DNA of 61,827 nucleotides, the filler included, from Sanchytrium tribonematis (Eukaryota), in the NCBI GenBank assembly GCA_018985235.1. It is 12 parts of 12 records of this genome, joined end to end, with 100 filler letters (N's around TTAATTAATTAA, not from the genome) between each part and the next. Parts side by side here need not be neighbours in the genome. Positions count along the whole stretch, not along the records: positions 1 to 22,354 come from JADGIG010000083.1; positions 22,455 to 25,991 come from JADGIG010000851.1; positions 26,092 to 29,621 come from JADGIG010000852.1; positions 29,722 to 33,244 come from JADGIG010000853.1; positions 33,345 to 36,861 come from JADGIG010000854.1; positions 36,962 to 40,471 come from JADGIG010000855.1; positions 40,572 to 44,059 come from JADGIG010000856.1; positions 44,160 to 47,640 come from JADGIG010000857.1; 4 more parts are not named here. One strand, 5' to 3'. The notes under the pieces are model-generated. The model ran no database searches. It saw only the letters and a list, made by a program, of their open reading frames with translations, and was not told where the DNA came from. How positions within the stretch are numbered: position 1 is the first letter of the stretch; each line of letters starts with the position of its first letter. Below, in pieces: positions 1-61,827 of the stretch. The translations under genes and the position numbers were made by a program.

Positions 1-559
1 ACAAAAAAACAAAATTGTAACCAGAAAAGAAGAACTTTTAAAAGATGCGAGCGTGGGAACTCCAGACATTGGTAGACCTTTCAAATTATTTAATTGCAAA
101 AAAAACGTAGAATCGTCTAGTAATGATTATCTCGGGAAATTGCAAATATTATATTTTGGCTTCACATCTTGTCCTGATATATGCCCAGAGGAACTTGAAA
201 AATTGTCCAAGTCCCTAGACTTATTGAAAAGTCAAGGAATAGACGTTGATAAGGAGATCCAGCCGATATTCATTACTTGTGATCCTAATAGAGATGATTG
301 TTCTACTATTAATGAATATCTTGATGAATTTGATCAACTGTACATTGGTTTTAGAAGCGACTTTGATGCTATCAAAAAAGTGGCAAAAGATTTTCGTGTG
401 TACATGTCAACTCCACGACCAGAAGAAATGACGGAAGATTACCTAGTAGACCATTCAATATTTTTTTACATTATGGACCGAGAAGGTAAGTTTGCGGACG
501 TCCTGGGTAGAAACCTTACTGTAGATACAATGGCAGCTAAAATAAAAAACTTATTGTAA
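1..559 (+). CDS. SCO1: Cytochrome c oxidase copper chaperone Sco1 (5'-partial)
   Basis: YFGFTSCPDICPEEL CxxxC motif, QPIFITCDP, YLVDHSIFFY. Confidence 0.95.
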   Translation, partial: QKNKIVTRKEELLKDASVGTPDIGRPFKLFNCKKNVESSSNDYLGKLQILYFGFTSCPDICPEELEKLSKSLDLLKSQGIDVDKEIQPIFITCDPNRDDCSTINEYLDEFDQLYIGFRSDFDAIKKVAKDFRVYMSTPRPEEMTEDYLVDHSIFFYIMDREGKFADVLGRNLTVDTMAAKIKNLL

Positions 560-574
560 TTAGTTTCATTTGCT

Positions 575-859
575 TTATTCTATGTAATCGCTGTATAAGT
601 CTGGATATTGTGAAAAGCAAGATTGCATTTCCTGAAATAAATTAACACAATCAGCACCCTTTTGCTCATCTTTGCTGTATATAAAGCATTTAAATGCAGC
701 TTTGAATTTATTGCCACAAGGTGGTTTGACCATTGGCGCTATACACGGACATTCCCAGTCAATCTCCTGAGTGATAGGGTCTACAGCTTGTGGAGGGACT
801 GCGTCTTCTTTAGTCAAAAATGTTAATTCATGATTGTCGATTTTTTTGGAGAATGACAT
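575..859 (-). CDS. MIA40: Mitochondrial intermembrane-space import oxidoreductase Mia40/CHCHD4
   Basis: IDWECPC followed by twin CX9C; likely ATG at 859. Confidence 0.9.
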   Translation of the reverse strand: MSFSKKIDNHELTFLTKEDAVPPQAVDPITQEIDWECPCIAPMVKPPCGNKFKAAFKCFIYSKDEQKGADCVNLFQEMQSCFSQYPDLYSDYIE

Positions 860-884
860 TCCTTTGGAAGGAGAGTTTTGTACA

Positions 885-1876
885 ATGCTTGAAAATTCAA
901 CCCAGGTAGTGAACAAAAACGCTGTCCCTTCTATAAGAGAGTTCTTATCTGCTTTATTACAGAACTTTTATTATGAAAAATGTTCGTTTAAATATGAGCC
1001 GCAAGAGTTTCGACTGCTCAAATGCGAGTGCAAGAATTTTTGTGTTGAGAGGCAAGAAAACGTTTCTTTTATTTTGGACTACTATAGGTACGATCGCCAA
1101 GCACTTCATGATTTTATTAAGTTTATCTATGAACTCGAAAAAATTACATTAACCTCAGATAAAATTTACTACCATTACGTTGAAGTTGCCTTATTTTGGG
1201 CATACCAGCTTTACATTTACAGCCCAGAAGACTCACTAAGTGTGCTTAATTATTTAGAAGCACAAAAAATTTACGGCGATATATATTGTGACTTTTCTGT
1301 ACTTTGCCAGGCCTTTTCCTTAGGATCGAAATGGATCAAAGCAGGCATCGTTAGTCAGTTTGATGAAAAACTTTGGAATTTGACTGCATTAATTTGCTAT
1401 TTGTTAGGAAGGGAAAGTCATGGTACTACTAAATTAAAATACTTTCAATTGTCGGAGAGTTATTTTGGTCATTTACGAATTTATTCCTCGGACGAAAATT
1501 ACCAAGAATGGTCTGATTATCTAAATAATCTGCTTTTAGATAGTGGTGAACTTAATTAGTAAACACGATAATTATTAATACGAATCACCATATTATTTTT
1601 GAAACAACTTACATGAATTGGTTGGAAAACATTGATTGGGAAAAAATTCAGGGCGAAAGTTCAACCTCAGCAGAATTTGATAGTATATTTTTAAATACTG
1701 CCAATTTAGAGAAATATGCAAGATACATTGATTTCGCCACTACAGTTCTAAACAGGACGAACCCAAATGATATTTATAGGTACGAGCAATATATTCGGAG
1801 AGAAAATGCTTTAATTGATGAGCAATTTGAAAAAATTAAGAATAAAGACGCTGTTCAAAGCCTAATAAACAAATAA
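885..1876 (+). CDS. Hypothetical protein(s); ORFs 885-1559 and 1613-1876, possibly one gene
   Basis: Long open frames with no recognised motif; joinable in frame by a tentative 17-nt intron at 1543-1559. Confidence 0.45.
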
Positions 1877-1929
1877 TTTGCTTGGTATTGTTTGATAAAT
1901 TTGCTTATTCTTCTTGGTTTCTCCTTAAA

Positions 1930-4096
1930 ATGAGTGTGTCAATATTGACAATCAATCTAGTTCGAAAAGAAATTCCTGTTGAGGCAGAATTGCGAAAATC
2001 ATATTACTCAATACTGCCTAATATTGATAAGCTTGCCAATTTGAATTTAAATAAGAAAGAATGTCTCAGTGGCTTACTTTATTCCATTTTATTGGACTTT
2101 AATTCGATTTCTTGGAATTCTTTTCTTCATTTTTACAAATTTTATTCCCCAGAGAAGCCGCTTCTGAAATTAGCTCAACATTTCGCCGATCTATCCTCTA
2201 CAAGCAAGTCAAATTTATTGAATAGTTTGTACGAATTGGGAAAATTAAATTTCAAGATTGATAAAATAGTAATATATTTAGTGAGGTATTTTGACGAAAA
2301 TGATGTGTTTTCTTTCTTGCTCAACGTCCGGCTTCACTTGAGTGACCAGAAAGTAGTTGCCGTTTTACTTTTCAATTTAATCAAAAAAAGACACAGCCTC
2401 CAAATTAATGAAAACGATCGAGCCCAACTCAATTCATGGATTTCCAATCTGGAAAACGATCCACAAATCTTAAAATATTTAGGACGTGAATTGTATAGTC
2501 TAACAAACATTTTTTCTACAAATCATCTCAAAGAATTCACATTTGAGGAGCAAAGAAAATCAATTGATCCAATATTTTACTCTTTGCAAATGCCAATTTT
2601 TCTTGAAGATAAAATTAAATTTTTACTTTTTCGGGTACAATTAAATGGTGGTACTATGCACTTGCAGTGGTTGGTAACCCAATTCAATAAGTTGAGTTTA
2701 GATTTGTTAAAATGTGCAATTAGGTACATTTGCTGCTACATACATCCACCCAATGATATCTTGGCTAGCCCTGTGATTCAGAGGTATATATTTTTTACCG
2801 AGCTGCATGATAATCTGATTTCTTCCCAACAGCGACATGTTTTAAATGATTCCATAATTTATGACTTGTTTTTCTACAAATCAGGGGAAATAATGAATAT
2901 CGAACCGGTAGCTTTGATGCTATTTCCAGGAGACTTAGCAAAGATTGAAATTGCAAATGAATTGTGGAAAACATTGAATTCGGCTATTGCGAAATTGACT
3001 TTGAATCAAGCCGGTAGTTTAAATGCCTTAAAACTGGCTCTTACGGAAGTATTGCAATTACAGGTTATATCTCAAAGTCGTTTAGAACGCAGTTTGACTC
3101 TCATGAAAAAGAAATGGGGTGTTTTGTACAAAAATATAATCAACAACAATATCAAGATCACAAATCAGATTGATTTGGAGGAGGATGATCTTTATGAGAC
3201 AAAAAGTGAAAAAGCCACCCCTCTGAATAGTCTTCAAAATGATGAAAACTCAAGTAAGGCTAGAGTTTTTATGAACGCAATGAACAAAATAGTGTCGTCA
3301 GAATCAAAACTGAATCAAGAAACAAAAGAATTGCACTTGTTTGATATGTTTAAAAAGTTCATTTTGTCTGTTGATGAATCCACCATTAAATCCTGCTTCG
3401 ATGATATCAACTTTAATTTAAAGTCATTTAAAAAGCCGCCACATATCTTTTACAAGGCATTTTTAGAAGAAGAAATTAAAAATCCTCAACTTGAAATCAT
3501 ATTCAATTCATTTTCATTCGCAAGCGCCGATTATTGTCTTTATAGAATAGCTAACTTAAACGTTGCAGATTTCATAAGTCGCACACCTATTGCATTAATT
3601 TTGAAATCTCTTCATTATCTTTTAGATGAAAAGCCCTTGAATATGTTCAATGACTTTTTATTAGCCTTAATAGTAAATGGAGCAAAAATTAGGTGGAATT
3701 TAATTGAACAATTTGTCAATCCTTTACTGAACTGTAAAATTAGAAATTACGTGTATTGTGAGAATTTGCCTTTGTTTACATCAGAGTTCAATATTAGTTT
3801 TTTAAAAAATGATTCCGCATCTAAATATATGATTTGTGACTTGGTATTTGCAGAAATCAAGCTTCTTCGAGCATTTAATTATCTGATCAAGTGCGTCAAA
3901 TTTTGGTTGGAATGTACCGGTAGTTTTATTTAAATTAGACATTGTTTTCGAATCGAAGTTACTGGAATGCATTTTTGATATAAATCTCAGCCAAGATTTC
4001 GTGAATCAGTTAAATGCGGTCCTGGAATCTCACCCTGATAAAAAGTACAAGATTCAACATATAATATTACAATTTCGTAAATTCGAAGCAAATTAG
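1930..4096 (+). CDS. INTS3: Integrator subunit 3 / SOSS-A-like protein, 2 exons
   Basis: IRYICCYIHPPNDILAS and YDLFFYKSGEIMNIEP match INTS3 conserved blocks; intron 3920-3938 extends the frame to TAG at 4096. Confidence 0.75.
3920..3938 (+). other. 19-nt spliceosomal intron
   Basis: GTAGTTTTATTTAAATTAG; removal opens about 52 further codons filling the gap to the next gene. Confidence 0.75.
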
Positions 4097-4116
4097 GTTA
4101 ATATATAACAAGCAAT

Positions 4117-5654
4117 TTATTTGTGTAAAGTATTGGGATTTGCCAACATTTTAACAGTTCGAATTGATTCAACCCAAGTGTCAGCGTTCCCACTTTGATC
4201 TATCAAATGGTATGTTCTTTTGGGGGTATTGACCATGAAAGTGGTTTTGTTTTTAGTTTCGGGTTCAATGTCATCTGTCCAGGGTATCAATCCTTTTAAA
4301 GTCAATTCTCCAATTGTTTTTTGCTCCACCTCTCCACTATCGTCATCACTGTCACTTTTTTCTTTTTTCATATCCATTGTAGATTTCGAATTTTTATTTG
4401 TGGTTGATTCATTGATTATTTTCTTTGAATCTGCTTTCATTATCAATGCATTGCCTTTAAAATACATAAATCTGGGCAAATCAGTTAGAACAAACCACCT
4501 CTTTCTGGGAACAAGACCCTTTTTCTTATACAAAACACCCATTTTAATAATCCTTTCTTCTGGTTTCAAAAAGTCAGAAACTAACAGGACAGATTGATCG
4601 GATATATTAGAGAGCAATTTAGAAGGGTCAGTTTCGGTGGTATTAACCGAGGCTGTACTCCTCATTGAGGTACGCGACAAAGTACTAAAAGACGTTCGAC
4701 TTTTTCTTTTTGGTGGATCTAAATTCGTACCAATAGAGTCTTCATTTTCAACGTCATCCACTTTCAAAGGATGAAAAGGGGGCGGCGTCTTTAAATAAAG
4801 TTCTTTCCATTTGATGCTTCTGAAAAAGTCCATCGTGACCAATTCTTCATACCCAGCTCTATTTGGGGGCTCTAGAACTATTAATTTTGACGTCACTTGC
4901 TTTACTTTATCAGGAAAATCTAGAGGAAGTGTATATTGAAGCTTAGAAACTTTTTGGAAAGTTTGGTAATCGTTTGGGCCCTTAAAGGGAGGTTTTTGAG
5001 TAATCATCTGTATCATTATGCATCCAATAGCCCAAAAATCGCTTTTCTCGGATGCTTCTTTTTCACCTAAAACCTCTGGACTACATCAAAAATAATTTAC
5101 CTTACATACTCTGCTGTGCCAACAAAAGATTTAGTCCTTGTGCCGTCTGTACCGTCTTCTTCCTTTCTATCTAAAATTTTAGCTGTACCGTAGTCCGTCA
5201 GCTTTATGTGATTACTTGTGGAAAGTAAAATATTTTCCGGCTTTATATCTCTATGCAAAATTTTCATACTATGCAGGTAGTTGACACCTTCAATCAATTC
5301 TGCTGCATAAAATTGAACAGCATCCAGTGAGAAAGTACCTTCTTTGATACTTTTGAGTAAATCTCCTGGACATAACTCTAAACAAAAATACAAATTATTT
5401 TGATCTTGAAATGTATAAAACAATTTGACTATAAATGGGTGATCGCACATATTCAGTACATCCTTTTCTATGGTTACATATTTGACCTTGCGCTCTTTGA
5501 TTATATGTCTCTTATCAAGTACCTTTATAGCAAATTGTTTTCCAGTTGCTTTTTCTTTAGCGAGAAATACTGTGGAATAGCTGCCCTCTCCAAGAACGTC
5601 GTTCATCTCGAAGTCTTCCTGAGTTTTTTTCGCTTCATCTTTAGTAACTGACAT
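4117..5654 (-). CDS. PDK1: 3-phosphoinositide-dependent kinase PDK1/Pkh/Ksg1 (kinase + PH domain), 2 exons
   Basis: GEGSYSTV, HRDIKPEN, spliced SFVGTAEYVSPE, C-terminal PH domain (RKRWFVLTDLPR). Confidence 0.93.
5081..5100 (-). other. 20-nt spliceosomal intron
   Basis: GTAAATTATTTTTGATGTAG; removal restores GTAEYVSPEVL. Confidence 0.93.
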
Positions 5655-5733
5655 GAAAAATTTCCGACCGTGTTTCAAACTTTGAGAAATTTAGTTACGG
5701 TTTAGCCTACGGCATTTTAAATTAATCTGAGAT

Positions 5734-6930
5734 TTATTTAAATAATTTCGACACACTCAAATTTTGTTCGCTATCTTTCTTCATAATCTTGGTAACAGCC
5801 ATTTCGAAATCTTCTTGAGAAACATGAATTCTTCTCTCTCTTAAGGCGTACATACCGGCTTCTGTACAAACACCTTTAACTTCTGCTCCACTGCAGCCTG
5901 TCATTAAACCAGCAACTTTTCTGAGGTTAATGCCTCTTTGCAAGTTCATTTTACGCGAGTGGATTTTTAAAATGTCTAGTCTAGCGTCCTCAGAAGGAGG
6001 AGGAAATTCAATTTTACGATCGATTCTGCCAGGTCTTAAAAGCGCAGAGTCGAGGATATCAATACCTAAGTAAATAAACAATAACGATTTGTTGCCATTA
6101 TAATCTTGATATTTTTTGTTTGTTCAAACCCATCCAGCTGATTTAGGAGCTCTAACATAGTTCTTTGCACTTCACTATCACCACTTCCATCTCCGCGGCT
6201 AGATCCAATGCTGTCTATTTCATCCATGAAAATAATTGAGGGCGCATGTTCTCTAGCCATGATAAATAACTCTCTTACCATTCTTGAACCTTCACCAATA
6301 TATTTCTGCACTAGTTCACTTCCACTAACTCTGATAAATCGACAATCTGTGTGATGTGCAACAGCTCTTGCAAGTAATGTCTAAATAAATATAAAATACT
6401 TTTCCGGTACCGGGAGGTCCATAAAGCAGTACACCTTTTGGTTGCTCTATACCTAAAGCTTCAAACAATTCGGGATGTTTAATAGGAAGTTCAATCACTT
6501 CTTTAATTTCTTTAATTTGTTGATCAAGACCGCCTATCATATCGTAAGATGCATCTGGCACTTTTTCTACCATCATGAGAGAAACAAGAGGATCTATTTT
6601 GTTGGGCAATATTTTATATAAGGAATAATTGTCATGTTTCAATGCAACTCTTGAGCTTGGGGCTAATTGTTTTCTGTCAACATCATCGTCAATCGTGACA
6701 AGATACTTACCATCAGGCTGTACTTTGATTAGAGCTTTATCATTTAAAATCTTGATGAACTCTCCTATATGTGCTGGAGGAGACTGCAAATGCTGATATT
6801 CTTCACCTAATAAGCGGACTTGGATGTTTAATAGGTTTCGTTGAGCTCTCAATCGCGCCAAATTGTTCTTTGCGCTATTAAGATTAAGCTCCAAATGTTG
6901 ATCTTGTCTCTCATAAACATTTGCAAGCAT
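5734..6930 (-). CDS. RPT6: 26S proteasome AAA-ATPase Rpt6, 3 exons
   Basis: Spliced [57 protein letters not shown]. Confidence 0.96.
6066..6085 (-). other. 20-nt spliceosomal intron
   Basis: GTTATTGTTTATTTACTTAG; removal restores ATNRIDILD. Confidence 0.92.
6381..6399 (-). other. 19-nt spliceosomal intron
   Basis: GTATTTTATATTTATTTAG; removal restores Walker A GPPGTGK|TLLAR. Confidence 0.95.
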
Positions 6931-6966
6931 TACAAAAGAAAAGTTTCAAAAATTAAAGAGTGAAAT

Positions 6967-7212
6967 TTATTCTTGAGCTTTTCGCAATCTTTTGACGATT
7001 TTGTTGACATTTATTTCCTGTGACATTGATTTGCATACTATATTACTGTATAATCTATAAATCCCGCTGAAATCGGTGCCTTTATAAATGTATACATCTT
7101 TTTTAGATTGAATCTTGATATAGCCCACAGTCCCTTTGAATTTGAGGAGCACCCTTGGATTTTCTAATGGTAAATCAAAATCTGTAATTTCTCTCAGTCG
7201 GATCGTAGGCAT
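6967..7212 (-). CDS. Small protein, possibly SRP9/Srp21-like
   Basis: 81 aa; PRVLLKFK..GYIKIQ...VYIYK resembles the SRP9 beta-strand pattern; weak. Confidence 0.4.
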   Translation of the reverse strand: MPTIRLREITDFDLPLENPRVLLKFKGTVGYIKIQSKKDVYIYKGTDFSGIYRLYSNIVCKSMSQEINVNKIVKRLRKAQE

Positions 7213-7242
7213 AGATTGTCCCTTTGTTGCAAATTTTACAAA

Positions 7243-8376
7243 ATGCTTGTAAGCTCAGTCACAAAGCGACTTTTCTATGGGTTTATTCTAAGACTTCTCT
7301 TATTCGTAATATCTCTGATATTGGATCAGTATCAAGTCAAATTCACTGATGTCGATTATTTTGTTTTCTCAGATGCAGCTAAATATGTTTACGAGGGAGC
7401 ATCGCCTTACAATAGGGCAACATACAGATACACGCCAATCCTTTCTTACATTCTAGTAGGAAACATCTGGAATCCGTACTTTGGAAAGCTGTTCTTTATA
7501 TTCTGCGATTTGATAGTTGCACTATTTATAGAGTTACAAGGCTTCGACTCCTCCTTATGGATTTTGAATCCTATCATCGCAATTATTTCAGTTAGAGGTA
7601 ACGCAGAATCTTTTGTTTCGGCAATTATCCTATTATTTCTGTATTTTCTTAAGAAAAATAACGTGGTGATTTCTGGTTTATTTTTTGGCTTTGCTTGCCA
7701 CGTTAAAATTTACCCAATTATATATGCGCCAGCAGCTCTAGTATATTTGAATCAAAGAAAAGGAACTTTATTAGATAATCTCAAGGGATGTCTTTCTGTG
7801 AATTCCATCAAATTTTTTATATCATCAGCTTCGGTTTTTCTTGGACTTTTGAGTTTATTTTATAGGTGCTATGGTTACGAGTTTCTTTACGAAACCTATT
7901 TATACCATGTCGTTCGTAAAGATCATCGACACAATTTTTCAATCTATTTTTATCCACTTTACCTATCCAATGGCTCAAATATGGAACAAATGCTTTCTCT
8001 TGTGGGATTTTTTCCACAATTTGTGCTAGTTGGTTTGATAGGATTAAGGTATGGGGCATTTATTTACGATGTGGTGTTTCTCCAAACAATATTATTCGTC
8101 GCCCTCAACAAAGTGATGACATCACAATACCTTATTTGGTATCTTTGTTTCTTACCCTTTTGCTACAAGAAAATTATCAGAGTGAGACAAAAATGGTATA
8201 TATTATTAAATTGGGTAGTCTCTCAATTATTTTGGTTATATAATGCATATCTATTAGAGTTTAAAGGAAATCCTACATTTATATATTTATGGGCTTCCAG
8301 CATATGTTTTAGTTTTAGTCATATATGGTTTGTATACAACTTCATGGACCTCTTGAATAAATCCAAGATCCAATAA
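7243..8376 (+). CDS. GPI14: GPI mannosyltransferase I (PIG-M/Gpi14)
   Basis: KFTDVDYFVFSDAA, PYNRATYRYTP, RKDHRHNFS, NKVMTSQY; multi-pass membrane protein. Confidence 0.95.
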   Translation: MLVSSVTKRLFYGFILRLLLFVISLILDQYQVKFTDVDYFVFSDAAKYVYEGASPYNRATYRYTPILSYILVGNIWNPYFGKLFFIFCDLIVALFIELQGFDSSLWILNPIIAIISVRGNAESFVSAIILLFLYFLKKNNVVISGLFFGFACHVKIYPIIYAPAALVYLNQRKGTLLDNLKGCLSVNSIKFFISSASVFLGLLSLFYRCYGYEFLYETYLYHVVRKDHRHNFSIYFYPLYLSNGSNMEQMLSLVGFFPQFVLVGLIGLRYGAFIYDVVFLQTILFVALNKVMTSQYLIWYLCFLPFCYKKIIRVRQKWYILLNWVVSQLFWLYNAYLLEFKGNPTFIYLWASSICFSFSHIWFVYNFMDLLNKSKIQ

Positions 8377-8377
8377 A

Positions 8378-9511
8378 CTAATATTTTTTGAGTATTTCCA
8401 GCTCTTTCGCGCAACTTTCGAGTGCAAGCTCATACAAATCCAGATTTAAATAGGACCCTAAACTCGCCATCAATTTCTTAAATTCATATATCTCCATTTC
8501 ATCTGAAGGAGGACTTATTGCAAAGTACTCTTTTCCAGATCGTACTGCATATTTTGGTTTCTGCTTTGTAGGATAATTTCTCATTTCAAACCATTCGCTA
8601 CTTTCTGGAAATATGTATAATCTATAGTTTTTACAATTGAATCGTAAGAAATTAATCGCAGCGTTTAAATTGCTAGTTTGTGGGACTGTGTGAAATTCAA
8701 TATTGCAATCTTTGACACAGTAAGCTGGCAAACAAAAATTATCTTTGGTGATAATGAGACTTAGTTTGGACAATTTTATAGGGTATTGAACTGCGTTTGT
8801 GATGGAGACCGATTGGACATTGGGAAACATTGAATAATCATTATTGTCTTTTATCACCAAGTCTTCAAATGTTTTTAAATTTGGAAATGTTTTAGCTATT
8901 GCAACATAAAAATCTGGCGTGCTTGAATACTGAATGACAACGGTGTTGACACAGTATATGGGCGGAGATAGTGTCTTAAAATCAGGCTCTGATAAAAAAT
9001 CAATTTTAACGCTAATTTCGACTGGTATAAGTCGCAATTCCTGAAAGAATTCTCTGGTATATACATCAAAATTTAAGACTTCTATACTCTTCAAACCTTT
9101 CATGTTAGCTCTAATTCTCGAAAGTAAAATTGCCACAGAGTTGGACATAATGCGGCTGAAATACTCCTGATGCAATTTGACATGGACGCAGTTTTTCAGT
9201 CTTTCAAACGGTAAAATAAATAAATAAGTATTATCCTTGCCCAAGGTTAAATCTAGCTGTGTAATCCATGTAGAATACGAAAAAAAATTGATATCAAAGT
9301 AGAGAGGCACACCATAAATATTAGACCCGATATTATAAGATAACTTTAATTTGGAATAGAGTTTTCTTTTTAAATATATTTCCGTCAAGGCCTTATTGAG
9401 CATAAACGGTGATGCTAAGGCAGACCGTGACTCTTTTCTATCCACTTTATAAGGATCCGTCTTATATTCCATTAAGATTTTGCTGATAATTTCAACTGGT
9501 AATTTTACCAT
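8378..9511 (-). CDS. Hypothetical protein with F-box-like N-terminus
   Basis: 377-aa ORF beginning KLPVEIISKIL; degenerate LRR-like segments. Confidence 0.55.
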   Translation of the reverse strand: MVKLPVEIISKILMEYKTDPYKVDRKESRSALASPFMLNKALTEIYLKRKLYSKLKLSYNIGSNIYGVPLYFDINFFSYSTWITQLDLTLGKDNTYLFILPFERLKNCVHVKLHQEYFSRIMSNSVAILLSRIRANMKGLKSIEVLNFDVYTREFFQELRLIPVEISVKIDFLSEPDFKTLSPPIYCVNTVVIQYSSTPDFYVAIAKTFPNLKTFEDLVIKDNNDYSMFPNVQSVSITNAVQYPIKLSKLSLIITKDNFCLPAYCVKDCNIEFHTVPQTSNLNAAINFLRFNCKNYRLYIFPESSEWFEMRNYPTKQKPKYAVRSGKEYFAISPPSDEMEIYEFKKLMASLGSYLNLDLYELALESCAKELEILKKY

Positions 9512-9547
9512 GTTCCGGAGTATAAATCTCCGTGAAATCTATTTTTA

Positions 9548-9961
9548 ATGGTCAATGCAAAAAAATCAAAATTGGAACTTCTGATACGGCACAAAGTAGA
9601 ATTACACTTAGATGACCACAGAATACTCATAGGGCAATTACTGGCATACGACAGACACATGAATGTTGTTATCGAAGATTGTGAAGAGATACGAAAAAAA
9701 CAACGCAGACCTTTGGGATTGTTGGTTGTTCGTGGAGAACATGTTCAATCAGTACAATCAATCGCTCCTCCAGCAGCAGTTAAACAAAAACGAACTGCAA
9801 TGAATATTAGTGGTATTGTACCTGTAAAAGATATGGCTGACAGACCTCCTCCGATTCAAGGTCATTTAAATGCGCCAGTTGCACCTGCCTCCGGTGCTCC
9901 CAAGATGCCGCCAGTAATAGTAGGTGCCAATGCACCGAAAGCTCCCATGGCGCCAAAATAA
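9548..9961 (+). CDS. SMB1: snRNP core protein SmB
   Basis: IGQLLAYDRHMNVVIEDCEE and RPLGLLVVRGEHV Sm motifs; Pro-rich tail. Confidence 0.9.
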   Translation: MVNAKKSKLELLIRHKVELHLDDHRILIGQLLAYDRHMNVVIEDCEEIRKKQRRPLGLLVVRGEHVQSVQSIAPPAAVKQKRTAMNISGIVPVKDMADRPPPIQGHLNAPVAPASGAPKMPPVIVGANAPKAPMAPK

Positions 9962-10011
9962 AATTTTACCATCGCTATTTTGTATTATTTATTGTTATAG
10001 TATATCAAAAA

Positions 10012-10218
10012 TTAACCAAAAACGTCTATGTCACCATATTTGTCTTCAAATTCTTTGGCTTTGCTACTCTTGGTAGCCTTTAACAGAGGGTTGTATAGAG
10101 TGCTGTTGAACATATCCGTCGCCGATTTGATGTCTCTATTTAGCGTGGTCAACATTGTAATTTTTCTGCCATTGCTTAGTGTGACAGCCCTCCGAACAGT
10201 TGGTAAAATCAATTTCAT
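10012..10218 (-). CDS. Probable mitochondrial ribosomal protein bL31m-like
   Basis: VTLSNG..ITMLTT...D.FN..LYNP...F..KYG pattern. Confidence 0.5.
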   Translation of the reverse strand: MKLILPTVRRAVTLSNGRKITMLTTLNRDIKSATDMFNSTLYNPLLKATKSSKAKEFEDKYGDIDVFG

Positions 10219-10233
10219 AATTTTAAGGAGTAA

Positions 10234-10674
10234 ATGCTTTCAAGAAAACTTCGAGTTCAGATATCAAAGGAATTTGCGCAGGAAGTTGAGGGAAAAATAT
10301 TTCATTGGGAGCTTCCAGCTGTACCAGAGACCAAAGGATATCCAAATACCTTTATCAATCAACTGACGCTTAACTCGTCAGAAGTCAATTTGACAGAAAA
10401 AGACATCATCAAGGTCAAGGAGTTCCACGGCGGGCATTACAAGCATTTGATCCCGCCAAAACCTGAAATAAAGTCTGAAAGCGACAAGATACTTTACAAT
10501 GCGTGGACTGCAGTTGTTAAAAATAAGACCTATTCTGCAGAAAAAAAATCGGAAACATTAAATTTAATTCAAAGTACATTGAATGGGAAGGCTCCCCAAC
10601 CATTAAAAAAGGCTGGCGTTATTGCAGGCCAAGGATTGAAAAAATTTCTCAAAAATAAAGTAAAAACATCATAA
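10234..10674 (+). CDS. Hypothetical basic protein, possibly mitochondrial
   Basis: 146-aa ORF filling the gap between neighbours; MLSRKLR presequence-like start. Confidence 0.55.
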   Translation: MLSRKLRVQISKEFAQEVEGKIFHWELPAVPETKGYPNTFINQLTLNSSEVNLTEKDIIKVKEFHGGHYKHLIPPKPEIKSESDKILYNAWTAVVKNKTYSAEKKSETLNLIQSTLNGKAPQPLKKAGVIAGQGLKKFLKNKVKTS

Positions 10675-11664
10675 ACTCGTCATTATTGATTCTTCTTTTG
10701 TTTTGAATAAATTTTCGGCATTCTTAAAAGTCATAATGCTTAGTTCTTCTACTGAGATATTTTTTAATTGAGCGACGACTAGAAGAACCTTTATGATGTG
10801 GCAAGGCTCGCTTCTGTCCTTAATCATTTTCCCATAAGCAAATTTATCAGGTTTTGACACTACAAAATTTGAATCAAAAATAAAATCAGGAAATTTGTAT
10901 TCATCAAACACTCGTACAGGGCTCAATTTCGCCAATTCACCGTATTTGTTTTCTATCAAATTGAAGGAGGCATGACTTTTTTTGATTGAGCACCAAGGGC
11001 AGTCACTCTCTAGCAACAATTTTTCAAGAGGGATGACTTTAACGACGTCTAGGTTTTCTTCGGTTTTCAGCGAACATCCATTAACACCGATGTACAAACC
11101 CATGTCCACCAATTCTAACATCTCCGATTTGGTTCCGGTGAATGAATGAACTACACCACCCTTAAGAAATCTGATGTGTTTTTTTAATATTTTTATAAAA
11201 TCAGATGTGGAAGCGCGATTGTGCAAAAATAGTGGCAAGCTGAATTCCTTTGCCAGTTCCAATTGCATCTCAAATCCTCTTATCTGCGTCATTTTATCGC
11301 AAAACTCTAGTCTGTCATAGTCTAGACCCATTTCACCCAATGCCACTACTTTCTTGTCCGCAATTCCTTGTCGTATCAAGATTCTCATCCTGTTAATGTA
11401 GTCGTGTTTTTGTATTTCTGAAGATCTTGTAGGATGGCACCCCACCGTACTATAAAGCCCTTGATGCTTTTTTGCAATTTTGTATGCATTTCTGCTGTCT
11501 TCCAAATCACCTCCAGTAATAAGTTGACATTCCACACCTGCAGCTAATGCTCTCAACAAAACATTGTCAAGATCATCGTCGTGCTTTCTTTTCCCTCTAT
11601 ATATCCCGTTGAACATCATGTCCGTTAAGTTAGAACCAATCTCAAAGACCCGCAATCGTTTCAT
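10669..11664 (-). CDS. TATDN1: TatD family DNase (TATDN1-like)
   Basis: NLTDMMFNGIYRG..KH, STVGCHPT, GEMGLDYDRL, LFLHNR, VVHSFTG, LESDCPWC. Confidence 0.93.
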   Translation of the reverse strand: MKRLRVFEIGSNLTDMMFNGIYRGKRKHDDDLDNVLLRALAAGVECQLITGGDLEDSRNAYKIAKKHQGLYSTVGCHPTRSSEIQKHDYINRMRILIRQGIADKKVVALGEMGLDYDRLEFCDKMTQIRGFEMQLELAKEFSLPLFLHNRASTSDFIKILKKHIRFLKGGVVHSFTGTKSEMLELVDMGLYIGVNGCSLKTEENLDVVKVIPLEKLLLESDCPWCSIKKSHASFNLIENKYGELAKLSPVRVFDEYKFPDFIFDSNFVVSKPDKFAYGKMIKDRSEPCHIIKVLLVVAQLKNISVEELSIMTFKNAENLFKTKEESIMTSL

Positions 11665-11687
11665 TGTCAAATCAGAGTTTAAGATAT

Positions 11688-14394
11688 TTATTTGTCAAAT
11701 GGATTGTCAATTGACTCTGGAACTGGTCTCTCTTTCGTTGGATCTGTCAGTTCAAATGCTTTAGCACTTTGGTGGGCTTTTAACTCAAACAGTTCTTCTT
11801 TAGTTCCTGGCTGCAAGTCTTCCAATAATTGAATTCCGATGAGACCACTCACAGATTTCAAAGGTTGATATCTACTATTTTTGGCAATTTCGACATGTTT
11901 GACCTGTTGGGGAGTAACTCGGTGTAAGTTTTCCAGCTCAGAAAATTCAGGTTCATCCTCAACAATTTGAGATACCTCTTCGTTGTCTTCTTCAATGGGT
12001 TGGTCCTATATAAGTAGTGAATACGACTTCCATTGGGGAATTTACATTTGACTCTCTTCGCTTTTTGTCTTCTCTTGCCTTGTGTTTCTGGCTAACGGAT
12101 AACACTGCTGTCTTAATTTTATGATCGTCCTTTTTAGTTGGTTCTTTTGAACTAGGAGGATAATCGAACAAAGACGGTTTACATTTTGAAAGAATCTTAA
12201 ATTTTGGTATCTGAAGGTCTTTGTTTAAACCTATAAAAGCTGTTGGTGTAAAAGATAAAGAGAGAAACATAGTCAAGGGGTACCAATACCAATATTGCGT
12301 AAAGAGAGCCATTCCAACAATAGCAGACATATTCGAGTGGCCTGATCTTGACTGAAGACTAATGGTTGTATTTCTACCACCAGCATTTAAGATACCTTGT
12401 GCTAAAACTGCTCCAAATTTAGCCATGCTATTTTCACGCTTATCATTAGTGATTTTTTCGAAAAGCTTGACAACCTCCTCGTATTTTGGATTCTTTGAGT
12501 TTTGCTGCATCAAAATCATCCCTAAAGCAATTAAGGCGCCCTGTCTCACAAAATCAATTGAATCTTTTAATATTGGCATCAAAAGATCAATTGCTTTTTC
12601 GCTTCCGGTACCTGCGCATACAATACCAAGTGCAAGACACGATCCATAACGAACATTAGGATTATAACTTTCGGCCAATAATGATATGACTTCTGGAAAT
12701 GATTCTGGCTGCTTAAACATAAGAAAGCCTAAAGCAATGACAGCTGCCCTTCTAACGTCATCATTGACATCACTAACAGCAATGTGCAGTAGATGCTTGA
12801 CTGCCTTATTATCTGCAGTGCCAGCGTAAGCCATTCCAGTTGTAAAGGCACCAGAATATCTAAGAATTGGGTCCTTATCTTTTAGTAATTTCTCTATTGT
12901 TGCATCAGCAGCTTGCTCTCTACCATACATTATAAGTGCAATACCAACTGCAATACCTCTAATAATTTTTTCGTGTTGAGTGTCATGTGCATACTGAATA
13001 AGTTCATCTACTATTTTCTCCTTTCCACATCCAAGCATTAGCAAACCTATTGCTATAGCTGCAGCTTCACCTGCAATGGCAGAATCGCTAAATAATACCG
13101 ATCTTAAATCATTATAAACGCCTTCATCATTTGAGGCCATAAGTGCAAGACCTAAACCAAGGCAAGCACCATGCTGTAAAATATCATTCTGAGACTTTAA
13201 TTCTTTTCTAATTATTTCGCTAACATCTTTTCCGTGTTTAGCATGAATCAATCCGAGTGCGTAAAGTGATCCTGCTTCGCTATGAGACTGTGTGCTCACA
13301 CTTTCTTGTGGCAAATAAGGCTCTAAAATTTTAAGAGAGTTGCCAATTTGACCTTTATGTATCACACCAAGTGCGGCTGTGGCTGTAAATTTTGACCAAT
13401 TATTAGCTCTTGACAGCCATTCCAGGTTTTCCCTTAAAAATTGGTCATAAGTAGTTCCTGCAAACATAAATGCATTAGAAACACTCAAAGCGGTGTGGTG
13501 AATGGAATTTCTTGCGTCTAGAGAATCTTTTACGTTCTTGAGTATTTGTAAATCTCCTTTGTTGTTTCTGTACATAAATTCCAAGTAAAAAGACAAGCTC
13601 TTCTTCCCATTAAGAATATCTTTTAAGCTAGTGAAGGGAGATTCGATATCCATATCTGATTCGGGTACTGGTATCTCTTGCATCACTTTGTTAAGCAAAA
13701 ACTGGGAAGCTTCTTGTTCTAAGTCGAACGCGATTTGATATGCAGTAAGCAGGTCGTTTTCTTCAATTAATTTTATCAAAAGCTTGGATAATTCTAATGG
13801 TTTGTCTAAATGTAAATAACATTGAACTGCAGGAAAATAATCCTTGTTTGCCACAAATTCTAGCACAAGAAGCTCAAGAATCTTGTTTCTAAAATTGATA
13901 TCAGAGTCAAGTAATATTTCGAATATAATACCAAGAAACTCTTTGCCTTTTTCCACACAGCGTTTAACTAAAGATAAATTCTGAGCTTGAACAGCCATTC
14001 CTACTACTAACTCGACATATCCACTCTTAAAAGCATCGGCAATGATTTTCTCGATCATTTCGTTGAGAAGAGGATCTATCGATTGCTCGGTTTTACTCTG
14101 GGCAACAAAAGTCTCAACTGCGTTTTGAATGACGCTTTTGACATATAAGGACTGTTCATTAAGATTGGATTTGAGAGCATATTTCAACACTAGGTCAGGA
14201 ACTCCCAAATGAAAATAGATCTTTGAAATTAAGAGGGCCAAGTCATCATTTTTCGACGAAAGATACATCTTTTCTAAATTTGGAAGATGATCAGCCAATT
14301 CACTCCAGTATTGGTCTACCTGAGAATGTAACTCTTGAAGCGCGAATGGTGCGCAAGAATTTTCATTCAAAAGTGCAACTAGTCCAGCTGACAT
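11688..14394 (-). CDS. RPN2: 26S proteasome regulatory subunit Rpn2, 2 exons
   Basis: NWSKFTATAALGVIHKG, LHIAVSDVNDDVRRAAV, FTQYWYWYPL; the second exon, missed by the ORF track, encodes ELENLHRVTPQQ. Confidence 0.96.
12006..12024 (-). other. 19-nt spliceosomal intron
   Basis: GTATTCACTACTTATATAG; joins to an open exon of about 105 codons with the Rpn2 C-terminal motif. Confidence 0.9.
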
Positions 14395-14450
14395 GTTACA
14401 AAAATTAATTTGCAATTACAATTTCAAAACAAAAAATTGTTCCGTTTATT

Positions 14451-16746
14451 TTACAATTTTGTGACTAGACCATCCGCAACAAAAACTTTGTTGTTATCCA
14501 TCAAAGCATTCAAATAGAACGAAATTTCGTCCCTTGAAAAATCACTCAAGTCGCTGTATGAACGATCTTTCAAATTTTTAACGGCCTCAAAAAAATCACT
14601 CTCTGGCATTTGCTCGCTATCTGCAAGAAAAGTGCTAATCATCTCAGTGAAAATCTCCAATCTAAATAAGTTAAGTATACCTTTCATATGATTCGGCATC
14701 TTCCGGGGCAGCAGCACCAGTAGAAGGCTTGTCTTTGCTTCTGGTTTTGTGAACAATTTCTTTTTCTTGTTCATCCAAATCCATTGCATCATTATCATCA
14801 TCGTTGTCATCACCACTATCAATATCGTCATCATCTGAAGCAGCCTGCTCTTGTTTTACCTTTTTAGTGGGCCTATGTTTTACTACTTCCTTAAAAAGTG
14901 ATAATTTTAGCATTTTAAATGCAGCCTCGGCATCCTTCTTATTTATAGTGTTCGAAAGTCTAGCTTTTGCAAAAGCTGTCGATAAACGAATCATAGTTTC
15001 TAAAGAACGAACAGTAACTGGTAATGTTTTCTTTTGGTTATAATTTGAATTTCTTAGATTTCCATATTTTTGAGTTATATATCTTGCAGCTTCATCCGAA
15101 AGAATCGGTTTAATGACTGAGCGAGCGTACCAAATATACTTCTTTAAAAATTCGCTGGACAAAACACGTACACCATTGACAGTAATAATGGATTCAACAA
15201 TTTCATCTTGGTTGTCTTTTGGCTCCATCATATAGTTCAAAGGCGTATCTTCCATCACCTGGCCCACTTCGTATTGGTCTGGGACAAATCTTCTGTTCTT
15301 TAAAACATGCGTTGCCAAATGGCTATCATGGACCTCATTAGGGCGATCAAGCATGATAAATAGCAAATCAAATCGACTCAGCAAACTATCAGGCAAATGT
15401 ATGTTTCGAGCAGGATCAATGCTTTCATCATAAAGCCCATATACAGGATTGGCAGCGGCAATCATTGAACAACGTGCATTTAAGGTGACGCATATTCCAG
15501 CTTTAGCAATTGTAATCGACTGTTGTTCCATCACTTCATGTATCGCTACTCTGTCAATATCGCTCATTTTGTCAAATTCGTCTAATAAAACATGTCCTTG
15601 ATCAGCTAAGACGCAAGCACCAGCCTCCAACGTTTTCTCACCGCTTTCCTGATCGTGCGATACCGCAGCTGTAAGACCAACTCCAGAGGCTCCTCTACCA
15701 GTGGTTGACACGCTCAATGGGGCAACTTTAGTTAGATATCGAAGCAATTGAGATTTTCCCACACTGGGATCCCCTACCATAAGTACGTTAATTGATCCTC
15801 TTAATCTTCCACCCTGGTTTAAATGTTTTTCAACTCCTCCTAATAAGCTCAAAAGCAAACCTTTTTTGACAATTTCATTTCCATAGATCGAAGGAGCAAT
15901 ACTTCTACTTAGCAATTCAACTACGTTTTTTTCTTCAGCAACCAATCGCTTCATTTCACTGATCTCGTCGGGCGACACTTTGGTAGAACTGGCAGTCTTA
16001 TTTAACAAATTGATATGCACCGCTACAATAGCCTTTTTAAAATTCCCCATCTTACCACCCATTGTGCGGTAGAATCCTACCACTTGAATTCTGTCACCAG
16101 GTTTTACACTATCACAGAGATGTCCAGATAACATCACATCGATAGACCTTGGAAGTTGACCAGCTGGCGTTAATTCCGGAATTTCTTGCACTATTAAAAA
16201 TTGGTGGTTTTCATATTGTGATAATCCCGGTTGCAGTTCCAACGCATCCCCAAATTTGTCATGCGTTGGAAGTGTAGTTGAAGTGGCAACTTCGTCATTG
16301 ATTCCATTCCCATCGTTGTACAATTTTTCAACTCTATTATTGTTAGAAGATATCTGCAAGCTTTTTTTCAACTTTGGCTTGGTTAATGCAGATTTGGTGA
16401 CAATGCAATCAACACAAACCATTTTGTTCAGTAAATTGCTACGTAATCCACGAGGTGTGACATGATGATCGGCCATTATTCCCATTAAGCCTACCATTTT
16501 CTTTTCGACTCCATAATTTGATGCAGATTCGTCCACTGCTCTACATAAGGATGGGTAGTATAAGACGGGTTGATTTAAAATCCCGTCCACAAGAACGTGA
16601 TTGTACTGTCTTAAATGTTCAAATGAGATAACTAAGGACTTTAGGTCTTTGTTTTGCAAACGGTCATTGTAAGTTCCCATTGGAAATGGTTGTTCTAAAA
16701 ATCTCACAAATTCCTGGTAAATTACATCACTTGCTTGTTCTTGCAT
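14451..16746 (-). CDS. MCM3: Replication licensing factor Mcm3, 2 exons
   Basis: PAGQLPRSIDV, GDPSVGKSQLLR, DEFDKMSDIDRVAIHEVMEQQ, LPDSLLSRFDL; C-terminal exon via intron 14662-14680. Confidence 0.95.
14662..14680 (-). other. 19-nt spliceosomal intron
   Basis: GTATACTTAACTTATTTAG; removal gives YER|LEIFTEM ending NNKVFVADGLV. Confidence 0.88.
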
Positions 16747-16857
16747 GTCTCAAGATGGCGACAACGAGGATAAAAAAATATACAAGATTTTTTATTTTTT
16801 AACAGCTAATATAAATTTAGACAATATAATTGCGCAACCACACACCAAAAAGAATAA

Positions 16858-17175
16858 TTATTCTTTAGAAGCTCCCAATCCAGTGTATTCCTGAGAATCA
16901 AATTTTTTCTTATCAAGTCTCACCTTTTTCGAAATGCCCAATTCGGCGTTCATCAATTCGGTTTCAAGTTTCTTCTGCTTTTTCTTTTTCTTTTTATCAA
17001 GTTTGTCCTGTTTTTCTTTGGAATACCATAGTAAATCTTTCCCTCTCCGAGTTGTAGTCTGTCTAGATGAAACTCCTAAATAATGCTCTCGTTCCGCATA
17101 TTCCACATTATCCCATTTAAATTGGTCTCGTCCGCCTCTAACGTTACTAGAGACTGCAAATTTATTTTCCTTCAT
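16858..17175 (-). CDS. MMTAG2-like protein
   Basis: RGGRDQFKWDNV...HYLG...GKDLLWYSK. Confidence 0.8.
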   Translation of the reverse strand: MKENKFAVSSNVRGGRDQFKWDNVEYAEREHYLGVSSRQTTTRRGKDLLWYSKEKQDKLDKKKKKKQKKLETELMNAELGISKKVRLDKKKFDSQEYTGLGASKE

Positions 17176-17197
17176 TTGTTTGTTTCAGGGAGAAACA

Positions 17198-18055
17198 TCA
17201 GTCCATAATATTCAGCTCTCCAACCAGAATTTTTCCATCAAGAGAACAACTGATTAGGTTGCTGTCACTTATAAGCACCTGGGTCACGGAATCTACATGT
17301 CCGCCCAATGTATATATTAACTCCTGAGAGACTATTTCAAAAATATTCACATTTCCGACTGCGGTTCCACAAGCAACATAATGTCCACCATCACTTAAAT
17401 ACGGCCTAATAGAATTAAGTGTCAAGTTATTCATTGGATTATCGAAAACTGTTAAAAGCTTACAGCTTCCGCTATTTTCAACATTCCACAACTTAATGGT
17501 ATTATCAAGACTAGAACTGACCAGATGATTGTTGTTAAAGTGCAAGCCCAATATAGCATTATTATGTCCCACAGAATCAATTGATTTAAGCTGCCTTACA
17601 TCGTAAATTGTGATTTTACCGCTGGCATCACCAGCATAAATAAATTTGTCAAATTCTAGAGCCAAGATTTGAGAATTTGTTTTGATTTTATGTTCAAATG
17701 TTTTTGAACGCGAATCCCACAAAATCAAATTTTTATCATTTCCGCCACTTGCAATTAAATGGTCTTGACTTGCACAACCAAGTACAAAATTTTCATGGCC
17801 CTTGAAAGTTCGGATATGGTCACCTTCTATAGCCCAAAGTTTAAGCGTCATATCGGCCGAACTAGTCAATACTCTAGTTTCAATGTCATTTACAAAGCAA
17901 ATATCAGTTATTGCGTTATGATGAAATGTTTCTGCGAAAAAGATTTTTTGTTGATAATCAAACCAAAGAATTCCTCCGTTTTGCCTGCCAGACACCATTA
18001 CATCCCCATTATGTGCCATAGCGGTGACTGGATTTTGCAAGTCTATGGAATACAT
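17198..18055 (-). CDS. WD40-repeat protein (possibly U5 snRNP 40K-like)
   Basis: Multiple GH...WD repeats; LIYTLGGHVDSV near the C-terminus. Confidence 0.8.
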   Translation of the reverse strand: MYSIDLQNPVTAMAHNGDVMVSGRQNGGILWFDYQQKIFFAETFHHNAITDICFVNDIETRVLTSSADMTLKLWAIEGDHIRTFKGHENFVLGCASQDHLIASGGNDKNLILWDSRSKTFEHKIKTNSQILALEFDKFIYAGDASGKITIYDVRQLKSIDSVGHNNAILGLHFNNNHLVSSSLDNTIKLWNVENSGSCKLLTVFDNPMNNLTLNSIRPYLSDGGHYVACGTAVGNVNIFEIVSQELIYTLGGHVDSVTQVLISDSNLISCSLDGKILVGELNIMD

Positions 18056-18381
18056 TTCAAGGGGACAATATTCATTTTTACGCTTTAAATTAATTCTTTA
18101 AAGAAATATTTATCAATAAAGAAGACGCAAATCAATTACAATACTCAATTATGACTAATATTGAGATTGGCAACGTTCTAACAATAAATTGAAATTGTTT
18201 TGAACTCGAGGCTGAAAACAAATATGGATTAATAAAATAGTTCTATCTATATTGAGCATTTGATCACGTGTGTCGCAATTTAATTGCTGTAACATGGATA
18301 TCCTGAAATCTAAATCAAGGAGCATTTTAGATATCCCGCTTCTGGTGTAACCTCTATCTGTTGATTGATAACCCTTGCGAC

Positions 18382-19741
18382 ATGGGAAAACAGATATTGA
18401 TAACCGCGATTGCAACAATCGGTGGATTTGTTTTTGGTAGTGATATTGGTCTTGTGAGTAAGATCCAAACATATCATTCCTTTAAAAAATTATTTCATTT
18501 ATCGACTGCTCAATTGGGTTTAATGGTGGCAATATTTTTATTAGGGTGTATGTTGTCCAGTTTAGGTTCGTCTTATCTGGCGGAAGCTTATGGTAGGAAG
18601 AAGTCAATCATAATTGGTGCTATTATTTTTACAGTTGGTATTGTGACTCAAATGTCTGCAGTCTCTGGCGTGAATGTTTTGATGTTAGGAAGGTTTTTTA
18701 CAGGTTTGGCTGTTGGAATTTTATCGACTATTGTGCCCATGTATTTATCCGAAGTGTCTGATCCAGAACAGCGAGGAATGTTGGTTAGTTGTCAGCAATT
18801 GGCAATTACTTTAGGAATTTTGGTTTCATTTCTTGCTGCTATGTGGACCGAGAATGTTAGTTTTTTTGGCATGGATGATTGGCAATCTGCAATTAGTTTG
18901 CAACTTGTCCCGGCTGCACTTCTTTTTGGTGGTATGTTGACACTGCCCGCTAGTCCAAGATGGCTTTTGTCCAAGCGACGACATGAAGATGCTAAAATCG
19001 CACTCTCAAAATTGAGAGGTACGAATTTCGCAAATGTAGAAGGGGAATATTATAAATTGAAATCTGACTCAGAAGCAGAAACTGAGCAGCTTTCCTGGGG
19101 TGCTGCTTTAAGTCAGTACAGAAGCAGAATCCTTATTGGAATCGTCATTCAAATGTTTCAACAGATATCTGGTATAAATGGCTTAATGTATTACAGCACT
19201 AAAATGTATACTCAGTTGCTGCCCGACTATGTTGACACTCTAGCTGCAGCTCAAAATATTTTGAACGTCGTTGCAACAATTCCTGCTTTATTTTTAGTCG
19301 ATAGACTTGGTCGTCGATCTCTGTTATTGGCAGGTAGTGCTGGTTGTGCTATTGGACTATTTATGACAGCAACTTCCATGTTGCTCCCGACACCTTATCC
19401 AGTTGTCGCAGTTATAGGAATATTTATTTTTGTTATTAATTTTGCTTATGCTATTGGCCCGCTTCCATGGGTATTTTATTTTAATTTAGGTTGTGTGCTC
19501 CGAAATTTTTCCGTCCTGCATTCGTTCAAAAGCAGTCGCAGCTAGTACAGCCTCGAACTGGATTTTTAATTTGATTGTTTCCTTTTCAGCTCCTATTTTA
19601 CTTGACTCTATCGGGCCTTACACATTTTATATTTTTAGCGGTGCTTGTTTAATTATGTACTTTTGGGTTCTAAGAACACTTCCGGAAACTAAAGGACTTA
19701 CGTTGGAACAAGTTGATAAATTATTATCAAAAGGGAAATAA
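18382..19741 (+). CDS. MFS sugar porter, 2 exons
   Basis: GGFVFGSDIG, YGRKKS, PASPRWL, QQISGIN, DRLGRR, spliced GPLPW|VVCSEIFP, PETKGLTLE. Confidence 0.95.
19471..19489 (+). other. 19-nt spliceosomal intron
   Basis: GTATTTTATTTTAATTTAG; removal restores PLPWVVCSEIFP. Confidence 0.93.
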
Positions 19742-21031
19742 ATTTTTAATTCTTTTATTGATTTTTCTATTATTTCTCGCAGTTCATGATAGGACACAAT
19801 TAGTAAATTCCTTTCGTCTCTTGACATTAGCAAAATTTTATCCATGCTCCCAGAATCAAGCTAAATGAAGCAACATTACCTTGTTCAAATGAAAAAGTAG
19901 ATGATAAACGTCTAAAACTGGTTGCCCATGAGCGTCAACTTGGTGAAATAGGAAGTCGCGAAACAATTTTAGCAAATAATTTCCGCCATTCTCAGCCCAT
20001 CTCTCTGAATTCTTGTAATTAGATCTTTCATTTATAACACCTAATTTGAAGAGCACATTTGCAACTCTTTTACTCTCTTCTAACTTTGCAATCTGATCTT
20101 GATGGTTATTTATAATATTCGCTTGCAAATTTATTGTGCTGTACATATATGGGGCCGCTATATTGAGAATTTCGTCAATGCTGCGAAAATTGCCTTTAAC
20201 ACATTTACCTACAATATCCTTAATCCAAGTTTCTTTAATTTTATTTAACATTTCTGGTATATATTCAAGAAAGGGAATACTTTCATTAATAATCTGTAAA
20301 ATCATGAATCCAAATTGTATTAAATCATTTCTTTGCATTATATCAGTTGGTTTGTCAAAAATAATAGGGCCAATGCCGATTCCTCCTATTTTTATTAAAC
20401 CACTTTTGGTAGCAAATATTTTATATGGGTGGAGACAGCCTCCAAAATAAAGTTTTTTGCTGTGTACTTCTTTTATGCAACATAAAATTTGAAGTATAAT
20501 TTGTTGTATATGTATTTTTCTGGAAAATAAAGAATAGCCTTCGCAGAATTCATAAACCATATTCAAAGTGTAGGTATTATTGTTTATAGTAGTAAATCCT
20601 TCTTTAAGTTCTAAGCAAAAGCCACTTATTTTTGTACAATAAATTTGTGATTTGGCTACTCTTTCACCAATTGACTTTTCAATTTTGAGCTTATGGATAG
20701 CACATATTGATCCATTTACATAACTGTAATCTACTGCTGTGGGAGTTGTAAAGACTCCATTATCTTCTTCATAGCTATAAATCGTTTGACCGTAATGACC
20801 TACTTCAAATAAGACGGTCTCAAAATCAGTCAGATCATTGGAGTAATCATATTGTATCTCTTTCATAGGTGTCCGTAATGTAGGGATTATATTTTCGTCT
20901 ACATTCTGATACATTTTAAAGTGCTCAAATTTTGTTTCAAAATAATTTAATATTGGCTTCATTTGATTTAGCGAGTGTGGAAATTTCGATAGTATTATCC
21001 CACTGGGGAAGTATTTTAAAGAGCCCACCAT
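19627..21031 (-). CDS. PAN3: PAN3 deadenylase subunit (pseudokinase + knob), 2 exons
   Basis: KLGVINER...WAENGGNYLLKLFRDFLFHQVD; spliced HLNK|LDSG...LMSRDE..LLIVSY. Confidence 0.88.
19861..19879 (-). other. 19-nt spliceosomal intron
   Basis: GTAATGTTGCTTCATTTAG; removal restores LNKLDSG. Confidence 0.92.
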
Positions 21032-21070
21032 GTTTTTAAAAATATAAACTAAAATTGCGGGGAAGGGATT

Positions 21071-22354
21071 ATGCAGTTGAAGCAGAAGAATAAAAAGCAC
21101 AAAACCAAAGGTAAATTTCAAAACACAAAGCATAATGTCAGCAAGTCAAATACTGTTGATAAAAAGCTATTGTTCAAAGACACTTTTGCTAGATTGCAGA
21201 ATATTAAACTAATTGGATATGTCGGAAGCACTAACGAATTTAAGTTAGAAGACTTAAAAATCGCAGCTGAAAAGCATGGTCTATTCCTTATTCATCCAGA
21301 ATACAACATATTGGACTATATTCAGATCTGTGATTACCTTATTGTACTAGATGTCGAAAATGATCTTAAACAATTAATAACTCATCAAGGTCATTCCAAT
21401 ATGTACTACTTTGGTCCCAAATCTAAAGAGAAACTTGGGAAGCACTGCCCTACGATTAAATTTTTAATGCAAAGTATTATCTCATCTGTTCCAAAATCTC
21501 ATTCGTATCTCAAAGATCGAGGTTATTGTGTCGTAGAAAATGTCAATTACAAAGCGGATGAAGAGATTTTAGAGTTGCAAGGTCTTTGTAGAGGACCGTG
21601 GAAAGCTGATCAATTATGCCATATTCCAAATTGTGGTGAATTTGAAATTTCAAATATTCGAACTTACGAAAGAAATGGAAATCAAATGATAGAAGACAAA
21701 ATTTTGGATCAAAGAACTGAAAACGGGGACCAAGTCATATATTTTAATGATTCTGTTAATGAAATGGATGACGTTAACATGGAGTTAATAGATTCGAAAG
21801 TAGTCAACACCGATGAAATGGAAGAAGATTCTGTTTCGTTTGATGAAGAAGAAGAGGAAGTAGTTCAAGATATGGAGTACAAGGATGGACTTACCGAAAC
21901 TGAAAGAAAATTGGAATACGATGAATTTCTCGAACGCACGAAACAGGAATTTGTAGACCAAACTGAATTTCCTGATGAAGAAAATGTGCCACTGGGCGTA
22001 CCAGCCCGAGAGTTATACAAAAATTTCAGAGGCCTTGAGTCCTTCAAAACAAGTCCCTGGAATCCATATGAGAATCTTCCAAGCGACTACCACCAACTTT
22101 TTGAATTTAAAGGGTTCAAGTTATTGAAAGCCAAGTTAAAAAAAGATCTGCAACTTGCTTTGGTGAAGGATCAATTTGTCACAATTTCCATAAAATTTCC
22201 CCAAAATTTGCTAGCTGGTTTGAAAGACAAGCTAGTTATCTGGAATCTTTGGCCCATGGAAACCAAAGTCACTACGGTCAATTTATCAATTTTACCGTGT
22301 CTTTCATACGACCCTGAATCCTTTCCTGTTAAAAGTGGTGATGAGATTATCGTG
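21071..22354 (+). CDS. TSR1: Pre-40S ribosome biogenesis factor Tsr1 (3'-partial)
   Basis: LKQKNKKHKT, QLCHIPNCGEF, EFPDE...PARE..KNFRGLESFKTSPWNPYENLP. Confidence 0.9.
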
Positions 22355-22454
22355 NNNNNNNNNNNNNNNNNNNNNNNNNNNNNNNNNNNNNNNNNNNNTT
22401 AATTAATTAANNNNNNNNNNNNNNNNNNNNNNNNNNNNNNNNNNNNNNNNNNNN
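22355..22454. other. Artificial contig linker
   Basis: N44-TTAATTAATTAA-N44 (stop codons in all six frames). Confidence 0.98.
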
Positions 22455-23507
22455 TGGACGATGGATCATTTTTTGACTTTGGAAATGGAGAAACTCAAGA
22501 AAATAGATCAGCATGTACTTGGTGCCGTGTCTGGGGGTGTTGATTCGACTGTAGCAGCTGTATTAATGAGCAAAGCATTGGGTGATAAATTTCACGCCAT
22601 CTTCGTAGACAATGGTTTATTGCGTAAAAACGAGGTCAATCAAGTCAAATTGATATTTGAACATGCTAAAATCAATCTTACTGTCGTAGATGCTCAAAAG
22701 CAATTTCTAGATTTGCTTCAAAATGTGTCTGACCCTGAAAAGAAGCGTAAATTAATTGGAAATGAATTCATCAGAGTATTTGAGAAAGAGGCAGAACGTA
22801 TCACTCAATCCATCCAACAAGAGAATGGAAATGTCAAATATCTTTTACAGGGCACGCTTTACCCGGATGTCATTGAAAGTATTTCTTACAAGGGGCCCTC
22901 CGCGACCATCAAATCGCATCACAATGTCGGTGGGCTGTTAAAAGACATGAAATTGCAATTGATAGAGCCATTGCGTGAGCTGTTTAAAGGTAAGTTTGAT
23001 TTCAAGATGCATGTAACTTTTGTTCTTCAGCAATCCTGACGACAATTTAGTACTGAAATAATCACTCATGTAGATGAAGTACGCGCATTAGGAGAAGTAT
23101 TAGGTCTCCCCAAATCCACCATATATCGCCATCCCTTCCCTGGCCCTGGATTAGCCATCAGATGCCTTGGAAATGTCAATCCTGCCCAATTAGAAATACT
23201 GAGAAATGCAGATGATATTTTCATCCAAGAGCTCCATAAGAATGACCTCTATTCGACCACGGCTCAGGCATTTTGCGTATTACTCCCAGTTTCAAGTGTG
23301 GGTGTCATGGGTGACGTGCGCACGTACGAGCAAACCATTTGTCTCCGCGCTGTTAAAACCACAGATTACATGACTGCAGAAGTCTCATTTTTTGATCCCC
23401 AATTTCTCACAAAAGTGATGAATCGCATTATAAATGAAGTAGATGGCGTCAATCGGGTTGTTTTTGATATTACAAGCAAACCGCCAGGCACCATTGAGTG
23501 GGAATAA
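22455..23507 (+). CDS. GUA1: GMP synthase (5'-partial), intron 22990-23073
   Basis: [28 protein letters not shown], spliced [29 protein letters not shown]. Confidence 0.96.
22990..23073 (+). other. 84-nt spliceosomal intron
   Basis: GTAAGT...CTCATGTAG; removal restores LRELFKDEVRALG. Confidence 0.92.
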
Positions 23508-23868
23508 GTGAGGGGTTCGTAAATATAATAAATTTATTCTTTGATGGCTTTGACAAGGTGGTGAACAGTCAGAAGGTAAAAAACAAAGCAACACCATAAT
23601 TTTGTTGTTTTGTCAGTTTTCCTTCAAAATGACGAGTAGACTTTAAAAATGGAATCAATTTGGTTTTTTGATGATCGTTGCATTGCGCAGTGTTCCAATC
23701 TCTTAAGTCCCATATAGTTGAATATATGGCAGTATACATCCTATTTTGATACATGTTTCAGCACCACTGCATTTGAATTTACAATTTAATCTCATTTCTT
23801 CATTTGATTTAAAATGAGCTATCTCATGACTGAAATGATGCAATGGCAAATCAATTCAATTGACAAGA

Positions 23869-24552
23869 TCATGTGATTTTATTGAATGACCAAAAAGAAA
23901 ACAAACAAATCAAAATGACCCCACTAATACCTGCTCCAACAATGGAGAATGTACTCCGTGTCCCCAGATTATCCTTATGTTGTTTTAATCGATCCAATGT
24001 TTGTGTCAATGGCACAATAGTTTCTTTATAATAAGCGGTACGATACTCTGGAGATTCTCCAAATGCTTCTAAAATACATTGTCCATTTTCTAATACATTG
24101 TTACATTGTGTGGTAATCTCAGAATCCACAGTAGAACAAATTCCTAAATCCAAATTGAATAAAGTGACATTATGATAACAATGTTCTGATTTCCCAGCAT
24201 GTTTACAATAATCACCGACTGGATTGACGCCTTTCTGACAAACAGGCTTAAAAGCACAAGTGGCATGCAACTCATTATTGGCATCATTTTTCCATTTTTC
24301 ATTGATTTCAATATGAGATTGTGCCACATTTATTTTTCTTTTGGTATCATAGATGCCAAATGAGGATACTGCTAATATTACTAATGTGGTTAGTGCTGCA
24401 ACAATTCTTTTACGATTTAAATGGGTTGGTTTTGAGTTTGTTGGCAATGATCTCTTTTTTAAACCCATTAAATGAATTGAGGGATATTCCACATTGAGCA
24501 TTTGACTATCATACCAAAGCCCCTTATCAAAAACAAGAGCATTTTCAAGCAT
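23869..24552 (-). CDS. Hypothetical two-TM protein with Cys-rich loop
   Basis: Hydrophobic segments IVAALTTLVILAV and FSIVGAGISGVILICLF flanking a Cys-rich region. Confidence 0.6.
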   Translation of the reverse strand: MLENALVFDKGLWYDSQMLNVEYPSIHLMGLKKRSLPTNSKPTHLNRKRIVAALTTLVILAVSSFGIYDTKRKINVAQSHIEINEKWKNDANNELHATCAFKPVCQKGVNPVGDYCKHAGKSEHCYHNVTLFNLDLGICSTVDSEITTQCNNVLENGQCILEAFGESPEYRTAYYKETIVPLTQTLDRLKQHKDNLGTRSTFSIVGAGISGVILICLFSFWSFNKIT

Positions 24553-24813
24553 ATTCGGCGTATTTAAATAGAATTACATCAAGTGAATATTCAAGAGACC
24601 CAAAATGACACTGGTGTTTTCCTGACACTGATTGGATGTCATATTCATGGACTTTGGTGATTCCCCGAATGCCACCATTTAAGACAAATTCACACTGTAT
24701 GTTAAATAAAAGATGTTTCGGAATGAAGTACCAATTTGTACAAATTAACCCTTGATGTTTTGATTCGCCAAAATATATTTGGTTAATGTTACTTGCAATT
24801 TCCCCTAGTAAAC

Positions 24814-25731
24814 ATGATGATGATCATTTACATTCTGTTACATGCTCAAAAAATACTGCAATCTTCAGAAAAGACATATCAAATTAATCCATCTCTTAGA
24901 ATAACAGCGAAAACTCGAGCGAAAATTGTCCAATATGAGAATCAAGTAAGAAAATCATTTCAAATGACCAGACCAGATATGCTACATAATTATCCTGCGA
25001 TTGAAAATGCGAAACGATTAACTTATAATTGTTTATTGAATGAAATTGAAATTTTAAATTATTTACATCAACAATATCATCCAAATATTGTGAAAATAAT
25101 AGATTTTAGAATTAATAAGCATAAACAGTATGCAGCATATGTTATGGATTACTATAAAAGTGATTTATTTACTTTAATTGAACATCCAAATGATAATTTG
25201 GATATTTATTTAAAAATTGTGTATCAAGTACTTTCCGCATTACATCATCTAGCAACAAAAGGTATAGCGCATCGAGATATTAAGCCAGAAAATATATTTT
25301 TAGATGATCAAAATAATGCTATTTTGGGTGATTTCGGATTTGCAACTTCAGCAGATACGGTGAATACCGTCCCTGGAACTAAAACTTATGCATCTCCAGA
25401 AGTTCAATATTGTGCAACACTAAAAGATCCTCAGAACTGCGCTTATAATCCTAGATTATCTGACTTGTATTCATTTGGAGTTAGTCTCTTTTATTTGTTT
25501 AATTTTGAAAGTAAAATGACAACATTTATGGAAAAGATTGTCGTAAAATGCATGAATTTGACACAGGAAGAATACGATATTTTGCAGCAAAAAATTCAAT
25601 TAAATCACCAAGAAAAAAAGGATACCGTTGCAGCTTTGGTAACTTTGCTGATTCAGTGCAAACCAGAAAATAGACCATCTGCAGGGAATTTAATGCAATT
25701 GCCAATTTTTCAGCAGTACAGGGCAACCTGA
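24814..25731 (+). CDS. Divergent Ser/Thr protein kinase with short hydrophobic leader
   Basis: HPNIVK, HRDIKPEN, DFG, GTKTYASPE, DLYSFG; starts MMMIIYILLHA. Confidence 0.88.
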   Translation: MMMIIYILLHAQKILQSSEKTYQINPSLRITAKTRAKIVQYENQVRKSFQMTRPDMLHNYPAIENAKRLTYNCLLNEIEILNYLHQQYHPNIVKIIDFRINKHKQYAAYVMDYYKSDLFTLIEHPNDNLDIYLKIVYQVLSALHHLATKGIAHRDIKPENIFLDDQNNAILGDFGFATSADTVNTVPGTKTYASPEVQYCATLKDPQNCAYNPRLSDLYSFGVSLFYLFNFESKMTTFMEKIVVKCMNLTQEEYDILQQKIQLNHQEKKDTVAALVTLLIQCKPENRPSAGNLMQLPIFQQYRAT

Positions 25732-25991
25732 AGAGGATGATAATAAATATCTTCTAATTTTTAAATAATTCTCAACTTTTACCGCGTTCCATTAAATATT
25801 TGCAAATAAAATCCATTTATTTTAATATTTATGATCAAATTGATTGAGTAAAAAGTCTAATTTCATGACTTCATCTGTCCGTTGTGAATTGGTGTGAAAT
25901 GATTGGAAATGACGTCTTTTTTCTTGTTCTCTTTTGAATGATTTGTGGCAAACTGGACATTGATGGGCTCTGTACTCTATATGGGTTAATA

Positions 25992-26091
25992 NNNNNNNNN
26001 NNNNNNNNNNNNNNNNNNNNNNNNNNNNNNNNNNNTTAATTAATTAANNNNNNNNNNNNNNNNNNNNNNNNNNNNNNNNNNNNNNNNNNNN
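25992..26091. other. Artificial contig linker
   Basis: N44-TTAATTAATTAA-N44. Confidence 0.98.
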
Positions 26092-27313
26092 AAGAAATTT
26101 ACCTTTGGATTTGCAATTTTATTTATATTTGCATTACATGGACTGAATGCAATCAAAATATTGTTTCTCGTAAGCACTAATTATCTAATCACTATAAAAT
26201 ACGGAAAGTCTGGAACCGTGGTACTTGGGCTTTGGATATGGCATGTTTTCATGATTCTATTTATTGAAAGGATAGATTTTAAAGTATCTTTCGAAGGAAT
26301 TATTTCTCAATGGATTGTATATTATAAATTTAATATTCTAAGAATGATTTCTTTCACAATGGATTATTACTGGTCCCACGATTATGCAGCCATTGATAGG
26401 CGAATCAGTGATAAAAAAGCAAGAATAGAAACACCTTGTAAAGAATCTAATTATAAACCTTATCTAAGATATATTTTGTACCCTCCGCTTTATTTAGCAG
26501 GCCCCATTATAACTTTTAATGATTTTATTCATCAAGAAAATAAAATTACACAATCTTCCATTACACGACATATTAAGCCGCTTTTGACGTACCTAGTTCG
26601 ATTCGTCGCATTGGTGTTATTCATGGAACTTTTCTCTAGGTTTGCATACGTCAATGCAATTACAAAAGATGGAAAAAGACACGGATTTCATAGTTATACG
26701 AGTATTCAACTTTGCATGATAGGATATTTGGCTTTAATGCATATTTGGCTCAAATTAATGATTCTTTGGAGGTTTTTTAGACTGTGGGCCATGTTGGATG
26801 GTATAGAAACAGAAGAAAATATGACTAAATGTATGAGTAATCACTATTCTGCAATGAATTTTTGGAAACACTGGCACAAGTCTTTCAACAAATGGATGGT
26901 CAGATATCTTTACATTCCACTAGGTGGAAACAAGACCTATTTGTGGAATATTTGGCTAGTATTCAGTTTTGTGGCGATATGGCATGACATAGAGCTGAAA
27001 TTGCTAATTTGGGGTTGGGTTATCGTATTATTTATTTTGCCAGAATACGTTTGTAGGAAAATATTTAAACAATTTAAAGTAATTCAAATTTATATAGAAT
27101 CATCCATATTACGATGATTTAGCAGCTGTAGGAGGTGTCATAAATATATGCTTGATGATGACTGGAAATTTAGTAGGATATGCTTTGGGCGTAGACGGCA
27201 CAAAGATGCTACTAACTGATATACTATCAAGCCCATTCCAATTTGCTTATGTATTATTTTTGCTATTTTTTGCTGTTCATTTTATGTTTTTTATCGAAAA
27301 GAAATTTAAATAA
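26092..27313 (+). CDS. GUP1: MBOAT acyltransferase Gup1/HHAT-like (5'-partial), 2 exons seen
   Basis: LRMISFTMDYYW, YPPLYLAGPIITFNDF, FWKHWHKSFN, FVAIWHD; second exon INICLMMTGNLVGYALGVDG. Confidence 0.92.
27079..27097 (+). other. 19-nt spliceosomal intron
   Basis: GTAATTCAAATTTATATAG; joins to the Gup1 C-terminal motif. Confidence 0.9.
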
Positions 27314-27322
27314 AATTATTTC

Positions 27323-29621
27323 ATGTCGGACCAACTTTGGGAGGAAAATGTCAAAAATATGGTTTTGCAGGCAATTCACAACTCACCAGAACATGAGAAG
27401 CTATTTGAATTAATCATTCCAGTATTATTCAAGGGAATTTCAAAGATGCTAGATGTTTATGTTGACATTGACGAAAACCGATCCCATTTAGGTCAGATAG
27501 CGCAAAGGTCATTGCTTTTTAATTTTGAACTACCTATTAAATTGGGTTCTAAATATGTGCTGGAAAAAGTACCACCTTTATTATGGCTTGGACAGTGGAT
27601 ACTAAGAAATCAAGATACGACTTTAAGAGATAGGAATATCACAAAGTCAATTCAAGTATTTCAAGCAAGAATACACCAAGAAGCATTTGATAGTGCATAT
27701 CAAATATGTTATGAAGATTTGAAGGCAAAAATGTTGGAAGAAAAATCTGAAATTCAAAAAGGAATCTTTAATATACTGAAAAATAAGCTGAATGGACTAG
27801 TGCAAAGTTTGGGAGAAGCGTTTGAAGTTGATTTGTTGGATTCAAAAGTATCGGGTATCGATTATAAATATATTTGTGATATAATAGAAGATGCGGAGAT
27901 GAAAAGTGTTGACCAGAAAGATGAAACATTTTTATCCTTCATTGAGAGACTTGCTCTCGTCAATCATGAGGACATTCTGAAACTAAAGCTCGATGATCTG
28001 AAATTATTAAATATAAATAATATAGGGAAAAACCTTAACTTGAGAAAGTATTATTCAACATATTTAGATGCCAAAATTGCTGCACAAGAATTAGCGATTG
28101 AAAAAAATCATGACTCGATATCTTATCCAGAGAAACAGTTAGCAATCGATCAAGTATGGACAATATCAAAAATTAATGTCAACAAGATTTTAACACTAAT
28201 TTCCACAAATCAAAGACAATTTTCAAGAGATTGCGAGGAATTGAAATTCAAATATCCAATGCAGATGTTATATCAAAACATTGATTTAAATCAAATCGGT
28301 AGATTTCTAAAGTTTGTGAGTCAGGAGCTCCAGCTTTTGATACAATATGAAATTAAAAATTTTTTAAAGCTAGAAAATGAAAAACCAACTCTAAATGTTA
28401 TTTCAAAAAATGAGGACATATTAAACGAGACGAGTCACATTATTGAGGATAAAACGGCAGTTAAAGAAATCGTGGAAAAAGTTATAAAAGAACAATTTCA
28501 AGATACAATTCCAACTGATGCCAATGTTGTATTATTTGATAATCCAATAAATATAGAAGAATTTAAGAAGCTACACATACCTTCTGTGGATTTAAATTAT
28601 ATAGATATTGCCAAAAAGTTGTCGAAAAAAAATATTGAAAGTTCAGAACTCGAAAATTATCAAGTTTATGACAATGATACTTGCACTGCAACTGATACTG
28701 GTGTACAAATATGCATCAAAGATAGCGAAAACTTATCGGATTTAAATTTGAGCAACCAAACGCAAAGAATTGTCCAAGACTTGAAAACTGAAAATGAGGC
28801 GGAAATCCTTAATGCAAATCCTACCCCTATCCCTGAAGCAACTAGAAGCAATTTTGTAAAGGAAGCAGGAGAGGTAGAAAAAACGGAATTTCAGAATAGT
28901 TACACAAATAATGATCTTAATATAAAAAATATAATCTCCACCAATGAAAATGAAGATGCACCCCGGGATTTTGCGAATCTGATTATCAGTGAGGGGAAAT
29001 TTGAAATAGTGAACTCAAATGTCGAAGGCTACAGCTCTGATCAAATTGTCAAAGAATTCTGTAGTATGGAAACACAAAACTCTGACTTGAAACTCGATGT
29101 CAAAAAATTCCAAGTTGCTTTTGAGGTAGTAAAACTTTATGCAACTGAAAACAAAGGATTTAATGAGCTAAATAAGGGTAAAGAAGAAAACGCTGGTGAA
29201 TATCCAGTGGAAATAGAAAAAATAACTGCGTATTATGCTCCAAAAGTCAATTCTGAACATGAATTTAAGGGCTTCAGTGTTAACGATGAATTGCAAATCA
29301 CGGAAAACTCTGATGTTCTTTCGAAAACAGCAAAAAGTCCATCTGGACCATCAGACAGCGATTTTATACCAACAAATGGAGCAGATTTGAGAATTACTAC
29401 TAATAGCGAACATTATTACGAGGAGCCCTTAATTTTAATAGATTCCAATATACGCGGTACATTTGATGGTCTAAGATCTGTTCCTTCACAAATTTACGGG
29501 GACCCTAATCAGAATGAAAACCAAGAATCTGAAACCAGGTCATACTCCAGCAATTTATTAAATATCTCCATTTCAGCACCCCGATCTGAGAATCCGCCAC
29601 ATTTAATTCTGAAACTACAGA
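27323..29621 (+). CDS. Large hypothetical protein with acidic low-complexity C-half (3'-partial)
   Basis: Open frame of over 760 codons; PLLWLGQWILRN resembles a Dpy-30-like helix. Confidence 0.7.
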
Positions 29622-29721
29622 NNNNNNNNNNNNNNNNNNNNNNNNNNNNNNNNNNNNNNNNNNNNTTAATTAATTAANNNNNNNNNNNNNNNNNNNNNNN
29701 NNNNNNNNNNNNNNNNNNNNN
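29622..29721. other. Artificial contig linker
   Basis: N44-TTAATTAATTAA-N44. Confidence 0.98.
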
Positions 29722-29897
<176 letters not shown>

Positions 29898-29920
29898 TTA
29901 TAAAGGAGATTTGAGAAATT

Positions 29921-29980
29921 TGATTGGATCATGGGTTTTTTGAGAGATGATTGGTGAATAGAAAGATGAAATGTGATTGG
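29921..29980 (-). promoter_or_regulatory. Three CCAATCA boxes upstream of H3
   Basis: ATTGG on + strand at 29923, 29950 and 29976, each preceded by TG. Confidence 0.6.
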
Positions 29981-30170
29981 TTAAAATTTCTTTCAACATT
30001 GACAGACATGGGGCTATTTCTAACATGTTTTCGCGATCTTTGATACTTTGAATGGAGGATTTGACTGTCCATGTCTTGGTAATTGAAAGTCTTGCTACTT
30101 CTATATTATATTCATGTGATTGGTTAGAGTCTTTCTACAATTTTCACGACTTTCTACAAATTACCCATCC

Positions 30171-31715
30171 ATGTCATTGAGACGTGTCAATTCATCATTT
30201 TTCAATGATAAAATAGAGAAACTACTACACTGTAAATTCCTCAGTCTAGAAGATGAATTATTTATCATAGAAATCAAAATCAAAAATACTGGAATTTCAA
30301 ATGATTTGAATTATGGTTTAGAAATCAACAACCATGTCATCAAAATATCCCCATTATTACCCTATAAATTACATGAATCTACTGAATTCAACCAAGTTGG
30401 AATCCATTTTAGCATCCACGACCAAATCATTCGTTTTTGTGTCCCTAAACAAGATTATATCCATTTTATCCAATTAGAATTAATGACAGATAGCAATGAA
30501 TTGGTTTTATTCAAGGGATTCCCAGTAGTCCGTAGAAATAACCCATATGGCTGTTTCTTATTCTATATTTTACAATTTGGTAAAGAATCCGTGAATAAAA
30601 TGGCAAAACACTCCAATATTGATTTATCCTCCTATAACATCCTCAGTAAATCCAAAAAAATACCTGGTAGATGTAAATTAAACCCAGATTTAATTAATTT
30701 GCATTCTGATGATGTAGTCGTCATTCACAAGAAAATCGAATATTTCTTTTCTCCAAACAAGGAATTGAATATTTTATTGTTCAAAAGATTCTTTTTAAAT
30801 GAATTGACTGAATCAGAATCCAATGACGTCGACCAAGTCATTTCCAAATACACCACATGGTTATTTGAGTACAATAAACACAAATCATTCGAAATAGAAA
30901 TCAAGCAAAAGAAATTCGTGGCTTATGCACTATTTCTATCTGCAATATTGCGTGTGGCATCTGATTTTTTAGGCCATTTTCAATTTACAAATCAAATTTT
31001 TTGGATTATATTTGGATTTGTAGATTTCTCAAGTCATTCTTCAACTTATATCTTTGCGTATTTAGGCACTAGATTGTTATTGTATCAATTGGCATTAAAA
31101 TATGAGCATGATACATTTAAAGAACAATTTGAAAGATTGAATATTTTATCAGAAGGATTCTCATTTAAAGACACGCAACACTTGCTAGATTCCATGTTGG
31201 TCCATTTAAATAAAGCAGAACGCATTAAACAATCACAATCATTCCAATTACATGCTATATTTCAATTTAAATCACAATCTTTTTTGAAACAATTTCGTGA
31301 TCAAATTAAAAATGAAGTATTGCCTTCTAAATCACTCACCATCCATACATTTTTAGAAATATTAAATCACAAACAATGTGGTATGATTCAGAATACTGCA
31401 TATTATCCACAATTCACTCCAAATGGGATGATTTTACATTATTCCAATTCAAATCAAATGCTACCCCATGATCTATTATTAAAAATGAGTGATTATCATT
31501 TAAATATACAATTTATGTATTATAAATCATTAAATATGGAATATAGTGAGTGTATTTATTTATTATATTTCATTTCTCATTTTGAAACCTTGAAACAGAA
31601 TAAAACATTACCAATATTAAAATCAAATCAAGTATTGAATATAAAAGAGGATTTGATTCATGATTGTTATAATGGCACTATAGAGAATACTCTCAAATAT
31701 ATTGGACTGATTTAA
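30171..31715 (+). CDS. Hypothetical protein
   Basis: Open frame of over 500 codons in AT-rich DNA; no motif recognised. Confidence 0.65.
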   Translation: MSLRRVNSSFFNDKIEKLLHCKFLSLEDELFIIEIKIKNTGISNDLNYGLEINNHVIKISPLLPYKLHESTEFNQVGIHFSIHDQIIRFCVPKQDYIHFIQLELMTDSNELVLFKGFPVVRRNNPYGCFLFYILQFGKESVNKMAKHSNIDLSSYNILSKSKKIPGRCKLNPDLINLHSDDVVVIHKKIEYFFSPNKELNILLFKRFFLNELTESESNDVDQVISKYTTWLFEYNKHKSFEIEIKQKKFVAYALFLSAILRVASDFLGHFQFTNQIFWIIFGFVDFSSHSSTYIFAYLGTRLLLYQLALKYEHDTFKEQFERLNILSEGFSFKDTQHLLDSMLVHLNKAERIKQSQSFQLHAIFQFKSQSFLKQFRDQIKNEVLPSKSLTIHTFLEILNHKQCGMIQNTAYYPQFTPNGMILHYSNSNQMLPHDLLLKMSDYHLNIQFMYYKSLNMEYSECIYLLYFISHFETLKQNKTLPILKSNQVLNIKEDLIHDCYNGTIENTLKYIGLI

Positions 31716-31767
31716 ATAAATTTTTTTACTTAAAAATAGAAAAATTCTTTGATTTATTTCAATTTTT

Positions 31768-32033
31768 TTATTGTTGAAATAAGTCAAAATCAGTATCAGT
31801 GACTTGACCCCTCATGTTTAGTGAATACTTTTTCTATACATAATTTTAATAATTTAACAGTTAGTTTATTTTGACTAAATAAGAAGTATATGGAGTGAAT
31901 GGTACCTTTTAATTTGTACAAATTTATGTGGTGACTTGATAGCGTGGGCAAGATGCGTATTAGAATTTGGAAGAATTGGAACTTCTTGGTCATTATCAAT
32001 TCATTCTGCTAAGAAATGCATCAAAAAGTACGT
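31768..32033 (-). pseudogene. Decayed paralog of the 32065-32592 gene
   Basis: Start codon ATG>ACG, in-frame TGA, internal deletion and frameshift; keeps NKLTVKLLKLCIEKVFTK and D.DLFQQ*. Confidence 0.7.
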
Positions 32034-32064
32034 GTTTGTTTTGCAGTCATTTATTTAAGTTTTT

Positions 32065-32592
32065 TTATTGCGAAAATAAATAAATATCTCGATCGTTGAC
32101 TCCAATTTTTTCAAATTTAGTGTATACTTTTTCAATGCATAATTTTAATGAATCAACAGTCACTTTATTTTCACCAGAAAAGTCAACTGTCATTTGGAGT
32201 TCAAAACTTTGAAAATGTACAGAATAATCTGTATCATCCAAATCTGTATAAATTTGATGGAGCAACACACTTAATAAAGTGGAAAATGTATTCATTGGAT
32301 GAGATGCAATTTGATAAGCATATTCATATTTTTCGGTGATTAATGGAATTTGTTCAGGTATGACTTTGTATAGCATCAATTTGTCTGCTAAATATCGAAT
32401 GACATATCTCTTAATTATACTTGTTCCACTCTTAAATGTTAGAAACACCTGATCATTCCGTGGAATTGGTCTTCTTAAGATGGCTTGGGCAAGTTTCTCT
32501 TCGGGACTACTAGGAGTCTTAGAATTTCCAAGAAGCGGGACTTTTGCATCATCTCTTTTTCGAAATGCAAAGAAATACAACCAAAAAAACAT
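32065..32592 (-). CDS. Lineage-specific putative secreted protein (tandem family member)
   Basis: MFFWLYFFA leader; KRYVIRYLADKLMLYK shared with neighbour. Confidence 0.7.
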   Translation of the reverse strand: MFFWLYFFAFRKRDDAKVPLLGNSKTPSSPEEKLAQAILRRPIPRNDQVFLTFKSGTSIIKRYVIRYLADKLMLYKVIPEQIPLITEKYEYAYQIASHPMNTFSTLLSVLLHQIYTDLDDTDYSVHFQSFELQMTVDFSGENKVTVDSLKLCIEKVYTKFEKIGVNDRDIYLFSQ

Positions 32593-32803
32593 GTTTGACC
32601 CTAATCACTCCAGCAGAATTGATTTTTTCATCCTGTTATTGGCCAGCCCCCTTTATATTGAAACAATTGCAAATTTTCATCTCGAATTTGAAGAAGAAGA
32701 AAATTTATTGAGGGAGTCTCTCCAATTTGCAGTGATAATCTCTTTGACAATGCACAAATCATCCAATTTAAAATGATGCAATTTCAACTTCAAAGATATT
32801 ACT

Positions 32804-33244
32804 TTATTGAGGTAGCTTAAACAAATCCAAATCAGATCCAGTGGCTTCTTGACTTTGTTGTTGAGTATGAATCATATTGAAATATCGCATAAATATTTCA
32901 TTCGTCAATTGAAAATCACGTTCAATCACAGTAAATTGACTCTCGGTTCCTTTTTGAAATACAATAGAAATGCCAGATTGGTTAATATCCTTTTTAATAT
33001 AATTTAATAATGTCCCTAATGAAGTTGGAAATGGACCCAAATCATGAAATACAATTTTATCAAAATAAAATGGTGTATCATGAAAACGATATGGATCATT
33101 TTGATTTGCAATTTGAGATGTGGTGGTCTTGTACAACACCCATTTATCAAGATCATATTGAATCACATATTTCCTCAAGAGTTTTTTGCTTCTTTTAACA
33201 GAAATGAAGAATTGATTTTCAATTGGATTATTCTGATTTAAAAT
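32804..33244 (-). CDS. Tandem family member (5'-partial)
   Basis: RKYVIQYDLDKWVLYK and C-terminal DLDLF match the neighbouring paralog. Confidence 0.6.
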   Translation of the reverse strand: MLNQNNPIENQFFISVKRSKKLLRKYVIQYDLDKWVLYKTTTSQIANQNDPYRFHDTPFYFDKIVFHDLGPFPTSLGTLLNYIKKDINQSGISIVFQKGTESQFTVIERDFQLTNEIFMRYFNMIHTQQQSQEATGSDLDLFKLPQ

Positions 33245-33344
33245 NNNNNNNNNNNNNNNNNNNNNNNNNNNNNNNNNNNNNNNNNNNNTTAATTAATTAA
33301 NNNNNNNNNNNNNNNNNNNNNNNNNNNNNNNNNNNNNNNNNNNN
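33245..33344. other. Artificial contig linker
   Basis: N44-TTAATTAATTAA-N44. Confidence 0.98.
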
Positions 33345-33651
33345 AATAGCATTGATCTTTGAATTGAGCAACAAATATTCTTTTGAAAATTGAATTATTA
33401 GGGACAATTTCGCATATCTTTTCATCTGATGCATTTTTAACAATACCTATACGTTTATGAAAAGTTAGATTAGAGCTACTTGTACTTATCAATACTCTGC
33501 CATCCTGTGATATTGTGTGTTTTTTAATATTGTAAATGAATGAATTTGAAACTTCATTGGTAGAAAATGTGAGTTCGGGTGAACAGAATGTATGGCGAAT
33601 TGTATATGTGATGTATTCAGATGGGTCGGATTCGGAATTGGGATTCATCAT
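33345..33651 (-). CDS. Hypothetical protein (3'-partial)
   Basis: Open frame running to the contig edge; beta-rich; no confident family. Confidence 0.45.
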
Positions 33652-33735
33652 TGACAAATGAATTGGACATATTTTGAATGTTTCTGACCAATTAATTCGT
33701 CTGAGAATATATTAAATCGTAAACTAAGAACAAGG

Positions 33736-34638
33736 TTATTTTACATTTATTTTTAAAAAGTCATGATTGAGTGCTGTCTTAAGATCTCTATTATTCGCTC
33801 TATCACACAAATATGTCACAAATTGAAAAAAGAGACTTTTTCTCCAAGCTGCAAACCAATTCCAATCTGATTTAAATGTGGGAGGGCTGACATCTGATGG
33901 AGTCACATTTGCATTTTCTATTTCTTCTGCCTCTTCCTTTATAATATAAAACTCCAAATAAAGAGAACCAACTGTAGATCCAATATGATATATATCCAAT
34001 TTATGATTCACATATTCCTTCATTGGATAAATTAGCATTTCTGGTGGCAAATAATATAATGTACCCTGAATTGTTTTACTTTTTTCTTCCCTTGTTGCCA
34101 AATGAAAATCAATTAGAATGCATCTGGGTTGTTTACCAGCTTGAAAATGCATCATGACATTCTCTGGTTTAATATCACGATGGGCTATTCCTTGTTTATT
34201 TAGATACCGCACCGCTTTTAGTAATTGTTTCGCCGCATTTCGCATCAATTTTATAAATTTGGACTGATTTTCTTTTATTTCTAATGCATATTCACGTAAA
34301 TTCATTGGGTAATATGGCAATATGATGTTTACACAGCTATATCTCACTTTTCTATTTGCAATTGTAAATTCTGTAAATATGGGAAATTCCAAGTAATTAT
34401 CACGTTCTATTATATTGTATGATATTAGATTGATAATATTAGCATGATCAAGTGATTGTAACATTTCAAATTCCATTTTAATGTCATTTATCATTTCTGA
34501 TGGGATGCAAGTTTCTTTAATGACTTGATTGTCATTTAATTGATTTTTACTGATATTTGTGACTTTGAATTCCCTTTCATTCAATTTCTGAATATACAAA
34601 TATGGCAATTTAGCAAGTACTACTGAAATCACAATCAT
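33736..34638 (-). CDS. Divergent protein kinase with short hydrophobic leader
   Basis: HANII, HRDIKPEN, DFH, GTLYYLPPE, DIYHIG; starts MIVISVVLA. Confidence 0.87.
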   Translation of the reverse strand: MIVISVVLAKLPYLYIQKLNEREFKVTNISKNQLNDNQVIKETCIPSEMINDIKMEFEMLQSLDHANIINLISYNIIERDNYLEFPIFTEFTIANRKVRYSCVNIILPYYPMNLREYALEIKENQSKFIKLMRNAAKQLLKAVRYLNKQGIAHRDIKPENVMMHFQAGKQPRCILIDFHLATREEKSKTIQGTLYYLPPEMLIYPMKEYVNHKLDIYHIGSTVGSLYLEFYIIKEEAEEIENANVTPSDVSPPTFKSDWNWFAAWRKSLFFQFVTYLCDRANNRDLKTALNHDFLKINVK

Positions 34639-34713
34639 TTCACCCTGTTTCTCCTTTAAAAAATAGTGATTTCAAATTTCACACGTGATCTCATGACAAA
34701 TGATTTATATCAT

Positions 34714-35486
34714 TTATTGACAATGTAGAAAAGGATGTAATAATCCCATCGTTGCTGTTGGTCGATTTTCTGCACTTTTTTCCAAATAATCTAAAAAATT
34801 AAAAAATTGCAACAATTCTTTTTTGATTCTGTTGTCAAATGTCTCAAATCTAGATTTCCAAACTTTTTAATATACAATGTATTCAAGGTTGCACCAATAT
34901 TGTAAATATCCACTAGACTATTTTCAAAAGATGGACAATGTTTATAATAGAGATAGCATTCAATTTCGGGTGGAAAATAATATTCTTCGTATTGGATGTT
35001 GTGGCTTTTTAATGCTCTAGTAGCGCCTCCAAGTCCAACTAATCTAAATTTAGGAGCATCCTCTTGGATGTCCACAATTATGTAATTTGGATTGATATTT
35101 CGATGATAAAGGCCTTTTCCATGCAAATATTCTACGGCATTTAATAAATCAAGTGCAACTTGCTTTAATATAGACAAAAAATACTTTATATCTGTAATTC
35201 CACTTAAATACTTCGCAATAATCAAAGGGCTTACCGCCATAACTTCCATATTCAAATAGTAGCATCTATATGCTTTATGGTATTCGCAAGAAATAAATTC
35301 GGATCCTTTTACAATGTTACGATGTTCAATCGGGGATGTAATTACATGTTCATTAATCATATTATAAATTTCAGGATCTTCTTTTTCTCCATTTGGTACA
35401 CAATGCTCTCTTTGTAAACGGAATCCAATATTTGTGATATCCACATTGTACAAATTAATTGCAAATAATGGCAAATACCAAAACAT
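34714..35486 (-). pseudogene. Pseudokinase paralog with a frameshift near the 3' end
   Basis: HRNINPNY (no catalytic Asp), GLG in place of DFG; the C-terminal ENRPTATMGLLHPFL lies in another frame after an A6 run near 34820. Confidence 0.65.
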
Positions 35487-35574
35487 AGTTGTGTTTCCTC
35501 CTATATTAATTCACACAAATCATGGCATGTCACATGAAGTTTCATGGTGCACATTGTCATCAGCAAATTAATAT

Positions 35575-46152: not shown

Positions 46153-46364
46153 CAGTAGTGGTGTCTTTTTAAATAAACTGTGTAGGTTAGTCAGCTCCAT
46201 TCTCAGCTTAGTGAATCCGTGAATCATTGTGACTCGCTTGGATCGTATTCTAGATATACATTCAGGCTCCAGTGTCTAATTTACCTGGTCTAGATTTTGC
46301 TGGAATATACAAGCTCATAATGGCTAAATTTAAATCTCACAATTACAAATATTTTTTGATACAA

Positions 46365-47339
46365 ATGGGTCGCAAATCATTAAAGTCTCAAAAAACTCCA
46401 GCAACTCCAATTAAGAAACATTCCATCATATATAGTCCACAAACACCATCCCCTAATACCCAACATTCTCCTATTCACTTTAAATTTCTCAACAATGATC
46501 CACCATCTCCATTTACAGACAATGAAATCGACAGTCCTTTAAAATCTCTTCCATTTGATTACTCTAAACCAACAGATATTAAAATTTCTTCTCCAGAAAA
46601 GAATGGTAACATTGATCATGTTATTATTAACCATCAACTCTTTGTGGTAAAATCTTGCTGTGTTTCTGAAATGAAATTATTTAAATCTTTAAATCATTTT
46701 ACAGATATTTCACAGCTAACAAACACAAATCACAATCTAATACCTACAATTAATCATTCTCAATACATATTAATGCCAAGCTGTTACCCACTCGATCAAT
46801 TATTGTTACTGTACGATTCCGAGATACCCAATGACTTGCTAATTCAATGGAGCAGAGAATTAATCAACGGTATACATTATTTACATTCCAACAAGATTAT
46901 ACATGCAGATATCAAACCGGAAAATTGTTTAATTTATGATCCAAATATACCAAAATCGCACAATTCCCAATTTAATCAAATTGATAATGAAGTCAAGCAT
47001 TTGAACAGGCTCTATATTTGTGACTTGTCAATATCTCAATCATATCCATTCACAAATACAGATTATGGAGATGCAAAATACTACGCGCCAGAAAGAATTG
47101 TGAAACTGGATTACAAATCAGACGTGTTCAGCTACGGTTTATGCGTTTATGAAATGATGGAATTAATAGATATACCTCAATTTGGAGATCAGTTATACTA
47201 TGAACTGAGGCACGATGTATTTAAATTTACTTGCGAGTTGGAAATATTGCAAAAGTTGGTCATTGGTTGTTGCAGGAGAGATGAAAATGAACGTATGAGT
47301 AGTCTGAATGCTCTGGAATTATTACAAAATGAGGAATAA
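46365..47339 (+). CDS. Wee1/Myt1-like protein kinase
   Basis: SP/TP-rich N-terminus, IHADIKPEN, GDAKYYAPE, SDVFSYG, IPQFGDQLYYELRH. Confidence 0.7.
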   Translation: MGRKSLKSQKTPATPIKKHSIIYSPQTPSPNTQHSPIHFKFLNNDPPSPFTDNEIDSPLKSLPFDYSKPTDIKISSPEKNGNIDHVIINHQLFVVKSCCVSEMKLFKSLNHFTDISQLTNTNHNLIPTINHSQYILMPSCYPLDQLLLLYDSEIPNDLLIQWSRELINGIHYLHSNKIIHADIKPENCLIYDPNIPKSHNSQFNQIDNEVKHLNRLYICDLSISQSYPFTNTDYGDAKYYAPERIVKLDYKSDVFSYGLCVYEMMELIDIPQFGDQLYYELRHDVFKFTCELEILQKLVIGCCRRDENERMSSLNALELLQNEE

Positions 47340-47360
47340 ATATATTTATTAATTAAAATA

Positions 47361-47640
47361 TTATACTCCATTTATACTATTGATGTATTCAGAATAATCC
47401 ACGTTATACTGATAATCATATTTGCTTCTTTCCTGTAGTCCTTCCAAAATAATATCTGATTTTTTATAATTCAAAAATTTAAACAAATTCCTCTCGTCTA
47501 TAATGACCAAAAGATTTCTATCTGGGTCTATCGAAAATACGTCAATAGGCTTACCTCGCATTGGCAATTCGATGCTGATCAATATTTGCGGTTTGTTGAC
47601 AGATTCTTTGATTTCATTGTGCTTGTGGATTAATTTAGGT
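47361..47640 (-). CDS. Gene fragment (5'-partial), unknown
   Basis: Open frame converging on the kinase. Confidence 0.4.
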
Positions 47641-47740
47641 NNNNNNNNNNNNNNNNNNNNNNNNNNNNNNNNNNNNNNNNNNNNTTAATTAATTAANNNN
47701 NNNNNNNNNNNNNNNNNNNNNNNNNNNNNNNNNNNNNNNN
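47641..47740. other. Artificial contig linker
   Basis: N44-TTAATTAATTAA-N44. Confidence 0.98.
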
Positions 47741-49438
47741 AAAAGTTGAATCAACCAGAGATATATGACCGGCACTATTTAATTTGAAGGGCGGGTTAAT
47801 TTCAATCTCTGATACTGAGATTTCTGTTTCGGCAATCTTGGAGCATTTCAACTTGTTCTGTATTATTTTTCTGAAATAATCTGAAATAGACGCTGTGCTC
47901 GCATCCACATTAATGACGTTTCCAGTGGAGCTGGTATTCAAGATTAAATCAATGGAAGTATTTTTAAGTGGGCAAACGTCGATTTTAATATTTAGCGTGA
48001 AAACTTCGTCACCAGACTTAATATTATGCTTCACTTTTGTATTAAAATATACAGTGGGTTTTAAATACTCGTTCACTTCCATAGGACCAAAAAGAAACAC
48101 TTCCGAATTTGTGTTTAATTTAGACTGAAGAATTTCTGCCTGTAATTCGCCTGCACATCCTATGCTCCATCCTTTTTCAAGATCCTCAATTTCAATACTA
48201 GGATCCTCTAGGCTAAGTATGGCAAGCAATTCTTTTCCTATTTTGGACACAGATCGGTTTTTTAATTCGGCTTTAAATTGATATACTGGAGGGGCAATGA
48301 ATAAAGTCTTGGAAAAAGCGCTACAAGGCTTTCCGGTCAGAATATCGCCAATTTGAACGTCTTTTAAACCAGAAATGATTCCTATTTCTCCATCTTCAAG
48401 TGAGTCAAATTCAGTAATGTGTCCTCCGAATGCCTTCTGAAGGCGGTGAATTGATACCCATTTCTTACTTCTATTGTTGTAAATTTGACTACTTTTACTA
48501 ATATTGCCACCGCTTATTTTAACATAATATTGAAATCCTCGCTGGGAGTCATGCATTATTTTAAACACTACAATCATTAGATCGTCACTATCTTTTGGTG
48601 ATGGTATCCAATATTTTATAGAATTCAATAAGGGCTTGATTCCGATATTTTTTTGAGCAGAGCCAAATAGTACTGGACAAACATTTTTTAAGCGAGTGTG
48701 CACAGCAATTTTAGAAGTAAGAAATTCTTCAGTTGGGAAAGCCTCATCTAGAATAAGCTCAACTGTTTCATCATCATGATTGCAAAGCTCTTCTATCATC
48801 ATTTCACGAAGAAATCTATTGGAGTTGTTAAGCAGCAGGGATTCAACGTGAGTAAATTTTGGTGGGTTAAGCTCTTTTAGGGGATCAATTATTTTGCCAA
48901 AATAAGGAGCCTGTACAAGTAGAGGATTTCCTAGTTTTTTGATAGATTCATACGCTGATCTCCAGTACATGCCTTCGTGATCCATTTTGTTGATAAAAAA
49001 CAGGCAAGGTAAATTATTTTTCTTGGCTCTGTTAAAAATCTTTTCTGTCTGAACTTGAACACCATGTACAGCATCAAGAACTACAACGCATGCATCTATT
49101 ACAAGAAATGCCATTTCGTTTTGAATTGAAAAATCGACATGGCCTGGAAGATCAATTAGATTTATAATAGTTGTTTCTCCGAAATCGTCTTTATACTCAA
49201 TTTGAGCAGTAGCACCATTGATAGTAATACCTCGCTGTTTCTCAACTGCCAAATAATCTAATACTGTGGTTTTATCATCTACATTTCCCGCTTTTGTTAT
49301 TTTGCCACAATGCTCAAGAAGCCGCTCTGATAAAGTAGTTTTACCGGCGTCGACATGTGCAACGATGCCTATATTTCGTATGTTGTTTTTGTCTAAATTC
49401 ACATAACTAGTATAAAGGTGTCTTTTCAACAATTTCAT
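47741..49438 (-). CDS. MEF2: Mitochondrial EF-G2 / ribosome-releasing factor 2 (3'-partial)
   Basis: RNIGIVAHVDAGKTT, GNVDDKTTVLDYL..EKQRGITI, DLPGHVDF, INKMD. Confidence 0.8.
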
Positions 49439-49471
49439 TTCAATACCCCAACGAATTTGAAAATAGGGCAA

Positions 49472-50720
49472 ATGCAAAACATCGCTTTATTGACATACAT
49501 TGCTCGCAGGATTTATATTACAAAGGTGCTTGTACGATTTTTTTAATTAAACACAGACGTGTCCTGTTTGGAGAATCAGACCTTCAATTGGTCATCCAAC
49601 AATTCTCAGGTTTGACGTCCAATCAAACCTTCACATCATGGAAATAAAAAGAATCAGAGCATTCGAGTCTTGTGAAATGACCAATTTAACTCAAGTCAAG
49701 CTAGGAACTTACTCAGTTTTGGGAACCACAAATGATTTTTGTATGTACATAAGTCAAGACGAACAAGAAGAATATTACAAGGTCGCTGACATGGAAGTCC
49801 TAATGGGTGTCAGAGATTTGGAAGGAAGTCTTGATGAATCAGACTTTCTACAATTTGATGAAGGACTTTTGATTAAGAGATCAATGTTGCAAGCTATGAC
49901 TGAAAATGTAGAGATGAAATCAAAAGATATTCTCAACTTTTCTTTGGAAGATTATAACAATGGCAATGCGCGATCTTATATGTGTGGACTTCAAAATGTC
50001 ACTCCTATTGATCCAACAATTGTTCGCACTTTTGCCATCCATGAATCAAGAAAAAGATCAAGTGACGAGGAAGAAATCATGAGGAAAAAAATGAAAATGG
50101 GCGGAAATTTGACAATTGATGTCAATAGCCCAATGGAGCCTAATTTACCATCCTTAACAAATATGCTAGGTACTGAAAGGCGTGGTTCGACTCACTCTTC
50201 AGAAGATCATAATAGCAGAAGAAGATCATTAGTGCAAGATGAGCTGCGTAATATTGCCCATTTGAAGCAGCAAATGTATAAAAAGCGTGGTCTGCCACCA
50301 TTTGGACTAAATACATCTTTGAAGCCCGAGTTATTGACTCCCTCAAAGTCATCTCCCGGAATGTCTTCCTCAATGTCAAACGGTACACCAGTGACAGGCT
50401 CTCCAAAACCAACAGTGAAGCAAATGTTTCTACCAATGTTCGACAAGCTCTGTGAATATATGGATGCTCAAACATCTAGGATCGATGTTGCTATGTCACA
50501 TGGAAGAAGTTCTGAAAAAGGCCTATTTGAAGTGCGGAAACAGTTTAAAGAATTTGCCGATAACATGAACAATAATTTTTTAGTCGAGTTGAAAAAAATT
50601 CTGGTTTCGGTAGACTCACGGTTGCGAAAACTAGAAAGAGCCTCTTTATTACAGACTCCTGCATCAGATGACATGAAATTTTTCGCGATGAGAAAAAACT
50701 CTGTGAGAGAGCAGCAATAA
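49472..50720 (+). CDS. Hypothetical protein with PKA-type sites; probable 20-codon first exon
   Basis: ORF 49638-50720 extends in frame to ATG 49472 via a GT-AG intron at 49532-49556; RRGS, RRRS and coiled-coil-like C-terminus. Confidence 0.65.
49532..49556 (+). other. Tentative 25-nt intron
   Basis: GTACGA...AAACACAG, phase 0, removes in-frame stop; no homology check available. Confidence 0.55.
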
Positions 50721-50729
50721 AATATATAT

Positions 50730-51198
50730 TTATTTTCGTGTTGAGAAGTAGTGTCTCTCATTGAAAATAATCGTGGATTTAGAGTGGCTTGTATTGACTT
50801 GAGAATCCAATCGAGGAAAGGATTGCATGCTCTTGTCCTTAAAATTATATCTATCATTAGTCTGAGCCTTGGTTGTTATTTTTTTACAGTTGGAAAGATA
50901 ATTTCCAATTTCCACAAAATAAGCCTGATTTAGACAACTAATATTGATATTCTGATTCAAATGTTTTTTTTCATTCGGTCTCAATTGATCCACTGTCTCC
51001 AACTTGAGCAAATATTTGAGAAAAGGATCGTAAATTTTGCAAAATGCGTCACCCTGTGGAATACAATTAAATTGAAATACCAATCTGGATGATAAGGATA
51101 ATTGATTTAGCCCAAAAAACTCAGTAACACCAACACTAGGTACCAAATACAAAAAGCAACAGCCGCTCATTTGTACAATGCTTTTGAATATGCATGAA
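50730..51198 (-). CDS. Hypothetical protein (possibly 5'-partial)
   Basis: 146-aa ORF ending in the genome-typical AAA-TAA-A. Confidence 0.45.
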
Positions 51199-51298
51199 NN
51201 NNNNNNNNNNNNNNNNNNNNNNNNNNNNNNNNNNNNNNNNNNTTAATTAATTAANNNNNNNNNNNNNNNNNNNNNNNNNNNNNNNNNNNNNNNNNNNN
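51199..51298. other. Artificial contig linker
   Basis: N44-TTAATTAATTAA-N44. Confidence 0.98.
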
Positions 51299-51531
51299 TT
51301 AATACATTTGACTACATATTGTTGCCTACAACTTTGATGAAGGCCCCTGCAATCAATGAAGCTTTGAATTTCTCTTCCAAGAATTACGCTACCGATAATT
51401 TTACAGTCCCGACATCTCTATCGGGTCTACCAACATTAGCTATACCTACAAAAAATGTATCTGTGCAATGTGTTGGACCGTATCTGAAAGATTATCAATT
51501 GCTCCACGATTTTAAATTTGACGCACAATAA
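51299..51531 (+). CDS. Glu-tRNA(Gln) amidotransferase subunit A, C-terminal fragment
   Basis: FDYILLPTT...DNFTVPTSLSGLPTLAIP...VQCVG amidase C-terminus. Confidence 0.7.
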
Positions 51532-51563
51532 ATTTCTCCTTCATATTGGCTGATTTTTAACAG

Positions 51564-52751
51564 ATGGACCAACTCAGAAAACGTCAAATTCGGTCTCAAT
51601 TCGAGGAAATTGGAGAAACAACTGAAAGTGAAGCTGAAGAGGAAAAATTTGTAGTCACGAAAGAAAAAAACTGGGCAAATTGGTGGGTTCGAACTTACCT
51701 TAGTTTGATCATGAGTGGAGCATTTATTGTGATTGTTCTTAGCGGTCCGTTGTACATTATAGCATTGGTCAGTGTATTACAACTGGTAGTTTTCAAAGAA
51801 GTGATTAGTATTGCGCATGTGCCCTCGAAAGAAAAGAAACTTCCCTGGTTTAGAATCTTAAACTGGTATTTTTTGTTGGCTCTTAACTTTTATTTGTATG
51901 GTGACTCTATAAACGAATATTTTGGCCCTCTAGAAATACTCAAACACCATTTATTTGTATCGTACATGTTCTATATTTTTGGAATTGTACTTTTTGTTCT
52001 AAGTCTCAGAAAAGGCCACTATAAATTTCAATTTGCACAATTTGCCTGGACTCACATGGTTCTTATGACAGTTACATTACAAATACATTTGACAATGCAA
52101 AATATTTTAGATGGTTTAATTTGGTTCTTTTTACCTAGTTCATTGGTAATTATCAACGACGTATCGGCATATATTTTTGGGTTCTTTTTTGGAAAAACGC
52201 GCCTTATAAGACTCAGCCCAAAAAAGACTTGGGAAGGATTTATCGGTGGAGCAATTATGACGCTAATATTGGGATTTATCCTAGCAAGTTTGTTTGCCAG
52301 TTTTGATTATTTTGTATGCCCGATCAAAGACATTCATACCAATGTTTTCAACTACCCAAATTGTAGTAGAAATCCTGTTTTTGAGTATGCAGAATACAAA
52401 ATACCTTTTTTAAAGGTAAAGGTGGCAATAGCACCTATCCAGTTTCACTCACTCGTATTGGTCGTTTTTGCAAGTACCATTGCGCCTTTCGGTGGGTTTT
52501 TTGCCTCTGGGGTCAAAAGGGCCTTTAAAATTAAGGACTTTGCCGACTTTATTCCAGGACATGGAGGCGTAACTGATAGATTGGATTGTCAGTTTGCTAT
52601 GGGAGTTTTTTGTAACCTATATTTCCGCTCATTTATAAGGACCCGCCATATAAATGCGGACCAAATTTACCGTATAGCCATGAGTCAAATGGATCCATCG
52701 GAAATACCGGATTTAATTGAGTTACTCAAGGAAAAAGTAAAAAATAAATAG
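51564..52751 (+). CDS. CDS1: Phosphatidate cytidylyltransferase (CDP-DAG synthase)
   Basis: LSPKKTWEGFIGG, FASGVKRAFKIKDF, IPGHGGVTDRLDCQ. Confidence 0.96.
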   Translation: MDQLRKRQIRSQFEEIGETTESEAEEEKFVVTKEKNWANWWVRTYLSLIMSGAFIVIVLSGPLYIIALVSVLQLVVFKEVISIAHVPSKEKKLPWFRILNWYFLLALNFYLYGDSINEYFGPLEILKHHLFVSYMFYIFGIVLFVLSLRKGHYKFQFAQFAWTHMVLMTVTLQIHLTMQNILDGLIWFFLPSSLVIINDVSAYIFGFFFGKTRLIRLSPKKTWEGFIGGAIMTLILGFILASLFASFDYFVCPIKDIHTNVFNYPNCSRNPVFEYAEYKIPFLKVKVAIAPIQFHSLVLVVFASTIAPFGGFFASGVKRAFKIKDFADFIPGHGGVTDRLDCQFAMGVFCNLYFRSFIRTRHINADQIYRIAMSQMDPSEIPDLIELLKEKVKNK

Positions 52752-52752
52752 T

Positions 52753-54754
52753 TTACTGAAGTATTTTTATAATTTGCTTTCGAATAAATTTCTCAGATGG
52801 CTGCTGTGTTGCTGCTGTGGTAGATTGAATAAGTGCGTTTAGTTGTGATTCGGTTGCATTTGGAAGATTAATACTTGACAAGCATTTTAAGAAAAAAGAA
52901 GGATCTTTGATGTCTATAAAATATTTCAATAAAATTGCCAAAATAGAAATGATATTAGAATTTTCATTCTTTTGTGATGAATAGTTCATAAATAATTTCC
53001 GAAGCATATCCGTAAGCAATCTTCCGTTCACTGACAAATCTCCAAAAAGCACCGAAATGTTTTCTTTGATTATACCTAAATAACGCTGCATCGATGCCTC
53101 GTGTGGTATCTCTAATAGTGAAAAAGAAGAACTCAGTAAAATGAACCGCTCGTCTCCAAAAGACTCAGAACTCATCATAGTAATTGCATTTTCGACCACT
53201 GTCACAAATGATTTAATTAATTTGTATAAGTAGTGGTTTTTGACGATTTCTTGAAAATCTGCTTCGTCTTTAAAGTCACTAGTTATTTTGCGATATTCTT
53301 CCAAAATAATTGGTGTGATATAAGTTAAGAAAGGCTTAAGAACAAAACTTAGAAGAACTTTGTGCTGGCTAGCTTTTGAATTGCCTAAACAAGGTATTAT
53401 CATGTTAGAGATGATTAAATTCCAATATTTCAAATGCAATCCAATGACGTCTTCAGTAAACACATAGCTTGTCAAAATTGAGATAGCATTTTCGTTTTCA
53501 TAAAACAAGGGCCATCCCAAAGCAAGCCCAAGCAAGTCATAGCACTGAGTGGCAAGTAGATTAATCTGAATATTTACAGGTATGTCTTGAATGTTGTGAG
53601 TTCTAAGTATTTGATTGTAATCGATACTAGACGGTCCAATAAAAGAGTTGCTTTTCATTATAATGTGAAGAGATTTCAATCCAACACAAATATACTCTAA
53701 AAAAGAATTATAAAGCTGTCTTATATTAGGCGGTATTTCAATAATGGACGACTTTAACGGATCGAGAAGAACATTCCTCAATCGTAAAAATTGTTCAGCC
53801 AAAACTAAAAAATCGATTAAGTCTTGACTGTTGGGATAAATATTTTCAAAATCAGTTGAGGAATTCAAAACAGTCAATTTAGGCTTAAAGTTCGGTATAG
53901 GAACAGCCTGTAGTAGTGCAAATAAATCATTGTCTTGTGCATGGCTCAACAAAGGAATGCAACAGATGGAAAACTTCATAGCAATTGGGACCGCAGAGTT
54001 CATGATAACAGATGGTGCAATTTGAGAGTAGACATTGAAAAGTACTTTTGAATGATACATGCAAACTGTTTGCGCAATAGATGCCGAATTTTTTAGATCC
54101 AAATGATTCAAACAAAGCTCGAGTAATCTGATACTACAAGCCGGGAGCTTCTTTGCCAGCAGTTGAACTACTTTTGTAAAGGAGTCTGATGAATCAAAAT
54201 TTTGCATCAGCATCATTAGAATTTGTTCCATCTTTTTCTCGTTTTCAGATGTTGCTGGAACAGAACGTATAATTCCAATAAGAACTTGACAGCTTTTTTC
54301 CATTCCCCATTCAGAGCCATTTTGTATGATTAAATCCATTGTCTGAATCGGTTTGTCTTTTCCCAAAACGGAGAGAATTGATTGTACCTTGGCCAAAGCC
54401 TGCTGGATATATATCTTGTCTTCATCTTGCTGGATCTGAATTAATGGCTTGACATGTACACAACAATTAATAACAGGACCTATCTCTACGCTGAATTTGC
54501 AGGTGTAATCGAAAATGTACAAAGAATACAAACAAACTGGAAATTTTTGTCCACTGAATTTCAGCCCAACTTGATGGAAAGCATTGACAATACCATTGTT
54601 TGGAGTTGAATTTGTATTTGCTTTTTTAAACAAATCTAGAAATTTAATATAGAATTCTCCAGTTATTTCCAAAAAACAATATTGTTGCAATATTTGATGC
54701 AACTCAGAGTTTAATAAAATTGGGGATAAAATTGAAGGTTTTATGCTGACCGAG
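52753..54754 (-). CDS. HEAT-repeat karyopherin, Exportin-5/Msn5-like (5'-partial)
   Basis: Leu-rich helical ORF of about 650 aa; resemblance to the exportin-5 C-half is by eye only. Confidence 0.5.
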
Positions 54755-54854
54755 NNNNNNNNNNNNNNNNNNNNNNNNNNNNNNNNNNNNNNNNNNNNTT
54801 AATTAATTAANNNNNNNNNNNNNNNNNNNNNNNNNNNNNNNNNNNNNNNNNNNN
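54755..54854. other. Artificial contig linker
   Basis: N44-TTAATTAATTAA-N44. Confidence 0.98.
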
Positions 54855-55137
54855 CTGCGAATTTATTTTAATGGAAAAGATTCTTACTTTAAATGTTAAT
54901 CAATTAGAATCTATCCAGATAATTGGAACAAGTTATTCCAGTATACGAGACAAGCGATTTTATTCGGATTTAAGAGGCTTCGCTCCGAACTGGACAAGGC
55001 TCTCCAACACGATTGAAGATAACAGAGAAGCACTTCCATATAAATTGATAGAAAGGCCTATCATAGCAGAAGATTGGATTGATCCTCATGCATTCAATGA
55101 TATGAGTCTAATTATTTTTGAGAAAGTAAATTTTTAA
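54855..55137 (+). CDS. Gene fragment (5'-partial), unknown
   Basis: Open frame near the contig edge converging on zeta-COP. Confidence 0.4.
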
Positions 55138-55168
55138 CTTTGAAAAATTATATATTATTTTATATTTA

Positions 55169-55690
55169 TTATTTTAACAAATACTTTTCAAAAAACGATT
55201 CTTTCGCTCTATTAAAAGCCTGGGATATACTTTGTTCGCCTGTTCGTATTTCTGTCAACTCGGAAACAGCTTGGGATGGTCTCTTTGAAACTCTAGCAGC
55301 TACGGTTTGCGCATCGGTTTCCATTATAATCCCATCGAATATCATTTCATTAATTGCAATAGCGATAAAATCGAAATATTCAGAAATTGAAACTTGATCC
55401 AGTTGATGTTTTCCCAATGCGAGGGACATCGCTTCTATCAAATTTGTAAGCACCTCATATAACTGCAATTCATTTTGATCGTTATCGTAAGAAACTAAGC
55501 AAACCACTATATCATTGACTTGTTTGTAAATGATCAATTTTTGATCTAATAAAATTAATTCTCCAGTCAAGTTTGTCTTAATCTTATTAAATATATCCAC
55601 AGGAATATCTGGTGTATATTTCTTAGCAAATAAGGCCTGTCCGTTCACATTATACGCTAAAATTGCACCAACTGATTGCAAGCCAACCAT
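55169..55690 (-). CDS. RET3: Coatomer subunit zeta
   Basis: Longin-fold pattern DQNELQLYEVL, INEMIFDGIIMETD, RVSKRP, EQSISQAF..AKE. Confidence 0.88.
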   Translation of the reverse strand: MVGLQSVGAILAYNVNGQALFAKKYTPDIPVDIFNKIKTNLTGELILLDQKLIIYKQVNDIVVCLVSYDNDQNELQLYEVLTNLIEAMSLALGKHQLDQVSISEYFDFIAIAINEMIFDGIIMETDAQTVAARVSKRPSQAVSELTEIRTGEQSISQAFNRAKESFFEKYLLK

Positions 55691-55727
55691 TTACAAAACA
55701 AGGAGCTTATTGTTATATCAATAAATT

Positions 55728-56405
55728 TTATTTTCTTCCCAAGAATTGACGACCAATTGAATTTTTCTGATTATTGTTGTATTTGTCAGCCAAAGGATTG
55801 AACACTGTGATTTTTTTTATAAAAAGAGAAAAATCACCGGGAGATTTCATTAAGGAAAGACCAATTGTTTGTAAATTTTTACCATCCATAGGTGATTGAC
55901 GTTGCAGTATGTATCCTTTGTGAGTAAAAATGAGATCCTTGACTGGCACTTGAATTGTTTGAAATCCTGGGACCTTTGGGATAACTAATTTCTTTTGATA
56001 TAAGTGATGGTCAGTCAGCGAGTCAGCTCTCAGATTTAAAAAATATTGGTGGTCGTCCTCAACCTTTAGTTCCAATTCTATAATGCTAAAGTTTGAAATA
56101 TCGAAGCCAATCCTTCCAAAAGCCGAAAATTTTGGCATTTTTGATCTCAAGATAGCATATCCATTGGGTTGTAATTTGCCATAGAAATGAGCGCAGTTGT
56201 CTTTGAACTCAATATTGCAAGTTGACTTTCCTTTGTTATCGGCATCAGAACCTAATTTAAATTCGTCTATCGTTTTCTTCTTTGAAAAATCATATAATGT
56301 CATTCTTTTTTGAAAAGTGTGAGTCGTTGAGGGGTGCAAGGCTTTATCTATTTGAGATTTAGCATGTTTGACTGATAGTTTAATAAATTCTTGAATGGCA
56401 CTCAT
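55728..56405 (-). CDS. CIA30: Complex I assembly factor CIA30/NDUFAF1
   Basis: LYDF....GSDADNKGKS, FYGKL..GYA..RS, PGDFSLFIKKI. Confidence 0.82.
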   Translation of the reverse strand: MSAIQEFIKLSVKHAKSQIDKALHPSTTHTFQKRMTLYDFSKKKTIDEFKLGSDADNKGKSTCNIEFKDNCAHFYGKLQPNGYAILRSKMPKFSAFGRIGFDISNFSIIELELKVEDDHQYFLNLRADSLTDHHLYQKKLVIPKVPGFQTIQVPVKDLIFTHKGYILQRQSPMDGKNLQTIGLSLMKSPGDFSLFIKKITVFNPLADKYNNNQKNSIGRQFLGRK

Positions 56406-56602
56406 CTAAAATATGTTCGTTATAAAATTTCCCCGTTGAATCTATAGCAAAACCAGTTTGAATTTAGATTTAAGGTTTTGCATACAAGAACCATTTAATA
56501 GCTATCATTGTACTCTTTATTAATATATCTGAAAAGATGATTGGCGAATCAAATAGATGAAATTCCCATTGTGACTCCGTGTTTGTCACATCGCAAATTC
56601 AA

Positions 56603-57421
56603 ATGAGCAAATTATTTTTAGGTCGATTGCCTGATGATGTAATGGAAGAAGATATCAGAGATCTCTTTGGAAAATATGGTGAAATAACCCAAATTACCTT
56701 AAAGCGAAATTATGGCTTTTTGAATTATGCTGATGACAAAAGTGGCGAGGAAGCTATCAAAAGTTTAGATGGCTATACTCTTGGAAACGATCGCATTTCT
56801 GTTGAAGCTGCAAGAGGTGAAAGGGACCGTGATAGCAGAGAATGTTTTAAATGTCACAAAATAGGACATATGGCTAGATTCTGTCCAGAGAATGATTTTG
56901 CTGACAGAAGAGGAGGATATCGGGATGACCGAAGAGGCGGTTATGATGACAGACGTGGATACGATGATCGACGAGGCGGTTATGATGATCGAAGGGGTGG
57001 ATATGATCGAGACGATAGAAGAGGTGGATACGATCGCGATGACCGTCGTGGAGGGTATGTAGATGAGAGACGTGGTGGTTATAGAGAAGAGAGACGCGGA
57101 GGTTATGAAAGAAGACCGATGACTTGTTATAATTGCCAGCAAGAAGGTCACAAAGCATATGAATGCACGGAACCAAGAAGAGATCGAGCAAGAAGTCGTA
57201 GCCCAATGCCACGCGATGATTACCGATCCGGTGATCGTGGATATGGACGTAGGGATGACCGTGGCCCCCCTCGAGATAATTATCGCCGAGAAGAAAGGGG
57301 ACGACCTGAGAGACGCGAAGAGCCCCAAGAGCCTCCGAGACAAAGAACTCCTTCACCTACTTGGGATAAACCTGCGAACTTGGATCGTGTTGACTCAAAA
57401 GATGAGGTTACTGCTCAATAA
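56603..57421 (+). CDS. SR-like RNA-binding protein: RRM, two CCHC knuckles and RGG/RS region
   Basis: KLFLGRLP and RNYGFL RNP motifs; CFKCHKIGHMARFC; CYNCQQEGHKAYEC; RSRSP. Confidence 0.88.
   Translation: MSKLFLGRLPDDVMEEDIRDLFGKYGEITQITLKRNYGFLNYADDKSGEEAIKSLDGYTLGNDRISVEAARGERDRDSRECFKCHKIGHMARFCPENDFADRRGGYRDDRRGGYDDRRGYDDRRGGYDDRRGGYDRDDRRGGYDRDDRRGGYVDERRGGYREERRGGYERRPMTCYNCQQEGHKAYECTEPRRDRARSRSPMPRDDYRSGDRGYGRRDDRGPPRDNYRREERGRPERREEPQEPPRQRTPSPTWDKPANLDRVDSKDEVTAQ
56903..57110 (+). repeat. Coding tandem repeats (D/E)RRGGY
   Basis: About nine imperfect DDRRGGY units within the SR-like gene. Confidence 0.85.
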
Positions 57422-57433
57422 ATGAATTATTTA

Positions 57434-58093
57434 TTAATTTTTTGGAATAACAAATAAAGCGCTACATTCTGCCGCAATATCCAGGTTCATACTCAATATT
57501 TTACAATTGAGAAATGTTTTTCGCTCGGCCATTTTTTCAACAGATCCTACCCAAATTAGCCATTTTCCACCCTTCAAAGGCTTTCTAAAATTAACATTTA
57601 AATTTGCTGTGACTCCGTTTTTCATGTGGTAAGCTGCTTGTGGCGGTCTAGCCTTAAAATATAGGGCCCCAAATAAATCGTCAGAAATGGCAGCAATCAA
57701 ACCACCGTGTACTATACCATCATATCCACACACTGGTCCTCCTAATTTCAAAAATACAATTATCGATTTTGGACTATCACCATCTAATTCTGCGGGATAT
57801 ACGTATATCATATCTTCAATGCACCCCGATTTTCGCAAAGAATGGTGAATAAAATGTTTCTTGTTATTCGATAGAAATAACTGATGATAAGGAACTATTG
57901 TAAACTTATTGTTTTGAGGAATAGAGATGGTCTCTGGAAAAAATGAACTAAATTTTTCCATCAGATCTCTTGAAATCTGTTCCACGTCAAAACTTTTCTT
58001 TTTACGAGATATTGAAGAGAAATACTTATAGAGTGCAAAAGATGCCATAACAGTGCTTAATGCTGCTGTTCCAACGACAACACTTCTATTCAT
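57434..58093 (-). CDS. Hotdog-fold acyl-CoA thioesterase (THEM4/PaaI-like)
   Basis: LGGPVCGYDGIVHGGLIAAISDD, VTANLNVNFRKP. Confidence 0.88.
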   Translation of the reverse strand: MNRSVVVGTAALSTVMASFALYKYFSSISRKKKSFDVEQISRDLMEKFSSFFPETISIPQNNKFTIVPYHQLFLSNNKKHFIHHSLRKSGCIEDMIYVYPAELDGDSPKSIIVFLKLGGPVCGYDGIVHGGLIAAISDDLFGALYFKARPPQAAYHMKNGVTANLNVNFRKPLKGGKWLIWVGSVEKMAERKTFLNCKILSMNLDIAAECSALFVIPKN

Positions 58094-58291
58094 ACAGATG
58101 AAGGAGGTTTTAAAAATTCACAATCTTAACGATACCATCGATTTTCGAGATAGGATTTAATCTTTAGCAGAAAAATCTGATTGACAACACATTGGTGTCC
58201 AACTTAACCCTGAAATAATTTGAATGTGAATAACAATTTTTCTTAAAACTTGGAGTACAAAATTGCAAAATGTCAGTTTTTTACAAATTTA

Positions 58292-58391
58292 NNNNNNNNN
58301 NNNNNNNNNNNNNNNNNNNNNNNNNNNNNNNNNNNTTAATTAATTAANNNNNNNNNNNNNNNNNNNNNNNNNNNNNNNNNNNNNNNNNNNN
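58292..58391. other. Artificial contig linker
   Basis: N44-TTAATTAATTAA-N44. Confidence 0.98.
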
Positions 58392-58711
58392 CATTGATAT
58401 TGGGATATGTGTATGGCTATAATGCGGATTCAACTGGTATTATATTTCTGATATTAATTGGGATATTTGTAGAAGTGGGATTGCCGCGATTGCAACAAAC
58501 AAAGAAATACAAAGATTTGATTAGTGCTGTATGGTATTTGATTAGTGCAATCGTATTATTCTGTATGCCTGCTGTCTATGTCGTGTTTTATGTGCTTGCT
58601 GGATTATTTCATTTATTTGCTAGCATTTTCTATGTTTTAGGGTGGTATTTTGGATCATCAACTAGAACAACTGACAATACAACAAATGCACACGGTATCG
58701 GACAAGTCTAA
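58392..58711 (+). CDS. Membrane protein fragment (5'-partial)
   Basis: Three hydrophobic segments. Confidence 0.55.
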
Positions 58712-58883
58712 TAAAATATTTAATGAATATAATAATGGTTATCCAATCTCATAAACTTGGGCATTGAAAATGAATCAAGCTTGAAACAAAGTTAGAGACC
58801 AAGCAATTTTAAGCACCCTTGATTGGTCTACACTAATGGACAAGCAAATGAGCAATATAAAATGAAAAACAGGTCAACTTGAC

Positions 58884-59204
58884 ATGTCAAACATCCATGA
58901 AATTCAATGCATTTTAAATTCATCCATTTCTAAGCAGTTTGGTGGATTACGACAATCTGTTCTATGCAGATCTATTTTGAAAAAGATTAGATGGTCGCAT
59001 CCTATTACATATTTATTAAATCAATGCCCACAAATGACTGTATTTGAGTTGGACTTGCAATTAAATAAAATGATATTGGAAAAGAAAACAAATTTACAGT
59101 GTATTGAAAGAAATGCATTATTTACATTTGCAAAAGACAAGTCAAATAGATACTTGTTAAATTGTATGAGAAGAGAAGAGGAGATTCATTATTGTTCATT
59201 TTAA
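58884..59204 (+). CDS. Hypothetical protein
   Basis: 106-aa ATG-initiated ORF; no motif recognised. Confidence 0.4.
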   Translation: MSNIHEIQCILNSSISKQFGGLRQSVLCRSILKKIRWSHPITYLLNQCPQMTVFELDLQLNKMILEKKTNLQCIERNALFTFAKDKSNRYLLNCMRREEEIHYCSF

Positions 59205-59236
59205 ATAAATAGTAGCTGCTTTATGAGAAACTTGTT

Positions 59237-60157
59237 TTATTTTATTATTGGATGCTCAGCAGATGTTTTTGCTGATGGTGATGCTTTCGAGATTGAACTG
59301 GCTCTATCGGTGGTACCAGGTTTTAAATGATCGGTGCCAATTTCCTTAAATTTTTCAGTCTCAATTGAGAGTGGATCGAAATTTGATACTTTTGAAAAGT
59401 CTGGCTGGCTTGCCACAGTATCCAGAAAATTCTGAATTGATCTTTGTCTGTGGAATGGTTGTAATTCTGAAATTTTCTCCAGATTTTCAGAATGGATTTC
59501 AAATTCGTTTCTCAGTTCTTGCGCTTTCTCTATGCTTATTTCTGGTTTTTTATACCAAATATTAGTTGCTTTATGTGCTTCTTTCATCAATTCGTTTATG
59601 ACCATATCAACTTTTTGCTTTTCCCACTGGTCTTCAGTTGTCATTTCCAATGCCACCAATTGTTCAAGAATTTGGTTGGTTAATTTTTTCGACCACTTGA
59701 GGCCAAAGTTATGTATGTCATTGATTTTTGGAGCCACATATTCTTTATGTTTTGTGTCAATGTAACCCTTCCACCCATGAACATCTCGAACCAGGGTTTG
59801 TATCACATGACTTTCAGGTTGTTTCCAAATATAGTTATGCTCAGGTTTTCTCGAAATCATGCCTTCAATTTTAATGACAAAACCTAAATAATCTAAATAT
59901 TTTTCTGTCATCGCCACTTTCTTTTTCAAATCTTTTGCTAGATTGCCCTGTTCAATCTGTTTTGCTGCATTATCAATAACCTTATTCTTTTTAGATGAAG
60001 GATCCAAGGTGGCTGCAGCTCTTCTTTCGTCAGCTAAATTTTGAGATGTCTGGAATGCTGAAGTACCCGGACCACTGAATAACTGCGTTGAACCATCACC
60101 AATTTGGTCGATTGCCAAACTCATTGGTGCTGCGATTAATAAATTATTGAAAATCAT
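59237..60157 (-). CDS. Hypothetical putative secreted helical protein
   Basis: MIFNNLLIA|AP leader; 306 aa; ends AAA-TAA-A. Confidence 0.65.
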   Translation of the reverse strand: MIFNNLLIAAPMSLAIDQIGDGSTQLFSGPGTSAFQTSQNLADERRAAATLDPSSKKNKVIDNAAKQIEQGNLAKDLKKKVAMTEKYLDYLGFVIKIEGMISRKPEHNYIWKQPESHVIQTLVRDVHGWKGYIDTKHKEYVAPKINDIHNFGLKWSKKLTNQILEQLVALEMTTEDQWEKQKVDMVINELMKEAHKATNIWYKKPEISIEKAQELRNEFEIHSENLEKISELQPFHRQRSIQNFLDTVASQPDFSKVSNFDPLSIETEKFKEIGTDHLKPGTTDRASSISKASPSAKTSAEHPIIK

Positions 60158-60326
60158 CTTGATAATATATTGTCATTTGGCTGCTTTTATAGCATCTATT
60201 AGGCAAGACAGCCCTATGATTCCTAACTCATTCAATCAAATTTACTTTATTGTCTTGGAAATCTGAAAATAGTCCTAGTAATCCTACTCAAATCTAGCAA
60301 ACCCATCTGCAATCACAAATCATTTA

Positions 60327-61827
60327 TTAAGTTGTCACATTACTATATATAATAGTTTCCTTCTTTTTATGTCTCTTAAAGGGTGATTTACTCATAACAA
60401 CCCCAAGTACAATAGAATCCAAACACATTTTAAATAAATTAGTGAGTGAGAAATCTATAGTAAATGGCTGTGGATTCCATTTATATGTATTAGATTCAGA
60501 TGGTTCTGTAGTGGATAATTGAAATGCATCATCAATTTGAGATAAATAGGACATTTCACTTGACATTGATGGATTTGCACTGGTGATTATTTGAACTAAA
60601 TGAATCAGAAATACGAGTTGTTATAGGTTTATCAGGCATAATCTGAGTGATTGAGGGCATCTCCATTGATTCTACAGTCGATTCCGTCAAAATAAACGCA
60701 TCTGTTTGATTTAATGACAAATTGGAACTAGTTGAGAACGTGCCATCATTAATAGTGATACTATCTGGGAATGAGTCACTAGTTTCATTTAATGCTAATA
60801 TTTTACAGCTATTCTTTCGATTATAATAAGTGCCATTCAAATTGCATTGATTTTGAAATGTTTTACCAAACACTCCAGGTGCCATTGGATTATTGCTCAA
60901 ATCGCAATTCAGTCCCAATAAAGTCGTATTATAAATCATGATATCCACAATTTGATTATTCTGTAAATACAACTGAGATGGTTTGCTAAATGATAAATTG
61001 CCACTTAACCAATTATCATTAAAATTATAATTGGATCCAGTCAATGTATAGTTTATACATCCACTTAAATGATTATGTGATAAATCAAGTGTGGGTACAG
61101 ATTGGAGGGAAATGGGGATACCACCAACAAATAAATTATTAGAAATATTCAAAGAAATGCGATTTGTACTAAATTGCCAATTTGGGATATTTCCATTAAG
61201 ATTGTTGCTAGACAAATCAACGGTGATCAAAGTAGATGGTAAATCATAAGAAATATTACCAGAAATGCCATTGTGATCTAAATTGATATTTTTCACGATT
61301 TTTGGCAATGATTTTGGATAATTTTGAAATAAATTGAAACTCAAAAACAAATCATAGATAGTCGCATATCCCAAGTCAATATCACCATACATTTGATTAT
61401 GTGACAAATCTAATAACTGATACCTTTGCGTATTTAATTGTGGAATCTTCCCAGTGAAGAAATTCCAAGATACATCCAAAGTATACAATTTTGAGCTAAT
61501 GTTGAGATTTGTGATGTTTCCACTCAATTGATTATGTCCAACACTCAGAGAATACATCGGAGCAGGCAAATTAACTGGAATATTGCCATAAATCATATTA
61601 AACCCCAAATAAACATACCAAATAAAATTGGTTAAAATTGGAAAACTCGTGTTAATTTGGTTATAACTCAAATCAAGAATAATCATGGCATTCTGGATTG
61701 GAGGGATTGGACCATATATCATATTGTTCACTACTTCGATCTTCTTTAAGGTGCTTGGAAATGCCAATGGCAAAGAATCATTAATCAAATTATCTGAAAT
61801 CTCCAATGCTATTAAATTTGGAGGTAA
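60327..61827 (-). CDS. LRR surface / receptor-like protein (5'-partial), 2 exons seen
   Basis: LxxLDLSxNxLxGxIP repeats, Cys cap, S/T stalk; the spliced exon adds a hydrophobic segment and basic tail. Confidence 0.85.
60596..60614 (-). other. 19-nt spliceosomal intron
   Basis: GTATTTCTGATTCATTTAG; joins ORF 60556-61806 in frame to ORF 60327-60566. Confidence 0.85.

Follow-up and report, generated by a model that had tools for sequence, protein, structure and literature searches.

Candidate spliceosomal introns of 19-20 nucleotides with a fixed branch-like A in a sanchytrid fungus

Results

The DNA analysed here (the window, 61,827 nucleotides of Sanchytrium tribonematis in 12 joined contigs) holds about 55 rough gene models, of which around 10 bear introns; with 11 introns in ~55.7 kb of coding sequence, the density is approximately 0.2 per kb. 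Sequence comparison identifies it as the DNA of a sanchytrid fungus, a parasite of algae. It groups with Amoeboradix gromovi: Mcm3 identity is 78%, the clade with A. gromovi receives an SH-aLRT of 100 in a quick Mcm3 tree (30 of 120 matches), and a single A. gromovi contig bears orthologues of MCM3, RPT6 and INTS3. A metagenome scan with Mcm3, covering 5 of 64 parts, recovered 80 loci; judged by the identity table, none looked closely related, and all were left out of the comparisons.

A preliminary description reported ten GT-AG segments of 19-20 nt, every one of which we recovered at the same coordinates and length on the coding strand (plus at 3920, 19471 and 27079; minus at the other seven). 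Deletion of each segment yields exactly one open frame, and all ten spliced gene models are free of internal stops. The five protein motifs that had been quoted (GPPGTGK-TLL, AEYV-SPE, ATNR-ID, PLPW-VV and LNK-LD) are all restored, two of them across junctions that lie inside a codon (AEYV-S-PE within the S codon, ATN-R-ID within the R codon).

RPT6 carries two of these introns. Intron 1 (6381..6399, minus strand, 19 nt, phase 0) lies downstream of the Walker A motif, and among 975 deletions this GT-AG cut ranked first in 30 of 30 homologues (101 usable). It is absent from P0241 and P0122, both of which read through, and its position is not common to seven other homologues that break near GPPGTGK. 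Intron 2 (6066..6085, minus strand, 20 nt, phase 1) has the sole GTT donor; its removal ranked best of 745 deletions in 19 of 20 homologues, and P0241 and P0122 break at its position. With two hand-picked references it led, or shared the lead, among GT-AG cuts; among all deletions it was not first with one of them, and with the other it ranked below 44- and 47-nt cuts lacking GT-AG ends. In MCM3 (14662..14680, minus strand, 19 nt, phase 2), where the WH_MCM3_C domain lies in the final exon, 19 nt is the best length against the read-through homologue P0004, and the breaks in P0002 and P0003 fall at this position.

Domain models run across three further junctions and lie on both sides of a fourth. 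The Pkinase model is continuous (2-164, then 165-263) over the 20-nt intron at 5081..5100 (minus strand, phase 2) of a kinase with a PH domain, which we take to be PDK1-like. The Sugar_tr model matches at 2-374 and then 373-451 in a sugar transporter (19471..19489, plus strand, 19 nt, phase 0), and the Pan3_PK model at 1-101 and then 101-138 in PAN3 (19861..19879, minus strand, 19 nt, phase 0). Both flanks of the RPN2 intron (12006..12024, minus strand, 19 nt, phase 0) match the RPN2_C model, at 1-65 and 94-159, about 29 model positions apart, and its exact ends were set by motif.

The other three 19-nt introns lie in an INTS3-like gene, close to its 3' end (3920..3938, plus strand, phase 1), an MBOAT-family gene (27079..27097, plus strand, phase 0) and an LRR gene (60596..60614, minus strand, phase 1), the last being the weakest of the ten. 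P0363, from A. gromovi, and P0364 break at the aligned 3920 site, following Gly-Thr. Homology searches found nothing for the last exon behind 3920 or the exon downstream of 60596; the last exon behind 27079 is likewise without detectable homology, and the MBOAT exons gave no match in PDB searches. An identical DNA contig spans the 60596 intron. Overall, homology pins the junctions of six of the ten tiny introns and, in part, of two more, and the introns at 27079 and 60596 are placed by motif and open frame alone.

An eleventh intron, absent from the preliminary list, lies in GMP synthase (22990..23073, plus strand, phase 1). It is 84 nt long, with a GTAAGT donor, an in-frame stop and a branch-like A at -6, and its removal restores ELFK-DEV; all 11 introns thus have GT...AG termini and restore frame when removed. 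The size of 19-20 nt described initially therefore holds for all ten listed introns, but not for every intron of the window. Against 30 homologues, the 84-nt deletion came first or shared first place in 17, and cuts of 102 or 114 nt were best in the rest, probably because longer cuts pull more exon into the fixed comparison window. P0243, P0244 and P0245 break at this site. The intron contains box-like words (GATG and two CTGA) and is possibly a host for a box C/D snoRNA; its Rfam C/D matches score 13-15 bits (E 3-9), far under gathering scores, and a search for a stable fold found none (z +1.5). Folding of the 84-nt intron back on itself to mimic a 19-mer was considered and rejected, as 192 of 200 shuffles fold equally well.

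The tiny introns share a rigid 3' geometry. T at -8, A at -6 and T at -3 are invariant in 10/10, giving each a branch-like YTNA with its A at -6 and a TAG end. In 200,000 trials with shuffled intron interiors, three invariant columns never arose, and an invariant A column at any position arose 6 times. With the 84-nt intron counted, A at -6 and T at -8 occur in 11/11. Since a pyrimidine stands at -9 in 10/10 and at -5 in 9/10 tiny introns, the box, (A)YTNA(Y), agrees with the WCTRAY consensus listed for branch sites in PMC2483917. The donor resembles GTA(A/T)TT, with GTA in 9/10; A+T content is about 80%, and there is no space for a polypyrimidine tract. The A falls at base 14 from the 5' end in the eight 19-mers, 15 in the two 20-mers and 79 in the 84-mer, and is therefore anchored to the 3' end, as judged from two 20-mers and one 84-mer. 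U12-type introns have a long invariant donor and branch consensus; donor positions 4-9 are variable here, which does not fit the minor class.

Across the window, the pattern is borne by 22 of 280 GT..AG strings of 19 nt and 8 of 275 of 20 nt, the ten introns included. A strict form of the 19-nt motif occurs 7 times against 1.0 expected, a count that is circular because the pattern was derived from these same introns. A motif-free scan joining open reading frames peaked only modestly at 19 nt: 13 of its 583 candidates had this length, and each of the other lengths between 8 and 35 nt had 1-8. The scan is too unspecific as stand-alone evidence. The earlier caution that stop-free introns of 18 or 21 nt might be hidden is partly answered: the strict pattern has no match in the window at either length. 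Loose matches (10 at 18 nt, 11 at 21 nt) were checked for a coding-strand location, GTA, TAG, high A+T and harmless removal, and none had all of these. One of them, at 58645, was rejected by eye, as its removal would introduce a stop.

In A. gromovi and in environmental relatives, proteins read without splicing have tails that break at these sites and fit introns of 19-20 nt, lengths that derive from back-translated tails rather than DNA; the tails are also compatible with any intron extending beyond the stop. A. gromovi Mcm3 ends in RYLILT*, and 19 is the sole length between 12 and 60 that closes within the tail, with T-8, A-6 and T-3 forced. For P0002 a length of 20 nt fits, again with A-6 forced, and the protein resumes with RLELFTE, compared with RLEIFTE in the window, a match computed with the most favourable codons. 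For Rpt6, the P0241 and P0122 tails are compatible with 19 nt, as well as 13 or 26, and the P0364 tail also fits 13, 25 or 32 nt.

As to the splicing machinery, the window encodes a protein with an LSM domain and a WD40 protein that matches U5-40K over its full length, in a one-way comparison in which WDR5-type proteins score similarly. No PDB match at 1e-12 was found for the Sm-like protein, and Rfam returned 0 matches over the whole window at E up to 1, hence no snRNA. The A. gromovi annotation includes Prp8, Brr2, a U2AF subunit and cactin; four of six gene names searched for had no row in the examined portion of the PMC8371127 supplement.

Discussion

The 19-20-nt GT-AG segments are very likely spliced introns. 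Their original reading as tiny spliceosomal introns remains the best one, and it gains support from the fixed branch-like A and from the breaks common to relatives. We are highly confident in a more specific proposal, judged from sequence: the segments are very likely U2-type introns near a working minimum, with an end that is likely set five bases past a fixed branch A.

One alternative is that these are real introns that are inefficiently spliced and mostly retained, as in microsporidia, with a location near the 3' end that limits harm. Poor splicing efficiency is reported for short microsporidian introns (PMC13644364, PMC6009652), and the 3' half of the coding sequence contains 9 of the 11 introns found here (binomial p 0.03), a bias that may partly stem from the way the introns were detected. 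Against this, a retained intron would cut RPT6 short within its ATPase domain and the kinase within its catalytic domain, and the tiny introns of nucleomorphs are spliced at high levels (PMC6009652). We consider predominant retention unlikely. It would concern efficiency only and is compatible with a tiny-intron explanation.

It is comparably doubtful that the class is real while one or two of its weaker members (60596, 27079, 3920, 12006) are not introns or are differently bounded. The downstream exons of the first three lack a detected homologue, other GT..AG cuts could be made at 3920 (of 16 or 25 nt) and at 12006 (of 22 nt), and about one strict 19-nt match is expected in the window by chance. 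However, all four have the full -8/-6/-3 pattern, a GTA start, a length of 19 nt and open frames that they join, and orthologues break at the 3920 site.

Ribosomal frameshifting through the segments, or their non-spliceosomal removal by Ire1- or tRNA-type cleavage, appears very improbable. Since 19 is 18+1 and 20 is 21-1, a one-base shift would restore the frame, and Ire1-type introns are similar in size to those described here. Yet the invariant motifs of homologues lack an extra 6-7 residues and full removal scores best, several segments contain in-frame stops, and the combination of GT-AG ends and a branch-like box is a hallmark of spliceosomal introns. An origin as artefacts of assembly or amplification, or by pseudogene decay, is scarcely credible. 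The assembly is fragmented, and the only run found to contain this DNA, X1, may be the assembly's own source and so is not independent. Its contigs, compared at the sites other than 27079 and 22990, nevertheless cross 9 of the 10 tiny introns without an indel, and errors would not yield GT..AG ends and a fixed A in 10/10, nor breaks at the identical codon across species.

For the U2-type introns that we favour, we propose that U1 and U6 would recognise the donor and U2 the adjoining branch box, hardly any spacer being left; the resulting lariat would have a loop of 14-15 nt and a tail of 5 nt. In a compact parasite genome, deletion bias could erode introns to this size floor, and an intron carrying cargo, such as the putative snoRNA in GMP synthase, could remain long with a full GTAAGT donor. 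Because the 84-nt intron retains the -6 A, the rule is likely a branch-to-AG ruler rather than a length cap. The tiny-intron trait would predate the split from Amoeboradix. Phylogeny also suggests an independent origin, as proposed in the preliminary description, since sanchytrids (sister to Blastocladiomycota in PMC8371127) are remote from ciliates, rhizarians and nucleomorphs.

Several published systems resemble this one in part. The 15-16-nt introns of heterotrichs (Stentor coeruleus, PMC9505925; Fabrea salina, PMC9004412) share GT-AG ends, A+T richness, two adjacent lengths, a branch A at -6 and an intron-poor genome; in S. coeruleus the A is base 10 of 15 or 11 of 16, leaving a 5-nt tail as in our introns (PMC9505925). 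The sanchytrid introns are 4 nt longer, reside in a fungus, have a recognisable YTNAY box and end only in TAG. They are also not all tiny, the one at 22990 being 84 nt with identical 3' geometry, and in this sample they are biased to 3' rather than 5' positions. The heterotrich introns would work like the sanchytrid ones as analogues, not homologues. Chlorarachniophyte nucleomorphs match the sanchytrid in intron size (18-21 nt; PMC10245619, PMC6009652) and in genome compactness, but are intron-dense (>800 introns in ~300 genes), whereas the sanchytrid has ~0.2 per kb coding and a host-independent nucleus. Mikrocytos mackini, also a parasite with few introns of narrow size range (16-17 nt; PMC10245619), is a rhizarian whose introns are shorter and, unlike ours, highly conserved over their whole sequence; its metabolic and transporter genes are reported to be intron-free, whereas the sanchytrid sugar transporter and GMP synthase bear introns.

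Microsporidia are, like sanchytrids, holomycotan parasites with GT-AG introns and a constrained branch motif. Their introns (22-76 nt in Encephalitozoon cuniculi; PMC3629993) are longer and more variable, with strict consensus motifs in a separate lineage, whereas sanchytrid motifs are degenerate and A+T-rich. In intron-poor Yarrowia, Trichomonas and Giardia the branch-to-AG distance is fixed (PMC2483917), tying the 3' splice site to the branch point without a polypyrimidine tract as here, but with a strong ACTAAC-type box and lengths that are not minimal. Myxobolids and Dicyema (median 22-27 nt; PMC13644364) are parasites with a donor likewise shrunk to GTa; their conserved As shift from the AG with intron length, whereas the sanchytrid A is fixed at -6.

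Our literature search found no paper on sanchytrid introns, and the introns described here are shorter than any published fungal intron that it recovered; the kind is known and the lineage is new. From 11 introns in 62 kb of DNA, we think it probable, with some reserve, that Sanchytriomycota independently evolved the shortest fungal spliceosomal introns (19-20 nt), with the exact Stentor geometry and the same 3' ruler for long snoRNA-bearing introns. If true, a fungal phylum would join the few lineages whose introns can be as short as 20 nt or shorter, under the 22-nt minimum reported for E. cuniculi. The match to the -6 geometry of Stentor suggests a structural limit reached repeatedly by unrelated spliceosomes. 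Sanchytrids would offer a natural within-genome test of what determines minimum intron length, in a lineage near model fungi, and because fungal spliceosome structures are well known, altered or lost residues of their branching factors would be directly mappable.

There would also be consequences for existing annotation. The expectation that gene predictors miss such introns is borne out by public protein sets, which contain truncated, unspliced read-through products (P0121, P0001, P0003, P0241 and P0244), and public sanchytrid proteomes would contain truncated products of intron-bearing genes. Sanchytrid proteins were predicted with an ORF caller applied to genomic contigs (PMC8371127). Given that about 10 of 55 models in the window bear introns, the gene counts, gene lengths and presence/absence calls of the phylum may need revision.

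Results

Ten segments of 19 nt (starting at 3920, 6381, 12006, 14662, 19471, 19861, 27079 and 60596) or 20 nt (5081 and 6066), described in the preliminary description as tiny spliceosomal introns, carry GT...AG on the coding strand in every case, and excision of each one opens a single frame. None of the ten lengths is a multiple of three. The earlier reading is supported by these frames, by homology, by a fixed A and by breaks shared with relatives, and on this sequence evidence we consider it very likely that these are spliced U2-type introns.

Pfam models cross three of the junctions with an overlap of at most one position: kinase (5081; model positions 164/165), sugar transporter (19471; 374/373) and Pan3 (19861; 101/101). 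For the two RPT6 introns, all deletions near each site were scored against homologues. Of 101 usable homologues, 30 were tested for the 19-nt cut (6381), which came out top in all 30; the 20-nt cut (6066) did so in 19/20. In an earlier trial with two references, the latter was not ranked first overall. The best-scoring length for the MCM3 intron (14662) against P0004, a relative's Mcm3, was 19 nt. The RPN2 domain flanks its intron (12006) on both sides, loosely, and the INTS3 intron (3920) is backed by orthologues breaking at the same site. Homology was sought for the last exon of the MBOAT-family (27079) and LRR (60596) genes, and none was found. As to assembly error, nine of the ten sites are crossed with no indel by contigs from X1, the one DNA run matching the window, which may be the assembly's own source.

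Counting back from the intron 3′ end, three positions are invariant across the ten tiny introns (T-8, A-6 and T-3), position -9 is a pyrimidine in 10/10 and position -5 in 9/10; this signal is an addition to the preliminary description. Three invariant columns never arose in 200,000 trials with shuffled intron interiors. T-8/A-6/Y-3 occurs in 22 of the 280 19-nt and 8 of the 275 20-nt GT..AG strings of the window, the ten introns counted in, and the strict motif has no match there at 18 or 21 nt. The A is base 14 of the 19-mers; in the 20-mers it is base 15, with G or T at base 14, and its position thus tracks the 3′ end. Its context matches the WCTRAY branch consensus as excerpted from PMC2483917. 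A 23-nt GTA...TAG string with T-8 and A-6 at 60223-60245 (-), upstream of the ORF at 59240-60172 and beside a repeated stretch, may be an intron of a 5′ UTR or a chance match.

A longer intron of 84 nt lies in GMP synthase (22990-23073, +). It contains an in-frame stop, and its removal restores ELFK-DEV, of which DEV is present in 111/117 homologues. The donor is a full GTAAGT, and position -6 is A, as in the tiny introns. In three relatives the protein breaks at this codon, with Gly-Lys; the tails of two of these proteins, P0243 and P0245, are incompatible with 19-20 nt, and that of Amoeboradix gromovi fits at least 26 nt. The P0243 tail and the read-through of the window both contain TFVLQ, suggesting conservation within the intron. 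The words GATG and CTGA, together with weak Rfam C/D-box matches (13-15 bits, E ~3-9), hint at a putative snoRNA host; the intron lacks a stable fold.

Many of the relatives' public proteins are unspliced ORFs, so their tails run into the intron, and intron lengths in relatives were inferred from these tails rather than from DNA. The sanchytrid ORFs came from TransDecoder run on genomic contigs, according to the available portion of PMC8371127. For the A. gromovi Mcm3 tail, RYLILT then stop, 19 alone among lengths of 12-60 closes within the tail, and this fit forces T-8, A-6 and T-3. The Mcm3 tail of P0002 is RSFVINLDWSSLQR then stop; a 20-nt intron forces A-6, and the exon then resumes RLELFTE against RLEIFTE in the window (most favourable codons picked). 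In Rpt6, P0241 (A. gromovi) and P0122 break after ATNR, where 19 nt fits and 13 and 26 formally fit too. INTS3 P0363 and P0364 break behind the same Gly, with 19 nt one among the allowed lengths. P0241 and P0122 lack RPT6 intron 1, and the Mcm3 site is read through in P0004; we infer that intron content varies between sanchytrid species.

The window's 12 contigs, joined by N-linker-N spacers, are nearly all coding sequence, with GC of 0.30-0.37; at 1-22354 genes adjoin or overlap, leaving hardly any room between them. The Mcm3 ORF (14674-16749) has three near relatives at 83, 78 and 70% identity, the 78% match being A. gromovi, and the next below 50%; a quick tree built from 30 of the 120 matches groups it with these three (SH-aLRT 100). 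One A. gromovi contig carries orthologues of MCM3, RPT6 and INTS3, which also lie together in the window. Judged by these identities, the tree and the shared contig, the organism is a sanchytrid. Sanchytrids are a phylum of alga parasites, placed as sister to Blastocladiomycota in the portion of PMC8371127 available.

Divergent kinases and the LRR gene occupy 24787-25728, 33739-36594, 46254-47336 and 60559-61827. Three kinases stand in tandem at 33739-36594 and the LRR gene has many similar contigs in X1, which suggests lineage-specific expansions. A long ORF at 44327-45988 (+), whose best Pfam match is no better than E 0.09, contains words that we take to resemble reverse-transcriptase motifs.

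Discussion

Intron density is low, with 11 introns in ~55.7 kb of rough gene models, in contrast to the 19,375 introns in 10,031 genes of Blastocladiella (PMC9730499, in part). Intron positions lean toward the 3′ end: nine of the 11 fall in the 3′ half of the gene (p 0.03, with three of these genes truncated at a contig end) and seven past 80% of the coding sequence, whereas a 5′ bias is reported for Stentor and yeast in the accessible text of PMC9505925. The same text puts the branch A of Stentor at base 10 in 15-nt introns and base 11 in 16-nt introns, followed by a 5-nt tail, the geometry seen here.

Annotation of A. gromovi includes Prp8, Brr2, a U2AF subunit and cactin; on this annotation, spliceosome genes exist in the sanchytrid lineage. 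Candidate splicing factors in the window are a WD40 protein (17201-18055, -) that matches U5-40K end to end, a presumably SmB-like LSM-domain protein (9548-9958, +) whose tail is proline-rich, and a presumably SR-like RRM and zinc-knuckle protein with RRGGYDD repeats (56603-57418, +). The major spliceosome would read the donor GTA and then YTNAY directly behind it, forming a lariat loop of 14-15 nt and cutting at the TAG five bases past the A. Since the 84-nt intron has the same 3′ geometry, intron length probably reflects erosion down to a floor rather than a cap, a model discussed in the consulted part of PMC10245619.

A search of the literature outside subscription journals found no paper on sanchytrid introns. 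In the available part of the sanchytrid genome paper (PMC8371127), "splic" is absent from the main text and "intron" appears in the reference list alone; PMC10459994 likewise has "intron" in its references only. A 2026 survey (PMC13644364) names, in the portion available, only ciliates, Microsporidia and Dicyemida as prior exceptions below 30 nt, and Encephalitozoon cuniculi introns span 22-76 nt in the accessible text of PMC3629993. Compared with the latter range, and among the published values found outside subscription journals, 19-20 nt are the shortest fungal introns. The tiny introns are a known type of feature in a new lineage, and their length is probably at the fungal lower limit.
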